Source: an uncultured delta proteobacterium
GTDB lineage: Bacteria > Desulfobacterota > Syntrophobacteria > BM002
Assembly: GCA_963712115.1 (NCBI GenBank)
Contig: CAVQGX010000042.1
Span: forward strand, 121,299-185,298
DNA length: 64,000 nucleotides
Direction of reading: 5' to 3'
Shown here: positions 1 to 64,000 of the stretch, piece after piece
Position numbering within the stretch: the first letter of the stretch is position 1
How the letters are laid out: each line of letters begins with the position of its first letter
Made by a program: the position numbers and the translations under genes
Notes under the pieces: generated by a model
Databases searched by the model: none
Told to the model about the DNA's origin: nothing
The model's input: the letters and a program-made list of their open reading frames with translations, nothing else

Positions 1-1
1 C

Positions 2-106
2 AATCGGGCCGGTGACCGAAACAAAAAGAGATGGCAGCTGAGCAAGGCTTTGAATAATTGTCAGCAAGCCCTTCTCTATTTGCTCGAAAATTGGGACAAG
101 GTGTGA
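2..106 (+). CDS. mqnB: 3' end of probable futalosine hydrolase (partial)
   Basis: Frame 2 reads NRAGDRNKKRWQLSKALNNCQQALLYLLENWDKV*, resembling the MqnB C-terminus (SNxxGxR...W); directly upstream of mqnD. Confidence 0.6.
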   Translation, partial: NRAGDRNKKRWQLSKALNNCQQALLYLLENWDKV

Positions 107-167
107 GTAGCTCTTCCACCTTTGTGCTATCATTAAAGCTTAGTTCAATAATAATACGGTTGCGGCT

Positions 168-236
168 TTAGCGGAGTGACACGGAGAGGCAAGCATTTTT
201 CTCCGCGTCTCCGTTTCTCCGGTTCGCCCAGTCGAC
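168..236. repeat. Short inverted repeat array (CGGAG / CTCCG units)
   Basis: gcggagtgacacggagag ... ctccgcgtctccgtttctccgg form complementary arms. Confidence 0.55.
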
Positions 237-296
237 CTGCACAGGCTAGCGCCGTTCTAGACAGATTTTTTTGCCTGCAATCAAGGTATCGTACGC

Positions 297-1133
297 ATGA
301 GAACTTTGACTCTTGGTTTCTCCCCTTGCCCCAACGACACCTTTATTTTTGGAGCACTCGCCACCGGCAAGCTTGAGGTTCCCGGCTTCCGGCTGGAGAT
401 AATCCACGAAGATGTGGAAGCCCTGAATAAACTTGCCAGGGAAGCCCTTCTGGACTTTACCAAAATATCTTTTCACGCCTTCGCACTGGTGGTAAAGCGC
501 TACGCTCTCCTTCGCTCCGGTGCTGCCCTGGGTAGGGGCTGCGGCCCCCTGGTGGTAGCAAGGGAACCAAGGGATATGGACAGTCTGCGCGGGGAAGCCA
601 TAGCTATTCCTGGAGAGCTAACTACAGCAAATCTCCTTCTCCAGCTTTACGGAGAAGGTTTTGCCCATGTACACCCAACGTCCTACGAAACCATCATGCC
701 ACGGTTACAGCGCGGCGAGTTTGCTGCTGGTGTGGTCATCCATGAAGGGAGATTTACTTATCACAACCACGGATTACACCAGGTGCTGGATTTGGGCGGC
801 TGGTGGGAAGAAACCCAAGATCTTCCTATTGCACTGGGAGGAATTCTTGTTCGCCGCGACCTTGGTTATGATGTTGCCGAGGTAATAGAGGATGCTATTC
901 GCCACAGCTTGAACTTCGCTCGCCAAAACTCAGAAGAAATCTGGCCCTATATCAAGACGCACGCCCAGGAGATGGACGACGAGGTAATAAGGCAGCATAT
1001 AGATCTTTACGTCAATGAGTACTCCCTTGATTTGGGGGAGGAGGGTAGGCTCGCCATCAAGACACTGCTAGAGCTGGCCCATAAACGTGGCCTCCTGCCC
1101 CCTGTGACTGCTGGTCTTTTTCTGACGGACTAG
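297..1133 (+). CDS. mqnD: 1,4-dihydroxy-6-naphthoate synthase (menaquinone futalosine pathway)
   Basis: N-terminal GFSPCPNDTFIF, LGRGCGPLVV, VIHEGRFTY, HIDLYVN motifs. Confidence 0.93.
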   Translation: MRTLTLGFSPCPNDTFIFGALATGKLEVPGFRLEIIHEDVEALNKLAREALLDFTKISFHAFALVVKRYALLRSGAALGRGCGPLVVAREPRDMDSLRGEAIAIPGELTTANLLLQLYGEGFAHVHPTSYETIMPRLQRGEFAAGVVIHEGRFTYHNHGLHQVLDLGGWWEETQDLPIALGGILVRRDLGYDVAEVIEDAIRHSLNFARQNSEEIWPYIKTHAQEMDDEVIRQHIDLYVNEYSLDLGEEGRLAIKTLLELAHKRGLLPPVTAGLFLTD

Positions 1134-1151
1134 CTGAACGGAAGAACAACA

Positions 1152-2306
1152 ATGCGCACAGAGAACAACAAATTGACCGTCACCTATTTTCCCTACACCT
1201 TAATGCATAAGAATGACCTGAAAAGGTTAATCCCTTATTTCGATAACATTCGGTTACTTCAAGTTTTCCCTGATTCTGATCCTGGGCTGCCAGATCTGGT
1301 CCAGACCTCCCAGCTGGTACAACTCTACGCCCCCATATCCAACCCGGCCCTATTAGAAACCGTTAGCAGAGCACGCAAAACATATGATCAACTGGGAAGA
1401 GTTCACCAGGATGGCCTGGCTCATTTGCTTCAAACCTTTGCCTTACAGGAGGATTTCGAGGGCTCTCGCACTGGTCTAGTGGCGAGAATTAGGCAGGCTC
1501 ACCCTCGGTTGAGTGAAGACGAGCTGGAATTTGTTAACGATGCTGTCTTCATCCTTCTCGCTCATCAATTCGATCAGGAGCATCTCGAATTGGATCTACA
1601 GCTGGAGCGAATCCGTGGACTGGAGGCCAAGTTTCAGGAAGAGGTGGGTATTGGTACCGACGAAGAAAGCGAGATCACGGCGGCGACATCGGTATTATTG
1701 CAAGAGTCGGATCCACCTCGAGCTCAATATCCTTTCCAACGTCTGAGGGGTTGGACCCATCTTTATTGTTTACAGAAGCATATGTCATCTTTTCCTGCCC
1801 TCACTACCAGCCCAGAGGTCTTGTCGGAGATTGTTGAACGGTTGCCATCCCAGTTTGCCGCTCTCTCGGGAGAATTGCCGGCAATGGAAATGGAACAGCA
1901 TCTCCTGTCCATTCTTCCAGATCCCCAGTCGCTTTCTCTGGAAGAGGTCCTGGAATTCAGACGGTTGCTGAGCCGCGAGTCAACTGTGGATAATTGGCGA
2001 AAGTCCCTTACTGCCGTTTTTGAACAACTAGAGCGAGAGCCACTCCAAGAGGTAATGTGGCAAGAAATAAACCATCATCTGCAAGAACAGGCCCATGGGT
2101 TTCGCCAGCTCTGGCCAGCCTCTGAAAAGCCCAGCCGCTACCTGAAGCTCGAGTGCCTGTGCTATCCCAGGATGCAGCCAGAGGTGGCTTTTGCCTTAGC
2201 ATCTGGCCTAAAACTGCCGGCTGCAAAAATGTACGCCCCCGCGGACACCAATGGAATTACGCTTTTAATCTACCCGTCAGAAATTCAACCAGGTGACAGA
2301 CAGTAA
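1152..2306 (+). CDS. Hypothetical protein
   Basis: 384-aa ORF 18 bp after mqnD, protein-like composition, no recognised motif. Confidence 0.75.
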   Translation: MRTENNKLTVTYFPYTLMHKNDLKRLIPYFDNIRLLQVFPDSDPGLPDLVQTSQLVQLYAPISNPALLETVSRARKTYDQLGRVHQDGLAHLLQTFALQEDFEGSRTGLVARIRQAHPRLSEDELEFVNDAVFILLAHQFDQEHLELDLQLERIRGLEAKFQEEVGIGTDEESEITAATSVLLQESDPPRAQYPFQRLRGWTHLYCLQKHMSSFPALTTSPEVLSEIVERLPSQFAALSGELPAMEMEQHLLSILPDPQSLSLEEVLEFRRLLSRESTVDNWRKSLTAVFEQLEREPLQEVMWQEINHHLQEQAHGFRQLWPASEKPSRYLKLECLCYPRMQPEVAFALASGLKLPAAKMYAPADTNGITLLIYPSEIQPGDRQ

Positions 2307-2378
2307 CTCCCAGCCCTCAATGTCTATGCGGAGTTAAATGCATAGGCGTATTGCTCAAATCTAAAATATCCGGGCTAA

Positions 2379-3740
2379 CTAGATGGCAAAGGGGGAGGTA
2401 CTAGAGGAGGGATTTTCGAGCTGTTGCCCCAAAAACTCTACTTGGTTACGCACACCGCTTTTTTGTTGAATCTGCCGTGAGATGTTATCCACAGCATGGA
2501 TGACCGTGGCGTGGGAACGATTGAAGGCCCGACCGATGGACTCCAGAGTTTCATCAGTGTACTTGCGGCAAAAGTACATTCCCAAATTACGTGGATATAC
2601 GACGCCTTTTTTGCGGGAATTTGACTTCAGTGCTTCAACCGAGACCTTGAAGTACTGACAGATAACTTGTTGTACTCGTTCTATGCTTACTGCCTCGCGG
2701 CTGTCACAGACCGATTCCAGAACCTCGTGGGCGAGTCTTAGATCAATAGGCTTCTCCAAAAGTGAGGACTTGGCTACGATACCAATTATAGAGCTTTCCA
2801 GCTGTCGTATATCTCGGGTGATGTGGGTGGCCAACAACTCTGCCACCTCCGAGGGAAGTCGGATTCCCTCGTTGTCTGCTTTCTTCTCGAGAATCTTTAG
2901 CCTTGTTTGAAAATCGGGCGGTTCGATGTGGGTAACCATTCCCGCGGTCAACCGTGATTGCAGCTTGCTCTTGAGTTTGGGAATATCCCTTGGGAAATGG
3001 GTCCCGGTGAATATGACTCGCTTATCATCCCTACTCAGAGCATCAAGTGTATAAGACAGTTCAGCCTGCGTTTTCTCTTTGCCACTGAGAAATTGCACTT
3101 CCTCCAAAAGAAGTACATCGCAACCGCTGCGGAATTTTTCCTTGAATCCTTCCATGCGCCGTTGCTTAATAGCGACGACCATCTCATTGGTGAATTCCTC
3201 AGCAGTGAGATAGAGAACACGGGTGTTTCTATTGTGGGATAGGATATGGTTGCCAATAGCATGGGAGAGGTGGCTTTTCCCCAGCCCGGTATCGGCCAAT
3301 AGATAAAGAGAACTGCTGAGGCCGCGGTCGCCGCTGGCAATAGCAAAGGAAGCTTGAAAGGCAAAGCTGTTACCCGAGCCCACCACGAATTGGTCAAAAG
3401 TGAATCTGCGATTTAAGCGGTAAAGATTTCCGTTTTCTTGCGGGGGCAATGGAAGCGGCAATTGGCTGGAATCATCATCGCCTGTTGGGAGTCTTCGAGG
3501 GGTGGCTGCCAAGCGCAAATGGATTTCTTCGGAGGTGCCGCTGTGTCTTTCCCAACTGCTTTTAATTTCAGCTAGATAATTTTCCCGGACCCAGTTGAGA
3601 AAAAAACGGTTGGGGCAAGCCAGGGACACTTTACCTTCATCAGAAACAACCAAATCCAGGGGATCAATCCACATTTTATAACAGTTGCTAGAGATGCGAC
3701 CTTGCAGGTCATCCTTGGTCCGCCTCCAGATATCTTCCAT
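2379..3740 (-). CDS. dnaA: Chromosomal replication initiator DnaA homologue
   Basis: FTFDQFVVGSGN, Walker A-like TGLGKSHL, domain IV IGRAFNRSHATVIHAV; start placed at MEDIW (ATG 3740, GAGGG upstream). Confidence 0.9.
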   Translation of the reverse strand: MEDIWRRTKDDLQGRISSNCYKMWIDPLDLVVSDEGKVSLACPNRFFLNWVRENYLAEIKSSWERHSGTSEEIHLRLAATPRRLPTGDDDSSQLPLPLPPQENGNLYRLNRRFTFDQFVVGSGNSFAFQASFAIASGDRGLSSSLYLLADTGLGKSHLSHAIGNHILSHNRNTRVLYLTAEEFTNEMVVAIKQRRMEGFKEKFRSGCDVLLLEEVQFLSGKEKTQAELSYTLDALSRDDKRVIFTGTHFPRDIPKLKSKLQSRLTAGMVTHIEPPDFQTRLKILEKKADNEGIRLPSEVAELLATHITRDIRQLESSIIGIVAKSSLLEKPIDLRLAHEVLESVCDSREAVSIERVQQVICQYFKVSVEALKSNSRKKGVVYPRNLGMYFCRKYTDETLESIGRAFNRSHATVIHAVDNISRQIQQKSGVRNQVEFLGQQLENPSSSTSPFAI

Positions 3741-4557
3741 AAAACACCCTCTACAGATATGCCAAATCCCTCTGCATTCTAGCCCCATCTATTCGTGCAC
3801 AAGGAATTAGACTTCACTAATGAGGACAAAACACGGAAACAAAAATTTTCTTGCGTTCAGACCGCAATGAAAGCCCGGATAGTTGTGATAACTCTTTTTC
3901 TCGCTTAGGTTCCGCTTGGTTGGTTTACTCTGGAACGGAACACCAGAGAGATGCTAAGACCTTAATTCAAATTCGTCTCCAAAGTTTTTGACTTGTCGAC
4001 TTTTACTTGGGAGCAAAGCGGTAGTCAAATGGACGATGCTTTTTCCTGGCTAAAGCGCGGAGACGTTTCGTCACATGGGTTAGCTTTGTAATCTATCCGA
4101 ATTCTGATGTCAAACTCTGTATAGCCGCATTTTACTCTAATCATCCCTAAATTGTTAACAATTAAATTTCATCCAGATTTCCGGACCTTGTTAAAGTATA
4201 TTCAGATAAGGGTGCGGCAACAGTCATTTTTCCTATCTTTCGAGAAATCTATCTGATATTCAAGGGCTTACGTAGGCATTTTTTCTTATTTTTTCTTTAT
4301 CAACATTCATGATCTTCTGATTTCGCCGATTTCCTCCTTTTTTTTACCATCAATTTTTTTCATCACAACCATCAACTTGGGCGTTGAATTCAAAATCAGA
4401 TTTTGCCAATATACTTAATACATTTCCTTCCACCATTGACATTGACGAGATATCAACACCATTGTCGACTGGCCCGCTAGGCCTTGTCTTAGTAATGCTT
4501 TGCTACTAACAACCGTCTCATAACTGCAGGCCTACCTGCAAGAATAGGAGAGCCTCC

Positions 4558-5490
4558 ATGGAAAAACTCACTGTGGCATTGCTCAGTGGCGGGCGCTCAG
4601 CCGAGCGCGAGGTATCACTAAAAAGTGGAGAACAAGTTTACCAAGCCCTGAATAAGGTCAAATACAACATCCGCCGCTACGACCCCAGGGATGACTTAGC
4701 TCATCTCATAACCGAAGCTGGAGAGATCGACGTGGCCCTGATAATTCTCCACGGACGTTACGGCGAAGACGGAACAATCCAAGGACTCCTAGAGCTACTG
4801 GATATTCCCTATCACGGCAGTGGTGTCCTCGGTAGCGCTCTTGGCATAAACAAAATCCTTTCCAAACGGCTTTATGAACACGCCGGCCTTCCGGTTTCTC
4901 CCTACCTTATCCTTGATCGTGCCGACCCAGATGGTCGGGCCAAAGTTCAGGAAGTGTTAGGTTTTCCGGTGGTGGTCAAACCCGAGCATGAAGGCTCCAG
5001 TATAGGCCTTAGTATAGTGGCTGAAGCTGGCAAACTCAAGCCTGCACTGGAACTGGCCGGTGAGTATGACCGGTTCGTCCTGGTGGAGAAATACCTGGAG
5101 GGTACCGAGATAACCGGTGCGGTTCTCGGCAATCTTAATCCCGAGCCTCTCCCCTTGGTGGAGATTATTCCTGGTGATCAGTATGAGTTTTTTGACTACG
5201 AGGCCAAATACAAACCAGGGGCCACTGAAGAGATCTGTCCGGCCCGGCTTAGTGAAAAACTCACCAAAAAAGCACAGGACTATGCGGTACGAGCCCACCA
5301 GGCGTTGAAATGCAGGGGCTACAGCCGTACAGATATGATTGTCAGCAAGGATGAAATCTATATTCTAGAAACCAATACCATACCCGGCATGACCGCCACC
5401 AGTCTTTATCCCCAGGCGGCAGCCGCTGCAGGTATTAGTTTTTCAGAACTCCTGGACCGACTAATCGAACTGGCCCTTGAGAAAGATTAA
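4558..5490 (+). CDS. ddl: D-alanine--D-alanine ligase
   Basis: GGRSAEREVSL, LHGRYGEDGTIQG, EGSSIG, FFDYEAKY, LETNTIPGMT; AGGAG RBS. Confidence 0.95.
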   Translation: MEKLTVALLSGGRSAEREVSLKSGEQVYQALNKVKYNIRRYDPRDDLAHLITEAGEIDVALIILHGRYGEDGTIQGLLELLDIPYHGSGVLGSALGINKILSKRLYEHAGLPVSPYLILDRADPDGRAKVQEVLGFPVVVKPEHEGSSIGLSIVAEAGKLKPALELAGEYDRFVLVEKYLEGTEITGAVLGNLNPEPLPLVEIIPGDQYEFFDYEAKYKPGATEEICPARLSEKLTKKAQDYAVRAHQALKCRGYSRTDMIVSKDEIYILETNTIPGMTATSLYPQAAAAAGISFSELLDRLIELALEKD

Positions 5491-5529
5491 ATCGAATTCG
5501 GAGTTCAATGCGGAACGGGAAACTCTATT

Positions 5530-5688
5530 AAATTCTAAATCCCAAATCCTAAGCACCAAACAAATTCAAATTCTCCAAATCCAAATGATCCAAACTCAGG
5601 ATGAGTCTATTTGTGCAGTTCCGTTTTGAACATTGGAGAATTGGGATTTTGAATTTGTTTAGGATTTAGATATTGTGATTTAGGATTT
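5530..5688. repeat. ~160-bp imperfect hairpin built from AAATC(C/T)-type units, copy 1
   Basis: Left arm ...aaacaaattcaaattctccaaatccaaatg pairs with right arm cattggagaattgggattttgaatttgttt; related copy at 8076-8235. Confidence 0.85.
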
Positions 5689-5735
5689 CTGCCTCAGTTT
5701 ATCGAGCATCCAGCATCAAATATCCAGTATCGGTT

Positions 5736-6746
5736 TCAACAAATTCGCGGTAGTTGCTCTCCACTAAGCATATCCACAATTCGACGGCCACCGATACCCG
5801 TGTGCAAAACTACCCTCCCTGGATGCTGGGAAACAACCCTCCCTATGATACAGCTATCCCTCCCTAACGGATGCTGTCGCATTTTATGCAAGACCTGGTC
5901 TGCATCCTCTGGTGCCACCACGACAAGCACCTTTCCCTCATTGGCTACGTAGAGAGGATCAAGCCCCAGCATTTCACAGGCTGCGTTCACCTCGGGCCTT
6001 ACCGGCAGACTTGATTCTTCCAACTCTATCCCAACCGCCGACTGGTTTGCCACCTCATTGAGGGCGGTAGCGACCCCACCCCTGGTAGGATCTCGAAGCA
6101 CGTGAATATTTCGGCTCACCTCTAGCATATCACTCACCAGCCCGTTGAGAGGGGCTGAATCGCTTTGTATCTCTGTTTGGAAAGAAAGCCCTTCCCTAGT
6201 TGACAGTACCGCAATGCCATGATCTCCCACTGGCCCATTTACCAAGATAAAATCTCCTGGCTTCGCGTTCTGACCGGCGATATCCACTCCGGGTGCAATT
6301 ATACCCACCCCGGCGGTATTGATGAAGATTCGATCCGCTTTCCCTCGCTCCACCACCTTGGTGTCGGCTGCCACCACCTGTACGCCAGCCTCCCTGGCTG
6401 CTTCGGCCATGGAGTTTAAGAGTTTTTCCAAATCGGTTATTTCCAAGCCCTCCTCCAGAATGAAACCGACACTGAGATAACAGGGCTGGGCACCGCGCAT
6501 TGCTAAATCGTTTACTGTGCCATGCACCGCGAGACTGCCTATATCTCCTCCCGGGAAAAAGATCGGATCCACCACATACGAGTCAGTGCTCATGGCCAAG
6601 CGCATATCTTGGAAATTTAGGAGGGCGCTGTCGTTAAGTTCTTTGAGAATGGGATTAGCTAAGGCGGGCATGAAGGTTTTGGCCACGAGATCATGCGAAG
6701 CTCTACCCCCTGCACCGTGGTCCATCTGGATTCTCTTGGTCTTCAT
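5736..6746 (-). CDS. hypE: Hydrogenase maturation protein HypE
   Basis: HGAGG, FFPGGDIGSLAVHGTVNDLAM, RDPTRGG, C-terminal LPRIC. Confidence 0.96.
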   Translation of the reverse strand: MKTKRIQMDHGAGGRASHDLVAKTFMPALANPILKELNDSALLNFQDMRLAMSTDSYVVDPIFFPGGDIGSLAVHGTVNDLAMRGAQPCYLSVGFILEEGLEITDLEKLLNSMAEAAREAGVQVVAADTKVVERGKADRIFINTAGVGIIAPGVDIAGQNAKPGDFILVNGPVGDHGIAVLSTREGLSFQTEIQSDSAPLNGLVSDMLEVSRNIHVLRDPTRGGVATALNEVANQSAVGIELEESSLPVRPEVNAACEMLGLDPLYVANEGKVLVVVAPEDADQVLHKMRQHPLGRDSCIIGRVVSQHPGRVVLHTGIGGRRIVDMLSGEQLPRIC

Positions 6747-6771
6747 GGGGCCTTTCCTTAGAGTGCTGAAA

Positions 6772-6919
6772 GTCAGCTAAAATGAACTAAAGCGAGCTCA
6801 AGTGTCTAAAATGTCTAAAGTGCCTAAATTTAGGAATTCAAAAAATGAAGATCTACTAGATGACTGACTAAAATCCTCATCTTAATTCCTCAATTCCTTA
6901 ATTCTGCAATCTAAAATCC
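6772..6919. repeat. Intergenic repeat mosaic (9-mer TG(T/C)CTAAA array, AATTCCT and AATCT units)
   Basis: aagtgtctaaaatgtctaaagtgcctaaa; aattcctcaattcctta; aatctaaaatc. Confidence 0.8.
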
Positions 6920-8005
6920 TCAATCCTGGTGATATTTATAGTATGCGGCACAAGTCCCTTCGCTGGAGACCATGCAGGGGCCATATGGATTTGCCGGATT
7001 ACAGCGCTCCCGAAAGAGTGCACATTCTGGTGGGGTGCACACCCCTCGAAGTACTTCGCCACAGCGGCACCCTGGCATCTCCTGCCCAGGGGGGACCCTG
7101 AGGTCATAATGGCTCTCGGCTGCATGGGCAAGATATTTATCCCTCAGTTTCAGGCCGCTCCCAGGGATGGAACCCAGTCCTCGCCATGTGGCATTAGCCG
7201 GCTCAAAAACTTCCTCTATGATTTGTCTAGCTTTGGGGTTTCCTTCCGGTCTAACGCCACGAGTGTATTGGATTTCTACTTCGCAACGGGCCTCTTCCAT
7301 CTGGCTCACCAGCATTTGAATGGACTGTAGGACGTCCACCGGCTCAAAACCACTGATCACGCAGGATTTACCGTACCTATCCACCACGGTTTGGTAGGGG
7401 TTGGTGCCAATGATGGTGGTCACATGCCCCGGACACAGGAAGCCGTCTATGTGCACCTCTTCGGCAGACAAAAGCCCGTCCATTGCTGGAGGCAGCAACT
7501 TGTGCGCCGAGAATACCAGGAAGTTGTCAAGCCCCTCCTTGTGCGCCTGGTGGACCGCAGCTGCAATGGTCGGTATGGTGGTCTCGAACCCGATGCCAAG
7601 CATGACTACGGGTCGATCCCGATGTTGCCGAGCCAACTCCAGTCCATCGAAACTAGCATACACCATGCGCACATCAGCTCCTCGGGCTTTCTCTCGTTGT
7701 AACGAGGAGTCCGAGCCAGGTACCCGCATGAGATCTCCAAAGGTGGCCACCATTACATTAGGCTGCCGACAAAGCAAAATTGCTCTATCAATATCCTCGG
7801 CCGCAGTTACACAGACCGGACAGCCAGGGCCGGAAATCAGAGTGATAGTTTCGGGAAGGAGCTCTTTCAGGCCGGAGCGGAAAATAGCCACAGTGTGCGT
7901 GCCGCAAACTTCCATAAACCGCACCCGCCTGCGGGATTTCTGCTTAATGGCCAGCACTATCTTCTCTGCCAGTTCCGGATCTCTGTATTCATCTTGGTAT
8001 TTCAT
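6920..8005 (-). CDS. hypD: Hydrogenase maturation protein HypD
   Basis: MEVCGTHT, GPGCPVCVT, GFETT, PGHV, GPCMVSSEGTCAAYY. Confidence 0.96.
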   Translation of the reverse strand: MKYQDEYRDPELAEKIVLAIKQKSRRRVRFMEVCGTHTVAIFRSGLKELLPETITLISGPGCPVCVTAAEDIDRAILLCRQPNVMVATFGDLMRVPGSDSSLQREKARGADVRMVYASFDGLELARQHRDRPVVMLGIGFETTIPTIAAAVHQAHKEGLDNFLVFSAHKLLPPAMDGLLSAEEVHIDGFLCPGHVTTIIGTNPYQTVVDRYGKSCVISGFEPVDVLQSIQMLVSQMEEARCEVEIQYTRGVRPEGNPKARQIIEEVFEPANATWRGLGSIPGSGLKLRDKYLAHAAESHYDLRVPPGQEMPGCRCGEVLRGVCTPPECALFRERCNPANPYGPCMVSSEGTCAAYYKYHQD

Positions 8006-8075
8006 GGTCTATGCTCTCCCCCAGCTCGAAAGGAATTATGCCTTTCCAACGGTAAGACGCAATACCATTGTAGGT

Positions 8076-8235
8076 AAACCCGAATATCTAATATCGAAAT
8101 ACTAAACAAATTCAAATTCTCCAAATCCCAATGACCAAAAGTAAAAAAGAGTCTGCTTGTAGAATTCCGTTTTGAACATTGGAAAATTAGGATTTCGAAT
8201 TTGTTTCGTGCTTCGGATTTCGAATTTCGGATTTA
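8076..8235. repeat. ~160-bp imperfect hairpin, copy 2
   Basis: Shares aaacaaattcaaattctccaaatc and ttccgttttgaacattgg with 5530-5688, same orientation. Confidence 0.85.
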
Positions 8236-8286
8236 CAGCATTGGCCAACTGATTATAAGGTGACTAACCGTCTATTACGAGGGTTA

Positions 8287-10557
8287 CTATTCTTCTAGAC
8301 GCATCGCTCCAATCACCGCTTGTCCCAAAGATATACAAGCATCGTTGGCCGGAATAAGCTCGGGCGTATAAACCTCCAAGCCCGACCTCGCCAGCCTCTC
8401 CTCCAGGTTCTCTAGCAGAAAGACATTCTGGAACACCCCCCCAGAACAGACAACCCTGTTGAGCCCATGAAGCTTGCAGAGATTCAGAGACACTTCGGCA
8501 AACATCTCAACCAGGGTCTGATGAAACTTGCCGCTGATAAATGGTAGCTCCACTCCTGAGACTGCGTCTTCATACACCTGTCTAAAGATTGCCGTTGGAC
8601 TCAAGAGTAGTTTTTCCCCCACCTCCCTGAATTCATGCTGGTATCTTTCTGTGGTCGGCTCCATCCACTGCTCTAATTCGATGGCCGCCTGTCCCTCGTA
8701 AGCAATGCGGTCCCTCATCCCTGCAAGGGCAGCTACACCATCAAAAAGCCTTCCGCAACTTGAGGTGAGGGGGCTGTTCAACCCTCTTTGCATCATTTGC
8801 AGTAGGACCTCTATCTGGCCCCGGTCCCACCTTCTAGTCAAGGGGAGTTCTTCCTGGAAAATTTCTTCGCCAAAAGTGGCCCATAAATAAGCCACCGCCA
8901 TTCGCCAAGGCTCCTTTATGGCTTTCGCACCGCCGGGCATAGGCACATATTCGAAATGGGCCACTCTTTCATAAAGCTTCTCATCCGCAACCAGAATTTC
9001 TCCTCCCCAGACGGTGCCATCCTCCCCATAACCGGTTCCATCGAGGGCTAGCCCCAGGACTTTGCCTTTCAGCCCATGCTCCGCCATGCAACTAACCACG
9101 TGGGCGTGATGGTGCTGAACTGCCAGGGTGGGGAGTTCGTCCTGGGCCTCGGCCACTTGGGTTGTTAGATAATCCGGGTGGAGATCGTGAATAAGCAGAC
9201 TAGGACTCACCTGAAGTATTCTCTGCAGGTGATCTAATGTCTGCTCGAGAAACTCCAGAGTCTCTAAATTTTCAAGGTCACCAATGTGCTGTCCTACAAA
9301 AGCCCTGTTTTCTTTGGTTAGGCAGATGGTTGCTTTCAATTCTCCTCCCAAAGCCAGGACTTCAGGAACAGATTTTCTCAGGAAAATGGGCACCGGCACG
9401 TACCCTCTCGATCGCCGTATTTGTCTGGGTCGGCCCCTTGCTATTCTCAACACCGAGTCATCGCTGCGCAAAATGATATCTCTGTCGTGCAAAAGAAAAT
9501 AGTCTGCAATATTTCCCAACCGCTTTACCGCCTCGAGATTATCAATAGCTATTGGCTCCTCGCTGAGATTGCCGCTGGTCATGACCAGAGCTACAAAGGG
9601 ATGAGAAAGAAGCAGGTGGTGAAGAGGTGTGTATGGTAGCATTACCCCCAGGTAGCGATTTCTTGGAGCCACTTCTGAGGCAATGATATTACCAGCTCGC
9701 TTTGGAACTATAACGATAGGGCGTTTTGCAGAAGTGAGGAGCTGCCGCTCATCTTCTCCTATGAAAGCATAAGTTTCGATCTGCTCCAAGCTGGATGACA
9801 TTAGGGCCAGAGGCTTCTCTTCCCTACCCTTTCTCCAGCGGAGCCTTTCTACCGGTTCTTTCTGGGTAGCATCAACAGCCAAGTGAAACCCGCCTAACCC
9901 CTTCACTGCAAGAATAGCACCCTGGCTGAGCAGGTTAGCTGCCTCGGATATGGGCTCTTTTATGGACAGGTCTTTTCCCTCCCTGCCAGCCAGCCACACC
10001 TGAGGACCACAGGACCAACAAGCGTTGGGCTGAGCATGGAAACGTCGGTCCATGGGATCACAATATTCGCGGGAACAGTCATTACACATGGTAAAACCAG
10101 CCATGGAGGTCTTGGATCTATCGTAAGGTATGTCGTTAATTATGGTATACCGTGGCCCGCAATTGGTGCAGTTGATAAAAGGGTAAAGGTATCGCCTGTC
10201 TTGCCGGTCGAAGAGTTCTCTGAGGCAATCGCTGCAGGTTGCTGTGTCTGGGGATATGAGGGCTGCTCGCTCTTCGCCCTCTTCGCTGGCTTTGATTTCG
10301 AAATTGTAATAATTAGCGGCAGGCAGTTCCTCAGTGTCTATCTGCGTAATAGTTGCCAGGGGTGGGGCCGTTTTAGGAAGTTCTTGAAGAAAGTGTTGGA
10401 GGGCCTCTTGGCCCCCTTCTATCTCTATTTCAACACCCTTTGGCGTGTTGGCTACATAGCCGTTTAACCGGTGTTGGTGAGCCAACTGATAAACGAAGGG
10501 ACGGAAACCTACACCCTGGACAATTCCTTGGATGTGAACTCTAAGTCTTAGTGCCAT
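8287..10557 (-). CDS. hypF: Carbamoyltransferase HypF
   Basis: GIVQGVGFRPFV, zinc fingers CTNCGPRY and RFHAQPNAC, KGLGGFHL, HDLHPDY, QHHHAH, DGTGYG. Confidence 0.96.
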   Translation of the reverse strand: MALRLRVHIQGIVQGVGFRPFVYQLAHQHRLNGYVANTPKGVEIEIEGGQEALQHFLQELPKTAPPLATITQIDTEELPAANYYNFEIKASEEGEERAALISPDTATCSDCLRELFDRQDRRYLYPFINCTNCGPRYTIINDIPYDRSKTSMAGFTMCNDCSREYCDPMDRRFHAQPNACWSCGPQVWLAGREGKDLSIKEPISEAANLLSQGAILAVKGLGGFHLAVDATQKEPVERLRWRKGREEKPLALMSSSLEQIETYAFIGEDERQLLTSAKRPIVIVPKRAGNIIASEVAPRNRYLGVMLPYTPLHHLLLSHPFVALVMTSGNLSEEPIAIDNLEAVKRLGNIADYFLLHDRDIILRSDDSVLRIARGRPRQIRRSRGYVPVPIFLRKSVPEVLALGGELKATICLTKENRAFVGQHIGDLENLETLEFLEQTLDHLQRILQVSPSLLIHDLHPDYLTTQVAEAQDELPTLAVQHHHAHVVSCMAEHGLKGKVLGLALDGTGYGEDGTVWGGEILVADEKLYERVAHFEYVPMPGGAKAIKEPWRMAVAYLWATFGEEIFQEELPLTRRWDRGQIEVLLQMMQRGLNSPLTSSCGRLFDGVAALAGMRDRIAYEGQAAIELEQWMEPTTERYQHEFREVGEKLLLSPTAIFRQVYEDAVSGVELPFISGKFHQTLVEMFAEVSLNLCKLHGLNRVVCSGGVFQNVFLLENLEERLARSGLEVYTPELIPANDACISLGQAVIGAMRLEE

Positions 10558-11218
10558 CTACTTCAGCTTTGCGGTCTCTAACCTGTCTCCTGAGCCAGTC
10601 GAACCAGGGATCCAACCCTTCACCTGTGCGGCATGAAACCTCGAAGATCTCTAAATTCGTATTCAGCTGCAGGGCCCGCTCTCTCATTTTCCCCACATCA
10701 CAGTCTACATAAGGTAGCAGGTCAATCTTGTTGATGATTAAAACCCGGGATTGCTGAAACATGAGGGGGTATTTGAGGGGTTTATCGTCTCCCTCTGCAA
10801 CACTAAGGATCATGGCCTTCATGTCTTCGCCCAAGTTGAATTCCGCCGGACACACAAGATTCCCCACGTTTTCAACCATCAGTAGATCCAGTAGTTTCAG
10901 GTCCAAAGCGTCTAAACTGGATTTGATCATGTTGCCGTCCAGATGACAAGATCCGCCAGTGTTGAGCTGTACCACCTGGACTCCTTTCTGCCCTATTCGC
11001 TCAGCGTCATATGAAGACTGTATGTCTCCCTCGATTACGCCAATGCGAATCTCCTGGCGGAGTGCATCGATGGTTCTTTCAAGCAAAGAGGTCTTCCCCG
11101 CACCTGGGCCGCTCATCAAGTTGATGACAAAAAGACCTGCATCTCGAAAAACCCGTCGATTATCCTCGGCCAACCGTTCATTGGCTTCCAAAATATTGCG
11201 TACTACAGGTACCTTCAT
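10541..11218 (-). CDS. hypB: Hydrogenase nickel incorporation GTPase HypB
   Basis: GPGAGKT, CHLD, ENVGNLVCPA, EGDDKPLKYP, NKID; start at MKVPVV (the longer ORF runs through repeat DNA). Confidence 0.95.
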   Translation of the reverse strand: MKVPVVRNILEANERLAEDNRRVFRDAGLFVINLMSGPGAGKTSLLERTIDALRQEIRIGVIEGDIQSSYDAERIGQKGVQVVQLNTGGSCHLDGNMIKSSLDALDLKLLDLLMVENVGNLVCPAEFNLGEDMKAMILSVAEGDDKPLKYPLMFQQSRVLIINKIDLLPYVDCDVGKMRERALQLNTNLEIFEVSCRTGEGLDPWFDWLRRQVRDRKAEVDGTKT

Positions 11219-11279
11219 TTTCCTTGCTCGCTTGTCTCCAGCAATTCTGCGCAGAGTCCTTGGGCAGTGTCTCCACCAC

Positions 11280-11455
11280 GCTTTACTAGGCACTAGGCCC
11301 CAAGAACGAGAAGGCGGAATTCGGAACGCGGAGCGCGGAATGTTTCGACAAAGCAAATCCAAGTAAATCTTTTCTCTAGTTCTGTGATTCCGCGTTCCCC
11401 GCTCCCCGCTTCGAGTTGTAGTGCATAGTGCCTACTGTTTAGTGCTTAGTAGCAG
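11280..11455. repeat. Nested inverted repeat mosaic
   Basis: actaggcactagg ... gcggaattcggaacgcggagcgcggaat ... attccgcgttccccgctccccg ... tagtgcctactgtttagtgcttagt. Confidence 0.75.
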
Positions 11456-11797
11456 TCACTCTGCCTCGAAACTCTCGACGCTCAACTCCCGTCCACTCAA
11501 CATCTTTATCTTGGGGCTCTTGCATGCAGGACAAGTGAAGATCAACTCCTGTACAGTAAAATTTGAGCCACATTCCTGACAGTGGCAAGTCACCTGCACC
11601 CGCTCAATTTCCAGCCTCGCCCCTTCGGCCAGGGTCCCTTTGGTGAGAAAGTCAAAGCAAAACCGAAGTGACTCCGTCTCTACAGCGCTGAGTTCACCCA
11701 CTTTGACTGCCACGGACAGCACCCGGTTGACTTTGTGATTCTGACTCTCTTGGAGAATGATATCCAATACAGACTGAGCTATTGACATTTCGTGCAT
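11456..11797 (-). CDS. hypA: Hydrogenase nickel insertion protein HypA
   Basis: MHEMSIA, CQEC and CPAC, GREL. Confidence 0.96.
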   Translation of the reverse strand: MHEMSIAQSVLDIILQESQNHKVNRVLSVAVKVGELSAVETESLRFCFDFLTKGTLAEGARLEIERVQVTCHCQECGSNFTVQELIFTCPACKSPKIKMLSGRELSVESFEAE

Positions 11798-11881
11798 AAG
11801 TCACTGCAGCGAGTCTAGCCAGCTTCTCTGGACGTATCAGATTTACCTTAGCTCTAGTCGGAGCAAGACCTCTCTAGGTTT

Positions 11882-12013
11882 AGGGTGTCGGGTGTCAGGT
11901 TTCAGGTGTCAGGGAGGAGAAACACAAAAACTGAAACCTGAAACCTCAATCATTGATTAGTCCAGAATTATATTTTGTCACTCCAGTACTCCAATACTCC
12001 ACTGCTCCATTAA
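11882..12013. repeat. TCAGGTG/CTGAAAC hairpin plus TACTCCA array
   Basis: ggtgtcaggtttcaggtgtcagg ... ctgaaacctgaaacct; actccagtactccaatactcc. Confidence 0.8.
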
Positions 12014-12056
12014 TCCGGGAGAAGTGCTTCGCTTCTCTGTCTTTGCCTTGCTATCT

Positions 12057-12461
12057 TCACTTCTTCGGTCCTTTGCCACTGCCCACCTTCTCTACGATCT
12101 TCTCATAATACAGCTGTTTTTCCTCCCACTTTACTGAGCCTTTTCGCATTTCATTCAGCTTCATTATTAGGAAGTTCAGCTTTTGTAGATGACGATACTT
12201 TTCACCCTCATCTTTCATCGAACTCAGCAATTCCTCAGCCTTTCGGATTTCTTTTTTTAACTCCAAATCTGGAGGCAGGCAGGCAGCGTTCTTTAGTACT
12301 TTGTAGGCCAGACGAAGATCATCCGGGATATGTCGATCGTCTTCCAAATTGAGTGGCTTTCCGCGACCAGGAAGATTGTCGAATTCACCACGCTGGATGG
12401 CATCGCGGATTCTTTCTTCAGCTAACCGCTCCAAAGCTGCAAAAACACTAGGTCTCGACAT
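12057..12461 (-). CDS. DUF1992 (DnaJ-family associated) protein
   Basis: AEERIRDAIQRGEFDNLPGRGKPL ... KVLKNA..LPP. Confidence 0.85.
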   Translation of the reverse strand: MSRPSVFAALERLAEERIRDAIQRGEFDNLPGRGKPLNLEDDRHIPDDLRLAYKVLKNAACLPPDLELKKEIRKAEELLSSMKDEGEKYRHLQKLNFLIMKLNEMRKGSVKWEEKQLYYEKIVEKVGSGKGPKK

Positions 12462-12544
12462 TATGAAAACCTACTATTTCTATTTAATATGATCCAAAGT
12501 GGCTAAATTATATATCTTGACGGTGGCTCTGCCTACCCCAAGTC

Positions 12545-12680
12545 ACTATGCCCTTGCCTTTTCAAATCCGCAAGCCTCAATCCGAAATCGCCGCGTCCCC
12601 GTCTCGCCCGACTCGCCGTCTCTGCGCCTCCCCGCGTCTTCCCCCTGTGCCTAGTCCCTAGTGCTTAGTGCCTAGTATTC
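12545..12680. repeat. Intergenic repeat mosaic
   Basis: ctatgccc, aaatccgcaa, cgcgtccccgtctcgcc, gcctagtccctagtgcttagtgcctagt modules. Confidence 0.7.
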
Positions 12681-12681
12681 C

Positions 12682-14184
12682 TTAAGTTACGCCTTCATAG
12701 AGCTTTTTGCGCACAAATAAGTCTACCAAGTCACGATCCAGTTTCCCCGCTTCGGCCTCTTCGATCAGGTGTCCTAGAGCCTCCTCCACCGGCATTGCGC
12801 CGCGATAAGGACGGTCGGTGGCGGTGAGGGCATCATAGACATCTGCTATGCCTAGAATGCGTGCTTGGATCATGATGTCTGGAGCCGTCAGGCCAAGGGG
12901 GTAACCAGATCCGTCTAGTTTTTCGTGATGGGCTGCAGCAATCACTGGAATGCGCTCCAGATCTTTTGTAAAAGGAATCTTGTTGATGATATTCAATGTC
13001 TGGAGCACATGGCCCTGGACCTCCTGGAACTCCATGCCGGAGAGGTTACCCGTGGGTAGGCTCAGGTGATGGGCCTCTTCCTCACTAAGATAGGCTCTGA
13101 CCTCACCCCGGGCATTGCGGAAGATCTTTCCTTGGAGCTCGCGAACTCGCCGGATTTCCTCAGAGGTAAGGTTCTTGGCCCTGTTGATCCTTCTAATAAA
13201 CGCCAGATCCTCGTCAACTTCCCGAAGCCTGCGTTCAAGCTCCAAATGATCAGTTTCTTTGGAACCCTCCAACTCACTTTTCTGACGCTCAAAGTCTCTG
13301 GCCACAGCTAATTTGATTGCCTCGAAACGGGTTGAAATAAGTTCCATGTCCGAAGAAGAGAGCCGGTCTACCCTTTCCAAAAGCTCTTCCCGCACCCCTA
13401 TCTTGCCTATATCATGCAGCCAGGCAGCATAGTTGAGCTCTTCGAGCTCTTTATCGCTGAACATCATATTTGCCAAAACCCCCTCGGTCTCTTTATTTAC
13501 TGCTCGAGCCAAACGCATTGAGTAAGTAGCCACTCTCCGTGAGTGCCCGGCAGTGTGGGGGCTCCTGGCGTCAATTGCAGAGGCAGAGTACCGCACCAGG
13601 GCAGCAAAAATGTCGTGGACGGCATTGATCAAGCGAGCATTTTCTATGGCAGCGGCTGCCTGGGAAGCGAGTGAAGCCACTAGATCTTCTTGACTGCGAT
13701 CGAAGACAACCACATTACCATTTTCGTCCAAGGAGTTAATTAGCTGGAGCACTCCTATTATTTCGCCACCCTGATTACGTATGGGGACCACAAGCATAGA
13801 ACGGGTTCGATAGCGGTTACGCTCATCGAAGGCAGGGTTAAAACGGTATTCCTCGCGACCTGTGAGCTGGTAAACGTCTGGGATATTTAATGTCTTGCCG
13901 GTTATGGCCACGTAACCTGCGATGCTGGTTTTGTCTAATGGCATTGGGTAAGGTCTAAACGACTCATAAACTTCATTTTTGCGCGCTGCCAGGGTGTCGT
14001 TTTGCGCCACCTCGAACCTTAGCTGATTTCGATCCACACTGTATAGGCTCCCCGCATCAGCCCTGGTAAAGTTTCGAACCTCTCGAACTATGAGCTCCAA
14101 TAGAGTCGGCAGGTGGGTTTCACTGGTAAGGGCAATACCAATTTGGTTTAGCCTTTTAATCTGATCTTTGAGAATTCTAGTCAC
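12682..14184 (-). CDS. GAF + HD-GYP phosphodiesterase (cyclic dinucleotide signalling)
   Basis: N-terminal GAF; HTAGHSRRV, WLHDIGK, HHEKLDGSGYP, ADVYDALT, RPYR. Confidence 0.9.
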   Translation of the reverse strand: MTRILKDQIKRLNQIGIALTSETHLPTLLELIVREVRNFTRADAGSLYSVDRNQLRFEVAQNDTLAARKNEVYESFRPYPMPLDKTSIAGYVAITGKTLNIPDVYQLTGREEYRFNPAFDERNRYRTRSMLVVPIRNQGGEIIGVLQLINSLDENGNVVVFDRSQEDLVASLASQAAAAIENARLINAVHDIFAALVRYSASAIDARSPHTAGHSRRVATYSMRLARAVNKETEGVLANMMFSDKELEELNYAAWLHDIGKIGVREELLERVDRLSSSDMELISTRFEAIKLAVARDFERQKSELEGSKETDHLELERRLREVDEDLAFIRRINRAKNLTSEEIRRVRELQGKIFRNARGEVRAYLSEEEAHHLSLPTGNLSGMEFQEVQGHVLQTLNIINKIPFTKDLERIPVIAAAHHEKLDGSGYPLGLTAPDIMIQARILGIADVYDALTATDRPYRGAMPVEEALGHLIEEAEAGKLDRDLVDLFVRKKLYEGVT

Positions 14185-14192
14185 AGTGATCC

Positions 14193-16139
14193 TTACTCCG
14201 CTCCTGCTAGCCAGGAAAGTATAATGCGCCCAGTGTCACGCACATCATAGCCGCCAAGCGCCATCACCTGTTCTTTGAATTCCTGGCTGGCAATCACCTC
14301 AAGAAGCTCCTGCACCAGCGGCTTGTCATAATGTTCAGCTGGAATCACCAGATCGTACCTTTCAGTGGTTACAGGGATGAAATCGAGAGCCAAAGCCTGC
14401 GCTGCTGCGTGAATTCCCATACCCACATCGGCAGTGCCACTCAATATATCCACCGCTACCGCCATGTGAGTATATTCGTCCCGTTCGTAACCTCTTATTT
14501 TAGCAGAATCAATGCCAAGCTGTCCTAGTCGCCAATCTAAAAGGATACGGGTCCCAGATCCTGCTTGCCGATTGACAAAGCTTACTCCATCCCGGGTAAG
14601 ATCTTCCAAACCTTTAATGGATTTGGGGTTACCAGGTGCAACTATCAACCCCTGTTCCCGGTGAACAAGATTAATTAAATAAACCTCTACACCGGACAGG
14701 TAACGATTAATATAGGAAATGTTATATTCGCCGGTATCGGTATCCAGCAGATGGGAGCCGGCCAAATGAGCAGTGGATTTTCTCAGGGCCAGCAGACCAC
14801 CTAAACTTCCAACATTGCTGGAAGCCAGGTTAATTTGAGGGTCACATTTCTTTAATAGGTTGGCAATGAGATCTAGGGTCATGTCATGACTGCCCACTAC
14901 TACCAGGGTGCGCTCAATTCCTCTCCTGCTGGTCAGCAGGCTGACTGCATGTGATTCTGACTCGGTCACACCTTCCACCGTGTCCGGAATTCTCAAAAAA
15001 CCGGTAGCCTGGGTTAATGAGGTGATTGAACCCGCCCCCCTAGCTAGTGGTGTGGCTATGAGCCGCTCACCTACCCTGCCGATATTAACTCGGAGGAATT
15101 CTTCGACTCCAAGTTTGGAAGGGATCTTTTGAGCTGGGTAGGTTTCAACCATCTCGGGCTCTGGCTCGTCCAATCCCTGCATCCGGTAGAGAAGTGGCCG
15201 CACGAACTGTTCCATGCTAATAACAGCGGAAACCGGATAACCTGGGTTGCCGACCACGGGTTTCCCTTTTATGTCGCCCAGAACAGTGGGTTTACCCGGC
15301 ATGATTGCCACACCGTGTACCAGCACTTCTCCCAATTCAGCTATCAGGTTGGCGGTGTGATCCTCAGAGCCCGCAGAGGACCCGGCATTGATAATGATCA
15401 CATCGTATTTCCCTCCAACACCATCCAACAACTCCTGGCGCAGAAGGGCAGGATCGTCCGGGATGATTGGGTGTCGATCACATTTTCCACCCCATTGACG
15501 GACAAGGTTGGCCAGCACCCAGGAGTTGAATTCTACAATCTCACCCGCCGGCACATTCTCCTTGTCCTTTAGGGCTTCGGCCTCCACAAGCTCATTGCCA
15601 GTGGGGATAATCAGCACCTGTGGCCGCTTATAGACCGTTAACTCCAGGACTCCGGCTGCTAAGAGAGCTCCTATGTCGTATGCATTAATCTGGTGGTTCT
15701 GCGGCAAAAGCAGTTCTGTGGCCACGATATCTTCGCCCACCTTGCGGACATTCTGCCACGGATAGGTTGCAGCCTGGATCTCCACGGTCTCCTCATCAAT
15801 CTGGTGTATATTTTCCACCATAATGACGGCATCCGCATCGGCAGGCATGGGCTGGCCCGTATTGATCCACTTGGCATCAGTACCTATTCTGAGCTCCATT
15901 GGCCTTTCCGGCCTGGCACCGAAGGTATGCTCCGCTCTAACCGAAATTCCGTCCATGGCAGCAGAATGAAAAGTTGGAGAGGAAAATCGGGCAAAGATGG
16001 GAGCAGCTGTCACCCGACCGGCTGACTCCACCGTGGCTATCGTCTCAGCGGAGAGCATCTCAGCCAAATTCCAGTGGGCCAGGAAGATGTCTCTCGCCTC
16101 TTTCAGGCTCTTCATTTTCAGATATATCCGACGGGACAT
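14193..16139 (-). CDS. moeA: Molybdopterin biosynthesis MoeA fused to a periplasmic-binding-protein-like domain
   Basis: SAAMDG, PTGNEL, MPGKP, GNPGYP, then GSHD..GSLGGL..VNRQAGSGTR domain. Confidence 0.9.
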   Translation of the reverse strand: MSRRIYLKMKSLKEARDIFLAHWNLAEMLSAETIATVESAGRVTAAPIFARFSSPTFHSAAMDGISVRAEHTFGARPERPMELRIGTDAKWINTGQPMPADADAVIMVENIHQIDEETVEIQAATYPWQNVRKVGEDIVATELLLPQNHQINAYDIGALLAAGVLELTVYKRPQVLIIPTGNELVEAEALKDKENVPAGEIVEFNSWVLANLVRQWGGKCDRHPIIPDDPALLRQELLDGVGGKYDVIIINAGSSAGSEDHTANLIAELGEVLVHGVAIMPGKPTVLGDIKGKPVVGNPGYPVSAVISMEQFVRPLLYRMQGLDEPEPEMVETYPAQKIPSKLGVEEFLRVNIGRVGERLIATPLARGAGSITSLTQATGFLRIPDTVEGVTESESHAVSLLTSRRGIERTLVVVGSHDMTLDLIANLLKKCDPQINLASSNVGSLGGLLALRKSTAHLAGSHLLDTDTGEYNISYINRYLSGVEVYLINLVHREQGLIVAPGNPKSIKGLEDLTRDGVSFVNRQAGSGTRILLDWRLGQLGIDSAKIRGYERDEYTHMAVAVDILSGTADVGMGIHAAAQALALDFIPVTTERYDLVIPAEHYDKPLVQELLEVIASQEFKEQVMALGGYDVRDTGRIILSWLAGAE

Positions 16140-16142
16140 AAG

Positions 16143-16452
16143 AAATGCCTAAAGTGCCTAAAGTGCCTAAAGTTAAGGTAATAGGTTATCGGTCGTATTA
16201 AATCGTTCAAAGTCGTTGAAATCGTTGAAATCGTCGAAATCGCGAATACTCTGAAATCCGAAATTCCAGATCACAAGCCTAGCAAATCTCAGGGCTGTCA
16301 GGTTTTCCTCCGGAGGCGATCAGATGTCAGATGAAGATGACAGCAAAATCTGATCCTGAACACTGAAATCTGGATTCTGGCTCTGCTTCTGGCTTCATGA
16401 CTCCATGTTCTCCATATGCCTCTATGCTCTATGCCTTCTCAAATCCGCAATC
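16143..16452. repeat. Ordered intergenic repeat mosaic between the moeA genes
   Basis: aaatgcctaaagtgcctaaagtgcctaaa, then tcgttgaaa units, then ctatgctctatgcc, then aaatccgcaatc. Confidence 0.85.
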
Positions 16453-17688
16453 TCAAATCCTGATTACCTCAACTGTCTCTCCTGCATAAAGCCCTTCGGT
16501 GTGTCGATCTATACGCACTAGCCCATCGGCGCGCACTAAGGTGGAAATCAGGGCGGATTCTCCAAAAATCGGCTCAGCTATGAGTTCGCCATCTTCTTCT
16601 TCTTTTATCCTCACCCTGATAAAATCCTCCCTCCCTTGTTTGGAGGCCACGTTTCGATTTAATCGCGCTCGAACCGGCCTCCCATCCCCCAGGGACAACT
16701 TCACCCCCTTAAGGTAAGCCATAAAGGGACGGACCAATACCTGGAACACTACCATGGCCGAGGCCACATGCCCAGGAAGACCCCAAAAACCTTTTTCACC
16801 TGTTTTTACCAACAGAGTGGGCTTACCAGGGCTGATGGCAACCCCATGGACGAGAACCTCACTACCTTCAAATGAGGCCAGTACATCCAGGGTTAGATCG
16901 CGACTTCCAACCGAGGAACCGCCCGAGATAAGACAGATATCCGCACGATCGAGGGCCTCTTGACACTTTTCTCGAAGAGCTGGGAATTGATCGGGGGACA
17001 GGCCCAACTGAAGTGGCACTCCTCCGCAGCTTTCTACCATTGCCGCGAGACTGTGGGAATTGATGTCGCGCAGCTCGCCTGGCCGGGGCTCTTTTTCAAT
17101 GGGGACAATCTCATCGCCGGTGCTGATTATTGCCACTTTCGGCCGTCGCCTTACTATTATCTTGTTCAGACCCAAAGCTGCCAGAAGACCGATCTCCTGT
17201 GGACGGAGTCGCTTTCCTGCCTGTAGCACCTCCTGCCCGGCGCTAAAGTCATCGCCTGGACGGATAACATTCTCTAAAGGGGCAACGCTGCGGCTGATGG
17301 CAACACTCTTTTGATCAAGCTCTTCGGTGTATTCCACCATGACAACACTGTCTGCTCCTGCAGGAAGCATGCCTCCAGTGGGAATCCTTGCCACCTTGCC
17401 GCCACTCAGTTCAAAAGAGACCGTCTCTCCCATACCCACCTCCCCCACAATTTCCAAGAGGGACGGCAGGCTTTCTGAAGCTCCGAAGGTGTCTTGGGCC
17501 CGCACCGCGTAGCCGTCAACAATAGATTTAGTGAAGGAGGGTAAGTCTTCCTTGGCGACTATGGGCTCTGCCAGCACTCGGTTCAATGCCTGACCCAGGG
17601 GAATCTCTTCAGTGTGTAACGGGATAAATCGCTCGAATTCATCCCATACCTCCTCACGGGTCTTTACTTTGAAAAAACCGGTCTTCAC
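16453..17688 (-). CDS. moeA: Molybdopterin molybdotransferase MoeA
   Basis: SIVDGYAV, IPTGG, STGDEI, SGGSSVG, PGKP, GLPG; GTG start with AAGGA RBS. Confidence 0.93.
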   Translation of the reverse strand: MKTGFFKVKTREEVWDEFERFIPLHTEEIPLGQALNRVLAEPIVAKEDLPSFTKSIVDGYAVRAQDTFGASESLPSLLEIVGEVGMGETVSFELSGGKVARIPTGGMLPAGADSVVMVEYTEELDQKSVAISRSVAPLENVIRPGDDFSAGQEVLQAGKRLRPQEIGLLAALGLNKIIVRRRPKVAIISTGDEIVPIEKEPRPGELRDINSHSLAAMVESCGGVPLQLGLSPDQFPALREKCQEALDRADICLISGGSSVGSRDLTLDVLASFEGSEVLVHGVAISPGKPTLLVKTGEKGFWGLPGHVASAMVVFQVLVRPFMAYLKGVKLSLGDGRPVRARLNRNVASKQGREDFIRVRIKEEEDGELIAEPIFGESALISTLVRADGLVRIDRHTEGLYAGETVEVIRI

Positions 17689-17876
17689 AGTTTCCTTCTC
17701 ACCCTCACCCCGCCCGTCCGCCTCGCAAGCGAGAGTTTTGCCGGCAGACTAGCTCCCCTCCCTTAACCAGGAGGATTGGCTGGGGATTTCATTCACCTTC
17801 AGGAGCAATTAGTAGGAATGATAAGAGGAAATCTTATATCACGGTGGGAAAAGGCAAACAACAGTTTTTGGGGAAA

Positions 17877-17911
17877 TTAAAAGGGGGCAGGCTTACATAG
17901 ACCTGACCCCC
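17877..17911 (-). terminator. Rho-independent terminator of the Cys-rich microprotein gene
   Basis: Minus strand GGGGGTCAGG-loop-CCTGCCCCC followed by TTTT. Confidence 0.7.
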
Positions 17912-17919
17912 AAATTATC

Positions 17920-18066
17920 TCAGTCGGTACACTCGACACACAAGCCTTCTTCATTTAGGCAGCCGTCACAGTGCCTTCGACGGCAAAGCCTGCACTCTTG
18001 GATCAATACCACATCATCCTTTTCCGCAGGTTCGCCGCAAGCTACACAAGCAAATTCCTCTGCCAT
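17920..18066 (-). CDS. 48-aa Cys-rich microprotein (4 x CxxC), not in the ORF track
   Basis: MAEEFACVACGEPAEKDDVVLIQECRLCRRRHCDGCLNEEGLCVECTD*; AAGGGGG RBS, promoter and terminator present. Confidence 0.75.
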   Translation of the reverse strand: MAEEFACVACGEPAEKDDVVLIQECRLCRRRHCDGCLNEEGLCVECTD

Positions 18067-18104
18067 AATTACACCCCCTTTCGTACTCTTAGTCATTATT
18101 TTGA

Positions 18105-18133
18105 AAAATAGGCATTCCCTCCAGTGCTGTCAA
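18105..18133 (-). promoter_or_regulatory. Sigma70-type promoter for the microprotein
   Basis: TTGACA-17 nt-TATTTT on the minus strand. Confidence 0.55.
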
Positions 18134-18184
18134 TGTAAGACAACATAATAAAACCCGTCAAGGTTTCCACCCCTCCTTTGATTC

Positions 18185-18214
18185 TTGACAGTGGTTCGAG
18201 GACTTTGCTAGGTT
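18185..18214 (+). promoter_or_regulatory. Sigma70-type promoter for the thioredoxin reductase gene
   Basis: TTGACA-18 nt-TAGGTT with a TGn extended -10. Confidence 0.5.
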
Positions 18215-18302
18215 GATCACATAAAAAATTGTCTTATATTATAATTGTTTGTCCATGATAAAAACTGAAGCTCGCAGCAACTTCTTTCAGACAGGAAATG
18301 CC

Positions 18303-19946
18303 ATGAATATACCAAGAGATCCCCACGGCCAATCAGGTAGCCCCATACCCCCGGAGGTTCAACATCAGCTCAGGATGGTATTTGATCAATTGCCTAACAC
18401 GGTCCCTCTTTATCTTTTCACCCAGAAGGGAAATAATGACGTCTACAATCAAGCCGCCAAAGAGGTTGTTCGCTCTTTTGCCGAGCTCGGCAGCAAAGTT
18501 GAGCTGCATGAATTCAGTCTCGATCACGAACTCGCCAAAAAATACCAGGTAGAAACATCCCCTGCCGTCCTCTTCGACCCGGAGCACTATTCAATTCGCT
18601 TCCTCGGTGCTCCCATTGGCGAGGAGGGCAGGACACTTCTTGAAGCGGTGGTGCTTATCGGCCTCAGAAAAAGCAATCTCAGCGAACAGTCTCTTAAAAT
18701 AATAGAAAAGGTCAATTCTCCCCGGAAGGTTAAGGTTTTTTCCAGCCCCACCTGCCCTTACTGTCCCCAACAGGCAGTGAATGCTATCAAGGCGGCCATT
18801 GCCAAGCCGGAATTAATTTCTTTAGAAATCGTTGACATCCAGGCCAACCCCCATCTTGCCGAGCGTTATTCTGCTCACAGTGTTCCTCAAACCTTTGCCA
18901 ACGACATCCTCATTGCCCAGGGAGCTCAACCTGAGGAGCTCTTCATACTCTCTTTGGAAAAAATGGAGGAACAGACTGTATTCATCCCCGATGTTGATGC
19001 TGAACTGGTGGAGAATGACTTAGTTATCGTGGGAGGAGGCCCTGCCGGTCTCACCGCCGCTATCTACGCTGTTCGGAGCGGGCTAAACACGGCGGTAGTG
19101 GAACGGGATACACTTGGCGGTCAGGTAGCAACCACCCCCCTGGTAGAGAACTATCCCGGCTTTACCCAGGTAGGTGGAAAGGCCCTGGTGGACTTACTCG
19201 TGAGCCATGCACTGGAATATGTAACTATTTTCCAGGGAGAAGAGGTGATGGACATTCAGACCGAGGAAGGGCTCACTGTCATTACCAGCAGGAGACGGTT
19301 TAAGACCAAGGCCGTTCTCTTGGCCACCGGCGCCACCCACAAACACCTCGGGGTTCCGGGAGAGTCGAGGTTTTCCGGTCGAGGCGTCACTTACTGTAGC
19401 ACCTGTGATGGCCCTTTGTTCAAAGGAAAAAGGGTCATCATGGTGGGAGGCGGTAACAGTGCCGTTACCGAGGCTCTTTATCTACATAATATAGGTGCAC
19501 ATGTTACGGTAGTTCACAGACAAGACACCTTCCGGGCTCAGGAGCATTTGACCAAATATCTCTTCTCCGCCAATATACCCGTTCTCTGGAATACTGAGGT
19601 AAAGGAGATCAGGGGTGAGGACAAGGTCCGGGAGGTTATCCTCTATAACAGCGTCACCGAGGAAAGCAAAACTATGCCCATAGACGGGGTTTTTATTGCT
19701 ATCGGTTACATTCCTGCGGTGGAATTGGCTAAGAAGCTTGGAGTCGCACTAACAGAGGACGGCTTCATCAAGCGTGATGAACATCACCGGACAAATTTAC
19801 CCGGCGTCTATTCTGCCGGAGACGTGGAAGGTGGCTACAAGCAAATTGTTACTGCGGTAGGACAGGGTGCCGAGGCCGCTCTAAGCATTTACGAGGATCT
19901 GATGAATCCCTATTGGCTGGAAAAGCGCAGCGCCTCACCAGGTTAG
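18303..19946 (+). CDS. Thioredoxin-disulfide reductase with N-terminal thioredoxin-fold domains (AhpF-like)
   Basis: CPYC domain, GGGPAG, GGQ, YCSTCDG, GGGNSA, AGD; start uncertain (18249-18303). Confidence 0.88.
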   Translation: MNIPRDPHGQSGSPIPPEVQHQLRMVFDQLPNTVPLYLFTQKGNNDVYNQAAKEVVRSFAELGSKVELHEFSLDHELAKKYQVETSPAVLFDPEHYSIRFLGAPIGEEGRTLLEAVVLIGLRKSNLSEQSLKIIEKVNSPRKVKVFSSPTCPYCPQQAVNAIKAAIAKPELISLEIVDIQANPHLAERYSAHSVPQTFANDILIAQGAQPEELFILSLEKMEEQTVFIPDVDAELVENDLVIVGGGPAGLTAAIYAVRSGLNTAVVERDTLGGQVATTPLVENYPGFTQVGGKALVDLLVSHALEYVTIFQGEEVMDIQTEEGLTVITSRRRFKTKAVLLATGATHKHLGVPGESRFSGRGVTYCSTCDGPLFKGKRVIMVGGGNSAVTEALYLHNIGAHVTVVHRQDTFRAQEHLTKYLFSANIPVLWNTEVKEIRGEDKVREVILYNSVTEESKTMPIDGVFIAIGYIPAVELAKKLGVALTEDGFIKRDEHHRTNLPGVYSAGDVEGGYKQIVTAVGQGAEAALSIYEDLMNPYWLEKRSASPG

Positions 19947-19982
19947 CTTGCAAATATCAGAAGTTGTTGAAGAGGAGCGAAA

Positions 19983-20396
19983 TCAAGCAGCTTCATATTC
20001 ACCTTCTATGTGAAGAACGAACTCGCCTACTTTTTCCATAGGTACCAGCTTGAAGTTTCCTTCCCCTTGGGTTCCTGCTAACTTACCTGTGCCGCGGTAA
20101 GTCTTCCATGTGCCTTCGGTAACTTTTCTAAGCCCATCCCGATTACCCTTGAAGCGGCTGTATACTGCCCCATGCTTGAAAGAGGCCATGACATAGCCTT
20201 CCATGAGGCCCCAGCCTCTGACTCGGTCATGGATGGTTATACTGCGGCGAGAGACAAACTCACCAGCCACGCCCACCTGATACTCAATGGGCTCCCCCTC
20301 CATTTCTACTATCATCATGGTGTGGTCAGGCTCGTCATCAATTTCGAAGGCTTCTCTCCTGGTAACCCAAAGTTTATACTGCTCTTTCTTTTTCAT
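19983..20396 (-). CDS. Hypothetical beta-rich protein
   Basis: 137 aa, GGGGGG RBS, GTW..GTGKLAG motif. Confidence 0.7.
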   Translation of the reverse strand: MKKKEQYKLWVTRREAFEIDDEPDHTMMIVEMEGEPIEYQVGVAGEFVSRRSITIHDRVRGWGLMEGYVMASFKHGAVYSRFKGNRDGLRKVTEGTWKTYRGTGKLAGTQGEGNFKLVPMEKVGEFVLHIEGEYEAA

Positions 20397-20744
20397 GCTT
20401 ATCCCCCCTCTTGCCTCCGTATTTCAGTCCAGCGCTTTTTGACCCCCGGGAATGGAATAGGCCGAACATCCGTCAAGCGCCAGGCTCATGGCGACTGCCA
20501 AAGTTAAGGTCAAAGTAATGATGATATTCTTCATCTCAGATAACCTGGAGGAGGATTGGCTTCAGAACAAATCTTACTTTACTACAAATATCAAATCTGA
20601 GCGGACCTGGCTAGGAAAACCGACCGCAGATAGCCTGGGCGAGTCTCACCGGGCGGGAAGCCAAACCGCAGGGGCTCAAGGTCAAAGTTGGCCGCTTTCC
20701 TTTCAGGGCCCTAGGGCGGGCGAGGAATCTGGGGAGAGAAGGAG

Positions 20745-20921
20745 ATTGGATATTTGGGGAAGCATAGGGCATAGGGCATGGAGCATAGAGTAAGGAGCCA
20801 GGAGTCAGAATCCAGAATTCAGTAAGGACCACTTTCAATTTGATCAGTTTTGTGATTAGTGGTTTTCAGGCCCTATGCCCTATGCCGGGTGGTTTGAGCC
20901 ATTGACGCTATGCGCTTTGCA
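20745..20921. repeat. GCATAGG/CCTATGC hairpin mosaic
   Basis: gcatagggcatagggcatggagcatag ... ccctatgccctatgcc ... ctatgcgctttgc. Confidence 0.75.
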
Positions 20922-21968
20922 CTAGGCGAGCAATAACTCCTTGGCTGCTGCCATTGCCTTGAGCTTGCCGAAGGCGATGTGGCGCGGCAGATGGTTCATG
21001 CCGCAGGAACTGGTGATCAAAGTCTGTTCAGGAGAGAGCCAGCGGTATTTGCTGATCCGTTCTCCGATTGTTTCAGCAGACTCAACATTGAAGTCCTGAA
21101 CGTCCACAGCCCCAACTGCCAGATATTTGTTGCCGAGAAGCCCCTCATATTTGGGAGTTTGATCGTGTTCAATCAATAACGCATCACAATTGATCTTGCA
21201 TATGAGTTCAGCGGGGTACCTGCCAGTATCAAAGTAACGGTGGCCGATTTGCCCGTCGTAATCCGGACCCACTGCGTAGTTTCCCTGGCAGATGTGCACC
21301 TGCACTGATACTTTCTTGAGACCCTCGGTGGACAAGTTGATGGCCTCCACCGCCGCTTCCACCTCCGGGTCATCCGAGATGGCAAAAAGAGGTTCGTCAA
21401 TCTGGATGTATTTGCAGCCGGCCTTTTCCAGGTCTTTGAAGTTGCGGTTCATCACCTTGGCCAGGTCCTGCATCATCTTGCCCATGTCTCCATAGTGTTC
21501 GTCCCAGGCCACCTTTGCCAGCATGTGAGGTCCGGTCATAGTGATTTTCACTTGTTTTTTGGCAAACTTGGAAACCATCCGGAACTCGTCTGCCAGGCCG
21601 AGATCACCGTAATCTATGGGACCGGTGCAAATAGCCGCCGGATGAAATACGTTCGGATCCTTTGTAGTAATGGGCCTGGGCCGGGTTTCCCTGGAAAAGC
21701 CGGGAATTTTATCCCAGAAGAAATTGAGCATGGCATTGGGTGGTGCGTGCCTGTTGTTAGTCCGCCGGTGCATTTCCCCGCCGGTGATAATATCAATACC
21801 GGCTGTCTCCTGATCCAGTATTGCCGCCTGAGTTGCCCGATATTGTGCATCCTCCATGTCCCCTTTCGATAATGTCCCTGCTTCCACCTGCTTTTCCAGG
21901 GTTTCGTACCAGCGGGGAACACTGTAGGACCCTATAACTGTGGTTGTGTATTTCCCATATGCTGTCAT
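20922..21968 (-). CDS. Cobalamin-independent methionine synthase family, single-barrel core form
   Basis: TTVIGSY, DQETAGIDIITGGE, TGPHML, IQIDEP, HIC zinc motif, SSCG; 348 aa. Confidence 0.8.
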   Translation of the reverse strand: MTAYGKYTTTVIGSYSVPRWYETLEKQVEAGTLSKGDMEDAQYRATQAAILDQETAGIDIITGGEMHRRTNNRHAPPNAMLNFFWDKIPGFSRETRPRPITTKDPNVFHPAAICTGPIDYGDLGLADEFRMVSKFAKKQVKITMTGPHMLAKVAWDEHYGDMGKMMQDLAKVMNRNFKDLEKAGCKYIQIDEPLFAISDDPEVEAAVEAINLSTEGLKKVSVQVHICQGNYAVGPDYDGQIGHRYFDTGRYPAELICKINCDALLIEHDQTPKYEGLLGNKYLAVGAVDVQDFNVESAETIGERISKYRWLSPEQTLITSSCGMNHLPRHIAFGKLKAMAAAKELLLA

Positions 21969-22108
21969 GAATTATCTCTCCTCTGTCTGGTAGTTAGATC
22001 TTATCTTCTGAGACAGTCTAACTCTGAGAGAAAAACTTTCAATAGCAAAAACCATCAATCTAGTAGTAATTTTTGCCATAACTTGGGATCACAGCCGGAT
22101 CATTATTT

Positions 22109-24562
22109 CTACGAGCTGCTGTCTTCATCCGACTTTGAAATTGATCCTGAAAGATTAGAAGAAGCCGATTCATCCGCAGTGCGCAGGTGCAGATCTCTTT
22201 GGGGAAAGGCAATTACAATTCCAGCTTGGCGGAACCTGCGGTCGATCTCCTGGTGCAGTTCACTCTTTACCACGCGTCTGTAGTCAATATTCGATATCCA
22301 CACCCGAAGTTCAAAATCGAGAGAACTCTCTCCAAAGTTTAAGAAGAATACCTGAGGCTCGGGCATTTTCATAACCTTTGAGCTTGCCGTGGCGCACTCC
22401 ATGAGAGTTTCCATCACCAGGGGAACGTCGGAGCCATACTCTACACCCACCTTAATAATAATCCTCATTATGCGGTGCGAAAGCGTCCAGTTAGTCACCT
22501 GGTTTGAGACAAGATCGCTGTTGGGAACGACGATCTCCGACCGATCGAAAGTCTCAACCACTGTAGCTCGTAGCCCGATTTTTTTGATCTCGGCCCACTG
22601 CTCGCCCAGTTGGACATAGTCACCCACCTTTACCGGCCTTTCGAAGAGCAGGATCAGACCGGAGACAAAGTTATTGACGATGCCCTGCAGGCCGAAGCCG
22701 ATGCCAACACCCAGAGCACCGGCAATGATGGTGATATCCCTCAGGTGAACACCAAGGGCCACCAGAGCCAAGAGGAAGCCCACGAAGACAAAACCGTAGT
22801 GGATCAGCCTGGCAATTGAAAGGCGAACGCCAACTTGCAACTCCCGGCTGGCAAACACTCCCTTCATCAGCATTGTCTGCACAGCCCAGGAAGTCAGAAA
22901 TGAGCCGTAGAGGACGGCCGCTGCAGTGAGAACCAACCCTAGGGTAACCTTCCGAGATCCCACCATGAATCCAAAACCAAACACCCCTTGGATTGCCTCG
23001 GCCGGCCTGTCATAGAACCTCCAGATCACCAGGATGAAGGTGGTGAAAAGGGCTCCGATTAGAACATTAGTCAAGAGTGCCGATCTGCTGACGATGACAT
23101 TCGCCTTGCTCTGCAAATATGGTATGTTTCTAAGTGGTGGAGTTTGGATGATCCATGCCAGTGTACCGCGAGCCATCAACATGAGCATCCAAGCCCCCAG
23201 CACCACAAAGGTGGTTGCCAGGGAGGATTGGAGTACATGGGCGGCCAGGGAGCTGTAACCTCCAATCTCAGCTATGATCACACTCAGGAAAATCAAGCCA
23301 CCCAACCTAAGGGTCCAGATATAGAGAAGGGGACCCTGGTGACGGGAGCTCTCACCCGCGCGCCACAGGCAGAGAAACATACCGGCAAGGGCGGTAAGGA
23401 AAACGTAAAGCCGGAAAAGAGGAAGGGGCAGACTCAAAGCTCGGAGCACCCAGGTTGCAATCAAAAACGCCGCCAGGGCATAAACAACCCTTTTTCTCCA
23501 CACTTTTGCGACAAAACCTCCGAGGAGCCTGGCGAGAGCTATTATAAGAATAAGGTTGAAGGCCAAGCGCCAGGTGGATGGAGGCGTTTTATAAAAAAGG
23601 ATTAAGGCGAAAAAGCCGAAGAAAATACCCGCGGCAAAGGGTCGCCTGGCAATAAACCGCCATCGCTCATCCTGCTCCAGCAGACTCCGACTGCGCAGAA
23701 TGTTGATTGTCACGGCCACTGACAGCAGAATTTGCAGGATAAAAAGCCATCCTTGTCTCTGCAAAAATTTCCTTCCGGGCCATGAGATATTATCAAGTCC
23801 CTTTCGCAGTTCTCCCCAGAGCCCGGTGTCAAATTGAGAATAATAATCAGTTGAAAACATGGAGGCAGCCGATTTACTCCAGACCTCACCGCGCATGGCC
23901 AGGAGCAAATTGTCTACTTCCTGCCTCAGTGAATATAGCGCGGACTGCATGGCTCCCGTCTCCTGCTGCAGAGCTAACAGAGATTTTAGCTTCTCCGTGA
24001 TGAGTTCGAGTGTTCTGTTGATTGTCTTGTTGGCTTTTGCAAAAGTGGATGTTACTGTCTTGAGCGGTATATTTTGCGGTACTGAAGATCGGAGATCTTT
24101 CCACCTTTGACTCTCCTTGGACCACTCCTCTTTCCAAAGATCGGTTTTATTGATAGCTTGTGTGAGAGACTCGATGATCTTCTCGAGAGAATCGGCTTTC
24201 CTTTCTATTTCCCCTCTGAGCTCAGCAAGCTGATCGTAACCATAATTTCCAGCGGTCTTTAATGTTTGCAACTGCTCGGAGAGCTTTGCAGTTTCTTTGG
24301 CGATCTTGTCCAACCTTTCCTCAGCCTCGGAGAAATTGAAAACGTTTGTTAGCTCACTTTCGAGAGCAGCCGAGCGTTCGGCCAGTTGTGTGCCCAGGGG
24401 AATGATTTCCGCCACATTCGGTGCTACAGGTGGTTCTTTTTTTTCTTCTGCGGAAGGCTGCGCGGACTTGTCATTCTGCCCGTATGTTGTGCCGCTGAGA
24501 GTCAAAGGGAAAAGCAGCAAGATCGCCAGCAACAGAAACACTCTCACCCGTTGTACAAGCAT
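22109..24562 (-). CDS. Large MscS-family mechanosensitive channel (MscK-like)
   Basis: Signal peptide, coiled coil, many TM helices, GIGFGLQGIVNNFVSGLILLFERPVKVGD, AFPQRDLH. Confidence 0.9.
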   Translation of the reverse strand: MLVQRVRVFLLLAILLLFPLTLSGTTYGQNDKSAQPSAEEKKEPPVAPNVAEIIPLGTQLAERSAALESELTNVFNFSEAEERLDKIAKETAKLSEQLQTLKTAGNYGYDQLAELRGEIERKADSLEKIIESLTQAINKTDLWKEEWSKESQRWKDLRSSVPQNIPLKTVTSTFAKANKTINRTLELITEKLKSLLALQQETGAMQSALYSLRQEVDNLLLAMRGEVWSKSAASMFSTDYYSQFDTGLWGELRKGLDNISWPGRKFLQRQGWLFILQILLSVAVTINILRSRSLLEQDERWRFIARRPFAAGIFFGFFALILFYKTPPSTWRLAFNLILIIALARLLGGFVAKVWRKRVVYALAAFLIATWVLRALSLPLPLFRLYVFLTALAGMFLCLWRAGESSRHQGPLLYIWTLRLGGLIFLSVIIAEIGGYSSLAAHVLQSSLATTFVVLGAWMLMLMARGTLAWIIQTPPLRNIPYLQSKANVIVSRSALLTNVLIGALFTTFILVIWRFYDRPAEAIQGVFGFGFMVGSRKVTLGLVLTAAAVLYGSFLTSWAVQTMLMKGVFASRELQVGVRLSIARLIHYGFVFVGFLLALVALGVHLRDITIIAGALGVGIGFGLQGIVNNFVSGLILLFERPVKVGDYVQLGEQWAEIKKIGLRATVVETFDRSEIVVPNSDLVSNQVTNWTLSHRIMRIIIKVGVEYGSDVPLVMETLMECATASSKVMKMPEPQVFFLNFGESSLDFELRVWISNIDYRRVVKSELHQEIDRRFRQAGIVIAFPQRDLHLRTADESASSNLSGSISKSDEDSSS

Positions 24563-24564
24563 AT

Positions 24565-25749
24565 CTACCTCCGTCCACCAGCTTTCATCTCTAAGGGCTG
24601 CCGAACCAGTTCATCTCCCTGAAGCGCATATTCTTGCTCAACCTTCAGAGATGGGCAACACATTGGATCAGTGCGGTCGTGGGTTACCATTTTAACCACT
24701 ATTTGGCCGGTGCTGATACTAATATCTTCCACCTTCACCCGATCTCCCAAGAAAACGCTGGCAGCATGTTTGGCCTTGCCTCTACTATTAATTACGGCTG
24801 CCAGCTCATAAAAGGTCCCGCTACCACCGGGGTTGGATACCAGTATTACCGCTGCATCTTCGGCCCCGTCGCCGTTCAGATCACCGAGGGCCATTTTGTC
24901 GCTCAACTTTATCACAAGTTCAGTGGCAGAGTCTGGCGCGATTTTCTCTTGGTAAATACCGTCATTCAGTTTTATTTTTCCTTTGGCGGACCATTCCGAC
25001 CTGTATTCTCCGCTTTTGAGTTCATCTATGGTTAATGCCTTATTTAATACATCATCTTGCGATTCCCTCCAGCCCTCCCTACCGCATCCAGTATAAGTGC
25101 GACCGTTCAGGACCACCCTGGCGGCAAAACTGAAATGCTCTCCTGACATGGAGTCAATGCAGTGGCTCTCATCAATCGTCACGAGCAGAGATCCCTCTTT
25201 GGTCTGCGACGAATATATGGTTTTGTCAGCGGATATTCTTGGGGGAGCATAGGGGAATGTGATCCTTGGTTTACCCAACTCAGAAAAGACCATTCCATCT
25301 TTTGAAATTACCACATTCCAGCAGGGTTCATTGCCAGAAGCGCGGAACTCAAATCCCCCGAAATCTTCTTCACATCCCCGTGTCTCAACTCCAGCCCGTC
25401 GCAATTCCATAATGGTCAGTTGGTTGTCATACTCCGCCCCGAATCCATCTCGCGGAGGAGGTCCTGTCAGCCCGCGAACTTCAACATATATGGGTTGGTA
25501 TGGCTGATTGGTCAGCTTTCTGTATACGTCCGACAAATCTCCTCCGGTACGATCCAAAACCCAGCTTTCCTGGTCTGAGCCGCAAGGCTTGAATGATCTA
25601 ACCTCATGGCCAAGGACGAGGTGGCCGCGAAACTCTCTGATACTCCTCTCGCTTTCATTAGGCAGACTCTGCTGGGCTGCAGCTTGGCAGGCCACCAAGG
25701 GCATTAGAAATCCAGCAAACAAGAGATAGTTACTGACATTTGCCCGCAA
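24565..25749 (-). CDS. Exported hypothetical protein (COG3650-like middle domain, C-terminal DLNGDG domain)
   Basis: GHEVRSFKPC, ASGNEP.W, CIDSMSG, GDLNGDG, PMCCP. Confidence 0.7.
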   Translation of the reverse strand: MRANVSNYLLFAGFLMPLVACQAAAQQSLPNESERSIREFRGHLVLGHEVRSFKPCGSDQESWVLDRTGGDLSDVYRKLTNQPYQPIYVEVRGLTGPPPRDGFGAEYDNQLTIMELRRAGVETRGCEEDFGGFEFRASGNEPCWNVVISKDGMVFSELGKPRITFPYAPPRISADKTIYSSQTKEGSLLVTIDESHCIDSMSGEHFSFAARVVLNGRTYTGCGREGWRESQDDVLNKALTIDELKSGEYRSEWSAKGKIKLNDGIYQEKIAPDSATELVIKLSDKMALGDLNGDGAEDAAVILVSNPGGSGTFYELAAVINSRGKAKHAASVFLGDRVKVEDISISTGQIVVKMVTHDRTDPMCCPSLKVEQEYALQGDELVRQPLEMKAGGRR

Positions 25750-25923
25750 GAACCTTCTCCTTCTTTTAGAAGTACCTGTAGAAAATGTGCTCCACTGCCA
25801 AATTCAATTCCGCGTTTAAAACTAATACATGGTACGGGTTTGTCAATGAAAAATGGTAGTTAGTTGGCAGGAGATTGGCAGGGATTCAAATTTTCGGATA
25901 CCATGATTGAAACTTTTTTATTT

Positions 25924-26955
25924 CTAGAAATTCAGTTCGTAGCCTATTCCTAGGACAAGAGCCGTGTCGGAACTCTTGTTCCCCTCCGGCGGATCACTCT
26001 TGTATTTGTAGTCTACCTGGAAATTGAGGTAGAAGTTCTCCACCAGGGCAAGGCGGACCCCCTGCTCAGTGCGGAGGTAAGCACCTTCATCCGAGGTCAG
26101 GTCATAGTAGAGTTCGTGTAAGTGAAAGAAGATTATCTTTTGGGCAATTATATGGTACCTGACTCCCGCAGCCCACCTGGCGGCCAGGTATTCGTTGTCG
26201 TTGCCATTGCCATAGTCCTCGTAAAAATAGGCCGGACCCAGTTCGGCGAACAGGCTTGCAGTCTCAGTGTCGATGAACTGGTAACCAGGTCCTGCAGAGG
26301 TGATAAAACGAAGGTCAAGATCCTGGAATTTGTCATATTCAGCGAAAGGCCGCAGGTAAGAGTAGAGTTTCTCGGTCCAGAAGTAGTCATATTTTGCGCC
26401 GGTCAGCCAGTTTCGCTGGTCTTCTTCGCCCTCGCTCTCGCCATAGTTGAACTTTCCCTCCAAGTAAATCCGCTGTTTTTTGGACCGGGCTTGAAACTTA
26501 CCGGATGAATTGAAAGTCTTGCTGCGGGTGTTGCCGCTGTTGATAGCTCCACCCACGTCAACCAGTGCCTTATAAGTAACCGTTGGTGGAGGTGGGGGCG
26601 GGTTGATCCCCTGGAACTCGGCAAGGGAGAAAACCCTTGTTTCCCCTGTTTCTTGGTCCAATAGTTGGATAGAGCCAAGAGTCGGGCATGTAGCTCGACC
26701 AACTATCTTCTCATTGTTTTTCAGTAGAAGTGTCACCTCCTTATCAGAGGTAACACAGGCAACCTCCTCCCACTTGACCTTGATTTTCTGGGCGTAGGCG
26801 GTTTCCACGACCAGCAGTCCGTCTTCGGAGGTCTCGATCTCACCGGATATGAGATCACCGTTTTTCAGGTACACCTCGTCTGCCCTTGCCGGGTATGCCA
26901 GTGATAAGACAATAATACAAATGATAAAAACTATCAGGCGGACTTCAGATCTCAT
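25924..26955 (-). CDS. DUF481-type outer-membrane beta-barrel protein
   Basis: Signal peptide, DEVYLKNGDLISG, SGNT, terminal aromatic residue (GYELNF). Confidence 0.78.
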   Translation of the reverse strand: MRSEVRLIVFIICIIVLSLAYPARADEVYLKNGDLISGEIETSEDGLLVVETAYAQKIKVKWEEVACVTSDKEVTLLLKNNEKIVGRATCPTLGSIQLLDQETGETRVFSLAEFQGINPPPPPPTVTYKALVDVGGAINSGNTRSKTFNSSGKFQARSKKQRIYLEGKFNYGESEGEEDQRNWLTGAKYDYFWTEKLYSYLRPFAEYDKFQDLDLRFITSAGPGYQFIDTETASLFAELGPAYFYEDYGNGNDNEYLAARWAAGVRYHIIAQKIIFFHLHELYYDLTSDEGAYLRTEQGVRLALVENFYLNFQVDYKYKSDPPEGNKSSDTALVLGIGYELNF

Positions 26956-27070
26956 AAGATTAAACCGTTAAAGATTAGGAGTTAAAAAATAGAAATAATC
27001 AAAGAAAGGGCGGTGAAAGGCCCGTTTCCTTATAACGTAGACTCCACCGCCCGGCAAGGAACTTATATAA

Positions 27071-27096
27071 AAAATCCCCCTTTAGAAAGGGGGATT
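27071..27096. repeat. REP-like palindrome AATCCCCCTTTAGAAAGGGGGATT
   Basis: 10-bp arms around a 4-nt loop downstream of mscS. Confidence 0.65.
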
Positions 27097-27125
27097 CATG
27101 TGGATTTGGAGGATCGTCGCCCCTT

Positions 27126-27956
27126 CTATTGCAGAACTTCTTCTTTGTGCTCAAACAAATGAACATCCCTCTGTGGATAAGGGATAGTGATGCCTTCCTC
27201 ATCGAAGCGTTTCTTGATGGCTTCGGTTAGAGCAAAATAAACATCCCAATATTGCGCGGTCTTAACCCAGGGACGAAAAGCAAAGTTAACACTGTTATCA
27301 CCGAATTCAACGATACCAATTGTAGGCGCCGGCTCCTCGAGTATTCGTCCATCTTTGGCGATGATGTCCTGCAGAACCTCCTTAACCTGGTCGTAATCGT
27401 CGTCGTAACTAACACCCACAATCATATCCATACGCCTGGAGTCTTTGGCGGAGTAATTGACTATGTTGTCCCCGGTTATTTTTGAATTTGGGATGATTAT
27501 AGACTTGTTATCGGGCGTTCTCAGCTTGGTTGTGAAAATCTGAATCTCCTCAACAATCCCGGCAGTTCCTCCACCCTCGACATAGTCACCAACTCTAAAG
27601 GGCCTGAATATAATCATCAAGATGCCGGCGGCGAAATTCGCCAGAGACCCCTGTAGGGCCAAACCAACCGCAAGGCCGGCGGCACCGAGAATAGCGATGA
27701 AGGAGGTGGTCTGGATGCCAAGCTGATTAAGGGCCGCGATGATTATAAAAGCAAGAAGGGTGAAATAAGTCAGGTGGCCGAGAAATGAAACCAGGGTTTC
27801 ATCCACCTTGCCCTTGATCAGAGCCCTTACTATTAGTTTTTTCAAGCCTTTTGCCACCCAGCGCCCCACAATAAAAATAACGGCTGCTGCAATGACCTTA
27901 AGACCGTAAAGGGTTGTCAATTCTTGTAGCTTAGGTAGAATAGTGTTCAGATCCAT
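27126..27956 (-). CDS. mscS: Small-conductance mechanosensitive channel
   Basis: GAAGLAVGLALQGSLANFAAG, RPFRVGD, IPYPQRDVH. Confidence 0.93.
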   Translation of the reverse strand: MDLNTILPKLQELTTLYGLKVIAAAVIFIVGRWVAKGLKKLIVRALIKGKVDETLVSFLGHLTYFTLLAFIIIAALNQLGIQTTSFIAILGAAGLAVGLALQGSLANFAAGILMIIFRPFRVGDYVEGGGTAGIVEEIQIFTTKLRTPDNKSIIIPNSKITGDNIVNYSAKDSRRMDMIVGVSYDDDYDQVKEVLQDIIAKDGRILEEPAPTIGIVEFGDNSVNFAFRPWVKTAQYWDVYFALTEAIKKRFDEEGITIPYPQRDVHLFEHKEEVLQ

Positions 27957-28039
27957 TTACTTCTCTCCATTTATCAAGCCAAATCTCAAAAAGCTTATTA
28001 ATTAGTGCTCATTCGAAAACAACGGTTTTCGGATTCGCG

Positions 28040-28350
28040 CCATCAGCGATCAGATTTCAGCTAAATATACATAAACCCAATTACTTAAGCTGAATGCTGA
28101 AAACTTAAAGCTCCAGCCGGAAATCTTTGCTTTCCTGATGGACGCTAATTTAAGAATCCCTTATGCTGAAAACCCGGCTTTTATTTGCCCAAGGAAGGAA
28201 CTTTTGATTCTGACCTTGATTGTGACGGGGTCAGAAACCAGAATTCAAGAGAATTACCCACAGCGCAAGGCAATAGCCTGCTATTGCCTTGCGCTATGCC
28301 AACTGAATTCTGGCTTCCTGCCCTGAGCCTGTCGAAGGGCTGACTCCTGT
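28040..28350. repeat. Repeat mosaic including CCCTGAGCCTGTCGAAGGG
   Basis: tcagct/agctga arms; agcgcaaggcaatag...ctattgccttgcgct hairpin; cagaattca/tgaattctg arms. Confidence 0.65.
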
Positions 28351-28361
28351 CTTTAAGTAGT

Positions 28362-29417
28362 CTATTCCACTATCCGAATGTCCACTCTCCTGTTAACGGC
28401 TCTTCCCTCTGGAGTGGTGTTGCTAACCCTGGGCATGGTCTCTCCATAACCGACGGTAGTCATGCTACCTGAGGGAATACCCTTGCTGGCAAAGAAGTCA
28501 CTGACCGCCTTGGCCCGCCTCTCAGATAGATTCTGGTTGTAATCCGAGGGGCCGGTGGAGTCGGTGTGCCCTTCGATGACCAGACTAGACCCCGGAACCT
28601 TTCCAACTTTCTCAGTCACTACGTTTGCTATGGCGGTCCAGGCGGCCTCGTTGATTTCAGCGCTGTCGAAACCAAAGTAGCCCCCCCCCACGGTGATGAT
28701 GTTGGGGGCGACTTCTTGGACTTTCATCTCCTCGGTAGCAACATCTTCCACCTCCATGTACAGCACCTTGCTAAGGAAAGTCTCTATTGCCACCAAGTCT
28801 GATATCATCTCTTCACCGTCAGCAAATGTGCAGGTTCCAAGTCCGTTTATCTTTCTCAAGGTTTCTTCACCTGCCTCAGTGTCGGCCAGGGAGATAACGT
28901 CAAAACAGATGTTCGTATACTCGTTATCAATGTATTTTGCGGCTTGGTAAGGATCCTTGCCCTCGTTTACTTCGCCGTCGGAGACAACAATCACTGAGGT
29001 CTTGCCGGAAAATCCGCCCATCACTTTGTCCAAAGCCTCGATCTCTGTTCCAAGTGGGGTCAAGTTTCCGAAGATTTTTCCCTTATCGGGCAGGTTTTTA
29101 ATTTCCTGCTCGAAGAAATATCGCGAGAATTTCTGTGGACCAATGAGTGTTGCGTCAGGACTGAAGACCTGGATTGCAGCATTGTAACCTAATTCGGGAA
29201 TCCGCTCGTTCATCTCCAGAAGCATCTTTTTGACCAGGACGGCTTTGACCTCTTTCCTTTCTTTGTGCTCCATGAACATGGAGCCGGATTGATCGATCAG
29301 GATGATGAAATTGTCCACCCTGGGGATTTTCTTGGCCTCCGCCACAACCACACCCAGGGTGACCACCATGGCCACGACAAAGCCCATTACTAAAAGTTTT
29401 TTTGCTGTACTGAACAT
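28362..29417 (-). CDS. vWA + OmpA-family peptidoglycan-binding protein
   Basis: DQSGSM MIDAS motif, SDG; FGFDSA, EGHTDSTG, LSERRA, NRRVDI. Confidence 0.88.
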   Translation of the reverse strand: MFSTAKKLLVMGFVVAMVVTLGVVVAEAKKIPRVDNFIILIDQSGSMFMEHKERKEVKAVLVKKMLLEMNERIPELGYNAAIQVFSPDATLIGPQKFSRYFFEQEIKNLPDKGKIFGNLTPLGTEIEALDKVMGGFSGKTSVIVVSDGEVNEGKDPYQAAKYIDNEYTNICFDVISLADTEAGEETLRKINGLGTCTFADGEEMISDLVAIETFLSKVLYMEVEDVATEEMKVQEVAPNIITVGGGYFGFDSAEINEAAWTAIANVVTEKVGKVPGSSLVIEGHTDSTGPSDYNQNLSERRAKAVSDFFASKGIPSGSMTTVGYGETMPRVSNTTPEGRAVNRRVDIRIVE

Positions 29418-29631
29418 AGATTTCCCCCCTGTTTTAATGGAAACTAAAGTTTGTTCCAGTTAATCACCGCAAAGTTTGCAGTCAAGCGGTAATCATAAAA
29501 AAAGGTTTCTTTACTATATTTTTTTCAGTTGGCGGAAGTTACGAATTGTTTAAGTCTATAAAAGGCAAGTTAAAAACTGGAGGGTGATTGTCAATACGAA
29601 AAACTACCAAACGAGAGCTGATCTCAATCAA

Positions 29632-30411
29632 CTATTCAAAAAACTCTATTCTGTTAACGAATGCCACTGCTCTACCGTCATCTCCTGATGAAGTTGTATC
29701 CATTACAAGAGCCACACCGGTTATGCGGGGAACCTCGTCTTTTTCAAAATAATTCTTAAAAGCATAGACCAGATCGAATTCTGAAACTATTGTCTCACCT
29801 GGCAGCGGATTACCCATACAGACAAAACGCCCGCCCTCCTGATAATATTTCCCCATATAGGCCTTATAAGGCATGTCATGTCTGCCAAGAAATAAACCAA
29901 TAAAATAAGGACTGTTCGGCAGCACCAAATGGCCACTGGAAATTTTCTCATAACCAAAAAATATTAGAACCTGTATAGCTTCATTGTTAACCTCAGCCTC
30001 ATACGAAGCACCTCTGGGGTATTTGACTACTCCCCATTCGACCCTCACTCCAGAATATTTTCTTGGCTCCAAAGAGTCATTTACGATAAAACCTCTCAAA
30101 CGCGTTTTAGCCTCTAGAATCAGAGCACCTTCATCCACATCCAGATCAAGTTTTTTGCGGTCCCTGGCCGCTTGTTCAAACTTGAATCCTTTGTTTTCGA
30201 GCCATTCGTCGATAGACCCTGCCTCATAGTCGGAAAAATCGATTAGATAATTATTTCTTTGAGGTTGCTCATTTTCTTGTTTATTTAGATTTTTTGACTT
30301 GATTATTGAAGCTGGATTATCAGATCTATCTGGCTTTTCTTGTTCTGAAAAGACATTGGAATTCAAGGTCAATACCAGAACTGAGAGTAATGCTACGAAA
30401 AGGCTTTTCAT
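29632..30411 (-). CDS. Exported hypothetical protein
   Basis: Signal peptide MKSLFVALL; protein-like composition. Confidence 0.7.
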   Translation of the reverse strand: MKSLFVALLSVLVLTLNSNVFSEQEKPDRSDNPASIIKSKNLNKQENEQPQRNNYLIDFSDYEAGSIDEWLENKGFKFEQAARDRKKLDLDVDEGALILEAKTRLRGFIVNDSLEPRKYSGVRVEWGVVKYPRGASYEAEVNNEAIQVLIFFGYEKISSGHLVLPNSPYFIGLFLGRHDMPYKAYMGKYYQEGGRFVCMGNPLPGETIVSEFDLVYAFKNYFEKDEVPRITGVALVMDTTSSGDDGRAVAFVNRIEFFE

Positions 30412-30490
30412 TTCCCGATCCCAGACAACAAGTACAACAGGAGTCCTCACAATGGGAGCACAGTCGATTAACTTTGCGGAAGTGTAATAC

Positions 30491-30508
30491 TTGACAATTT
30501 ATTGTCAA
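30491..30508. promoter_or_regulatory. Palindromic site TTGACAAT-TT-ATTGTCAA between divergent genes
   Basis: Perfect 8-bp arms, each starting with TTGACA. Confidence 0.5.
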
Positions 30509-30671
30509 TAGGCAAGCTCAAGGTAAATGGTTCTCGGGCGGAGACCCGCCCGCAAATCCGGGAAGAGTTGTCTCAGAGAAATAAGTAATTATAGTTTAGC
30601 AAAGCAAGGACTGTACTCGCAGTCCTCTACTTTGTTGGTTTCTTCCCATGAACCCAAAAAGGAGAGTAAGC

Positions 30672-31454
30672 ATGAAAAAGTTTATTTATATAGGCATCGC
30701 ACTTGTAGTTATTCTTGCAGTAGTACTGGTTATTGGAATATCCAATCTGGGCCCCATAATTAAAACCGCGGTGAACAAATATGGTCCCGCAATGACCAAA
30801 ACAGATTTACGGATTAACGATGTAAGCATTTCTCTCTTTTCTGGTGAGGCCAAACTCAAGGATTTTTACCTGGGCAACCCCAAGGGGTTCAAATCACCTG
30901 AGGCCATGAGTGTAAATGCTATTTATGTGAATGTGGATGAAAAGTCTATAACCCGTGATCCGATTATTATTGACAGAGTCGAGGTTGTTGGCCCCAACAT
31001 CACCTACGAAAAAGTCCAACGTACCGATAACTTCCAAACCATTTTGAATAATGTTAAAAGGAGCGCAGAAACTTCCAAGTCCTCCTCTTCAAGCAAAAAA
31101 CCGTCAAAGGAGTCCGCTGGAAAGAAGCTTGTGATCAGAGACTTCATCATTACGGATGGCAAGGTAAACATGGACGTGAACATGCAAGCTGGCTCCAGCA
31201 TAAGTGCTTCAGCGTCCCTTCCGAAGATTCACCTTAAAAATGTAGGGGAGAAAAGCGGGGGTGCTACTGCCGAAGAAGTTTTTTACATAGTTTTCGCCGA
31301 ACTGTACGATAAGTTAGTCTCCCCTGCCGTGACTGCCACCCTCAACAAAGAGTTGAAGGGGCTCACCTCGCGCATTCCCATAGAAGACGAGGAAACTAAA
31401 AAATCAGTTGAGAAAACAGTCAATCAAACGGTCAAGGGGTTGCTCGGTAAGTAG
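30672..31454 (+). CDS. Membrane-anchored AsmA-like hypothetical protein
   Basis: N-terminal TM helix, LGNPKGF, TDNFQTIL; GGAG RBS. Confidence 0.7.
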   Translation: MKKFIYIGIALVVILAVVLVIGISNLGPIIKTAVNKYGPAMTKTDLRINDVSISLFSGEAKLKDFYLGNPKGFKSPEAMSVNAIYVNVDEKSITRDPIIIDRVEVVGPNITYEKVQRTDNFQTILNNVKRSAETSKSSSSSKKPSKESAGKKLVIRDFIITDGKVNMDVNMQAGSSISASASLPKIHLKNVGEKSGGATAEEVFYIVFAELYDKLVSPAVTATLNKELKGLTSRIPIEDEETKKSVEKTVNQTVKGLLGK

Positions 31455-31457
31455 CAG

Positions 31458-31733
31458 TTTAGATTTGAGATTTTAGATTTAAGATTTGAGAAGGCATAGA
31501 GCATAGGGAAAAGATAGCTGGCAGGAGGCAGCGGTCAGCAGGCAGCCGCAGTTAGAGGTTGGAGGAGCGCTACGCTTTAGGTTGGAGGCAGGTCTTGGCG
31601 GATTTGTAAGAGTTCAGCGATTTATATGGTTTCAACGTTTTGAACGACTTGAACGATTTTAACGACCTCTAACCCATGACCCATTACCTTAACTTTAGGC
31701 ATTTTAGCTCACTTTAGACACTTTAGACATTCA
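31458..31733. repeat. Ordered intergenic repeat mosaic
   Basis: gatttga units, gcatagagcatagg, ggcaggaggcagc, aacgacttg units, tttaggcattttagctcactttagacac. Confidence 0.85.
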
Positions 31734-31748
31734 AGCGGTTTTTGGCGA

Positions 31749-32348
31749 TTATTTTTCCAACTTCTTCAACTCGAGGGCGCAGACAGATGGATCCGGTTTT
31801 TTGTTGATGTCTGACACCTGAATGAATCGGATAATTCCCTCTTTGTCGATTATAAATACGGCCCTTTCTGTAAAGCCGTCAGAACGAAACACGCCATACT
31901 CTTTAGCTACGGTTCCGTGGGGCCAGAAATCAGAAAGTACATGGAACCAAACCGTTCCCATCTCTCTGGTCCAAGCATGGAGAGTGGGGATGTTATCAAC
32001 CGTGATTCCTATGAGCACTGCATCAGTTTCATCGAAAACGTTTTTTACGATGCTGTAACCTGGAAACTGTTGCGAGCACACGGGTGTCCAAGCTGCCGGG
32101 ACAAAAGATAGCACCACATTCTTTTTCCCCAAAAACTGGCTGAGGGCAATCTTCTTCCCCGAAACTGAAGGGAGAACGAAGTCCGGAGCCGGCTCCCCTA
32201 CCTTGACCTTCAAAACGCTGTCGATTGGCTTCAATCTGCCCAGATCATAAATATCTTTTTTGGATACCTCTGAAAAAACCAAGGTGGAACCGTACAGTAA
32301 AATCATAATCACCAGTAGAACAGCACTTGATTTGGTAAAATTTTCCAC
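31749..32348 (-). CDS. Peroxiredoxin (AhpC/TSA family), probably exported
   Basis: FVPAAWTPVC peroxidatic motif (TGC Cys), LSDFWPHG, ERAVFIIDKEG. Confidence 0.85.
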   Translation of the reverse strand: MENFTKSSAVLLVIMILLYGSTLVFSEVSKKDIYDLGRLKPIDSVLKVKVGEPAPDFVLPSVSGKKIALSQFLGKKNVVLSFVPAAWTPVCSQQFPGYSIVKNVFDETDAVLIGITVDNIPTLHAWTREMGTVWFHVLSDFWPHGTVAKEYGVFRSDGFTERAVFIIDKEGIIRFIQVSDINKKPDPSVCALELKKLEK

Positions 32349-32391
32349 GTCCTATTCCTCCTCACTCGAGAGCTAAAACCTACAACCAAAG

Positions 32392-32596
32392 AATCCAGTA
32401 GCAGTAGCCAGTAGCCAGTAGTCAAAAAGAAATCACTCTTGCTTGCTTTTCTCCTAAATTCTGGACTTCTGGCTCCTATCTCCATTCTCTATGCCTTCCC
32501 ACATCCCAAATCTCAAATTCGAAATTCGAAATTCGCAATTACTTCCCTATGCCCCGTGCCCTATGCCTTGCCATCCCAATCCGCAATCCGCAATCT
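32392..32596. repeat. Intergenic repeat mosaic
   Basis: gtagcca units ... ctggacttctggct, aaattcg units, ccctatgcc, aatccgc units. Confidence 0.8.
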
Positions 32597-33054
32597 CAAA
32601 CCCCCTCTTCCGGCTCAAATTTACATACTTTTGCAGAATCCAGGCACAATACTCGGCAAATCTCATCAACCACCTTTTGCTCCGGTTCACTAAAATTGCC
32701 ATCTGCTTTGGCAATGAGGATGCAGGCACGAACAAGAAGGGCAGCCTTTTCCTGGTCCCCTGAAAATTTAGCAACAGTCTTTAACACCTTTTCTCTTGCT
32801 TTATTAAAATCCTCTTGTACCTCTTGGCTGTATTCTCGGAAGAGATTGACCGCCTGATGGACATCAAATACTTTGAGCTCTTTTACATTTTCCAAAATGA
32901 AGTCTAGCGCCAGCCGATGCGAGAGCACGATCTCTTTATCTGCAAGGGCCAAAAGAGCCGTGGCTCCCATCATGGCCTCTAGAAAAGGCTTGTTTCGATG
33001 TCGTTTGACTTTTTCGGCAATTGATGCCCTCGCAGCACGGAAGATACTGCTCAT
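32596..33054 (-). CDS. TerB-family (tellurite resistance-like) protein
   Basis: ALLALADKEI, IAKADGNFSEPEQKVVDEICRVL. Confidence 0.75.
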   Translation of the reverse strand: MSSIFRAARASIAEKVKRHRNKPFLEAMMGATALLALADKEIVLSHRLALDFILENVKELKVFDVHQAVNLFREYSQEVQEDFNKAREKVLKTVAKFSGDQEKAALLVRACILIAKADGNFSEPEQKVVDEICRVLCLDSAKVCKFEPEEGV

Positions 33055-33184
33055 GCTTTTCCCCTTGTTTTAGGTCTACCGAAGCTAAACAACCGGTCCT
33101 GTTTCAGGCCGTGATGGTTATAAAAATAAGGTCGAGAGGTCGCAACTGTCAACAATTAGGTTATCTTTTCCTTTCCTTTAGCCC

Positions 33185-33943
33185 TTGACCTCCAGGGGCC
33201 ACTTGGTTTACCAAGATGCAATGACAAACGGTGAGATGAGACGAAGGGCATGTAAATGGACGATCAGACTTGTGTACCTTTTAGTCGGTGGTGTTTCAAG
33301 AGGAAGGTTTCTGACCCTCCTCGTTTTAATCCTTGCCATGCTCATTGTCGCTCCTCTAGCGGAAGAGTTCGTGCGTCTTCGCATGCTTATGGACATTTTC
33401 TGGTCTGCTATCTTTATAGCCATCATCTATGCTGTGAGCCACAAAAAACATCACATCCTTATTGCCCTGCTCCTCGCGCTGCCAATGCTCGGATCAATAT
33501 GGTCCAGCTACTTTGTGGAGCTTTCGGCTGTGGTGGTGGTAGGTGCCCTTTGTGGGGCTGCTTTTTTTATTTTTGCCATTATTCAGATACTGATCTTTAT
33601 ATACAGCCAGAAAGAGGTGACCAGGGATCTCATAGTCGGCGCAGCTATCGTTTATTTGCTCATGGCACTGGCGTGGAGTTTTATTTTTGGGGCTGTGGAG
33701 TCACTGCACCCCGGTTCATTTTCAATCCCAGAAATTCAGGGTATTTCAACCAGCCGCAACTTTCTCTACTACAGTTTCGTCACTATAACCACTCTGGGTT
33801 ACGGCGATATTACCCCTGTTAGCAGCCTGGCCAGATCCTTGTGCATTCTCGAAGCAGTTATCGGCCAACTTTATCTGGTGGTCCAGGTCGCCTGGTTGGT
33901 GGGAGTGCATGTTTCACAATCAATGCTGAAGAAATCGGATTAG
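33185..33943 (+). CDS. Potassium channel family protein
   Basis: YYSFVTITTLGYGDITP selectivity filter; start uncertain. Confidence 0.85.
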   Translation: MTSRGHLVYQDAMTNGEMRRRACKWTIRLVYLLVGGVSRGRFLTLLVLILAMLIVAPLAEEFVRLRMLMDIFWSAIFIAIIYAVSHKKHHILIALLLALPMLGSIWSSYFVELSAVVVVGALCGAAFFIFAIIQILIFIYSQKEVTRDLIVGAAIVYLLMALAWSFIFGAVESLHPGSFSIPEIQGISTSRNFLYYSFVTITTLGYGDITPVSSLARSLCILEAVIGQLYLVVQVAWLVGVHVSQSMLKKSD

Positions 33944-33949
33944 TAGGAG

Positions 33950-34020
33950 GGATCAGGGGTCAGAGGATAGATGACAGAGGTCGGAAGTCAGAGATCAGAG
34001 GTCAGAGATCAGAGGTCGCT
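33950..34020. repeat. GAGGTCA/GATCAGA heptamer array
   Basis: agaggtcggaagtcagagatcagaggtcagagatcagagg; overlaps the end of the TPR gene. Confidence 0.75.
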
Positions 34021-35055
34021 GACGCTTACGGAAGTCAGAGATGAGGATTTTTGTGTCGCCTTCTGTAGGCTTGCTGCACGGTCCCTAAATTTTATTACTT
34101 TATTTGCGGATTCAGGATCGATCTCGAGCACTCTGTCAAAATCTGAGAGGGCCCCAGTGTAATCGCCCAGATGCTCCTTAACTTTTCCACGTCGGAAATA
34201 TGCATCTACATATTCTGAATTCAGTTCAATTGCTCTGTTAAAGTCTTCAATGGCTCCGGTGAGGTCCCCAAAATTCTCCCTGGCTATCCCACGATTACAA
34301 TGTGCTTCAACAAATTGCCCATTCAAGCCAATTGCTCTGTTGTAGTCTGCCATTGCCCCGTCATAATCCCTTTGCTTTGACTTTATGTTGCCCCTATTAT
34401 TGTAAGCGTTAGCATATTCCGGGTTTACTTCGATTGCCTTTTCATAGTCTTCTCCTGCCTTTTCCAAATTATCAGCTCTCTCCCATGCCATTCCACGACT
34501 GTTCAAGACATTCGCTACAAGCTTAATAGGAGGGTACTCCAGAAATTCTTCTTCTTTGATAGAGCAATCAAAACCCAGGGGATCGGTGTTGTCTATGTCA
34601 GAAAAATTGCTGCTATCTATTCTCAATCTATTTACAATGTGACTGTCGCTCACCAGTATTGTGAGATTCAGACCTTCTCTTAATCCCAAGACCGTGTACA
34701 GAGATGTTAGCCCAACACATGAACCAACCTTTTGATTTACATCAGTGTTCAATTGGGCATCGATTACATCGGCTAATAAGAAATTACTGTTACATCTCCT
34801 TGGTTTGGTGTTCCACAGATACTCAAACAACCACTTGGCCACAGACGTGGTCATATAGTTCCGTGTCGACGCCAGACTTAAAGGACTCTTTGACCTTAGC
34901 CTCTCAATAAACCCATTATAAATCTGATCCAGTTTTTGGGTGTATGTTTCAATCTCTCCCTCTGTTTGCAACCCGGAGATTATTAGCAGGGTTCTCTCCA
35001 GAGAGGCACTTTTTCCGGCTTTGATATCTTGAATAAGTTTTTCTTCGAGATGCAT
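34009..35055 (-). CDS. TPR protein with transglutaminase-like N-terminal domain
   Basis: GSCVGLTSLY...SH; AYNNRG-type TPR repeats. Confidence 0.8.
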   Translation of the reverse strand: MHLEEKLIQDIKAGKSASLERTLLIISGLQTEGEIETYTQKLDQIYNGFIERLRSKSPLSLASTRNYMTTSVAKWLFEYLWNTKPRRCNSNFLLADVIDAQLNTDVNQKVGSCVGLTSLYTVLGLREGLNLTILVSDSHIVNRLRIDSSNFSDIDNTDPLGFDCSIKEEEFLEYPPIKLVANVLNSRGMAWERADNLEKAGEDYEKAIEVNPEYANAYNNRGNIKSKQRDYDGAMADYNRAIGLNGQFVEAHCNRGIARENFGDLTGAIEDFNRAIELNSEYVDAYFRRGKVKEHLGDYTGALSDFDRVLEIDPESANKVIKFRDRAASLQKATQKSSSLTSVSVSDL

Positions 35056-35202
35056 GGTTGTCGCTGTGTTCGCCTCTCACTTTTTGCTTGACCGTAGCAC
35101 ACAATGCTTGGGAAGGTCAAAAAGTCCAAAATCTCAAATCTCACATCCCAAATCCGCAATCCGCAACCTAAAATCTCAAATCTACAATCTGCCTTCTGAC
35201 CT

Positions 35203-35374
35203 CCGACCTCTGACCCCTACCAATTACAACAAATGACAGCGCAGCGTAATGACCTAATGACGCCGAAGGCTAATGACAGAGTAGCCTGATCATGGCAAGG
35301 TCAACTTGAGCGAACCGCGGCTGCCTGCTGTCAGTTGCCTCCTGCCGGCTGTCTTACCCCCATGCTCTATGCCT
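35203..35374 (+). repeat. 172-bp dispersed element, copy 1
   Basis: Identical by eye to 44161-44332; reverse-complement copy at 50902-51063. Confidence 0.9.
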
Positions 35375-35609
35375 CCCCAAATCCCAAATCCGAAATCCGA
35401 AGTCCCAAATCATAAACCTTCCCTCTGCGCTCTCCGCGCTCTCCGCGGTAAATGATTATCTTGCCTGAAAGGACATTTATTATTACTATTGCCTTTGGGG
35501 GGCTCGTGCTAGATAATGACTTTGATTCAATGAGCTTTCAACCTCCGAAGAGGTTGGAGGAGAAGTGATAACTGCTGCTTTCTCCGGGTGGTGCTAAAGG
35601 AGATTCAGA

Positions 35610-36252
35610 ATGAATAGGTGTATGTTCTTTTCCATTCTGGTTGCAATTGTGTTGCTGTTTCCCAATAATGCCTCAGCGGACAAGGCTCCCCGTAAAATAG
35701 CAGGGACTTACCCTGGGAGAGCAGATTTCCATGTTTGTCGACCTTGTACAAATGGAGACCTCCATAGTACTCCGTGATCGACAGTATTTGCGCGAAGTAA
35801 ATATTCGGGAAATCGACGGCTATAAAAGCGGCACCGTGGACTTTGGCAACTGTTCCAAGCCGGGGCAGATTGTTCGGATCAAGTTAAAATATGAATACGA
35901 GGACAAGAATTTTTACGATGAACTTCTGGAAAAATTCAACAAGAAGTTTGGAGAACCTGATGAGTGGCGTGGCGACCCCTTTCACGTCATCATAGCCTGG
36001 AAATGGTCTTTCAGGGATGAGAACGGCAACAGCATCAGTCTGATCCTCCAGCACAGCAGGGACGAGGAATATAAGTGGGGAAACTCGATTAAGTTGACAA
36101 ACACCACCCTAATTGAACAAGAACGTCTATGTTACGAGAAGAGGAATCAGGAGGAAGGAGGTAGCAAAGAGAGCAAGTCCGCCTCCAAAGAGGCGCAAGC
36201 TGTCAGAAAAAGATTATCAACTTTTTATTCCCCAGTAAAATGTCTAAAATGA
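35610..36252 (+). pseudogene. Exported hypothetical protein, frameshifted (possibly sequencing error)
   Basis: Signal peptide from ATG 35610 (AAGGAG RBS) shifts frame at GCAGGGACT ~35705 into ORF 35731-36252; probable second shift near 36190. Confidence 0.65.
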
Positions 36253-36595
36253 ACTAAAATGTGCTAAAGTGCCTAAAATTAAGGACTTAAGAGCTTTCAA
36301 AATAATCTCGCAAATAGCGATCTTATTCCCAAAATCCGCTTTGCTCCTGGCGCGATTCGCTTCGCGGTAATTTGCACCAACAGAAGTACCTGATTTCGTC
36401 ATTTGAGTCCTCACTGCCCTCCCTTTTGGTGTATTCGGCAGAGACGACGAAAGACGAACAATGTCAATTGCAAATTGCTTCGTCCGCTCCTCCAACTCCT
36501 TTGCAAACTTCTTAATATTCCTCGCCATTAGCCCCTACTCTTTAGCTCATTTTAGACACTTTAGACACTTTAGGCATTTTAGGCATTTTAGATAC
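36237..36595 (-). mobile_element. Four-helix-bundle cassette 2 with inverted 9-mer tandem arms
   Basis: Left arm aaatgtctaaaatgaactaaaatgtgctaaagtgcctaaa; right arm tttagacactttagacactttaggcattttaggcattttag; ORF between them. Confidence 0.7.
36244..36528 (-). pseudogene. Four-helix-bundle (23S rRNA IVS / Avd-like) protein, 3' part deleted
   Basis: LEERTKQFA...QMTKSGTSVGANYREANRARSKADF.NKIAICE, then runs into flank DNA. Confidence 0.85.
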
Positions 36596-36596
36596 T

Positions 36597-38016
36597 TCAC
36601 ATCAACGCCCTGGCGGCGGCTCGGGCAAGCTCTAGCAGGTATTGGGGAAATACCCCAAGGACCAGCATTGCCGTTACCAGTGCTCCCGTGAGCATTTTGG
36701 TGGGAATGGACACTTGCAGGCGGGGCAAAGATTGATCCGACTCCAGGAGGTAGGCGGCTCTCACTACCAGAATGTAGTAGTAGAGAGAGATCACCACATT
36801 GATCATGGCGATGAGCACCAGGGTGAAATAACCCTTCTTCATGGCAGCGGCAAAGACAAGGAATTTACCGGTGAAGCCAATGGTCGGCGGAATACCGGCC
36901 AGACCAAAAACTCCCAGCATCAGAGCCATGGCCAGCATGGGGGAGCGACGATGTAACCCGGCCAGTTGGGCGATCTTCAGATCGCTGCCGTCATAGGCCA
37001 CTTTGACCACCACCAAGAAGCAGGTGAACTTCATTATCAGATATGCCACGGCATAAAAGATGGCGCCGGCATATCCACTCTGATTCATGCTGAGAATCCC
37101 GATAAGGACGTAGCCGGCGTGGGAGATACTGGAGTAGGCCAGCAACCGTCTTCATGTCTTTCTGCACGATTGCCACTAGATTTCCCAGAGTCATGGAAGC
37201 GATGGAGAGAGTAACCAGTACGTGAACAAGATAGATGCTGCTGCCGCTGCTTAGGGCAACCATTCGGGTGAGGATAGCCACTGCCGCCACCTTCGAGGCT
37301 GTGGCAATGTAAGCGGTGACCTGATTTGCTGCTCCTTGGTAGGCGTCAGGAGCCCAAAAGTGAAAGGGGAAAACGGCTAGCTTAAAGAAAAACCCGCACA
37401 AGGTAAGGAGCAGGCCGATTATGGCGGCGGGCCTTCCTATGACGGAGGGAAGTACTGTTATAATCTCAGCCACATAAGTGGTGTGAACAACACCATAGAG
37501 AGAGGCTATGCCAAATAGCATCACCGCAGAAGTAAAGGCTCCCACCAGAAAGTACTTGATACCCGACTCCACATGAACTCCGTAGCCCTTCCGGAGTGGA
37601 ACCAGAAGGTAAAGGGAGTAACTGGAGAGTTCCAGGGCCACGTAGATCGTCAGCAACTCGACACTGCTGACCAGCAGCATCATGGCCAAGGTGCAGGTGG
37701 TCATTAGAAGGTAGAATTCTGGATGGTGGTTCTCCTGAATCCCCTTGAGTTCAGAGCAGATGCAGATTACCAGGAAAAAACCTGTGGCTAGGACGAGTTT
37801 GAAGACCTGAGAAAATAGGTCCACCCGATAGACATTAAAGAATAGAGTTCCCTCCAGCTTGACTGAGGCCAGACAAACCACCACGCCTACAGTGGCCAGA
37901 AGGAGAGCGATGAAAAAATCCCTTTTGGGATTGGACTGCAACACCATAGCCAGGCAGAGGAATACACCTATCATCAACATGAAATACAGTTCAGGTATGA
38001 ACAAGCCCCATTGCAT
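36597..38016 (-). CDS. nuoN: NADH-quinone oxidoreductase subunit N (one frameshift near 37149)
   Basis: [30 protein letters not shown], then [22 protein letters not shown]; removing one base restores DMKRLLAYSS. Confidence 0.88.
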
Positions 38017-38037
38017 AGGTGCAATCCACTACTGGGT

Positions 38038-38592
38038 AAAATGTCTAAAGTGCCTAAAGTTATTTTGCAGTGCCTAAAATGTTCTAAAATGTGCAAAAAT
38101 GCCTAAAATTAAGGACTTAAGAGCTTTCAAAATAATCTCGCAAATGTCAGTCAAAGCCACGTTCCTATTTTTTTCCGATAGAAGTGAAAATAGCCAGTAG
38201 TTCACTACATTCATCATAATGAGGCTGCAATTCATCCCAGGACTTCCATCCTACTCCTGCAATTACTTCTAGCCATTACTGAGTTTCACTAGCCTCACTT
38301 TCGCAAATAGCAATCTTGTTCCTAAAATCCGCTTTGCTTCTGGCCCGGTTAGCTTCACGGTAATTGGCCCCAACAGATGTCCCTGCCTTGGTTAATTGAG
38401 TTCTAATGGTCCTTCCTTCCGGCGTATTTGGCAAACTCGATGAAAGACGGATGATATCGATTGCAAATTGCTTGGTTCGCTTCTCTAACTCCTTTGCAAA
38501 CTTCTTAATATCTCTCGTCACAATCTGACGCCTTTATCTCGTTATAGACACTTTAGACATTTTAGACACTTTAGTTCATTTTAGGCATTTGA
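38038..38592 (-). mobile_element. Four-helix-bundle cassette 1 with inverted 9-mer tandem arms
   Basis: Left arm aaatgtctaaagtgcctaaa...tgcctaaaatgttctaaaatg; right arm tagacactttagacattttagacactttagttcattttaggcattt. Confidence 0.7.
38165..38521 (-). pseudogene. Four-helix-bundle (23S rRNA IVS / Avd-like) protein with one internal TAA
   Basis: 118 codons: ...GTSVGANYREANRARSKADFRNKIAICESEASETQ*WLEVIAGVGWKSWDELQPHYDECSELLAIFTSIGKK; TAA at 38276-38278 where Tyr (ETxYWL) is expected. Confidence 0.88.
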
Positions 38593-38606
38593 AATGCCGG
38601 TGGCCA

Positions 38607-38912
38607 TCACCACTTCAGGATGTTGTAAGTGTCCGGATCCAGTGAGCCTGTCCGTCTATAGGCATATATAATCAATGCCAGCCCCACAGACACTTCGGCT
38701 GCTGCTATGGCAAAGATGAACAATACAAACACCTGTCCCTCCAACTGCTGCCAGCGCAGTGAAGCGGCAACGAAGGCAAGCCCGGCCGAGTTCAGCATGA
38801 TTTCCACACCGATGAGCATCATAATCAAATTACGCCGAGCCACAGCGCATACCACCCCCATGGCGAAAAGAATCCCCGCAAAAAAAAGGACATGACTGTA
38901 CGGCACTATCAT
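38607..38912 (-). CDS. nuoK: NADH-quinone oxidoreductase subunit K
   Basis: RRNLIMMLIGVEIMLN, GQVF, AAAEVSVGLAL. Confidence 0.94.
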   Translation of the reverse strand: MIVPYSHVLFFAGILFAMGVVCAVARRNLIMMLIGVEIMLNSAGLAFVAASLRWQQLEGQVFVLFIFAIAAAEVSVGLALIIYAYRRTGSLDPDTYNILKW

Positions 38913-39436
38913 TTTTCGACCTCTTTTTCACGCCCGGTATCTTTAGCGAAGGCTTTTCCCAGATACAAGGCTCCAACCAGCGCTATAAGCAGCAGGAAAG
39001 ATACTATCTCAACTGAGAGCCAATATTTTTGAAAGAGAAATTGGCCAAATACTCTTGGCTTTGCCACCGCTGTTTCCAGTATGGTCCGGCTACCCGGATC
39101 TTGGGTCACCACAAGAATGGCAATAACTACATAAATCAGGCCCAGAACACCAGCGGGAAGCCAGTGTCTAAGTGAGGGGGGGCGGAGAGTTGAAGGATCC
39201 ACCCGGAGCATCATGATGATGAAAAGGAAGAGGACCATTATTGCCCCAGCATAAATGATGATTTCTAAAGCGGCCAGGAGTGGAGCTCCGAAAAGGTAAT
39301 AGAGCATGGCGCTGCCAAAAAAGGAGATGATCAAATAGACTATGGCGTGCACAAGATTTCGCCGGGTAATGGCCAGGCCGGTGGAAACGAGAATGACACC
39401 GGCAAGTACATAAAAGATGACAGCATAAAGGGTCAT
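38909..39436 (-). CDS. nuoJ: NADH-quinone oxidoreductase subunit J
   Basis: IYAGAIMVLFLFIIMML, EIVSFLLLIALVGA. Confidence 0.94.
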   Translation of the reverse strand: MTLYAVIFYVLAGVILVSTGLAITRRNLVHAIVYLIISFFGSAMLYYLFGAPLLAALEIIIYAGAIMVLFLFIIMMLRVDPSTLRPPSLRHWLPAGVLGLIYVVIAILVVTQDPGSRTILETAVAKPRVFGQFLFQKYWLSVEIVSFLLLIALVGALYLGKAFAKDTGREKEVEK

Positions 39437-39512
39437 GTTTTACCTTTGGAACGTTGTACTGGGAAAGGTCACCAGTCTGCAGCGGTCAACGAGTCCCGTG
39501 CCACAGGCATGG

Positions 39513-39685
39513 AATGTCTAAAATGAACTAAAGTGTCTAAAATGCCTAAAATGATCTAAAATCCGAAAGCCGCAATCCGACATCTGTCTTCTGTCCTCTG
39601 ATCTCTGATTTCCGACCTCTGACCTCTGACTCCTGCCTCCAACCTAAAGCGTAGCGTTCCTCCAACCGCGACTGCCTGCTGTCTC
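39513..39685. repeat. Intergenic repeat mosaic
   Basis: 9-mer array, aatccg units, tctgacc units, and a 36-bp block that is the reverse complement of 31558-31593 (1 mismatch). Confidence 0.8.
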
Positions 39686-39696
39686 GAGGCTAACTC

Positions 39697-40233
39697 CTAC
39701 GGCATATTGCTCTTGATGTTAACGGGTTTGTCCTCTTTGATATGGGTACCTTTGTCACCTACTTCGGTTACCACCCCGGCGTAACGATAGAAGTTGTACT
39801 CTTTATCCTTGCCACCGTGGTCAACCAGAAGGTCTTCCTTTTCGTAGACCAGTTTCAAAATGTCGCGCTCGCAGGTTTCGAAATGGGGCGTCAACTGGAT
39901 GGCCGAGGTGGGACAGGCTTCCTCGCAAAGTCCGCAATAGATACAGCGGGCGAAATTAATTCGAAACCAACGGGCATAGCGACGCCCATCTTCTCTTTCG
40001 GCAGATTGCATTGAAATGCAGCTGACCGGGCACGCAGCCGAGCACAGATAACAGGCGACACAACGTTCCTCTCCATCCGGATCGCGGGTCAGGATGATTA
40101 CTGCCCTGGCTCGCTCTGGTAAGACCCTTTTGTATTCCGGGTATTCTTCCGTAATGGGTTTACGAAAGAGATGCTTGAAGGTGGTGGCAAACCCAGTGAA
40201 AATGGCCACTATGCCTTCTAAAGCGGTTTTCAT
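39697..40233 (-). CDS. nuoI: NADH-quinone oxidoreductase subunit I
   Basis: CVACYLCSAACP and CIYCGLCEEACP. Confidence 0.95.
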   Translation of the reverse strand: MKTALEGIVAIFTGFATTFKHLFRKPITEEYPEYKRVLPERARAVIILTRDPDGEERCVACYLCSAACPVSCISMQSAEREDGRRYARWFRINFARCIYCGLCEEACPTSAIQLTPHFETCERDILKLVYEKEDLLVDHGGKDKEYNFYRYAGVVTEVGDKGTHIKEDKPVNIKSNMP

Positions 40234-40326
40234 CAGGCTCTAACTCTCCTCTTCACTGATACCATTTGCCTTTTCGCTATGCGCTCTGCGCTTTGCGAAT
40301 GCTTGACAAATCCCACATCCCATATC

Positions 40327-41310
40327 TCACATTAATAGTACTGCTCCAGTTACCACTATGTTTATTAACGCCACAGGTACCAGAACCTTCCAGCCCAGGT
40401 GCATGAGTTGATCATAGCGTAGCCGTGGCAGGGTGCCTCTCACCCAAATCATGAGAAGGGCAATGGCCAGAACCTTAATCAAGAACCAAACCACCGGCGG
40501 CAGTAAGGGACCATGCCAGCCTCCTAAGAAAAACACGGCTACCAGAGCGCCCAGAACCTGAAGGTTGACATATTCACCAAGAAAGAACAGGCCGAAACGC
40601 ATACCGCTATATTCAGTATGGTACCCGGCGCCCAACTCATTTTCCGCCTCAGGGAGATCAAATGGAATGCGTTTTGTTTCAGCCACAGCGCTGATCAAGA
40701 AAATTATGAATGAAATCGGTTGTACTAGAATAAAGGGATAATCAGCCTGGGCCCGAACAATATCCACCAAGCTGAAGGAGCGGGCCAGCATGACTATGGG
40801 TACGAGTGAAAGGCCCAAAGAGAGTTCGTAGCTGATCATCTGGGCCGCGCCCCGAATACCTCCCAAAAGACTGTACTTCGAGTTTGAGGCCCAGCCTCCC
40901 AAGGCAACTCCGTAAACACCCAGTGATGCCAGGGCAAAAACATAAAGCAGTCCCACGTTCAAATCTGTTATCACCATGGGGATATTTTTCCCCAAAAGGG
41001 TTATGCTGGCTCCAAAAGGTACCACTGCAAAGATGAGTAGCGCCTCAATGGCAACCACTGCCGGAGCCAAAAGAAAAATGACCCTGTCGGCTTCTGCGGG
41101 CACAATATCTTCTTTGGTCAACATCTTGATCGTGTCGGCAAAGGGCTGCAGCAGTCCGTACTTGCCGGCACGGTTGGGGCCGTAGCGGATCTGTAACCGT
41201 CCCAGAAACTTCCGCTCCACAAGCACCAGGTAGGCGGCCAGCAGCAAAAGACCGACAAGCACCACCCCCAGTTTAACGATCAGGATTATGAATCCGAGTA
41301 TCCAATCCAT
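40327..41310 (-). CDS. nuoH: NADH-quinone oxidoreductase subunit H
   Basis: ERK..GRLQIRYGPNR, AQMISYE, PFDLPEAENEL, PRLRYDQLM. Confidence 0.96.
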   Translation of the reverse strand: MDWILGFIILIVKLGVVLVGLLLLAAYLVLVERKFLGRLQIRYGPNRAGKYGLLQPFADTIKMLTKEDIVPAEADRVIFLLAPAVVAIEALLIFAVVPFGASITLLGKNIPMVITDLNVGLLYVFALASLGVYGVALGGWASNSKYSLLGGIRGAAQMISYELSLGLSLVPIVMLARSFSLVDIVRAQADYPFILVQPISFIIFLISAVAETKRIPFDLPEAENELGAGYHTEYSGMRFGLFFLGEYVNLQVLGALVAVFFLGGWHGPLLPPVVWFLIKVLAIALLMIWVRGTLPRLRYDQLMHLGWKVLVPVALINIVVTGAVLLM

Positions 41311-41329
41311 TAAGTTTACTCACATGTTT

Positions 41330-41475
41330 GGTGGGCACCACCCACCGATAGATTTTCCCTGGCTCGTGTTAGATCTGTGGAGTATTGGAGTGTTGGAGTG
41401 TTGAGGAATGCCTCTAAGACATTGTATTTCTTCGCTTCTTCCATTACTCCATTACTCCAGTACTCCATTACTCCG
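41330..41475. repeat. REP-like GGTGGGCACCACCCACC plus GGAGTATT/TACTCCAT hairpin
   Basis: ggagtattggagtgttggagt ... ccattactccattactccagtactccattactcc. Confidence 0.8.
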
Positions 41476-41507
41476 GGGTTTTTACGTTTGCTGCCAACCT
41501 CACATGA

Positions 41508-44019
41508 TTAGGTACTGACTTTTTTTACGTCCTCATATGACACAAACTTCGGCAAGCTCTTTATCTTCTGCCACTCTAGCAACCGATGTCGCGGCAAAAC
41601 CATTACCCCGGGAGCCATATCCTCTTCTACCCAGACATCCACTTCAACAACGCCTTCGTCCAACTTGATTTTTACTTTATCCCCACGGCCTAGCCCCAAT
41701 CTAGCGGCATCATTGGTATGCATGGAAGCGCAGGGACTTTTCTCCAACTTCCTGAGGGGAGGTGAAAACGAGGAGAGTTCTTCGGTTCCGAATGTCCAAT
41801 CAGTCAAGATGACTTCCAAAGAGTCCTTAGGGTCGTCGCCTTTATCTTTCTCCTCCTGCCAATTTGCTGAAAATTGAGGTGGGGTGTCATCAGATGAGCT
41901 GATCAGCATCCCGTCGTCAGTAAGTTCATCGAAATGCGGGACCTCCGCCAATGCAGGTATATTGTCAGCTAGCCAACCAAGCAGGTTCCGCCGGGTGCTA
42001 CCTTCATCTTCAACTGAGCTACCATTTGCAATATGATTTAGAAACTGAGAGGCGGCTCGCACCTCTCCGCCGGGGATTTCACTTTCATAGACCCTTGGCG
42101 GATGGTTCCCACCACCAATCTGAGCAATAGAAGTTCCCCCCAGATAGGCCTTTGGAGCAGCCTGTAGTCTTCCCTCCTGGTTGATGAACATTCCACCTGA
42201 CTCGTATAATGTCGAGGTGGGCAGGAACACATGAGCTTTCTGAACCGCGGCCGACTCAAGGTAATCAAGGACAACGAGCAAATCCAGCTTTTCTATGGCC
42301 AGATCTAACCTCTGCCTGTGGTGAAAGTTGTGAAAGGGGTCATTTTCAACCAGGATCAGACCTTTGATCCTACCGTTTTCCATGCCTTCGAGTATCTCCA
42401 AAAAAGAGAACTTTTTGCTGGCGAGCAATGAAGCCCCGAAAGAATTAGCTTGAGGCAGCAAATAAAAAAGACCTGCTTGCTTTTTCGCAGCCCGCAAGAG
42501 TTGGGCATGGTCGGCCGCCAAGGCAGGGGTGGTCTCTCGCACAATCTGAGTCCCGCAGACGATTACCACCCTTCGACTGGCTCGAAGTTCTTGTGCCAAA
42601 GCAGAAGCTTTTTCTTGAAGTAAGTCCGGAACAATCTCAAAGGTCGGTGCCTCTTGGTAGAATTCGGCAGCAGTCTCTCCAGCTTCTGCAATAACTTCGT
42701 GATCCACCGCTGCTTTGATCAACGCACCAAAGTAGAGATTTATCTCATCCAGCCTGCACAGGCAGGTGGGTGAAGTCGAAAGGCAAAAAGATGGGTCGTG
42801 GGTCTATTACAACTATCTTTGCGCCATTTCGCTGGGCTTGTCTCATTGCCAAAGCCGACATGGGAGCTTCATTGATCGGATCAGCTCCAAGTGCGAGAAT
42901 AAAATCTGCACCTTCCAGATCGCGGAGTGAAACCGCCAATCCTGGATCCAGTCGAGAGACTGCTGTTCTCACCTTTTCCGCCAGGGAGTTTTCCATAAAA
43001 TATGAGGGCCCTTGCCATGCCTTTTTCTGACAAAGCTGCTTGAGCACAGCCTGAGTTTCCAAACTGCTCCGCCCCGAGCCTAAGCAGGCAACACTGTCGG
43101 GGCCTGGACTATTTACGAGCTCTGCCAGTTTTTCCCTGGCAGTTCGGATAGCCTCCTCAGTGGGAACTTCCTTGCCGTCAATTAGAGCCTGCCGCGGCCT
43201 CGTCTCATTTCTAGCGTAGTGAAAGCCGTGGCGTCCCCGGTCGCAGATGAAATAGCCGTTTACAGCCTCACTGTATCTTGCTTCCTGTCTAACCACCTCA
43301 CGATAGCGGGCACTGGCTGTAGTGTGACATCCCAGTGAACAGTTTATGCAGAGAGAAGGACTTCGCTGGTAGTCCCAACGCCTGCCGAAGAATCGAGACG
43401 GTCGGTCAGTGTAAACCCCGGTGGGGCAGATGTCGCTTAAGTTCCCGCTGAAAGGGCTTTCCAGAATGCCGTCTTTAAACCGACCAAAATAAGTGCGATT
43501 GGCGCTTTGCATGACTCCCAAGTCGAAGTAGCCAGCAAACTCCTGGTAGAACCGTGAACACCTGTAACAGTGGATACAGCGGTTCATTTCGTGTTGCACC
43601 AAAGGTCCTAGGTACTGGTCTCGGTAGGTTCGTTTCAACCCCAAATATCTTCTCATTCCATGTCCACCCGAAATTGTCGTATCCTGGAGCAAGCAGTGGC
43701 CCCCTTCATCACAAACCGGGCAATCATGGGGATGGTTCAGCATCAACCATTCGATTACGTATTTGCGGAACTCAACCGCCTCTTCGTCGGTGGTGGAAAC
43801 TATCATGCCGTCCTTCGCATCGATCATGCAGCTCATTTGTACGCCTTTAAAAGGCCCCTCCAGGAACTTCACCGCACAAACACGGCACGCACCCACAGAC
43901 CCCAAGGCTTGATGGTAACAGAAGCGCGGAATCATTATGCCCAGTTGCTTCGCGGCTTCGATTACCTTTGTCCCTTCCGGGACTTCTATCTCACGATTAT
44001 CGATTATTATCTTTGCCAT
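41508..44019 (-). CDS. nuoG: NADH-quinone oxidoreductase subunit G (one frameshift near 42757)
   Basis: IPRFCYH, GACRVC, HPHDCPVCDEGG, CIHCYRC, CINCSLGC; continues in another frame as LDEINLYFGALIKAAVD. Confidence 0.9.
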
Positions 44020-44034
44020 GTCAGATCAAATGTC

Positions 44035-44335
44035 TCAAGTGAGCTAAAATGTCTAAAGTGCCTAAAATTTGAAATCTGCAATCAGAAAGCAAAGAATCCA
44101 GTAGCCAGTAGCCAGTATTAATTTCGCAATTCGAAATTATTAATCCCTGATCTCTGACTTCCGACCTCTGACCCCTACCAATTACAACAAATGACAGCGC
44201 AGCGTAATGACCTAATGACGCCGAAGGCTAATGACAGAGTAGCCTGATCATGGCAAGGTCAACTTGAGCGAACCGCGGCTGCCTGCTGTCAGTTGCCTCC
44301 TGCCGGCTGTCTTACCCCCATGCTCTATGCCTACA
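44035..44335. repeat. Repeat mosaic containing copy 2 of the 172-bp element (44161-44332)
   Basis: 9-mer array, gtagcca units, then identity with 35203-35374. Confidence 0.9.
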
Positions 44336-44378
44336 CAAAGGAAAACAGATCCGCCTTAGGCGGAACAACTGACAAAAT

Positions 44379-45650
44379 CTACTTAAAAGGACATTTCTTC
44401 TGTGAGATATGCTCCCTTACCTCATCCTCAAAATATGTAATCAGACTCTCAACAGGTGATACGGCCCCGGGTGCGAAGGCACAGTAAGAACTCCAGAGGT
44501 GCTTGCTCATCTGCTGAAGCATGGGAATGAACTCTTCCTCACCCTCGCCTTCCTCCAATCGCCTCAGCAAATCCCTGATATACGGCAATCCCTCCCGGCA
44601 AGGTGTACACCAGCCACATGATTCTCGGGCGAAAAATTCAACCAGGTTCAAGGTAGCGGCGACAAGACAGGTTTTCTGATTAAAGACCATAATCGCCCCG
44701 GTGCCTAGCCTGTGTCCAACATTGCGCAAGGTATCGAAATCCATCTCGATATCATAGAAGTCCCTGGGCAAGAACCGGGTTGAGGCACCACCCGGCAGAC
44801 AGGCCTTGTATTCTGATCCCCCGACCATTCCGCCGGCATGCACCTCAATGATTTCGCTCAACCGAACTCCCATGGGAAGTTCATAGCAACCTGGACTATT
44901 TATCTTGCCGCTTACGCAGAAAATCTTGGTCCCGGCACCGGTTTCTGTGAGCGCCAGGTTCTTGAACCATTCAGGCCCATTTCTAAGTATGTGTGGCATG
45001 CAGGCAAGGGTTTCCACGTTTTGAAGCACTGTGGGCTTTTGCCAGAGCCCTTTTTCTGTGGGATAGGGGGGTGGCTGCTGAGGGTTGGCTCTTTTTCCCA
45101 TGAGAGCATTTAGTTGTGCTGTTACCTCACCGCAGATATACCTGCCAGCACTGCGGTGGACAACGATGTCTAGGGAATAGCCATTCCCCAGTATGTTCTT
45201 ACCCAGATAGCCGGCCTCCTCTGCTATCTTGATTTCTCTTTCCAGAATTCTTGCTGCACTCTCGTACTCGGGCCGGATAAAAATTACGCCCTTCTCCGCC
45301 TGGGCTCCGTACCCAGCTATGATCATTCCCTCGATGAGCATGTGGGGATCGGCGTGGATCAAAACTCGATCTTTGAATGTGCCTGGTTCCATCTCATCAG
45401 CATTGCACACGATGTATCTCGGATGGGGTGCATCATCCGCCACGGTCATCAGTTTTCTGCCGGCTGGAAAAGCGGCACCGCCCCGCCCCAGAAGCACCGC
45501 ATCCAAGAGGACTTGTTGCACCTCCTTATAGGAAGACCTCCGCAGCGTATCAGCCAACCCCTCGTATCCGCCGCTCTGCCGGTATTCTTCCAGCGTGGCA
45601 ATCCGGTCTGGTTTTCGATTCTGGAAGAGCACTTGAGGGTAATTCATCAT
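44379..45650 (-). CDS. nuoF: NADH-quinone oxidoreductase subunit F
   Basis: GRGGAAFP, NADEMEPGTFKDR, YICGE, ESCGWCTPCREG. Confidence 0.95.
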   Translation of the reverse strand: MMNYPQVLFQNRKPDRIATLEEYRQSGGYEGLADTLRRSSYKEVQQVLLDAVLLGRGGAAFPAGRKLMTVADDAPHPRYIVCNADEMEPGTFKDRVLIHADPHMLIEGMIIAGYGAQAEKGVIFIRPEYESAARILEREIKIAEEAGYLGKNILGNGYSLDIVVHRSAGRYICGEVTAQLNALMGKRANPQQPPPYPTEKGLWQKPTVLQNVETLACMPHILRNGPEWFKNLALTETGAGTKIFCVSGKINSPGCYELPMGVRLSEIIEVHAGGMVGGSEYKACLPGGASTRFLPRDFYDIEMDFDTLRNVGHRLGTGAIMVFNQKTCLVAATLNLVEFFARESCGWCTPCREGLPYIRDLLRRLEEGEGEEEFIPMLQQMSKHLWSSYCAFAPGAVSPVESLITYFEDEVREHISQKKCPFK

Positions 45651-45902
45651 AAATGCCTAAAGTGTCTAAAATGTTCTAAAATGCCTAAAGTTAAGGTAAG
45701 GGGTCGTTCAAATCGTTCAAGTCGTTCAAATCGCAAAAGCTTAAGTAGCCAGGACTCAGTAGCCAGAATCCAGAGAGGCATACGGCTCAGGGCTCAGGGC
45801 ACAAGGAAAAAAATTTAGTCTTCTATTGCCTTGTGCCTTGCGCCTTATGCCTTGCGCCTATCATCAATTTGCAATCTACAATCTAAAATCTTAAATCTAC
45901 AG
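45651..45902. repeat. Ordered intergenic repeat mosaic
   Basis: aaatgcctaaagtgtctaaa, tcgttcaaa units, ggctcagg/gccttgc hairpin, aatct units. Confidence 0.85.
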
Positions 45903-46376
45903 TTAGGCTTCTGCTCTTAGTCTTTCCAGAATGTCGTCTAACTTCTCAATCGTGAGCGGTCCATATACCTTCTTGTTAATCATAATAGCCGGCGCCCTGT
46001 CACAGTAGCCAATGCAGCAGACTGGCAGCAAGCTGAACATCCTATCTGGGGTGGTCTCACCCAGGTTTATCCCCAACTTCCCAGAGAGATGATCCAGCAG
46101 GGATTCGTGTCCTTCCATCCAGCAGATGACGCTGTCGCACACATGTATGACGTATTTGCCCACGGGTTCTCGGTAGATGAAGGTGTAAAAGGTGGCCAGC
46201 TGTTCCACTTCCAGGGGAGACATGTCCAGAAGTTCAGCTACCTCCTCGACGGCTTCATCGCTCAAATAGCCGTAGTGATCCTGAACAGCGAACATGACAT
46301 CCACCACCAACTCACGGGGATGGTCAATGCTGGCGATGTTCTTTTGCAGCGATTGTTTGAGTTCTCTAGGTATCAT
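45903..46376 (-). CDS. nuoE: NADH-quinone oxidoreductase subunit E
   Basis: ATFY, VCDSVIC, CIGYCDRAP. Confidence 0.94.
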   Translation of the reverse strand: MIPRELKQSLQKNIASIDHPRELVVDVMFAVQDHYGYLSDEAVEEVAELLDMSPLEVEQLATFYTFIYREPVGKYVIHVCDSVICWMEGHESLLDHLSGKLGINLGETTPDRMFSLLPVCCIGYCDRAPAIMINKKVYGPLTIEKLDDILERLRAEA

Positions 46377-46386
46377 TGGAGGTCTT

Positions 46387-46635
46387 TAAAATGAGCTAAA
46401 ATGTACTAAAGTTTGGTTATAGGTTATGGGTTATTGGTCGTTTAAATCGTTAAAATCGTCCATCACAGAGGTCAGAAGTCGGAGATCAGAGATCAGCTTT
46501 ACCCCTGACCTCAGACATCTGATCTCTGACCTCTGAGTTCTACTTGCTGCCTGCTATCCGCTGTCTGCTGCCTGCTGAAACTCTATGCTCTATGCCTTTC
46601 CAAATCCGCAATCCGAAATCCCAAATCCGAAATCC
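46387..46635. repeat. Ordered intergenic repeat mosaic; inverted counterpart at 51135-51322
   Basis: 46462-46534 is almost the exact reverse complement of 51250-51322. Confidence 0.85.
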
Positions 46636-46637
46636 CT

Positions 46638-49600
46638 TTACCTATCAATATCCGGGAGAATGTAGTCAATGGATCCGATGGTGGCGATCAAGTCGGCTAT
46701 ACTCTCACCCACAGCCATAAGCGGCATTACTTGTACATTTGCAAACCCCGGTGAGCGTATACGGGTGCGGTACGAATAACCGAGTCCGTCACTCACAACA
46801 TAATAGCCCTGCTCTCCCCTGGGGATCTCGCAGGATGCGTAAGCCTCCCCTCTGGGGATCTTGGCTCCTCGGGTCACGTTGATAAAGTGATGTATCAGGC
46901 TCTCTATATCTTTCAACATGTCCGACCTTTGGGGGATCACATAGCGATAATCATCTGTCACGTAGCGCCCAGATGGCATCTGCTCCGCGGCTTGCTTGAT
47001 AATTTTCAAGCTTTGGCGCATTTCCTCGACCCTCACCAGATAGCGAGCGTAGCAATCTCCCTCGGTGGCAGTGGGAATCTCAAAATCAAAGTTTTCGTAG
47101 CCTGAGTAGGGAAACTTTTTCCGTAAATCCCACTCCAGGCCGCAAGCCCGCAAGTTAGGACCGCTTACACCCCAATCAATTGAGTCCTCCAAAGAAATGC
47201 GACCGATGCCTTGAGTTCTAGCTTTAAAGATGGGGTTTTTGGTTGTCAGAGCTTCGTATTCTTTGAGTCGATTAGGAAATATCTTGACGAAATGATCAAC
47301 AGCTTCTTTCCAGCCCTCCGGCAAATCCGCGGCAACGCCTCCCAGCCGGAACCACGAGGGATGCAATCGACCTCCGGTTATGAGCTCAACTATGTCAAGA
47401 AGGATTTCCCGCTCTCTAAAGGTATAGAAATTAGGGGTCATGGCCCCCAAGTCGTGAGCGAAGGTAGCAAAAAAGACGAGATGATTGCTTAAGCGGAAAA
47501 ACTCGCTGAGCATAACCCTGATCACCTGGGCCCGCTCCGGAACTTCTATACCAGCCAGAGTTTCAACGGCCATGACGTAGGGAAGATTGTTGGCTGCCCC
47601 AGCCAAATAATCCACACGATCTGTATATGGAATGTACTGGTTCCAGGTTTGTCTTTCGCCAATTTTTTCCGCCGCCCGATGATGGTAACCAATGTCCATG
47701 TCCATTTCGGTTATTTCTTCACCGTTGAGGGAAACTATATAGCGCATCAAACCGTGGGTACTTACATGGTGGGGACCGATGTTTAGTATGAGCTCGTGTT
47801 CTCTACCCTCTCTTTTGATGTAGATACCGCCGTCCAAGGGTTGGAGCCTCTGGGCATCGGCAAGAGTGTAAGGAGTCATTTCCGTGGCTCGACCTGGATG
47901 ACTCTTTCTCAGGGGATGGCCCTCCCAGTCGTGGGGCATAATAAGTCTCCGCAGGTTCGGATGGCCTTCGAACCTTATGCCAAACATGTCGAATACTTCC
48001 CGCTCGTACCAGTTTGCAGAGGGCCAGATATCAGTCACACTTTGAGCTAAAGGATCTTGCCTTTTAATCCCACTTTAAGCCGCAACCTGGTGGCGGGCAA
48101 AAATATTTGAATTGTTATAATTTTAAGTTTAGGATTTATGAATAAATAGGAGGTAGAATATTGGTGGCAGTGGGAATCTCAAAATCAAAGTTTTCGTAGC
48201 CTGAGTAGGGAAACTTTTTCCGTAAATCCCACTCCAGGCCGCAAGCCCGCAAGTTAGGACCGCTTACACCCCAATCAATTGAGTCCTCCAAAGAAATGCG
48301 ACCGATGCCTTGAGTTCTAGCTTTAAAGATGGGGTTTTTGGTTGTCAGAGCTTCGTATTCTTTGAGTCGATTAGGAAATATCTTGACGAAATGATCAACA
48401 GCTTCTTTCCAGCCCTCCGGCAAATCCGCGGCAACGCCTCCCAGCCGGAACCACGAGGGATGCAATCGACCTCCGGTTATGAGCTCAACTATGTCAAGAA
48501 GGATTTCCCGCTCTCTAAAGGTATAGAAATTAGGGGTCATGGCCCCCAAGTCGTGAGCGAAGGTAGCAAAAAAGACGAGATGATTGCTTAAGCGGAAAAA
48601 CTCGCTGAGCATAACCCTGATCACCTGGGCCCGCTCCGGAACTTCTATACCAGCCAGAGTTTCAACGGCCATGACGTAGGGAAGATTGTTGGCTGCCCCA
48701 GCCAAATAATCCACACGATCTGTATATGGAATGTACTGGTTCCAGGTTTGTCTTTCGCCAATTTTTTCCGCCGCCCGATGATGGTAACCAATGTCCATGT
48801 CCATTTCGGTTATTTCTTCACCGTTGAGGGAAACTATATAGCGCATCAAACCGTGGGTACTTACATGGTGGGGACCGATGTTTAGTATGAGCTCGTGTTC
48901 TCTACCCTCTCTTTTGATGTAGATACCGCCGTCCAAGGGTTGGAGCCTCTGGGCATCGGCAAGAGTGTAAGGAGTCATTTCCGTGGCTCGACCTGGATGA
49001 CTCTTTCTCAGGGGATGGCCCTCCCAGTCGTGGGGCATAATAAGTCTCCGCAGGTTCGGATGGCCTTCGAACCTTATGCCAAACATGTCGAATACTTCCC
49101 GCTCGTACCAGTTTGCAGAGGGCCAGATATCAGTCACACTTTGAGCTAAAGGATCTTGCCCTTTTAATCCCACTTTAAGCCGCAACCTGGTGGCGGGCTC
49201 GAAGGACAGCAGATTGTAAACCAGAGTATAATCCGGGTAGTTCTGGCGATTCCTGCGAGTAGATTCATCAACAGCAGTAAGATCCTCTAAACGTTGGTAC
49301 CGTGGGGTGGCCTCCTGTTTGAGGAATTTAATCATCTCTTTGAGCCGCTCTTCCTCCACCTGAAAGGTAAGCATGTCAGAGGTTTGCTCCGTCTGCTTCA
49401 CACTGTCGCTGAACCTTTGTTGAAGAGTTTTGGCCAGACTATTGTCACCCTCACTTAACTCGATTCGTCTCGACGGTGGCGTCCACATTAAATCCGAGCG
49501 GCTGTCCCAGAATCCAGGCGGCACTGAGGAAGTTCCCCGTATGGCAGTTCCTTGCATTCCGGGCCCCCGAGGATCTCTAGACTTTGTTTGGCCGTCAACC

Positions 49601-50127
49601 AGAATAGGCTTTTGAGTCCCTTGGGTTCCACCCTTAAGATGGAAGATTGTGCGAGTTGGTCGTTCCTCGGCAACTATTTTTTCCTGCAACATTACGAGCC
49701 CTTGTAGTACGGCCTCAGGTCGCGGCGGACAGCCTGGGATGTAGACATCCACCGGCAGTATTTGATCCACTCCCTGAACCACACTGTAGGCATCGTACAT
49801 TCCCCCGCTGTTGGAACAAGAACCCATGGAGATGACCCACTTAGGTTCCGCCATCTGCTCGTAAAGCCTTAAAACAACCGGTGCAATCTTTTTGAAAACC
49901 GTGCCAGAGACAATAAGGAGATCCGCCTGCCTCGGTGAAGGCCGAAGCACCTCTGCTCCGAACCGAGCCATGTCATATCTGGCGGTGAAGGCTGCTGCCT
50001 CCTCGACGAAACAGCATGAAAGGCCGAAAAACATAGGCCAGAGACTGTACTTGCGAGCCCAGTTAATCAGGACGTCAGCCCCCCTCAAGAGGGGGTTGTT
50101 CAATCCTCTCTCGATGTTGGCCCCCAC
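46638..50127 (-). CDS. nuoBCD: Fused NADH-quinone oxidoreductase subunit B/C/D, interrupted by an internal duplication
   Basis: GLSCC and PGCPPRP (B), [16 protein letters not shown] (C), GPHHVSTHG...PDIDR (D); joining 50127-48163 to 47063-46638 gives one 797-codon frame. Confidence 0.88.
47064..49198. repeat. ~1035-bp direct duplication (47064-48098 and 48163-49198) with a 64-bp AT-rich spacer
   Basis: Copies match by eye except one C indel (ttgcctttt vs ttgccctttt). Confidence 0.92.
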
Positions 50128-50510
50128 TCGAGCCCTCCCTTCCTCCAAATGTAAACAAGGCCAAGAAGCAGGACGAAGATAAAGAAGGATATCTGCAGCC
50201 AGCCAGCCCAACCGAGCCTGTAGTAGGAGATGGCCCAAGAAAAGATGTAGGCTGCTTCCACATCGAAAATTAGGAAAAAAATGGCAACAAGAAAAAATGG
50301 AACGGGGTAACGGAGGCGGGCTGAGCCTGTTGGGATGATGCCGCTTTCATACGGTCGCAGTTTTTCCGGATTCTCTTTCTTTTCCCCCAGCCAGGAGGCA
50401 AAGAAGAGGAGCACTGCCACCAAGCCCAGTACCATAAGACCATAGACGGCCAAGCTAAAAAGACCAGGCTCCCAGGGAGATAATGAAGCTCCATGAAGGA
50501 TTGGCTGCAC
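50100..50510 (-). CDS. nuoA: NADH-quinone oxidoreductase subunit A
   Basis: [28 protein letters not shown]; GTG start with GGAGG RBS. Confidence 0.94.
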
Positions 50511-50901
50511 ACGTCCTCCGGAGTGTCACCCCAATTGGCTTTCTAAAGCATTTTTAGGTGGTCCACTGTAATGGATATAGTTGTCACAAATTTGCCGGTC
50601 AGGAGGAATGATAAGACATTATTCCATTATTCCAAGTGAGGCATAGCCCCCTATTCTTCTGCAAAAATTGTAGCTCAGGAGTTGTGTTGATGCATGCTGT
50701 ATGGCCGCTCAGGTTACCCCAGGCTAAAAGGGACCTTAGAGAATCCTACAAGGGGAAACCATAATGAAGCTTATGATAATTAAGAGTGCTAGGGAGTGCA
50801 AGCCCTTTCCCTCAGCACAATCGAACAGGCGCAAGGTTGTAGAAACCTTGTAGTTAAACCATAATAAGAACCGTTTGCGAGCTTTGGGTCAAGGTTTCTT
50901 T

Positions 50902-51323
50902 GCATGGGGCATAGGGGTAAGACAGCTGGCAGGAGGCAACTGACAGCAGGCAGCCGCGGTTCGCTTAAGTTGACCTTGCCATGATTAGGCTACTCTGTCA
51001 TTAGCCTTCGGCGTCATTAGGTCATTAAGCTGCGCTGTCATTTGTTGTAATTGGTAGAGGTCAAAATCCAAAATTCAGGAAAAAAGCAATCAAGAGTAAT
51101 TTCTTTTCAACTACTGGCTACTGGAATCTCTGATTGCGGATTTGGGATGTGAGATTGCGGATTGCGGATTTGAGAAGGCATAGAGCATAGGGCATGGAGC
51201 ATGGGGGAAAAGACAGCTGGCAGGAGGCAGCTAACAGCAGGCAGCAAGTAGAGGTCAGAGATCAGATGTCTGAGGTCAGGGTTAAAGCTGATCTCTGATC
51301 TCCGACTTCTGACCTCTGTGATT
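50902..51323. repeat. Large mosaic: inverted copy 3 of the 172-bp element plus inverted copy of the 46462-46635 block
   Basis: Reverse-complement matches with a few substitutions and indels. Confidence 0.85.
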
Positions 51324-51594
51324 GAATTAACTGCCGTTTATGTTTAGAATTTAGTCTTGGACTCTTCCTTGACATCCGTTGCCGCCTGCAGCAATCTGAG
51401 TACAATTAAAAGATTCAGGAAACCGGAGCCCAATTCCAAAGGGATGGGCACTGAACAGACTGAAGCGAGCTCGAACAATACATGAATTGAGGTATTTAGG
51501 AATTCAGAATTTATGGTTTGATGACCTTAATATTAGTTTGATCATTATTTACGAATTGACTAATTCTCTAATTCCCTAATTCTCGTCGTTAAGG

Positions 51595-52371
51595 ATGGCC
51601 TTGCAACAGCAGGTTCACTTTTTAAATCTCTCTGGTGAGAAATTGGCGGGAACCTTCCATGTCCCTGCAAAGAATTCTCGCCATGGCATCATTCTCGGTC
51701 ACTGTTTCACCTGCTCAAGACATACCAGGATTCTTCGCGACCTAAGCTTGGCCTTGGTGGACGAGGGTTTCAAAGTACTCCGTTTTGATTTTTCCGGGAA
51801 TGGTCAGAGTGAAGGCAATTTTTCTGAATCCCTTTATTCTAAGCAGGTTGACGATATAAAGACTGCAGCCTCATTTATGTCAACTCAAGGTGTTTCGTGG
51901 ATTGGAGTGGCCGGTCACAGCATGGGTGCCATGGTCGCTCTGCTTGCAGCATCCGTGATGGACAATATAAAAGCGGTTTGCACCCTGGCGGCAAAAGCAT
52001 CAGCTTTACAGAGCTTTCATTTTCTCAGCCAGGATCAGATTGACGAACTGCAGCGCAACGGGCGGGTCAACTTCATCAGCAGGGGCCGCAATCTAGAGCT
52101 TACAGAGGCTTTTTTTGCAGACGCAGCCAAATATGACCTCTCCGCCATTATGCCGTCTTTACCTCAGCCTTTAATGTTGGTCCACGGGGATATGGACGAA
52201 ATCATTCCGGTGGAGAACGCCTATAGACTTCATCAGTACAAGAGTGCGAATACCGAACTGGTCATCATTCCCGGAGCTGACCATATGTTCAGCCAGGATG
52301 AGCATCGTCAAGAAGTTGCGCAACGGGTAGCGCAATGGTTTAAGGGGCTGGCCTCGAAGGAAGGATCTTAG
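51595..52371 (+). CDS. Alpha/beta-fold hydrolase
   Basis: HCFTC, RFDFSGNGQSEG, GHSMG nucleophile elbow, HGDMD, GADH. Confidence 0.88.
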   Translation: MALQQQVHFLNLSGEKLAGTFHVPAKNSRHGIILGHCFTCSRHTRILRDLSLALVDEGFKVLRFDFSGNGQSEGNFSESLYSKQVDDIKTAASFMSTQGVSWIGVAGHSMGAMVALLAASVMDNIKAVCTLAAKASALQSFHFLSQDQIDELQRNGRVNFISRGRNLELTEAFFADAAKYDLSAIMPSLPQPLMLVHGDMDEIIPVENAYRLHQYKSANTELVIIPGADHMFSQDEHRQEVAQRVAQWFKGLASKEGS

Positions 52372-52471
52372 ATTTTAGATTGCGGATTTGGGATGCTTGA
52401 TCTGTTATGGTTATTTTAAATAATTTAGACACTTTAGGACATTTTAGACATTTTAGCTCACTTTAGGCACT
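52368..52471. repeat. GATT-unit array followed by TTTAG(A/G)CA 9-mer array
   Basis: tagattttagattgcggatttgg ... tttagacactttaggacattttagacattttagctcactttaggcact. Confidence 0.8.
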
Positions 52472-52490
52472 TCATAAGGGTGAAAAAACT

Positions 52491-55223
52491 ATGGCTGTAA
52501 CCGGTGCTTGGAATACCGAATTCATTGAGGAGCAATACAGGCTTTGGCAGTCAGATCCAACAACGGTATCCCGAGATTGGCAGTTTTTCTTTCAGGGCTT
52601 TGAGTTGGCCTCTGCCAAAGATTCGGAAGTTGTTCTGGTTTGCGACGAAGACCAGGTCTCACGACAATCTCGGGCGGAGGGTTTGACCTATCGGTATCGC
52701 GATCTCGGCCACCTGCTGGCTTGCCTGGATCCCTTAGCGGCCTGCCCAACTGATCATCCCCTGCTGAACATTGCAGCCTTTGGCCTGACGGATGATGATA
52801 TGGAGCGGGAGTTCTATACCCAGCTTTTCCCGGGCAAGAATCTGGCCTCCCTCCGAGAAATCCTTGCAGCTCTCAGGGAAACTTACTGCCGCTCGGTTGG
52901 TGTGGAATACATGCATCTACAAGACCCTGCAGAACGGCAGTGGTTGCAGGAGCGCATGGAACCGAGCAGAAATCGTCCTGCACTGTCAAGGGATGAAAAA
53001 ATAAGGATCCTGCAAAAGCTTTACCAAGCTTCTCTATTCGAGCAATTCTTACATAAAAAGTATCTTGGGCAGACACGATTTTCTCTGGAGGGAGCTGAGG
53101 CTCTTATCCCCATGCTAGATGCGCTACTCACCCAGGTGGCTGAGCAGGGTTGTAGAGAAATTATCCTGGGGATGGCCCATCGTGGCCGGCTCAATGTTCA
53201 GGTCAATGTCCTGGGTAAATCTTACGGGGAGGTTTTCTGCGAGTTTGAAAGCAATTACGATCCTGACACCATATTTGGCGCTGGAGATGTAAAATACCAT
53301 AATGGTTTCCTGGCCGACCTCAGGACAGCCAAAGATCGGGAGATGAGGGTTTTGCTCCTCAACAACCCCAGCCACTTGGAGTCGGTTAATCCGGTTGTCG
53401 AAGGTTTTGCCCGGGCCCGTCAGGATATATTGGCAGGGGGCAAAGGGCAAAAACCAGTATTGCCTCTGCTCATCCACGGTGACGCCGCCTTTGCCGGCCA
53501 GGGGGTCGTTGCCGAAACTCTAAATATGTCTCAGTTGGAAGGTTATTCCACCGGTGGTACAGTTCACCTTGTGATAAATAACCAGATTGGCTACACCACC
53601 CTCCCCGAGGATGCCCGCTCTACTCGCTATTCCACCGACATGGCCAAAATGCTCATGGTGCCCATTTTCCATGTCCACGGGGAGAATCCTGAGGCCCTCA
53701 TTCACGTTACTAAACTTGCCTGTGATTACCGCATGGAATTCGGCAAAGATGTGGTCATTGACTTGGTCTGCTACCGGCGCTATGGGCACAACGAAGGGGA
53801 TGAGCCTTATTTTACTCAACCACAGATGTACGAGCGCATTAGAGAAAGACCGCCACTTTACAAGATATATGGAGAACAACTGCTCGCTGAGAAGGTTGCA
53901 ATTGAAGATGAGGTCAAAAAAATCGAGGCTGGAATTAACCAGGCTTTGGAAACATCCTTTACGACTATGAGAGAAAAACAGTGCGTCCTTCCCAGGATGC
54001 AATTTTACGAAGACTGGGAAGGACTTCAGGGAGATTACTCTCACAAACCCGCCCTAACAGGTGTCACCAAAAAACAGCTCCTTGCCCTCGCCCGGAGACT
54101 TAACCAGGTCCCCAAAGGGTTCTCCCTTCATCCAAAGCTGGAGGGGCTACTCAAGAAAAGGCTGGAAACCATAGAGAATGGCGCAGGAATTGACTGGGCC
54201 AATGGAGAAGCCCTGGCCTTTGCCTCTCTACTGTCGGAGGGCCATCCTGTCAGGCTTAGTGGCCAGGACAGCCGTCGAGGCACCTTCAGCCAAAGACACA
54301 GCTCCCTAGTGGACACCCAGACTGGGGAAACATTCACTGCCCTGGAATCCCTGGATGACGGGCAGGCAACATTCTATGCTTATGATAGTCTACTCTCTGA
54401 GGCTGGGGTGGTTGGCTTCGAGTATGGCTATTCCCTTGCCCAACCTAATGGCCTGATCATGTGGGAGGCTCAATTTGGTGATTTCGTCAACAACGCACAG
54501 GCAGTAATTGATCTTTACATAAGCAGCGGTCAATCCAAGTGGCAGAGGTTGAACGGGCTTGTATTGCTCCTACCTCATGGCTTCGAAGGAATGGGACCAG
54601 AACACTCAAGTGCCCGTCTCGAGCGATTCCTACAGTTGTGTGCAGAGGAAAACCTTCAGGTTTGTTATCCCACAACACCAGCTCAGTATTTTCACCTCCT
54701 TAGACGTCAGGTAAAGCGTGATTTTCGCAAGCCCCTTGTGGTTATGACCCCCAAAAGCCTTCTCCGAAATCCCCTTGCAGTTTCCAACCTATCAGACCTG
54801 ACCAAAGGTTCCTTCCAAGAAGTCCTTGATCATGGAACTAACAAGAAGACTTCCCGCCGCATAATCTTCTGCAGTGGCAAGATCTGCTACGAACTCTTTC
54901 AGAGGCGTGACGATCTGAAAATTACTGACATTAGCATAATACGACTGGAACAATTCTATCCTTTCCCCCATAAGCAACTGGAAGAAGTTATTGCCAAGTA
55001 TGGTCGGGTTAAAGAGTGGTACTGGGTTCAGGAAGAACCTGAAAACATGGGAGGATGGAACTTTGTCCGCTCCCGCCTTGCCTCTCTGGTGCATAAGCAC
55101 ATCAAGTATGTTGGCAGAAAGGATGCAGCAAGCCCAGCTACCGGTTTTCGCAATATCTACAATAAACAACAAGCGGCGATTATTGAGGAAGCAGTGGGAC
55201 CACCGCCGCCCAAGAAAAAGTAA
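52491..55223 (+). CDS. sucA: 2-oxoglutarate dehydrogenase E1
   Basis: RFSLEG, GMAHRGRLN, GDVKYH, HGDAAFAGQG, GPEHSSARLERFLQ. Confidence 0.96.
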   Translation: MAVTGAWNTEFIEEQYRLWQSDPTTVSRDWQFFFQGFELASAKDSEVVLVCDEDQVSRQSRAEGLTYRYRDLGHLLACLDPLAACPTDHPLLNIAAFGLTDDDMEREFYTQLFPGKNLASLREILAALRETYCRSVGVEYMHLQDPAERQWLQERMEPSRNRPALSRDEKIRILQKLYQASLFEQFLHKKYLGQTRFSLEGAEALIPMLDALLTQVAEQGCREIILGMAHRGRLNVQVNVLGKSYGEVFCEFESNYDPDTIFGAGDVKYHNGFLADLRTAKDREMRVLLLNNPSHLESVNPVVEGFARARQDILAGGKGQKPVLPLLIHGDAAFAGQGVVAETLNMSQLEGYSTGGTVHLVINNQIGYTTLPEDARSTRYSTDMAKMLMVPIFHVHGENPEALIHVTKLACDYRMEFGKDVVIDLVCYRRYGHNEGDEPYFTQPQMYERIRERPPLYKIYGEQLLAEKVAIEDEVKKIEAGINQALETSFTTMREKQCVLPRMQFYEDWEGLQGDYSHKPALTGVTKKQLLALARRLNQVPKGFSLHPKLEGLLKKRLETIENGAGIDWANGEALAFASLLSEGHPVRLSGQDSRRGTFSQRHSSLVDTQTGETFTALESLDDGQATFYAYDSLLSEAGVVGFEYGYSLAQPNGLIMWEAQFGDFVNNAQAVIDLYISSGQSKWQRLNGLVLLLPHGFEGMGPEHSSARLERFLQLCAEENLQVCYPTTPAQYFHLLRRQVKRDFRKPLVVMTPKSLLRNPLAVSNLSDLTKGSFQEVLDHGTNKKTSRRIIFCSGKICYELFQRRDDLKITDISIIRLEQFYPFPHKQLEEVIAKYGRVKEWYWVQEEPENMGGWNFVRSRLASLVHKHIKYVGRKDAASPATGFRNIYNKQQAAIIEEAVGPPPPKKK

Positions 55224-55452
55224 GCAGCAGACCGCGGACAGCTGGAGGACAGAAGACGGAAGTAAGAGGTCAGATTGGGGATTTGGGATGTGAGATGTGA
55301 GATTTCGAATTTCGGGATTGAGGGATTGGGGAATTGGAGAATTAAGAGATTAGGCTTCCTTCTTTTTCCAATCCGTGAATTCCTTAATCCCTGAATTCCT
55401 AAATTTTTAGGCATTTTAGCTCACTTTAGGCACTTTAGACATTTTAGGCACT
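55224..55452. repeat. Intergenic repeat mosaic
   Basis: gattt units, gggattggggaattgg/aattccttaatccct hairpin, tttaggcattttagctcactttaggcactttagac. Confidence 0.85.
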
Positions 55453-55468
55453 CGAAGGTGGAGAAACC

Positions 55469-56725
55469 ATGTTGCTAGAAATTAAAGTCCCAAGCGTGGG
55501 AGAATCTGTAACCGAAGCTACCTTGGCCCAGTGGTACAAAAAAGAAGGCGACCAGGTGCGCAAGGGTGAACTCCTTTTCGTACTCGAGACCGACAAGGTC
55601 ACCCTTGAGATAGAAGCCGAGGCCGATGGGGTTTTGAAAATATCAAAATCGGAGGGCGAGACCATACCAATCGGTGGAATTGTCGGCACAATTGATACGG
55701 AGGCCGCCCCGGAAGCAGTGGAAGAGGTTGCCCCCGCTGAGGCGGTAGAGCCGCCCCCGGCAGCTCCGGCACCACCTGCCGAACCACCGCCGGCAGAGCC
55801 GGCCGCTGAAATCCCTTTAGCAGCAAAGCCAGTTCTACCCCCCTCAGTCCGCAGACTTGTGGCCGAGAGAAACTTGGATGCTTCGAAGATAACGGGCACC
55901 GGGCCTGGAGGGCGAATCACCAAAGGTGATGTAATTCTCTATCTGGAGCAAGCAGCGGTGGCAGTACCCAGTGTGGTTCCGGCACCACAGCCATCTTTGC
56001 CCCAGGAGGTTGCTCCTGCAATTGAAGAGTCCATTACTCGCAAGCCTATGAGCCAGATAAGGCAGCGAATTGCCGCCCGTCTGCTAGAAGCAAAGCAAAA
56101 TACTGCCATGCTCACTACCTTCAATGAAATTGACATGACCAGGGTCCAGGAGATTCGCGCTCATTACAAGGAACCTTTCCACAAAAAGTATGGAGTTAGG
56201 CTTGGCATCATGTCTTTCTTTATCAAGGCGTGTGTGGAGGCCTTGATGGAATTTCCCGAGTTAAACGCCTACATACAAAACAAGGACATCATCTATCACA
56301 ACTACTATCACCTGGGCGTTGCCATTGGTGGTGAACGTGGCCTGGTGGTCCCGGTGATTCGGGATGTGGACAAACTCAGCTTCGCCCAGTTGGAGCAGGC
56401 CATTATAGACTATGTAAAGAAGATCCAGGAAAACCGCCTCGAACTTGCCGACCTCGAGGGCGGCACTTTTACCATCACAAACGGCGGCGTGTTTGGCTCG
56501 CTGCTGAGCACTCCGATTCTAAACATTCCTCAGAGCGGCATTCTGGGCATGCACAAGATCGAGAAACGCCCGGTGGTGTTAGACGGTCAGATAGTAGTGC
56601 GGCCAATGATGTATGTGGCCCTGACCTACGATCACCGCATTGTAGATGGAAGACAAGCAGTAACATTCTTGGTGCGCATCAAGGAGTTCATCGAGGAACC
56701 AGACCGGATTATGATAGAAATTTAG
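55469..56725 (+). CDS. sucB: Dihydrolipoyl succinyltransferase E2
   Basis: Lipoyl ETDKV, GTGPGGRITKGDV, AMLTTFNE, YDHRIVDG. Confidence 0.95.
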   Translation: MLLEIKVPSVGESVTEATLAQWYKKEGDQVRKGELLFVLETDKVTLEIEAEADGVLKISKSEGETIPIGGIVGTIDTEAAPEAVEEVAPAEAVEPPPAAPAPPAEPPPAEPAAEIPLAAKPVLPPSVRRLVAERNLDASKITGTGPGGRITKGDVILYLEQAAVAVPSVVPAPQPSLPQEVAPAIEESITRKPMSQIRQRIAARLLEAKQNTAMLTTFNEIDMTRVQEIRAHYKEPFHKKYGVRLGIMSFFIKACVEALMEFPELNAYIQNKDIIYHNYYHLGVAIGGERGLVVPVIRDVDKLSFAQLEQAIIDYVKKIQENRLELADLEGGTFTITNGGVFGSLLSTPILNIPQSGILGMHKIEKRPVVLDGQIVVRPMMYVALTYDHRIVDGRQAVTFLVRIKEFIEEPDRIMIEI

Positions 56726-56741
56726 TCGCCGTCCGTTGTTC

Positions 56742-56920
56742 GGGCATAGGGCATGGAGCATGGGGCATAGGGAAGGAATTTCGAATTGCGGATTGCGAAA
56801 TTTGAAATTGTCTCGTTGCGATTTGAAAGATGTGAACGATTTTTACGTTTTGAACGACTTCAACGATTTTAACGACCCATTACCTTAACTTTAGACACTT
56901 TAGGCATTTTAGGCATTTTC
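56742..56920. repeat. Intergenic repeat mosaic
   Basis: ggcatagggcatggagcat, aatttcg/attgcg units, aacgacttc units, tttagacactttaggcattttaggcatt. Confidence 0.85.
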
Positions 56921-56956
56921 GTTAATGAGCCAAACCTCAACATGGGATAGAAAAAA

Positions 56957-58384
56957 ATGGCAAAAAATCAAACTTACGACTTAGTCATCATCGGTTCGGG
57001 GCCTGGTGGATACGTAGCAGCAGTGCGGGCGGCGCAGCTAAAGATGAAGGTGGCCTGCATTGAGAAGGAGCCACGGTTGGGTGGTGTTTGTTTGAATTTT
57101 GGCTGCATTCCCAGCAAGGCCCTGCTCGATTCCAGTGAATACTATCATCTTGCCAAGGCTCATTTCGCCGAGCACGGGATAAAGACAGGCACGGTGAGCC
57201 TGGACCTGGCTGCCATGATGGCGAGGAAAGAGCAAGTTGTAGAGGAGCTGACTGACAACGTGCGCAAACTTCTAGAGGGCAATAAGGTTGACATTATCCA
57301 AGGCACCGGTCGCCTTGTGGCCGAAGATCAGGTCGAAGTAGTGAAAAAACCGGGTTCGCGCCGCAAGAGTGATAGTCAAACTCTCAAAGCTAAAGCAATT
57401 TTGTTAGCCACCGGCAGTGCACCACTGGCCGTTCCCGGTCTCGAATTTGACGGCCATCGAATCATCAGCTCTACCGAGGCTTTGACCTTCGATTCTGTCC
57501 CCAAACACCTTGGCATTGTGGGCGGCGGCTATATCGGCCTCGAGTTGGGATCTGTCTGGCTGCGATTGGGATCCAAGGTGACCACAATCGAGATGCTGCC
57601 GCAGATAGCCACCCTCCTGGATGGGCAGGTAGCCCGTGGTCTTGAAAGAATTCTTGCTAAACAGGGCTTGACTTTTCGTCTGCAAACAAAGGCTTCAGGG
57701 GCAAAGGTGTCAGGTCAAAAGGTCCAGGTGAGCCTTGAAAAGGATGGGAAAAAAGAAACCATGAATTGCGACCGCTTACTGGTCGCCGTAGGGCGGAGAC
57801 CTTTGACTCGGGATCTCGGCTTGAAGGAAGTAGGGGTGGAATTGGATCCCAGAACCGGCCACGTTTTGGTGGACGAAAAGTTCCAGACCAATGTCAAATC
57901 TATTTATGCAATTGGCGACCTGATCCCTGGTCCGGCACTGGCTCACACCGCCTCTGCCGAGGGAATCGCTGCGGTTGAATGTATTGCCGGGCTCCCCGGA
58001 GAGGTCAATTACGATGCCATTCCTTCCATAATTTATACCTGGCCTGAAGTGGCAAGTGTGGGGCTCACGGAAGAACAGGCAAAAGAGCGCAACATCGAGT
58101 ACTGTGTCGGCACCTATCCCTTTGCCGGTGCCGGTCGGGCGCGCTGCATGGGTGAAAAAGATGGGTTTGTAAAGATAATAGCCCACTCCAAGACCGACCG
58201 CATCCTGGGCGTGCACATCCTCGGCCCGCGCGCTTCAGATATGATAGCAGAATGTGTTCTGGCGGTGGAATTCGGTGCCAGTTCCGAAGACATTGCCCGA
58301 ACCGTCCACGGCCATCCTACCTTTGCCGAGGCCTTGCAGGAAGCGGCCATGGCGGTGAGAAAGTGCTCGATCTATGCATCCTAA
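56957..58384 (+). CDS. lpdA: Dihydrolipoyl dehydrogenase E3
   Basis: GSGPGG, GGVCLNFGCIPSK, GGGYIG, HGHPTFAE. Confidence 0.96.
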   Translation: MAKNQTYDLVIIGSGPGGYVAAVRAAQLKMKVACIEKEPRLGGVCLNFGCIPSKALLDSSEYYHLAKAHFAEHGIKTGTVSLDLAAMMARKEQVVEELTDNVRKLLEGNKVDIIQGTGRLVAEDQVEVVKKPGSRRKSDSQTLKAKAILLATGSAPLAVPGLEFDGHRIISSTEALTFDSVPKHLGIVGGGYIGLELGSVWLRLGSKVTTIEMLPQIATLLDGQVARGLERILAKQGLTFRLQTKASGAKVSGQKVQVSLEKDGKKETMNCDRLLVAVGRRPLTRDLGLKEVGVELDPRTGHVLVDEKFQTNVKSIYAIGDLIPGPALAHTASAEGIAAVECIAGLPGEVNYDAIPSIIYTWPEVASVGLTEEQAKERNIEYCVGTYPFAGAGRARCMGEKDGFVKIIAHSKTDRILGVHILGPRASDMIAECVLAVEFGASSEDIARTVHGHPTFAEALQEAAMAVRKCSIYAS

Positions 58385-58409
58385 CTGTGTGGGCATGGGG
58401 CATGGCTGA

Positions 58410-59114
58410 TTATTTTCTGGCTCCGGCATTCTTGAGTAGTTGAGCGATTTCAAAGTGGCCACATCTTGCCGCGCAGCTCATGGCAGTTTCCCCAATTTCA
58501 TCTTTCGCGTTCACATCGGCACCTTTACTGACAAGTAGCTCGACCATCTCTTTGTCGCCCCTTTCCGAGGCCAGGTGCAGCACTGTACTATTGAAATATG
58601 CTTTGGCGTTGATGTTGGCGCCGTTGGCAATGAGCATTTTCACCATGTCCTTGTTACCCCATAAAACAGCGAAGAACAGCGGTGTTTGGTTGTTAACCTC
58701 GTCTTTAATCTCTAGGTTGGCGCCGTTGGCGATAAGCACTTGTACCATGATCTTGTCGTCTCTTTGCGCTGCTTGATGCAACGGTGTCCAGCCGTTAACT
58801 TCGTCCTTGGCGTTTACGTCGGCCCCGTTGGCGATTAGCAGTTCCACCATGTCCCTGTGATTCCTTTCCACTGCGAGATGAAGCAGTGTCCGGCCGTAGA
58901 TCCGATCCTTGGTACTGATATCAGCGCCCTGAGCCAGCAGACCTTTCATGGCAGCAGTGTCGCCTTTTAACACCGCTTTGACAAGATCTGCATTTATGTC
59001 CGCTGTATAACCATTAAGCGGGATTAGCATTGCAACTAGCAGGACGATCATCAGCCAGATCGGATGTGTTATTTTCTTATTTGTTACTTTTTTTTGACTT
59101 AACATGAGAACCAC
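58410..59114 (-). CDS. Ankyrin repeat protein with N-terminal signal/TM segment
   Basis: Repeated G.TPLH.A...GADVNAKD units. Confidence 0.9.
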   Translation of the reverse strand: MVLMLSQKKVTNKKITHPIWLMIVLLVAMLIPLNGYTADINADLVKAVLKGDTAAMKGLLAQGADISTKDRIYGRTLLHLAVERNHRDMVELLIANGADVNAKDEVNGWTPLHQAAQRDDKIMVQVLIANGANLEIKDEVNNQTPLFFAVLWGNKDMVKMLIANGANINAKAYFNSTVLHLASERGDKEMVELLVSKGADVNAKDEIGETAMSCAARCGHFEIAQLLKNAGARK

Positions 59115-59744
59115 CTCCCGGTCTTTGTTGCACAGCTAATAACTAAGGATTTACTTACGCCCTCCACCGCATGTTACAAACTAGACTTGCCTACTCTGCC
59201 ATTAATTACGGTAAGCTTTTAATTAGAAAGGACAGGGATTCTTTCAAATCAGTGAATTTCGCTTATTTTTGCTGCGATTTAGCGTTAGCAAGAGCTGATC
59301 GGTGAGGAGGTGCAAAAGACAAATCTGCTACCGGAGGATGAACTCTGACGAAAGGAGGAGTATTTTCGCAGGTTAGTAGGCGTGGGATGTAGAAATACTG
59401 GCAAAATCAATGCTACACCAAGTCGAGGAGAATCCCGGCTAAGATCTTAGACTCCCAACAGAAGAGACAAAGTTCTGGTGGGAGTCAGACTGGCACAGTT
59501 TTAGGTTCACCTTTTAGACCTTAGAAATATACGTTTAAGAGTTTAGAAAGGAAACAACCTGAGACAAGAATACAATCAGGCCATTGATTTGGTCAAATAA
59601 AAAAACATCTATCTATTTTTAGTTGGGCGACTCGGGACGACCGAACATTTTTAGATAATTAGGAAAAATGTAACCCCAACTCCTTCGCTGCGACAGTGTA
59701 GATCCAATCCTTATATCTGAACATCAACCTCCAAACACTGAAAA

Positions 59745-59797
59745 CAAGATATTGTAGCAAGATCTCAAAAGTGAGAGTGTAGATTAAAGTATGTAAT
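59745..59797. repeat. Right half of the ~150-bp inverted-repeat element
   Basis: caagatattgtag...agtgtagattaaagtatgtaa. Confidence 0.7.
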
Positions 59798-59850
59798 CCA
59801 CATTTTAGAAAAAAACGGGATGTCAGTCTCGCCCTCTCTGATTCGCTTTC

Positions 59851-61741
59851 TCACGTCAGCCCTGCCTTGCGCAGGGCATCAAGAAATTTCTCTCTATCCT
59901 CTTCTCTTTTGTATGTGAGTTTCTTTTCAAGTTTCTCCAGGGTAAATTTGGGTTGTATTCTGAGCACTTCAGCTGCTTCAGCCCGAGCTTCCTCATCCCG
60001 TCCTGACAAACTATACACCACAGTCATCATCATGCGGGCTAAGAGATCATTAGGCTCTTGACGGACCGCTTTTTTACACCATGTTATTGCCTCCTCGTAT
60101 TGCCCCGATATAAGCGTAGGACAATCCTAAACTCCATGGGTACATACTCGGCGGGATAGGATTAAGACGTATCGCTTTTTTGTATTCCGAATGGATTCCT
60201 CGCACCTGCCAGCAAAAAAAAGTGTCTTACCCAGATAAAAATGGGCCGTAGCTGAATTAGGATTAAGGGCCACAGCCTTCTCAGCTTCGGCAATGCCCTT
60301 ATCATGCTGTCTGGTCATTGAATATAGGAAGCCCAACCTGCTGTAGGCTTCAGCAAAAGTGTTATCCAGGGCAATAGCCTTTTGTAACGACTCCATGGCC
60401 TTGGCTATAGATTGTTTAGGGGATTTAGTCGTGCCAAGCCACACATCCAACGTGTAGGTTCTACCGAGAGCATAGTAGGCCCAAGCATACTCCGGGTCTA
60501 AGGCAATGGCTTCCTCTGCCAATTGCTTTGCCAAAGCATTACTCTCTGGATTTATCTGGTTAATTAGCTCACTCGCCTGCAAATACTTTAGATAGGCCTC
60601 GAGGTTTTTGGTGCCTTTAGCAGCGGCTTTTACTTCCTCCCCCGCCGTCAGCTTTACCTGCATGGCCGTGATGATGTTCTTGGTGAGGTCGTCTTGAACG
60701 GCAAATATGTCGCTCAGACTTCGGTCATATCGTTTCGCCCATAAATGATGACCATTAAGAGCATCGACCAACTGGGCGGTTATGCGTACCTTGTCTCCAG
60801 CCTTTCTAACACTCCCCTCCAGAACATACCGCACCCCCAGTTCTTCCGCCACTTGCTGAACCTTTAAAGGTTTGTCTTTGTAAGTGAATGTCGAGTTTCG
60901 AGCAATCACAAAGAGCTTTGGAACACTGCCAAGTGCAGGAATGATCTCCTCAGTGAGCCCGTCGCTAAAATAATCCTGCTCGGGGTCGCCGCTCAGGTTG
61001 TTAAAGGGCAGTACCGCAATGGAAGGCTTGTCAGGCAGGGGATATGCCATCCTTTCTACGGAGGCAGTCTCAATTGGAGGAGAAGCGGGAGGTCGGAAGA
61101 TTTCCAAATAGCTACACCCCCTCCCACCAAAACGAGTGCTATGACCACTGCAAGAGCTGCCTTCTGCCACCCCGCAGCGGGCCTTTTCTCTTCAGTGACC
61201 TTTTGAGTGTTTCGGGCCCCGTTGGCACCCTGTATACCCGTATGGGCTTGACGATGTTTTTTACGGTGTGTTCACCTATGTAATCATAGCCCAGGGCCAG
61301 CTTGTTCTCGATCTGCTCGTAGGCGCTCCCTGAGATGCAGATTCCTCCCGGATCGGCCAGACCCTCCACCCGGGCAGCGATGTTGACCCCATCGCCATAG
61401 ATACGCTCACCCTCCTGGATCACATCACCAAGGTTGATACCGATGCGAAACTCCATCTTGCGCTCTTCAGGCAGTTCAGCATTCTTGGCTCTTACCACCT
61501 CCTGGATCTCCACCGCACTCTGCACAGCATCCACCACACTGACAAACTCAGCCAGTATGTTGTCTCCAGGCGAGTCCACCACCCGGCCCCGGTACTTCTC
61601 GATGACCGAGGTTATCACCTTGCGGTGGGCGGTTATGGTGCGGACGGTGGCTTCCTCATCTTCGCCCATGAGGCGGCTATAACCTTTGACATCGGCACTG
61701 AGGATTGCGGTGAGCTTACGTTTAAAGTCTTCTGTAGCCAT
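59851..61741 (-). pseudogene. Class III adenylate/guanylate cyclase + TolB-like + TPR protein, split by at least 2 frameshifts
   Basis: RKLTAILSADVKGYS, FRIGINLGD, GDGVNIAAR; PDKPSIAVLPF; TPRs; pieces in three ORFs. Confidence 0.85.
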
Positions 61742-61965
61742 GCCAATACCTCCTTTAAGCGTTGAAGAGGACAAGCTAACGAACGCTGAGAGCTTGAGCA
61801 TAGCAAAGGGAGGTCAGGTTCAGAGATGTGATCGCTGGAGAATGGGCTGGGACGAGAAAATAGAACTTCTTTCAGATTAGGCGACGGAGGCGGTCGCTGT
61901 CAAGCGAAAGCACAATTTTGAGGCTGTTTGGGCGGGTGCTAGAAAGGAAGAGATCAAAGTGGAGA

Positions 61966-62017
61966 TTACATCCCTTAATTCACACTTTGCTGGATTTCAA
62001 TCTGGCACAAGATATGG
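61966..62017. repeat. Left half of the ~150-bp inverted-repeat element
   Basis: ttacatcccttaattcacact...ggcacaagatat. Confidence 0.7.
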
Positions 62018-62238
62018 TTTCTTGTCAATGTGGAGAACAAGAAAACCCCATCGGCACGGCGCACGTAAACCGATGGGGGACCCTACGATCGAGCGAACCC
62101 TATGTTCAGTCCAGTAAATTTGTGATGCAAACCCGATGCCAAGCAAGAAAACCCCCCCTGACCAGTCCAGCCTAAGACCCATGCGGAGAGGGACTAGGGG
62201 CATTTGGGTTGCAGAAACATTACCACAAGGTCAAAATG

Positions 62239-62364
62239 TTACAGCCTACTCCTGCTCATCTGCTCAGGTTGATTCGTCAAGGCCGCTGGAACCATGTTTG
62301 CAGCGAAGAGAAAGCCAACTACCACGCCGATAACGAAGGCGACTACATAGCCCGAAAGGAACAT
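62239..62364 (-). CDS. 41-aa single-TM microprotein, not in the ORF track
   Basis: AAGGAGG RBS then MFLSGYVVAFVIGVVVGFLFAANMVPAALTNQPEQMSRSRL*. Confidence 0.6.
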   Translation of the reverse strand: MFLSGYVVAFVIGVVVGFLFAANMVPAALTNQPEQMSRSRL

Positions 62365-62457
62365 AGTGATCCTCCTTTTACCTGGCAGGAAGTGCAAAGT
62401 CTATGCCCATCTGGATAGTGAGGAGGGCAGGATGGAGGAGTGAGAGCGGACTTTGTA

Positions 62458-62610
62458 TTACATCCCTTAGATTCACACTCTTCTGTTATTTGCTCAGGCA
62501 CAAGATATTGTGAGTATAAAAAGCGGAACCAAGGACTCTGCATTTTCTTAGTTTAAACCAAGATATTGTAGCTTGGCCTCAAGGGCAAAAGTGTGGATTA
62601 AAGTATGGAA
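62458..62610. mobile_element. ~150-bp element with ~21-bp terminal inverted repeats (MITE- or att-like)
   Basis: TTACATCCCTTAGATTCACACT ... AGTGTGGATTAAAGTATGGAA; two internal CAAGATATTG. Confidence 0.7.
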
Positions 62611-62684
62611 TATTCAGTCAGGCCACAAATTAAAGAAACTGTTTGCCCTGTCCGACTGCAGCGAGTGGTTATAAGAGAGCACCA

Positions 62685-63023
62685 TTATTGATATGCTTCA
62701 TCTTGCTCTCGGAGTTTCAGAATGACGAACTCTGTTCGGGCTGTACCGTCAACAGGACGATTCTGTGAATTGCACCAACTCACGAGCTCCTCAACATCAA
62801 TGTCTACTTTGCGGAGCATGTATCCGTGCCGAGCTAGTTCTTTCATGCGCCTCTCCGCCATAGCCAGCCATTCGTCATAAGTATCCTCAAGCTCTTCACG
62901 ATCAGACGAGATTTCCAAAGGGCGTTCCCATTGTTCACGCCTATACCATGCAACCCCAATACGGCTGCTGGAAGTGTCATCAGCTTTTCGCATTCGATTC
63001 TTTATCTTTTTTTTCTTAGTCAT
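62685..63023 (-). CDS. Hypothetical protein
   Basis: 112 aa, IGVAWYRREQW...DTYDEW, protein-like composition. Confidence 0.75.
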   Translation of the reverse strand: MTKKKKIKNRMRKADDTSSSRIGVAWYRREQWERPLEISSDREELEDTYDEWLAMAERRMKELARHGYMLRKVDIDVEELVSWCNSQNRPVDGTARTEFVILKLREQDEAYQ

Positions 63024-63280
63024 TTATTCTTGTCCAAAAATTATAACCTTAGATTATACGGTGTATTATCCGCTTTATAATGCGGAAACCCTCCTAATTC
63101 AACTGTAAATTGCGAAAGACAACAGCTACTTATGCGGCAGGTCTCACAATATTGAAAAAGGCAAATACTGAAACCAACATCCGCTTTCATTACACCCAAT
63201 AATACCCTCATCTGGTTTTGCAAAAAAGGGCCAACGGCTTGTTCCTTGGTGGGACAATAAGTGAGACTCTAAAGTGGCGA

Positions 63281-63432
63281 TGACATCCCTTAATTCACAT
63301 TTCCCTAAGATTTGCTCAGGCACAAGATATTGAGCAGAAAAAAAGCGGAGCCAAAGACTCCGCATTTTCTTAGCTTAAACCTATATATTGTACCTTAGTC
63401 TCAAGATGGTAAGTGTGCATTAAAGTATGTAA
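63281..63432. mobile_element. ~150-bp inverted-repeat element, second full copy
   Basis: TGACATCCCTTAATTCACA ... AGTGTGCATTAAAGTATGTAA; collinear with 62458-62610. Confidence 0.7.
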
Positions 63433-63510
63433 TACAAATTACGGGTAAGCATGATAAGAAGTGGGGTGAACCCTGCAGTGTTTTTTAAAAAAACAATATT
63501 ACTTATCATA

Positions 63511-63903
63511 TTATTCCCAAGGGAAACTTTCTTCGTACCAGGGTGAGGGTATATTTACCTTGATTGGCTCGACATCTGGAGAGGAACTGTCTAGTTCTGG
63601 CTGCAGTATGTCTGCAATATATCTGACAATACCACCACAGAATTTTTGATCTATTTTCGCCCAAGTCACATAGATTTCATCCTGTAGGTAGGCCAGTACG
63701 TCTTTATCATTTTGCTCTCTGGCCAAGCATTCCCTGATGAAGCCGTGGCCAACTCGCAGGGCTACTGGATTCTCTTCGCCTTGCCATATGACGTACACGC
63801 CTTCCATGTTAGCGAAATGCTCATGGTCCAAATCCAGTTCTGAAAAATTACACCATGCACCTCTACTACATTTCTCCCACTCAACAAAGCATCCATAGAT
63901 CTC
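63511..63903 (-). CDS. Hypothetical protein with a degenerate GIY-YIG-like motif; start unclear
   Basis: Frame is open upstream of 63831 (VEWEKCSRGAWCNFSELDLDHEHF); GVYVIW...LRVGHG.IRECL. Confidence 0.55.
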   Translation of the reverse strand, partial: EIYGCFVEWEKCSRGAWCNFSELDLDHEHFANMEGVYVIWQGEENPVALRVGHGFIRECLAREQNDKDVLAYLQDEIYVTWAKIDQKFCGGIVRYIADILQPELDSSSPDVEPIKVNIPSPWYEESFPWE

Positions 63904-64000
63904 TCACTGATTGCAGTTATTCATAAATCTACTTTTGTTAAAGCCGTGGAATCTTTCTCCAGTTCGCCAATGTAAGCTACTGCTCTCTCCAGTTCATCGG

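Follow-up and report, generated by a model that had tools for sequence, protein, structure and literature searches.

Four-helix-bundle proteins of the family PF05635/TIGR02436, whose solved relatives form a pentameric ring, were originally identified in the intervening sequences (IVS) of 23S rRNA. In enterobacteria, the modules of bacterial interspersed mosaic elements (BIMEs) are REP palindromes. The REPIN–RAYT system, reportedly described by Bertels and Rainey in 2011, comprises inverted doublets that occupy dozens to hundreds of intergenic sites, and Mazel and colleagues are said to have described the STRR heptamer repeats of cyanobacteria. TAACTGA repeats occur in Beggiatoaceae, cyanobacteria and Bacteroidetes according to the available text of PMC4679880. 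The Coxiella IVS, as presented in the accessible part of PMC4990558, encloses a PF05635-family gene in a terminal stem of 28 bp, and RNase III excises this IVS in vitro.

The DNA analysed here, a stretch of 64,000 nt (the window), has spacers rich in tandem 7–9-nt arrays, which are probably the arms of a large and diverse population of hairpin elements, gene-bearing and gene-less, with lineage-specific arm units. The IVS with an ORF (Coxiella burnetii helix 45; Leptospira) are likewise units of 430–480 nt, with terminal inverted repeats that pair into a stem of ~28 bp and a loop that carries a PF05635 four-helix-bundle gene, often decaying, and they are sporadic among relatives (PMC4990558, available portion); they lie in rRNA, however, whereas the present units occupy spacers that separate protein-coding genes, have stems made of lineage-specific tandem 7–9-nt arrays and are accompanied by hundreds of gene-less hairpins. 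As in REPIN–RAYT, inverted doublets are numerous between genes, the same repeats stand on both sides of a single or low-copy gene, and every gene lineage has a repeat family of its own, but RAYT is a Y1 (HUH) transposase, the present gene encodes a four-helix-bundle protein for which no enzymatic activity is known, and the present arms are periodic; the host genome's own RAYT (C20:238078-238593) has at its flanks a different palindrome, which is non-periodic. BIMEs resemble these spacers as mosaics in which a small number of repeat modules alternate in orientation and follow a recurring order, although they consist of REP palindromes instead of tandem arrays and have no gene-bearing form. STRR and TAACTGA heptamers are also tandem and intergenic, often in operons just 5′ of start codons, with several units mixed per spacer and with close relatives lacking them in the same spacer. 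The available text of PMC4679880 treats them as direct arrays of one or few units without an associated gene, while the present arrays comprise hundreds of units, mostly stand in inverted pairs and are linked to gene lineages, in a different kind of host, an uncultured deltaproteobacterial (Syntrophobacterales-type) lineage from sediment. The paired heptanucleotide sites of Geobacter metallireducens, also of the former Deltaproteobacteria, are multicopy, with three to five tandem 7–9-nt units mostly paired on opposite strands at variable distance, but they are read as global-regulator binding sites and the accessible part of PMC2700814 reports no cassette gene. Our literature search found no paper on a gene-plus-heptamer-arm cassette.

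The abundance of tandem repeats in the spacers is confirmed. Tandem Repeats Finder returned 114 rows for the window, and almost all have a period of 7, 8 or 9 (or multiples). Intergenic DNA (13,250 bases, 2,477 of them inside arrays) holds 104 rows and coding DNA (50,750 bases, 282 of them inside arrays) holds 10, as delimited by a crude ORF rule (≥100 aa, longest first; 79% coding) and not by annotation. Shuffled intergenic DNA (50 dinucleotide-preserving shuffles) gave a mean of 2.36 rows and a maximum of five; arrays are thus not equally frequent in spacers, genes and shuffled controls. Among the 44 spacers longer than 20 nt, 26 carry at least one array, which agrees with the ~25 of the initial annotation, and 18 carry at least two. 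The non-redundant set of 72 arrays comprises 46 distinct canonical units, well above the ten or more families proposed there. Thirteen of its 14 listed units recur as tandem dimers (≤1 mismatch; 0–0.1 in 20 shuffles); AATTCCT has no heptamer dimer and is present as the 8-mer AATTCCTC. The whole genome holds 2,961 arrays of ~28 nt each, with median lengths of 28 nt for periods 7 and 9 and 29 nt for period 8, and crude intergenic DNA holds 88% of its 2,115 period-7 rows.

Since same-unit array pairs at gaps of 0–300 nt are inverted in 232 cases and direct in 28 genome-wide, hairpins are the rule (Table 1). All seven hairpins named beforehand do fold (z −2.5 to −6.3, equalled by 0–3 of 200 shuffles) and six have arms of tandem units, but the one at 28263–28296 is a plain palindrome. 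Gene-less hairpins of the GAGGTCA type align in 19 copies with almost no differences and those of the GGTGTCA type number 28 copies in the genome; they are near-identical, with conserved loops and flanks, and were therefore copied as such. The near-identity leaves 0 of 16 pairs with compensatory changes in the 19-copy alignment. Queries of 122 nt (GAGGTCA) and 270 nt (composite) have 43 and 98 matches in the genome, and loop likeness is 0.53 within unit families vs 0.41 between them. In the filled cassette of the GGTGTCA family (L130, L131), the gene-less hairpin sits intact beside the gene. The idea that spacer arrays are scars holds for one locus, the nuoG–nuoH spacer of relative G008 (L069), where both 9-mer arms and ~23 codons of the gene are left; most gene-less hairpins, however, are dispersed near-identical copies and not decayed genes.

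Table 1. Cassettes, hairpins and array-bearing spacers (window coordinates).
Feature	Position	Strand	Details
Filled cassette a, nuoK/nuoN-like gap	38037..38590	-	inverted 9-mer arrays 38037-38109, 38532-38590
Four-helix-bundle gene of cassette a	~38168-38521	-	one in-frame TAA; G000:C42:159466-159783
Filled cassette b, after nuoN-like gene	36236..36597	-	inverted 9-mer arrays 36236-36279, 36540-36597; 80-93% identical to cassette a
Four-helix-bundle gene of cassette b	36244-36528	-	truncated, profile positions 3-61 of 109
Gene-less hairpin, GGTGTCA / TGAAACC family	11884..11946	.	conserved loop GGGAGGAGAAACACAAAAA; z -4.3; one of the 28 copies
Gene-less GAGGTCA hairpin	46466..46536	.	z -5.6; in 115-nt block, inverted repeat at 51211-51325
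Second GAGGTCA hairpin	51250..51318	.	reverse complement of 46466-46536; z -5.1
Gene-less hairpin, nuoG-nuoH spacer	41378..41474	.	8-mer arms GGAGTAAT / ACTCCAAT; z -4.3
Gene-less hairpin, GGCTCAG / GCCTTGC arms	45784..45859	.	z -3.2
sucA-sucB spacer	55273..55452	+	GATTTGG array, 8-mer hairpin 55314-55404 (z -2.5), then sense 9-mers TTTAGGCAC x5 ending 17 nt 5′ of start codon
hypB-hypA spacer	11310..11450	.	GAACGCG / TCCCCGC-armed hairpin (z -3.3) and TAGTGCT array
nuoD-nuoE spacer	46387..46635	-	seven consecutive arrays; along transcription CGGATTT, CATAGAG, GCAGCAG, GAGGTCA hairpin, TTTTAACGA, TATAACC, 9-mers
nuoE-nuoF spacer	45651..45901	-	five arrays, the 9-mers among them adjoining the nuoF start codon
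Mosaic GATTGCG - GCATAGA - CAGCAGG - GAGGTCA hairpin	51132..51318	+	same order as 46466-46635, opposite strand
Mosaic spacer	31461..31729	+	AGATTTG - GCATAGR - AGCAGGC - TTGAACGAC - 9-mers
sucB-lpd spacer	56742..56919	+	GGGCATA, GAATTGC, CGATTTGAA and TTTAGGCAT arrays
Composite of several modules incl. GTCATTA-type hairpin	35195..35381	.	160-190 nt; 98 genome matches to parts; further copies 44153-44339 and, inverted, 50902-51078 (92-98% identical)
Mosaic spacer	32395..32595	.	five arrays: CCAGTAG, TCCCAAA, AAATTCG, CCCTATG, ATCCGCA
nuoI-nuoJ spacer	39513..39639	-	9-mer array and GACCTCT x7.4
Sense 9-mer array	52424..52472	+	TTTAGACAC x5; 18 nt 5′ of sucA start codon
Plain perfect palindrome	28263..28296	.	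14-bp stem, 4-nt loop; z -6.3; no tandem units

Four-helix-bundle genes (PF05635/TIGR02436) and GxxExxY genes are flanked by inverted arrays whose unit varies from copy to copy; as the initial annotation had anticipated, many units other than the 9-mer flank such cargo genes. The host genome has 13 four-helix-bundle genes with inverted arms of at least ten different units (CAGCCGT, GCGAGACGA, GACACGGC-like, GAGGTCA, TTTAGRCAY, GCATGGA, GCATAGG, GTCATTA, GGGATTT and CGATATT-like), five of them broken (three by in-frame stops, one truncated and one interrupted), and arms of the CACGAAG or CGCAGAG type flank at least three of its five GxxExxY genes. Across 17 genomes of the genus, inverted arms (inverted-repeat score ≥14) were found at 63 of 71 four-helix-bundle genes, vs 4.7% of 300 mismatched flank pairs, and the remaining eight have no clear inverted arms. 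The similarity of the arms rises with that of the proteins: over 2,432 gene pairs without shared outer flanks, i.e., at different loci, the 6-mer Jaccard index of the arms is 0.002 below 30% protein identity (n = 1,956), 0.20 at 75–90% (n = 55) and 0.54 above 90% (n = 13), a correlation reached by none of 500 label permutations. The proposal that each unit family marks a cassette lineage is borne out insofar as the arm unit tracks the gene lineage, but 14 of the 40 commonest units have no cognate cassette in the genus sample. The other 26 match a cassette arm there and cover 1,254 of the 2,961 arrays, against 5% of arrays on average and 9.7% at most for letter-shuffled units. In the host genome itself (94% complete), a cognate cassette exists for only six of the 40, and ~3,000 arrays stand against ~20 cargo genes. 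Taken as a whole, the cassette interpretation of the initial annotation is partly supported.

The spacers behave as the hotspots they had been proposed to be: between sister genomes, orthologous spacers in the suc and nuo operons are wholly different in arrays and cassettes. A 9-mer-armed gene (89% amino-acid identity) lies in the nuoK–nuoN spacer in the host and in the nuoG–nuoH spacer in relative G004, and the nuoK–nuoN spacer of relative G010 holds a cassette type found at C30:121568 in the host genome. No transposase, target-site duplication or excision junction was seen that would point to a mechanism of movement. Outside the genus, perfect inverted heptamer arms surround four of the eight plasmid four-helix-bundle genes examined, those of Nostoc flagelliforme, Nostoc punctiforme, Aulosira and Planktothrix; the gene on a Chlorohelix plasmid has a weaker inverted pair, and the other three have arrays but no inverted pair.

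The position of the arrays inside the nuo, suc and hyp operons, between their cistrons, invites another reading, that arrays and hairpins are selected host regulatory elements of operon RNA (processing, stabilising or translation control) and the small genes passengers. Its parallels are the enterobacterial REP/BIME hairpins and the TAACTGA repeats as proposed for Beggiatoaceae, and the accessible part of PMC4679880 proposes translational regulation by heptamers just 5′ of start codons. Arrays are also sparser in divergent (promoter) spacers (1.55/kb) than in tandem (2.59/kb) or convergent ones (2.80/kb); 9-mer arrays of the form TTTAGnnnn face the next start codon in 29 cases vs 11 and end a median of 18 nt before it, and 9-mers of the TTGAACGA type have a strong orientation (9:1 and 1:9). 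This orientation of some 9-mer families suggests host use or polar insertion, not pure litter. However, most heptamer families have no strand bias relative to transcription, no conserved array position or orientation was seen across the genus, and sister genomes whose flanking proteins are 81–94% identical carry other arrays or none, the sucB–lpd spacer of relative L002 being ~40 nt long with no array. The operon does not depend on any particular array, and we consider this reading unlikely.

We give still less credit to the notion that the arrays are simple-sequence repeats born of local replication slippage with a 7-nt preference, in which small genes just land or survive. Among long repeats, heptanucleotides are the most abundant class in most genomes, and polymerase slippage has been proposed for them (PMC4679880, available text); the copy numbers of 2 to 9 per array in the window, the 257 distinct heptamer units in the genome and one GAGGTCA hairpin copy (L150) that is exactly one 7-nt unit apart from its 18 relatives also fit. 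Slippage nevertheless leaves unexplained the inverted pairing of same-unit arrays, the loops and flanks conserved over 19–28 copies, the recurrence of multi-module blocks at 92–98% identity, the specificity of arms to gene lineages and an array length of ~28 nt that is independent of unit length. Barely conceivable is an artefact of metagenome assembly or binning (chimeric joins, collapsed repeats). The host genome is indeed a bin of 70 contigs with an estimated contamination of 6%, contig depth spikes at arrays, and nuoBCD contains a 1,099-nt exact duplication that is absent from relatives; but the same kinds of arrays and cassettes recur in 16 of 17 congeneric genomes, three of them single-contig chromosomes, in named MAG records from other studies and on finished plasmids of cultured cyanobacteria, and contigs of four independent public runs cover the region.

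We return to the hairpin-element reading, under which the repeats look like gene-less copies and remains of an apparently undescribed selfish cassette family because the same arms wrap four-helix-bundle genes. On this reading, two arms of the same unit face each other, each of ~28 nt and made of roughly four repeats of a 7-nt unit or three of a 9-nt one. The filled form holds a small gene between them, usually PF05635/TIGR02436 and sometimes GxxExxY, whereas the far commoner gene-less form holds only a loop of 5–40 nt. Each gene lineage has its own arm unit, and both forms are gained, lost and shifted among spacers over species-divergence times inside one genus, with gene-less hairpins and multi-module blocks copied as such into dozens of spacers and some cassettes decaying where they sit. 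Protein recognition would be dispensable for the gene–arm correlation, given that joint duplication of cassette and arms, or recombination through the arms, would give the same pattern.

We hypothesize that the elements are tolerated because they lie in transcribed spacers and their arms would pair in RNA, a pairing that may mimic the ~28-bp stem by which RNase III excises the rRNA intervening sequence. The four-helix-bundle protein may recognise its own periodic arms and aid their copying or keeping, and the gene-less hairpin would then be to this gene what the REPIN is to RAYT.

Short tandem arrays crowd the intergenic DNA of the window. Tandem Repeats Finder gave 114 rows, nearly all with a period of 7, 8 or 9 or their multiples. 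Under a crude gene mask (non-overlapping ORFs of at least 100 aa, by which 79% of the window counts as coding), 104 of these rows lie in 13,250 intergenic bases against 10 in 50,750 coding bases, and arrays cover 19% of intergenic versus 0.6% of coding bases; intergenic DNA shuffled 50 times with dinucleotides preserved gave a mean of 2.4 rows and never more than 5. The initial annotation had described repeat mosaics in about 25 spacers, and the count agrees, with an array in 26 of 44 spacers and two or more in 18. Its list of 14 units also held, in that 13 are present as tandem dimers; AATTCCT, listed as a heptamer, exists only as an 8-mer. Altogether, 46 distinct units occur among 72 non-redundant window arrays. 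The seven hairpins that had been singled out all fold well (z -2.5 to -6.3), and the one at 28263-28296 turned out to be a plain palindrome with no array pair.

Among named records, the organism comes closest to uncultured Deltaproteobacteria / Syntrophobacterales MAGs of sediment origin, and the window genes include mqnA, dnaA, ddl, hypABDEF, moeA, the nuo operon and sucAB-lpd. Its genome, a 4.9-Mb bin of 70 contigs that is 94% complete, holds 4,676 repeat rows, 2,115 of them with period 7, and 88% of the latter are in crude intergenic DNA. The heptamer arrays comprise 257 distinct canonical units, the commonest being GCCTAGT (144 arrays), CAGAGGT (120) and AAATCCG (103). After removal of overlaps, 2,961 arrays of period 7-9 remain, with a median length of 28 nt for periods 7 and 9 and of 29 nt for period 8; these near-equal medians indicate that length is fixed per array and not per unit. 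Array density is 2.6 per kb where the genes on either side are co-directional, 2.8 where they converge and 1.55 where they diverge.

Arrays of the same unit (one mismatch tolerated) tend to face each other at short range: 232 pairs are inverted versus 28 direct at gaps of 0-300 nt, and at 700-3,000 nt the two orientations are about equally frequent. Ordinary genes lying between same-unit arrays 700-1,000 nt apart were considered as possible cargo and rejected as chance neighbours (17 inverted versus 24 direct). A fixed order of modules was likewise discarded, since the 931 pairs of adjacent arrays include 698 distinct combinations and an order is common only to copies of the same composite block. 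Two 9-mer families are directed at the start codon that follows and stop about 18 nt short of it, an orientation that counts against a purely selfish reading of the arrays.

Some of the inverted pairs enclose a small gene. The family TIGR02436 ("four helix bundle protein"; Pfam PF05635, 23S rRNA intervening-sequence protein) has 14 matches in the genome, equivalent to 13 genes, and nearly all of these are flanked by inverted tandem arrays whose unit varies from gene to gene: CAGCCGT, GCGAGACGA, a GACACGGC-like 8-mer, GAGGTCA, the 9-mer TTTAGRCAY (both window copies), GCATGGA, GCATAGG, GTCATTA, GGGATTT and a CGATATT-like unit. One window cassette lies between nuoK and a nuoN-like gene and the other after the nuoN-like gene, both with inverted 9-mer arms; elsewhere in the genome, the copies border on protein-coding sequence or arrays. 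In a second cargo family, GxxExxY (TIGR04256), at least three of the five genes have inverted CACGAAG- or CGCAGAG-type arms reaching the start codon. Arms around cargo ORFs are, as the initial annotation had anticipated, not limited to the 9-mer and use many other units. DUF559 was left uncounted as cargo: its two identical copies sit at contig ends, and the periodicity of their G-rich inverted flanks is unclear.

Five of the 13 four-helix-bundle genes are damaged, three by in-frame stops, one by truncation and one by a small GIY-YIG ORF. In the last of these, on contig C14, a selfish gene is nested within a selfish cassette. A generic screen for ORFs with inverted flanks recovered the four-helix-bundle and GxxExxY genes; the screen is noisy because common arrays match between unrelated flanks too (46 observed versus 12.5 expected at score 14). 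Its other pick-ups, palindromes of the TAGCCCGGATATTTCATGAAT type and a RAYT with palindromes of its own, were set aside as outside the system, and both kinds of palindrome are unrelated to the heptamer arrays. The former is an abundant separate repeat and the source of many false small ORFs.

A profile built from 20 proteins of the genus matched the solved structures PDB 2RLD (E 3e-28) and 2GSC (E 1e-25), and among solved structures Avd, a retroelement accessory protein, went unmatched at E 0.01. In an alignment of the same number of genus proteins (11-41% pairwise identity; L053 numbering), all sequences share Q42, S49 and E79, and N53 and E56 are almost as constant; from the sequences, these conserved residues look like a polar site.

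The initial annotation had proposed that each unit family marks a cassette lineage, and the relatives in the genus lend support to this. The four-helix-bundle family is found in 16 of 17 genus genomes, with 93 matches at E <=1e-8. For the flanks we used 60 of the 80 matches outside our genome, taken in listing order where full-length and preceded by about 400 nt on the contig, together with 11 genes of our genome (all but the window copy that is truncated and the C14 copy that is interrupted), 71 in total. Of the 71 genes, 63 scored 14 or more for inverted repeats between their two flanks, compared with 4.7% of 300 mismatched pairs of flanks. For the 2,432 gene pairs without common outer flanks, which stand at different loci as far as the flanks tell, the Jaccard similarity of arm 6-mers climbs with protein identity, from 0.002 below 30% identity (1,956 pairs) to 0.20 at 75-90% (55 pairs) and 0.54 above 90% (13 pairs). 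The rank correlation of 0.28, a statistic that ignores kinship among genes and whose flank test may overlook diverged orthologous sites, was reached by none of 500 label permutations. Twenty-six of the 40 commonest units of the genome match an arm of one of the 63 genus-sample cassettes and cover 1,254 of 2,961 arrays (42%), versus a mean of 5% and a maximum of 9.7% for letter-shuffled units in 20 trials. Only 6 of these 40 units have a cognate cassette within the genome itself.

Gene-less hairpins are copied as such, and one family, GGTGTCA, directly displays how they relate to cassettes. GGTGTCA forms 28 of them in our genome, with loops and flanks conserved, and the cognate gene is absent from that genome; in two relatives (G004 and G012) this gene lies between GGTGTCA arms, with an intact gene-less copy directly downstream. 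The window itself has blocks of several modules, 115-187 nt long, that repeat at 84-98% identity in either orientation, and a 122-nt GAGGTCA query and a 270-nt composite query found 43 and 98 matches in the genome. Nineteen aligned GAGGTCA hairpins are near-identical, 10 nt of left flank included, and one copy is short by exactly one unit. Compensatory changes were seen in 0 of 16 stem pairs among these 19 copies, which are too alike for covariation. Loop similarity is 0.53 within and 0.41 between unit families. The element ends are conserved, and by eye the flanks of the 28 and 19 copies have no obvious target-site duplication.

We compared the nuo operon with seven genus relatives in which nuoH is 90-95% identical. 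Between nuoK and nuoN our genome has a 9-mer-armed gene, with the second copy after nuoN, and between nuoG and nuoH an 8-mer hairpin. G004 has no cassette at nuoK-nuoN and, at nuoG-nuoH, the window's 9-mer-armed gene type with 89% amino-acid identity. G008 has a glyoxalase-like ORF among arrays at the former site and, at the latter, both arms and about 23 codons in the opposite orientation. G010 carries a different cassette at nuoK-nuoN, of a type found in our genome at C30:121568; G013 has the glyoxalase-like ORF at nuoK-nuoN and arrays with the cassette absent at nuoG-nuoH. In the other compared relatives, the nuo spacers hold other arrays or a sense 9-mer array alone. Ordinary-looking small genes may also ride in array spacers. 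The sucA-sucB and sucB-lpd spacers vary between genomes as strongly, and one relative's stretch (L002, SucB 94% identical) has a sucB-lpd spacer of 40 nt without an array. The empty hairpins had been interpreted as non-autonomous scars, and this stands in part: the remnant of arms and codons in G008 is a true scar, while the gene-less forms are copied in that state.

Positions of cassettes, neighbouring repeats and gene anomalies in the window and in related sequences
Feature	Location	Description
Cassette a	window 38037-38590	9-mer arms, four-helix-bundle gene
Cassette b	window 36236-36597	9-mer arms, four-helix-bundle gene
Repeat flanking hypE-hypD pair	window 5530-5688 and 8090-8234	134 nt, 78% identical; inner inverted arms rich in GGATTT / AAATCC units
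nuoN-like antiporter gene	window 36597-38016	two overlapping frames; contiguous in relatives
nuoG	window 42745-44019 and 41508-42722	two pieces; two adjacent matches in relatives too
nuoBCD	window 46638-50238	two overlapping ORFs, split by the repeat (profile positions 8-650 and 327-791); single gene in five relatives whose stretch covers it
Exact direct repeat in nuoBCD	window 47064-47363 and 48163-48462	offset 1,099 nt
Region of lower G+C	window 59738-63440	direct repeats of 60-142 nt, 73-80% identity, 822-nt spacing, no 7-9-nt units; at 59738, 62552, 63374 and at 61956, 62449, 63271
Interrupted cassette	G000:C14:38471-39062	GCATAGG-armed four-helix-bundle gene split by 87-codon GIY-YIG nuclease-like ORF (38616-38831)
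RAYT	G000:C20:238078-238593	NF047646; only one found; flanked by its own different palindrome
Glyoxalase/VOC-like ORF, G013	L066 4472-5295	about 130 codons, among nuoK-nuoN arrays
Glyoxalase/VOC-like ORF, G008	L069 5386-6020	about 130 codons, among nuoK-nuoN arrays

Of the gene anomalies in the table, the nuoBCD repeat reflects an artefact of assembly or else a duplication that happened very recently, and the split of the nuoN-like gene is a frameshift or sequencing error. Public contigs touch on the cassettes as well. Assembled contigs from two RNA libraries (X16 and X17), mute on RNA ends, transcription and cleavage, overlap stretches of the nuo region; one of them spans cassette a from 38082 to 38459. 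A DNA contig (X8) joins 38058 to 38609, which would skip cassette a; one side of the joint is only 25 nt, and the contig may stem from a different locus or organism. At cassette b, contig joints skip about 300 nt between the arms, with sides of 22-26 nt and foreign letters between; they are probably other 9-mer hairpins and are given no weight.

The arrangement extends beyond the genus. We examined eight four-helix-bundle genes on finished plasmids. Perfect inverted heptamer arms occur on four of the eight (Nostoc flagelliforme, Nostoc punctiforme, Aulosira laxa and Planktothrix agardhii), the gene on the Chlorohelix (Chloroflexota) plasmid has a weaker inverted pair, and at the other three (Anabaena cylindrica, Pseudanabaena and Bernardetia) arrays are present and the inverted pair is absent. 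These plasmid genes lie between genes of one operon, including defence operons: the positions in the Anabaena, Planktothrix, Pseudanabaena and Chlorohelix stretches (L135, L136, L137 and L139) are cas2-cas1, before cas1, drmD-MmeI and helicase-methylase.

The closest described system is the ORF-bearing intervening sequence (IVS) of 23S rRNA. The Coxiella IVS measures 428-444 nt, has a 28-bp terminal stem around a gene of the PF05635 family that is decaying, and is excised by RNase III in vitro; the solved relatives of the family (2RLD and 2GSC) are pentamers of four-helix bundles (PMC4990558). The family is considered kin of Avd, the accessory protein of diversity-generating retroelements, in PMC10053308. 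Both systems have terminal inverted repeats (a stem of about 20-30 bp in the IVS, inverted arms of about 28-nt arrays here), and both have a PF05635 / S23p ORF inside, here in the filled form only, the gene-less hairpins having none. They differ in site, which is an rRNA helix (23S or 16S) for the IVS and lies between protein-coding genes here. REPIN-RAYT systems share the many gene-less inverted doublets in extragenic space and the one flanked gene per repeat family; the flanked gene there is a RAYT (Y1/HUH transposase) and here TIGR02436 or TIGR04256, which places the present system outside that family. Of the hallmarks of a MITE (terminal inverted repeats, a target-site duplication and a cognate transposase elsewhere), inverted arms are present here, and no transposase is linked to the hairpins. 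The arrays themselves resemble the STRR / TAACTGA-type heptamer repeats described in PMC4679880, in which a genome carries 7-nt units in tandem at many intergenic sites; those belong to (heterocystous) cyanobacteria, whereas ours is a Deltaproteobacteria / Syntrophobacterales-like genome with futalosine-pathway mqnA, hyp and nuo. They are also similar to the paired heptanucleotide sites of Geobacter metallireducens described in PMC2700814. A published link of PF05635 genes to heptamer arms was not found in open-access papers and preprints.

Beside the observed architecture, lineage-specific arms, turnover between spacers, decay in place and gene-less copying, we can picture how such an element would persist. 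Arms pairing in operon RNA would render the insert harmless, the four-helix-bundle protein would read its own periodic arms, and the element would spread either through copying aided by the protein or through recombination via the arms. As a rather doubtful proposal, four-helix-bundle proteins might be sequence-specific readers of periodic nucleic acid, in which a pentameric ring would recognise about 4-5 tandem copies of its own 7-9-nt unit and drive the copying or retention of hairpins built with it.

The spacer heptamer repeats (STRR, TAACTGA) and the intervening-sequence protein have, to our knowledge, both stood unexplained for decades. This genome joins heptamer repeats and the four-helix-bundle gene as one full-scale system, with about 3,000 arms in 4.9 Mb, whose unit families track gene lineages and turn over between species of one genus. 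The window contributes a genome-scale view of the gene-less majority, a table relating units to lineages, and orthologous operon spacers in the filled, the empty and the decayed state. In practice, the arrays break assemblies and create false ORFs; in the cell, they part the cistrons of core operons (nuo, suc) by 100-270 nt of predicted structured RNA. If the reader-protein proposal were true, we would be looking at a transposase-free (or new-enzyme) symbiosis of gene and repeat, comparable to REPIN-RAYT. Such a symbiosis would account at once for the rRNA intervening-sequence protein, a puzzle for 30 years, and for the surplus of heptamers (STRR) that cyanobacteria, sulfur bacteria and the present sediment bacteria display.

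Follow-up and report, generated by a model that had tools for sequence, protein, structure and literature searches.

The window analysed here (the whole 64,000-nucleotide stretch of this delta proteobacterial contig) carries hyp, moeA and nuo genes on the minus strand and suc genes on the plus strand, their earlier names agreeing with Pfam, and tandem arrays of short repeats in the spacers between them. The unit TTTAG(G/A)CA(C/T), TTTAG for short, has 40 copies on the two strands, where 2.2 are expected and 30 Markov simulations gave 5 at most, and these are grouped in 13 clusters; all families taken together, only one of 85 module matches in the window lies inside a host gene. In all ten co-directional spacers holding it, the TTTAG array closes the series of modules on the mRNA strand and ends 2-77 nt short of the ATG of the same ten genes for which the initial annotation had claimed this position (hypE, moeA-PBP, nuoN, nuoJ, nuoG, nuoF, nuoE, sucA, sucB and lpdA, the array before nuoE being a degenerate form). 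Its orientation also switches, as had been claimed, between the minus-strand nuo, hyp and moeA genes and the plus-strand suc genes. Rfam gave no match in the window at gathering thresholds. The arrays create false N-terminal extensions in gene calls (MPKMSK).

Two broken cassettes around nuoN

Two broken four-helix-bundle genes (PF05635/TIGR02436), missed in the initial annotation, lie on either side of nuoN, each with (GTGYCTAAA)n on its 5′ side and (TTTAGRCAY)n on its 3′ side. They score 85.5 and 50.6 bits against TIGR02436 (cut-off 24), and gene 1 scores 38.7 against PF05635 (cut-off 33.8). Gene 2 (38165-38521, minus strand), the cargo of cassette 2 between nuoK and nuoN, has 118 codons with an in-frame TAA at codon 82. 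Its 5′ arm, (GTGYCTAAA/ATGYCTAAA)n on the mRNA (38545-38590, minus), pairs in the folded RNA with its 3′ arm (38037-38109, minus), which is the nuoN array itself and ends 24 nt before the nuoN ATG. Gene 1 (36244-36528, minus) follows nuoN and matches over codons 1-74, the remainder having been removed by a deletion at a short direct repeat, which fused the gene to the 3′ flank it has in common with cassette 2; its 5′ arm (36540-36597, minus) stands immediately behind the nuoN stop and its 3′ arm (36236-36279, minus) faces a convergent ORF. The two 5′ arms are what appears as the TTTAG complement on the mRNA strand at these places. The TTTAGRCAY family is, then, the 3′ arm of a cassette of about 480 nt that is sense to the operon and starts at the host stop codon, and whose RNA can form a long stem enclosing the ORF in its loop (stem fold z −2.3 in the window, with none of 100 shuffles as stable).

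Gene-less stacks and the order of their arms

The remaining array spacers hold stacks of arms without a gene. On the minus strand, the hypD-hypE stack (6772-6927) consists of a GATT 5′ arm, a GGAATTGA 5′ arm and an orphan TTTAG 3′ arm; the one from moeA to moeA-PBP (16143-16452) runs from GATT, GCATAG and GCCAGAA through further modules to AACGAYTT, a TAACC linker and an orphan TTTAG 3′ arm 5 nt before the ATG; and the nuoI-nuoJ stack (39513-39681) has GCAG/GGTTGGA, GAGGTCA and GATT 5′ arms and an orphan TTTAG 3′ arm. Between nuoE and nuoF (45651-45901, minus) follow a GATT 5′ arm, a GCATAG-type empty hairpin, a TACTGGC 3′ arm, AACGAYTT and a TTTAG 3′ arm 2 nt before the ATG, and between nuoD and nuoE (46387-46635, minus) GATT, GCATAG and GCAG 5′ arms, a GAGGTCA empty hairpin (46466-46536), AACGAYTT, TAACC and the degenerate TTTAG 3′ arm. 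The terB-peroxiredoxin stack (32395-32595, minus) has GATT, GCATAG and GAATT 5′ arms and a TACTGGC 3′ arm. On the plus strand, a GATT 5′ arm and an orphan TTTAG 3′ arm precede sucA (52372-52472), the sucA-sucB stack (55250-55452) is made of GAGGTCA and GATT 5′ arms, a GGAATTGA-type hairpin and an orphan TTTAG 3′ arm, and the sucB-lpdA stack (56742-56919) of GCATAG and GAATT 5′ arms, an AACGAYTT block and an orphan TTTAG 3′ arm. Orphan TTTAG-family arms in co-directional spacers of the window are 3′ arms in nine cases and a 5′ arm in none.

Some of this material is evidently duplicated. A composite of 160-187 nt has three copies of 95-98% identity in the window, at 44153-44339 in the nuoF-nuoG stack (44028-44339, minus, also with an orphan TTTAG 3′ arm), at 35195-35381 in the stack upstream of the TPR gene (35125-35447, minus) and at 50902-51063 in the stacks upstream of the hydrolase (50902-51325, plus), where a GATT-GCATAG-GCAG-GAGGTCA hairpin block, 78% like the nuoD-nuoE block, also lies. 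Elsewhere there are empty hairpins: one of the GGAGTAAT 8-mer family between nuoG and nuoH (41378-41474, minus; fold z −4.8), an empty GGTTTCA/TGACACC hairpin with a GGAGTA 5′ arm before hypA (11884-12009, minus; fold z −4.2), a GCATAG-family hairpin behind metE (20762-20886, minus) that encloses a GCCAG-family 3′ arm, and one with an AAATC arm first and a GGATTT arm second (5537-5688, with a second copy at 8101-8234), the polarity of the arms between which a four-helix-bundle gene sits in the related locus L033. Cassettes lose their gene by internal deletion, leaving empty hairpins, and compound blocks are copied between the spacers of one genome.

Such copying probably accounts for the recurring module order of the initial annotation. 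GATT units, described there as typically first after a stop, are so in five of the ten TTTAG spacers, the other five being opened by GCATAG, GAGGTCA or the TTTAG complement. The longer order built on them does recur exactly, presumably because compound blocks are copied whole, but the fine order is not fixed: GATT stands before GCATAG four times in the window and after it twice, and GAGGTCA before GATT three times and after it once. Nor are the three recurrences independent of each other, since the blocks share non-periodic linkers, and one of them, the plus-strand stack at 31458-31733 that carries both compound blocks of the 16143-16452 stack, has no start codon behind it, because its flanking genes are convergent (the asmA-like gene, plus, ends at 31454 and the peroxiredoxin gene, minus, at 31749). 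A fixed module order as an independent assembly rule was rejected, block copying being explanation enough. The robust rule is that 5′-type arms precede 3′-type arms, in 57 pairs against 2 in the window (0/20000 permutations as extreme), although for families A, C, E, J and K the sign was assigned by hand and not from a paired hairpin. The de novo periodicity detector proved too strict (269 arrays in 1.06 Mb), and hand-written family patterns, which miss degenerate arms, were used instead. G-C skew is higher in the first than in the last third of most array spacers, but the AAATC-first family is an exception, and 'G-rich first' is therefore no general rule. That order and near-identical blocks are artefacts of metagenome assembly is hardly credible. 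The window does contain a 1036-nt duplication at 99.9% and frameshifts in nuoN and nuoG, and it lacks nuoL and nuoM, but most of its block copies differ by 14-25%, and cassettes of the same build are present in 79 independent assemblies as well as in complete plasmids from cultured strains.

Related cassettes and their cargo protein

These relatives, selected on the protein, are 79 loci from about six phyla, 63 of them with both arms. At least two 5′-type units lie within 200 nt upstream in 70/79 loci (the reverse type there in 1/79) and 3′-type units downstream in 67/79, the background for arm units being 89/6937 windows. The first arm unit is found at a median of 4.5 nt behind the host stop (within 10 nt in 48 of 68), and the median cassette span is 482 nt. 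No cassette of the 79 is antisense to both neighbours: corrected upstream neighbours are sense in 71, antisense in 2 and absent in 6, and downstream ones sense in 70, antisense in 4, unresolved in 1 and absent in 4, the Pfam re-check of neighbour strand having covered antisense calls only, with an uncorrected same-strand background of 541/724. This upholds the coupling to the transcribed strand and, with polarity flipping with gene strand inside 20-kb loci (L033, L061), the earlier view that replication-strand bias is unlikely; replichore bias as the cause of polarity was rejected. GC skew in the window tracks gene strand and did not serve to place the replichore.

The 69 scorable relatives occupy 55 distinct gene junctions, some of them common to up to six genomes, so that much of the inheritance is vertical, and cross-phylum placements in metagenome-assembled genomes may include mis-binning. 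One junction can hold different repeat families in different genomes, and a filled and a gene-deleted state at one junction are seen in L002 and L023. In L001 an intact cassette lies before nuoE, the orthologous junction of the gene-less nuoD-nuoE stack; its DNA is 86% identical to the window cassette at another junction, whilst the nuo genes are 71-78% identical. Gene-free arm pairs have the 5′ arm first in 26/26 as called, and orphan arms in the relatives are 14 3′ against 4 5′ as called, or about 12 against 2-5 by hand. The upstream-downstream duplex has a z of −3 or lower in 54/77 genome loci and 8/14 plasmid loci. Distant plasmid-borne homologues adjoin other heptamer arrays in 14/14 cases judged by eye (14 of 30 matches examined), 2 of the 14 (L085, L089) being antisense to both neighbours; a phage search for relatives gave two weak matches.

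The cargo family is that of the 23S rRNA intervening-sequence protein and shares its fold with Avd of diversity-generating retroelements (DGRs). The model of P0007, an intact relative 92% identical to gene 2, has four helices (pLDDT 92.9) and TM scores of 0.86 to 2RLD and 0.80 to 2GSC, and of 0.72 and 0.75 to the Avd structures 4DWL and 8UB7 at 11% identity; one relative also scores on Pfam bAvd-like. The protein is under purifying selection, with a median dN/dS of 0.11 over 58 non-independent pairs. The two arms of a cassette share 9.0 9-mers, against 4.6 with the arms of other cassettes (0/20000 permutations), and in a tree of 23 proteins the repeat unit tracks protein clade and not host phylum, more distant members having other 7-nt arrays alongside; the link is read from FastTree trees, one of which leaves out five frameshifted loci, and the clade tree L092. 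The protein probably binds its own arms. The link between unit and protein clade speaks against polymerase slippage making the repeats separately in each spacer, with composition or stop-codon content filtering strand and position. Slippage does act on existing arrays, as their variable copy number and degenerate units show, but as their origin it was rejected as contradicted by the protein-unit link, and we give it very little credence: a single protein clade has the same unit on its flanks in about six phyla, two cassettes with different units occur in one host (L083, L084), non-periodic linkers are shared, and the arms are mutual complements.

The remaining families of the window, GCATAG, GCAG, GAGGTCA, AACGAYTT and GGAGTA, are taken, by analogy, to be arms of other cassette lineages; no cargo gene was seen for them, and AACGAYTT arrays occur only in the window among 80 sequences scanned. 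In L075 a PD-(D/E)XK (PDDEXK_3) gene with its own inverted array, found by eye, lies just upstream of an orphan TTTAG arm, which is the predicted intermediate. The protein has no second match in the loci or window, and the automated search for other cargo genes, none of which held up, missed this cassette.

Origin, movement and significance of the cassettes

In our view, the modules are very probably the termini of small mobile cassettes that have no promoter of their own and consist of (unit)n, a cargo gene and (reverse-complement unit)n, in this order, the cargo being mostly a four-helix-bundle protein of the intervening-sequence/Avd-like family with its own 7-9-nt unit for each protein lineage. 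Repeated invasion of the same junction and loss of single arms would leave a junction with its 5′ arms to the left and its 3′ arms to the right, arms coming first or last because they are cassette ends. The modules, which the initial annotation had treated as independently inserted or selected units, are better explained by these two kinds of arms and by whole-copied blocks. If arms were lost at random, orphan 5′ and 3′ arms should be equally frequent, so the 3′ excess needs an extra bias; orphan 3′ arms may be kept preferentially as a new translation-initiation region, and a role in translation or mRNA processing is a possible reason for it.

Alternatively, the arrays might form a regulatory code of the host: an RNA-binding protein, perhaps the four-helix-bundle one, would read them as elements of translation initiation or stability, and selection for this role would set strand and order, an idea put forward for TAACTGA in Beggiatoaceae (PMC4679880). 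Eight of the ten window genes behind a TTTAG arm have no Shine-Dalgarno-like word (by a crude pattern); in the relatives such words occur in 8/59 cases against 131/439 in the background, and in 0/22 where the gap is 15 nt or less. TTTAG arms before starts are unstructured (z +0.95, +1.09 and −0.63), and the excess of orphan 3′ arms points the same way. We nevertheless find such a code improbable, as module content is almost wholly different between orthologous nuo spacers of genomes with 71-78% gene identity, one family can stand in for another at a given junction, convergent genes enclose a full stack, and both window cargo genes are broken.

How the cassettes would move is a separate matter. 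Direct traces are at the DNA level, namely micro-homology deletions, block copies that end inside arrays and duplications across the gene, direct repeats of variable length (35-146 nt; up to 107 nt at 99%) spanning it in 15/92 loci when a target-site duplication like that of an IS or MITE was looked for. We found no mobilising enzyme and no clean pre-insertion site, and neither a transposase nor a reverse transcriptase (RT) domain among the 53 window ORFs. Tentatively, recombination between arrays at the DNA level, within genomes and after horizontal transfer, is the most likely route, sense orientation being retained because the gene depends on read-through from the host and an untranslated antisense insert would be polar on the operon. 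Second to it, and on balance unlikely, the same cassettes might move through RNA: RNase III would cut the stem-loop from the mRNA and an Avd-like pentamer would bind it and recruit an RT encoded elsewhere, the copy being inserted at translation-termination sites of transcribed operons. The fold match to Avd and the bAvd-like score agree with this, as do the very tight placement at stop codons and the lack of antisense insertions among the 79. Reverse transcription depends on Avd, which also binds a stem-loop of RNA (10.1101/2023.10.23.563531), and RNase III cuts the rRNA-borne relative out of its transcript (PMC4990558). Yet a median span of 482 nt has no room for an RT, two of 14 plasmid cassettes are antisense, DNA recombination accounts more simply for block copies and long duplications, and a likeness of fold at 11% identity does not show shared function. 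If the RNA route were true, polarity would arise at the insertion step itself, as the initial annotation supposed, and the explanation by arms would be unchanged.

Among the known systems closest to the cassettes, the 23S rRNA intervening sequence (IVS; helix 45; Coxiella, Leptospira) has, according to PMC4990558, the same protein family, a promoterless ORF in the loop of a terminal-inverted-repeat stem, a length of about 430-480 nt, tandem heptamers before the ORF (GACAGAT before the S23p ORF in Coxiella), ORF decay by deletion and a patchy, horizontal spread. The cassettes, however, occupy stop-to-start junctions of dozens of different protein-coding operons, both of their arms are tandem arrays with a different unit for each protein lineage, their protein is under purifying selection, and their remnants accumulate as mosaics; membership was rejected, there being no Rfam match in the window and the flanks being nuoK/nuoN and other protein genes. 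The REP/RAYT system (REPtrons and REP dimers), as described in PMC3733652, likewise has a gene between inverted repeats, gene-less hairpin derivatives, orphan dimer halves and read-through expression, but the cassettes have no HUH tyrosine transposase (their cargo is PF05635, in one case PDDEXK_3) and their units are 7-10-nt tandem repeats, not 20-40-nt palindromes tagged GTAG/CGTC, on which grounds membership was rejected. The PF05635-type family and Avd are homologous (PMC10053308), but a cassette of about 480 nt has no RT, template repeat or variable repeat, and with no RT domain among the window ORFs DGR membership was rejected too. Mosaic clusters of remnants in spacers have their counterpart in the BIMEs of the REP/RAYT system.

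Strand-polarised intergenic heptamers are themselves already published, GGGAATC in Xanthomonas and GGGGAYT in Nostoc (PMC4692102), and TAACTGA in Beggiatoaceae, Cyanobacteria and Bacteroidetes (PMC4679880), and so is the rRNA element. Both papers describe a G-rich array after the stop on the coding strand and its complement before the start, frequent inverted pairs and overlap with the ribosome-binding region, and the window arrays, tandem and intergenic, follow the rule of PMC4692102, with one strand behind stops and its complement ahead of starts, although their units differ, including 8- and 9-mers, and many families are stacked in one spacer. Units like the published ones flank four-helix-bundle genes in L080, L089, L090 and XCC0516, and a GGGAATC array directly upstream of XCC0516 is recorded in PMC4692102. 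Neither paper names a carrier: in one, the repeats are generally not found with mobile elements, and in PMC4679880 there is no obvious exchange mechanism. The MacGregor supplement makes no mention of S23, four helix, intervening, TIGR02436 or GxxExxY, and our literature search found no paper linking strand-polarised heptamers with the rRNA element.

Cassette arms may thus explain a class of bacterial 7-9-nt intergenic repeats for which the strand rule (PMC4692102, PMC4679880) had been given without a carrier, and the link of repeats to a protein family brings strand polarity, inverted pairs, mosaic order and patchy spread across phyla under a single explanation. In a more far-reaching and decidedly speculative version, which we regard as doubtful, each Avd-like four-helix-bundle or PD-(D/E)XK lineage would recognise its own unit on the element RNA and insert at operon translation-termination sites with an RT acting in trans; this would be an undescribed and very widespread class of enzyme-less mobile elements. 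Their decayed arms would make up most bacterial 7-9-nt intergenic arrays, the heptamers of Xanthomonas, cyanobacteria and Beggiatoaceae among them, and the IVS of 23S rRNA would itself be an insertion of this kind. On the practical side, cassette arrays break or collapse assemblies at operon junctions, and they explain spurious 'associations' of the four-helix-bundle gene with operons such as cas1-cas2. The profile of this very large family retrieves 11594 clusters (50% identity), and protein-repeat pairs could accordingly be numerous; should every protein lineage read a short repeat of its own, the family would be a natural library of sequence-specific nucleic-acid binders.

Polarity and order of the repeat modules

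The window is gene-dense, with hyp, moeA, nuo and suc operons (ORFs named by Pfam), and many of its spacers carry tandem arrays of 7-10-nt units. The unit TTTAG(G/A)CA(C/T) is found 40 times where 2.2 would be expected, only 1 of the 85 module matches to patterns written by hand for 19 families of units falls inside a host gene, and the TTTAG array is the last module in 10/10 co-directional spacers containing one, ending 2-77 nt before the ATG, so that the core polarity observation of the initial annotation stands. The feature is real, though it was partly mis-described. The stack of modules at 31458-31733 lies between convergent genes, and the TTTAG array is found reversed twice on the mRNA strand (36540-36597, 38545-38590). 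GATT units come first after the upstream stop, as proposed, in five of the ten TTTAG spacers and not in the remaining five, and the order among 5′ modules varies, GATT preceding GCATAG four times and following it twice, and GAGGTCA preceding GATT three times against one. A 5′-type arm stands ahead of the 3′-type arm in 57/59 pairs of the window, the signs of five families having been assigned by hand.

The exact module chains share non-periodic linkers, one block linking GATT, GCATAG and GCAG and a second AACGAYTT, TAACC and TTTAG, and a composite of 160-187 nt is present in three window copies (95-98% identity), all sense to their downstream gene and ending within arrays. The repeated order therefore reflects copies and not independent events.

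The four-helix-bundle cassette

Each reversed array lies ahead of a four-helix-bundle gene (PF05635/TIGR02436) followed by a TTTAG array, the two cassettes being located after nuoN (36236-36597) and between nuoK and nuoN (38037-38590). Both genes exceed the TIGR02436 profile cut-off; as assembled, codon 82 of one is an in-frame stop and the other carries an internal deletion, which are real lesions or assembly errors. Folding predicts for the second cassette RNA a long stem formed by the two arrays, its loop containing the ORF. The predicted model of an intact relative (92% identical) has four helices and matches BT0352 (2RLD) and XCC0516 (2GSC), the match to the DGR accessory protein Avd being weaker. 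The closest named relatives of the cassette protein are labelled Syntrophobacteria, Syntrophobacterales and Desulfobacterales, and the N-terminus MPKMSKVSK, frequent in database relatives, is the translated upstream array. In the 5′ arm (e.g., 36551-36597) a stop and then a start codon recur every 9 nt, with one frame open, and the 3′ arm contains stops; going by sequence, the 5′ arm is possibly a termination-reinitiation signal for a promoterless cassette gene.

A genome scan confirmed at least 541 relatives among at least 607 pattern matches listed, of which 79 loci (62-91% identical) were kept, titled Desulfobacterota, Planctomycetota, Bacteroidota, Calditrichaceae, Acidobacteriota and Auribacterota. 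Within 200 nt, two or more 5′-type units lie upstream in 70/79 loci (the reverse type in 1/79), 3′-type units downstream in 67/79 and both arms in 63/79, against a background of 89/6937 random windows. The median distance from the host stop to the first arm unit is 4.5 nt (n=68) and that from the last unit to the next ATG 25 nt (n=59), the median cassette span being 482 nt. As called by a simple ORF finder, the upstream neighbour was sense at 66 loci, antisense at 6 and absent at 7, the downstream figures being 65, 10 and 4; a Pfam re-check of 14 flagged loci, which left sense calls as ORF-caller output, corrected these to 71, 2 and 6 upstream and to 70, 4 and 4 downstream, with one unresolved. 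After this check no cassette among the 79 is antisense to both neighbours. The 69 loci with both neighbours represent 55 junction types, one of them common to 6 genomes, and the cassette protein is under purifying selection. Near-identical cassette proteins occur in MAGs titled Desulfobacteraceae and Calditrichaceae (L003, L008), and a Planctomycetota copy (L037) falls within a Desulfobacterales clade, reflecting recent transfer or mis-binning.

Several other features of the window deserve mention. nuoL and nuoM are missing where the second cassette sits (38017-38606), either lost, relocated or removed by a collapse between similar cassettes. A 1036-nt tandem duplication within nuoBCD (47064-48098 and 48163-49198, 99.9% identity), which gives two overlapping ORFs, is probably an assembly artefact. 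The many lesions, among them frameshifts in nuoN (about 37000-37145) and, by comparison with the L001 orthologue, in nuoG (about 42750), as well as a disrupted adenylate-cyclase/TPR gene (59115-61801), suggest that the sequence contains errors or that the operon is decaying. A repeat without periodicity (60-155 nt; 61956-62015, 62457-62612, 63271-63434; ~81% identical), 3′ of several small genes, has no Rfam match and is unrelated to the arrays. The region 2379-4557, with dnaA and its 769-nt divergent spacer, may contain the replication origin.

Filled, emptied and orphan states

In another genome, L001, which carries the orthologous nuoE-nuoI operon, an intact cassette occupies the nuoD-nuoE junction. 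The window shows a gene-less GATT-GCATAG-GCAG-GAGGTCA hairpin-AACGAYTT-TTTAG stack there; in the other four shared spacers the modules differ, the TTTAG end being kept in two. Identity between the L001 cassette and a window cassette at another junction is 86%, compared with 71-78% for the host genes, which suggests that the cassette moved after the hosts diverged. One junction is filled in L002 and internally deleted in L023.

Gene-free spacers of the TTTAG family (n=44) comprise 26 with both arms, the 5′ before the 3′ in 26/26, 14 with a 3′ arm only and 4 with a 5′ arm only. By hand, L039 and L064, whose 5′ arm is degenerate, and L061, a remnant, were revised to paired, L078 and L018 dropped as mis-calls and L075 moved to orphan 3′, leaving about 12 orphan 3′ arms against 2 orphan 5′ arms, or 5 counting three sub-threshold cases. 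Random arm loss fails to account for this excess. Orphan 3′ arms are unstructured in folding and often occupy sites lacking a Shine-Dalgarno word, and may thus have been locked in as initiation regions.

The modules of the window are very probably cassette arms and their debris. Nested invasion of junctions, combined with loss of single arms, would produce the 5′-before-3′ polarity with no extra rule. As to movement, our tentative first choice is DNA recombination between arrays, with sense orientation kept by selection. In 15/92 loci direct repeats of 35-146 nt flank the gene, a pattern that either target duplication or recombination with a resident array would leave. An RNA route using an Avd-like protein ranks second and seems rather unlikely; PF05635 has been linked to Avd (PMC10053308; 10.1101/2023.10.23.563531).

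Other units, other cargo and known systems

Four more distant family members in locus flanks have other arrays. Of 30 plasmid matches, 14 were taken for study; in these, heptamer arrays adjoin the gene (14/14, by eye), and the up-down duplex attains z -3 in 8/14. Eleven of the cassettes share the strand of both neighbours, 1 shares that of the sole neighbour listed, and 2 are antisense on both sides. A small tree of 23 proteins separates a 9-mer clade (support 1.0, six phyla) from GATTT/AAATC (0.95) and GATGAAG (0.87) clades, both of Cyanobacteria and Chloroflexota, and a CAGT/TAACTG clade (0.99, Cyanobacteria and Bacteroidota), two different units occurring in one host. Plasmid cassettes L080, L083, L084, L088, L092 and L093 often lie in helicase, methylase, DUF1156/Swt1 or type I restriction operons, and others stand beside cas1 or between cas1 and cas2 (L082, L085); the listing of the family among CRISPR associations (PMC10910872) may reflect such insertions.

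Further 9-mer families, CTCCGCGCT/CTCTGTG and CACGAAA/TTTCGTG, behave as arms like the TTTAG family, with no cargo identified (window 35423-35447, L004 980-1125, L007 8597-8737, and downstream flanks of L029, L030 and L013). Immediately 5′ of the orphan TTTAG arm of L075, in a lexA-dinB operon, a PD-(D/E)XK gene (PDDEXK_3, 15581-15949, minus strand; GxxExxY-type) has its own inverted ACAGAT/ATCTGT array and represents a second cargo family, whose nuclease fold could supply catalysis.

GGGAATC repeats follow the same strand rule as the TTTAG arrays, form inverted pairs and, per their authors, are generally unaccompanied by mobile elements, and a supplement table places one array immediately ahead of XCC0516 (PMC4692102). 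TAACTGA is located before start codons; its authors find no exchange mechanism and raise a repeat-binding protein as mobile element (PMC4679880). The accessible part of 10.64898/2026.10.21.760802 makes no mention of the four-helix-bundle family. We found no literature tying arrays to four-helix-bundle genes at operon junctions in a search mostly outside subscription journals and bioRxiv supplements, and an earlier description is possible. REP/RAYT is a parallel system (PMC3733652). The S23p intervening sequence (IVS) of 23S rRNA carries GACAGAT heptamers, has a terminal stem and is excised by RNase III, and the idea is cited that its ORF serves mobility (PMC4990558); GACAGA-type units of the GAGGTCA family (39579-39630) resemble the heptamer reported for the Coxiella rRNA IVS. 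Membership of the rRNA IVS, REP/RAYT or DGR families was rejected on their defining features, and the cassette is best filed as a variant of IVS-type elements that resides in mRNA junctions.

Follow-up and report, generated by a model that had tools for sequence, protein, structure and literature searches.

Two decayed four-helix-bundle genes between inverted tandem-repeat arrays in a bacterial complex I operon: probable relics of a cassette resembling the rRNA intervening sequences

The complex I (nuo) operon of an uncultured delta proteobacterium (assembly GCA_963712115.1, contig CAVQGX010000042.1) probably carries in its spacers two decayed copies of a hairpin-armed gene cassette, which encodes a four-helix-bundle (4HB) protein of family PF05635 and has the design of the ORF-bearing intervening sequences (IVSs) of 23S rRNA. 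As judged from sequence, the unit consists of a PF05635 gene inside inverted arrays of short tandem repeats, and the repeat is specific to the protein subfamily. On the same grounds, an armed 4HB design of the IVS type, known from rRNA, is found here in an mRNA operon.

PF05635 is a very large family for which we know of no function outside the diversity-generating retroelements (DGRs). The origins of the rRNA IVSs and of the heptamer-type intergenic repeats of bacteria are likewise open questions, the first of them an old one, and the nuo locus ties these three subjects together. One operon in one genus offers a natural series that includes intact, nonsense-bearing, internally deleted and arm-only forms as well as brackets with replaced cargo. 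The cassettes are located near the start codons of essential respiratory genes, where they could influence how the operon is processed or translated.

Two armed genes in the nuo operon and their decay

The window is the whole stretch of 64,000 nucleotides that was analysed (positions 121,299 to 185,298 of the contig), and the nuo genes, as well as all features located below, are on its minus strand. Two PF05635 genes, hb2 after nuoK and hb1 after nuoN, are co-oriented with the operon and each is enclosed by inverted arrays of RTG(N1-2)CTAAA units; on the coding strand of both cassettes the RTG(N1-2)CTAAA array is placed 5' of the gene and the reverse-complement array 3' of it. Profile matches and coordinates agree with the first-pass annotation of this DNA, which had recognized operon-oriented 4HB ORFs after nuoK and nuoN and had named their family as that of the 23S rRNA intervening-sequence protein: PF05635 scores are 50.4 bits for hb2 and 38.7 bits for hb1 (cut-off 33.8), and those of TIGR02436 are 64.1 and 50.6 bits (cut-off 24). 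Its description of the arms as inverted arrays of 9-mers holds for the inversion but not for the unit length, since both 9- and 10-mers occur. As it had also stated, the cassettes carry no transposase, none being found inside either of them by profile search.

Cassette 2 follows nuoK (38607..38912; Oxidored_q2 profile match). Its 5' arm (38541..38592) begins 15 nt past the nuoK stop and contains about five RTG(N1-2)CTAAA units. The gene hb2 (38165..38521) starts with a GTG at 38521 and is open over 38279-38521, up to an in-frame TAA at 38276-38278, beyond which the frame runs on to 38165. Next comes a conserved inner 3' segment of the GAAAGCTCTTAAGTCCTTAA type (38110..38145), common to cassette 1 (36280-36315); the match between the two cassettes is repeat D4 (93% over 75 nt), and a GAAAGCTCTTAAGTCCTTAA-type motif also precedes the 3' arm in the related genomes G015 and G017. 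The 3' arm (38038..38109), made of TTTAG(N1-2)CAY units, ends 24 nt before the nuoN ATG and doubles as the leader array of nuoN. This gene (36597..38016; Proton_antipo_M) is itself bracketed by complementary arrays and is split into two ORFs by a 1-nt frameshift near 37148-37150. Cassette 1 begins immediately past the nuoN stop with a 5' arm of 5-6 units (36541..36594), followed by the truncated PF05635 gene hb1 (36244..36528), which covers profile positions 7-65 of 106, and by a 3' arm of TTTAG(N1-2)CAY units (36237..36279) with the end ...TTTAGACATTTTAC, as in cassette 2.

Both genes are dead. In hb2 a nonsense TAA occupies the place where intact relatives have TAC (Tyr) and stops the protein after residue 81, and hb1 has lost 163 nt of its interior, from between two ATTTGCGA 8-mers, as derived from the offsets of repeats D2 and D4. 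The two proteins share 85% identity over 74 residues, and a complete four-helix domain in an open frame is absent from both; intact relatives of about 120 aa occur in G017, G004 and G055. Where the first-pass annotation had spoken of selfish cassettes, both copies in this genome are pseudogenes, and so relics and not active elements.

Arm type and protein subfamily

All 13 PF05635 loci of the genome (G000) are located between inverted tandem-repeat arms (arm score at least 13.5), so that none of the 4HB genes elsewhere in it lacks them, and the same score is reached by 101 of 4456 control ORFs (2.3%). The genome contains 1,997 tandem arrays of period up to 12, 1,178 of them of period 7, and with such a number inverted matches across genes do arise by chance, as in those 2.3% of controls. 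That repeat-rich spacers merely flank two small ORFs, with arms and gene unlinked, is nevertheless hardly credible given the 13 of 13 loci and given that a particular arm type recurs with its protein subfamily in further families of the phylum and, in the case of a second subfamily, beyond the phylum.

The repeat unit differs by 4HB subfamily (GCATRGA, GTCATTA, AAATCCG, CGAGACG, CAGAGGT and others). When arm sharing was computed against protein identity among 29 cassettes, the arms were shared by 90% of the 39 pairs with at least 70% identity, 38% of the 53 pairs at 55-70%, 2% of the 233 pairs at 40-55% and 0% of the 81 pairs below 40%. The second subfamily, armed with AAATCCG, is 59-79% identical across records labelled as more than 10 phyla, in a search that confirmed 535 relatives; 67 of its 80 loci have an arm score of at least 13.5, and 51 of the 80 carry the same unit on both flanks, versus 0 of 80 control windows placed 600 nt further out. 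For the hb2 subfamily, 16 of 401 genomes of the phylum, G000 included, gave a match at E <=1e-25. Among 14 phylum loci at 61-72% identity, eight are flanked on both sides, and four more on one side, by at least two correctly oriented units; hb2-type 9-mer units occur in none of the four phylum loci at 47-49%. Protein subfamily and arm type are evidently inherited together across families of the phylum. Over a protein divergence of 30-40% the arms keep not just their complementarity but the sequence of the unit itself, so that they are probably read in a sequence-specific manner; the most likely reader would be the encoded 4HB protein.

Arm pairing and likeness to rRNA intervening sequences

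The ORF-bearing 23S rRNA IVS (Coxiella burnetii helix 45, Leptospira), as described in PMC4990558, encodes a protein of the same family (S23p, that is PF05635). Like the nuo cassettes, it has its gene in the loop of a stem of terminal inverted repeats (of 28 bp in Coxiella; the predicted nuo stems measure 36-41 bp), variable-copy short tandem repeats immediately upstream of the start codon (three tandem GACAGAT heptamers before the S23p start in Coxiella), a decay-prone ORF, a sporadic and horizontally patterned distribution, and no transposase (PMC4990558). The IVS-like design proposed in the first-pass annotation is thereby borne out by an S23p-family ORF, terminal inverted repeats, a long predicted stem and upstream tandem repeats. 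Against the description in PMC4990558, the nuo cassettes differ in residing in intercistronic spacers of a protein-coding operon instead of an rRNA helix (9, 25 or 45), in having units of 9/10 nt instead of the heptamers of Coxiella, and in that arrays of the arm type also stand by themselves, in leader orientation, at dozens of sites. Excision by RNase III was shown by experiment for the Coxiella IVS (PMC4990558), whereas for the nuo cassettes we infer it by analogy: in the polycistronic nuo RNA the arms would pair as a stem of 36-41 bp with the gene looped out, a plausible RNase III substrate. A literature search found no paper on this class of cassette outside rRNA.

Avd, the accessory protein of the DGRs, binds nucleic acid. 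It is a homologue of the 4HB proteins in fold and family, and PF05635 resembles it (Avd as described in PMC10053308); unlike the Avd context, the nuo-cassette loci carry no reverse transcriptase, template repeat or variable repeat, and are flanked by nuo genes only.

The arms pair stably in computation. The arm-arm RNA duplex amounts to -39.2 kcal/mol in cassette 2 (z -8.6) and -43.3 kcal/mol in cassette 1 (z -10.7), each relative to 300 mononucleotide shuffles, and the minimum-free-energy fold of 38030-38606 is a structure closed by the two arms (z -2.67; 1 of 100 shuffles folds as well). Arms of cassette 1 and cassette 2 cross-pair as stably as those within a cassette (-42.6 and -46.7 kcal/mol), which makes the fold in vivo ambiguous. 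In 107 cassettes, G:U mismatches on the sense strand were not in excess over A:C mismatches (207 vs 174, p 0.10), so that this comparison, a weak one given the several registers open to pairing between tandem arms, gives selection on an RNA stem no support.

The 12 RNA rows searched, all of them assembled contigs, contained at most 0.18 of the sampled words in each. Short contigs over hb2-like and hb1-like interiors were present in three RNA contig sets and in one run of unknown kind, data from which neither the ends of the RNA nor its strand or processing can be read; the high summed contig depth on the arrays stems from many loci. Joints in X2 that skip 284-298 nt between the arms of cassette 1 were considered as excision products and rejected, since 22-28 foreign letters stand between their sides; they are evidently gene-less hairpins from other loci or organisms. 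Neither an rRNA nor any other family was recognized in eight cassette loci by an Rfam scan (E <=1), whose sole hit, H19_2 at E 0.14, is at chance level. A cassette promoter was also considered; the sigma-70-like scan gave 8 sites versus 3.5 +/- 2.1 in shuffles, which is too weak, and two 9-of-12 matches take the first TAAAAT of each 5' arm as the -10 element. The scan for terminator-like sites found none in the arms of either cassette.

Gain and loss among relatives and the solitary arrays

Related bacteria carry the hb2 subfamily at other positions of the nuo operon. In the nuoD-nuoE spacer, G017 has an intact gene (122-aa open frame) with 9-mer arms, eight units in the 5' arm, and G011 has an internally deleted cassette; G004 has an intact cassette immediately before nuoH, G016 a broken copy after nuoN, and G055, from a different family of the class, an intact copy at 72% identity with very long arms. 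The intact congener protein of G017 together with the GTGYCTAAA array (GTGCCTAAA units) provides a concrete candidate for a cognate pair. Across nine loci in which nuoK is 89-95% identical, the nuoK-nuoN spacer varies in length between 189 and 823 nt: it contains another 4HB gene, with arms of its own, in G010, a glyoxalase-family gene in G008 and G013, a Y1-transposase-like gene (PF01797, 32.8 bits) accompanied by GC-rich hairpins of its own inside the 9-mer bracket in G015, and in some species repeats only. The distribution of 4HB cassettes among close relatives is thus sporadic, and congeners that carry the hb2 subfamily do so at other nuo spacers, so that the cassette has no fixed site. 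From the presence of the package at other nuo positions in related bacteria it follows that it was gained and lost, and among congeners the cassette has evidently been gained, lost and decayed at different nuo spacers. Neither a clean empty site nor a target-site duplication was found at either cassette, the "empty" spacers of relatives being full of other arrays, and the insertion unit is therefore not delimited.

The varied content of the bracket could also reflect events on DNA, in which hairpins or cruciforms, formed by the arrays on single-stranded DNA, would serve as substrate for a trans-acting HUH/Y1 (RAYT-like) or other recombinase that moves whatever the loop contains, 4HB genes being the commonest cargo. 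Such a mechanism would account for the Y1_Tnp-like gene between nuoK and nuoN in G015 and for loop cargo that differs between species, it has candidates in the four Y1_Tnp loci of G000, and the missing wobble excess on the sense strand is what it predicts. It is improbable nonetheless, since arm type tracks the 4HB subfamily, which is unexpected for arbitrary cargo, Y1 elements use sub-terminal hairpins of their own and are not known to use tandem arrays, and the search for junction evidence found none. Like the REP/BIME/REPIN elements with their RAYTs, and like MITEs, the cassettes and arrays are short, hairpin-forming and scattered between genes, in numbers far above those of any gene associated with them; a further likeness to REP/RAYT systems is the Y1-like gene in the same 9-mer bracket in the congener G015. 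They differ from REPs and MITEs in that the arms are tandem 7-10-mer arrays instead of a single palindrome or terminal inverted repeat, no target-site duplication was seen, and the associated 4HB gene is not a recombinase.

The 9-mer arms are not specific to the cassettes but belong to a larger set: G000 contains 55 arrays of at least three RTG(N1-2)CTAAA-family units versus 0 in the block-shuffled genome, most of them solitary, with 3-6 units each (mode 4). They were counted by a scan for unit clusters, as a scan for strict period 9, thrown out of phase by the 10-mer units, gives only 30 arrays. For 42 of the 55, read in one orientation, the start of an ORF of 80 aa or more follows within 150 nt, and for 29 of these within 24 nt; read in the opposite orientation, only 12 of the 55 are so placed; orientations were compared with each other because a random-position control was uninformative (911 of 2000), positions inside genes passing it. 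The assembly is 94% complete and, despite the 55 arrays, has no intact cognate gene, only the two dead ones, which counts against the cassette reading as well. In the nuo operon, solitary arrays in leader orientation are located at 39514..39560 (77 nt before the nuoJ start), 44039..44066 (19 nt before nuoG) and 45653..45689 (2 nt before nuoF), and a degenerate one (CTTTAGTACATTTTAGCTCATTTTAAAG), recognized by eye and under the three-unit threshold, precedes nuoE (46386..46414). A leader array of nuoN or its remnant is present in most of the eight relatives' loci compared; it is clear in G014 and reduced to 1-2 units or degenerate in G004, G015, G008, G013 and G007. Congeners also have 9-mer arrays at both spacers, nuoK-nuoN and after nuoN, in the absence of any 4HB gene, which suggests that the arrays may be host elements older than the cassette.

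The orientation bias toward start codons (42 versus 12 of 55), the leader-orientation arrays before nuoF, nuoG, nuoJ and nuoN with the degenerate one before nuoE, the recurrence of the nuoN leader in relatives and the co-variation of unit sequence with 4HB subfamily would be expected if the arrays were host cis-regulatory leaders and the 4HB proteins trans factors binding a cognate array on many mRNAs or promoters. The "cassette" would then be an autoregulated regulator gene with two copies of its operator, and not a selfish element. The TAACTGA repeats of Beggiatoaceae, which according to PMC4679880 are mostly in forward orientation upstream of start codons, fit the same picture. This account is possible but not favoured: G000 has 55 arrays and just two cognate genes, both dead, the 59-79% identity across more than 10 labelled phyla fits a horizontal element better than a housekeeping regulator, and congeners differ in presence at a given spacer and often carry broken copies. 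If the relics are those of an IVS-like cassette, the 3' arm may persist beside the downstream start codon after the gene has decayed, which would explain the 55 remaining arrays, mostly solitary and pointing to start codons. Copying between sites may use pre-existing arrays as homology or landing sites and would involve no transposase in cis.

The solitary 9-mer arrays resemble the TAACTGA repeats, as reported in PMC4679880, in being tandem, almost all intergenic and predominantly oriented toward start codons lying closely downstream; they differ from that report in that the repeat families here match the arms of 4HB gene cassettes. A single inverted repeat set is described in PMC4679880, and the terms 'helix bundle', 'intervening' and 'S23' do not occur in its text.

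Solved relatives of the 4HB proteins are ring-forming pentamers. The intact G017 protein matches PDB 2rld (E 4.6e-15), an entry with five chains, and the S23p of Xanthomonas is a pentamer according to a work cited in PMC4990558. A more speculative and rather doubtful proposal is that 4HB rings read their own tandem 7-10-mers on single-stranded RNA or DNA, at about one unit per subunit, in a TRAP-like manner. If so, the thousands of short tandem arrays in G000 would be operators or footprints of the 4HB family, and the cassette a self-contained unit of protein and operator; by spreading among operon spacers it would connect the downstream cistrons into a post-transcriptional network, and the rRNA IVS would be one special case of it. 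Cyanobacterial STRR heptamers are intergenic short tandem repeats; repeats of the STRR and TAACTGA types elsewhere would then be 4HB operators or footprints too.

The array units at the nuo cassettes are of 9-10 nt and not heptamers. The leader array of nuoE forms the end of a stack of heptamer arrays. Inverted heptamer arrays likewise enclose some 2% of ordinary genes (genes like mraY, tsaD, L18 and nusA, as recognized by eye), which counts against the cassette reading.

Two related cassettes in the nuo operon

A complex I operon occupies the - strand of the window, which spans G000:C42:121299-185298 of the source genome and in which a fused nuoB-C-D region (46641-50346), nuoE (45906-46385), nuoF (44379-45650), nuoG as two ORFs (42745-44019 and 41508-42722), nuoH (40327-41310), nuoI (39697-40233), nuoJ (38909-39436), nuoK (38607-38912) and a nuoN-type antiporter subunit (36597-38016) were located. 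Two genes for four-helix-bundle (4HB) proteins (PF05635/TIGR02436; S23p, 23S rRNA intervening-sequence protein) are co-oriented with it: hb2 (38165-38521, cassette 2) follows nuoK and hb1 (36244-36528, cassette 1) follows nuoN, both above the PF05635 and TIGR02436 cut-offs in profile scans. On the coding strand of each cassette, tandem RTG(N1-2)CTAAA units precede the gene (38541-38592 and 36541-36594) and their reverse complement follows it (38038-38109 and 36237-36279). Arrays of at least three such units occur 55 times in the source genome and not once in a shuffled genome, the arm-arm RNA duplexes have predicted energies of -39.2 and -43.3 kcal/mol (z -8.6 and -10.7), and the predicted minimum-free-energy structure of the entire nuoK-nuoN spacer is closed by a stem of the two arms. 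Profile scores, array counts and duplex energies confirmed the inverted arrays described around these genes by the first-pass annotation, as well as the stable pairing it had proposed; the cassette pair is real, non-random and similar to an intervening sequence (IVS). Counts of sense-strand G:U versus A:C across 107 cassettes (207 vs 174, p 0.10) left a selected sense RNA stem unsupported, the test being weak for tandem arms. Pairing between the cassettes is predicted to be as stable as pairing within them and the two arrays on either side of nuoN are mutually complementary, so that several folds are possible.

The two cassettes are copies of each other. Their ORFs share 80% identity across 220 nt, the 3' arm together with the inner 3' segment is 93% identical over 75 nt, and both terminate in ...TTTAGACATTTTAC, beyond which the DNA is unrelated. 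Both genes are dead and the pair consists of relics here: hb2 reads SETQ*WLEV where intact relatives have SETQYWLQV (TAC to TAA), and 163 nt were deleted from hb1 between two ATTTGCGA 8-mers, thereby removing the C-terminal half of the domain.

Other irregularities were observed in the operon. nuoK is followed directly by the nuoN-type subunit (36597-38912), without nuoL or nuoM, and a 78% identical nuoN-type paralogue is found on this contig at a distance of about 105 kb (G000:C42:52967-53833). The nuoG halves (N-terminal 424 aa, C-terminal 404 aa) are separated by 22 nt (41508-44019). nuoN is broken by a frameshift at 37148-37150 into ORFs 36991-38016 and 36597-37145; one base is absent there in contigs from other sequencing runs (X14, depth 16.7/22.1 and otherwise identical, and also X2) and in orthologues the frame is open over 473-486 aa. 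The frameshift probably reflects misassembly or a minor variant. ORF 48139-50346 (736 aa) comprises the domains of nuoB and nuoC plus the first half of that of nuoD, and ORF 46641-48074 restarts with the end of nuoC and continues with a full nuoD. The fused nuoBCD has either undergone an internal tandem duplication, partial and about 1 kb long, or been misassembled. On the + strand, ORF 35731-36252 (173 aa) runs convergently towards cassette 1 and extends a few bases into the 3' arm of that cassette; it gave no match in Pfam and NCBIfam scans, and its region downstream of nuoN is kept in congeners.

Arms and protein subfamilies across genomes

Arms were scored by comparing 220 nt upstream of a gene with the reverse complement of 260 nt downstream (threshold 13.5). 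All 13 PF05635 loci of the source genome are surrounded by inverted tandem-repeat arms and reach this score, versus 101 of 4456 control ORFs (2.3%), the high-scoring controls being either insertion sequences with ordinary terminal repeats or ordinary genes that lie by chance between spacers of one heptamer family. Each 4HB subfamily has its own repeat unit, and the likeness of the arms follows that of the proteins: among 29 cassettes, arms were shared in 90% of the 39 pairs with at least 70% protein identity and in 0-2% of pairs below 55%, figures that are descriptive since kin are not independent. Three cassettes of three subfamilies lie within 3.3 kb at one locus (L017, G000:C30:121568-124795), with AAATCCG, CGAGACG and CAGAGGT arms, respectively. 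At another (L024, G000:C14:38459-39044), GCATAGA-type arms enclose a 4HB gene interrupted by about 280 nt of inserted DNA, whose ORF resembles, by eye, a small GIY-YIG nuclease.

The hb2 subfamily was found with the same 9-mer arms at other nuo spacers of congeners: in the nuoD-nuoE spacer of G017 (intact, with an 8-unit 5' arm) and G011 (internally deleted), immediately 5' of nuoH in G004 (intact) and after nuoN in G016 (broken). The nuoK-nuoN spacer itself measures 189-823 nt in nine loci with nuoK 89-95% identical, and its contents vary by species. In G010 it holds another 4HB gene, 42% identical to hb2 and 71% to the copy on contig C30 of the source genome, with which it shares AAATCCG arms; G008 and G013 carry a glyoxalase-family gene, and G015 a Y1_Tnp (Y1-transposase)-like gene (L003, G015:C266, 910-1410), while the other spacers compared contain repeats only. 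The Y1_Tnp-like gene, which has GC-rich hairpins of its own, is enclosed by the same 9-mer bracket as hb2 in the window. The cassette is therefore not fixed at one site, and its proposed nature as an IVS-like selfish element was upheld as to its IVS-like form, its lack of a transposase and its movement between operon spacers, although both genes are broken here and RNA excision stays a hypothesis.

Within the phylum sample, the hb2 subfamily is present in 16 of 401 genomes (E <=1e-25). Among 14 loci at 61-72% identity, eight have at least two RTG..CTNAR units on both sides in the correct orientation and four more have units on one side; such arms occur in none of the four loci at 47-49% identity. 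The AAATCCG-armed subfamily is 59-79% identical across records labelled as diverse phyla (Planctomycetota, Patescibacteria groups, Desulfobacterota, Bacteroidota, Verrucomicrobiota, Chloroflexota, Gammaproteobacteria and others), with an arm score of at least 13.5 in 67 of 80 loci and the same unit on both sides in 51 of 80, versus 0 of 80 control windows. This match of arms to subfamily across relatives and phyla indicates that gene and arms move as one. The repeat unit is conserved across a 30-40% change in the protein, which selection on complementarity alone would not explain and which suggests, from sequence comparison, that the arms are recognised sequence-specifically.

Solitary arrays and start codons

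The earlier reading was right in part: the arms are not confined to the cassettes and belong to a genome-wide, start-codon-oriented repeat family whose 55 arrays are mostly solitary. Read as (TTTAGRCAY)n, 42 of the 55 are followed within 150 nt by the start of an ORF of 80 aa or more (within 24 nt for 29 of them), versus 12 of 55 in the opposite orientation. Seven arrays lie within 9.5 kb of the nuo operon, namely the four cassette arms and leader-orientation arrays (pointing at the downstream start codon) before nuoJ, nuoG and nuoF; nuoE is preceded by a degenerate one, and the 3' arm of cassette 2 doubles as the nuoN leader array. Among eight relatives' loci compared, the nuoN leader is a clear four-unit array in G014 and most of the other seven retain one or two units or a degenerate remnant, whether or not the spacer holds a gene. 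A 5'-type array stands straight after the nuoN stop codon in G002, G007 and G010, and the distal end of the post-nuoN spacer has a 3'-type array that is clear in G002 and G004 and degenerate in G007 and G010; nested heptamer hairpins and no 4HB gene were found between them in these four genomes. Every 'empty' spacer examined in relatives is a stack of arrays, some of which belong to arm families of other 4HB subfamilies, such as the GGATTKC, GGCATAG and CAGAGGT arrays of the nuoD-nuoE spacer. Solitary arrays may have been left behind by cassettes since lost, or they may be older host leaders that cassettes exploit.

Known systems and possible other cargo

The IVS of Coxiella burnetii is described as an element of 428 nt within helix 45 of 23S rRNA, with a 28-bp terminal stem, a decaying S23p (PF05635) ORF and three tandem GACAGAT heptamers 5' of the start codon, variable in number among strains, which is excised by RNase III with a cut at the first repeat (PMC4990558). 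The nuo cassettes have every architectural feature so described in common with it, except for the host molecule. The behaviour of the solitary 9-mer arrays resembles that of the TAACTGA repeats in Beggiatoaceae, most of which stand upstream of start codons in the forward orientation (PMC4679880); the terms 'helix bundle', 'intervening' and 'S23' are absent from the text of that article. No description of PF05635 genes between tandem-repeat arms outside rRNA was found in full-text searches of non-subscription journals.

The source genome contains 1,997 tandem arrays of period <=12, including 1,178 heptamers, versus 13 PF05635 loci, and arrays of period 7-10 occupy 56 kb. ACTAGGC (116), ACCTCTG (92) and AAATCCG (67) form the largest families. 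Several of the largest correspond to the arms of 4HB subfamilies; no 4HB partner of the ACTAGGC arrays was seen in this genome. Three of its five PDDEXK_3 genes, of the GxxExxY type, lie between short inverted heptamer arms (CGCAGAG, CACGAAG), at G000:C46:9416-9766, C31:229316-229666 and C31:167808-168158. Hairpins of this kind may carry PDDEXK_3 genes as a second family of cargo. A AAGGGGCAC motif just 5' of the ATG is common to the armed PDDEXK_3 genes and many 4HB genes.
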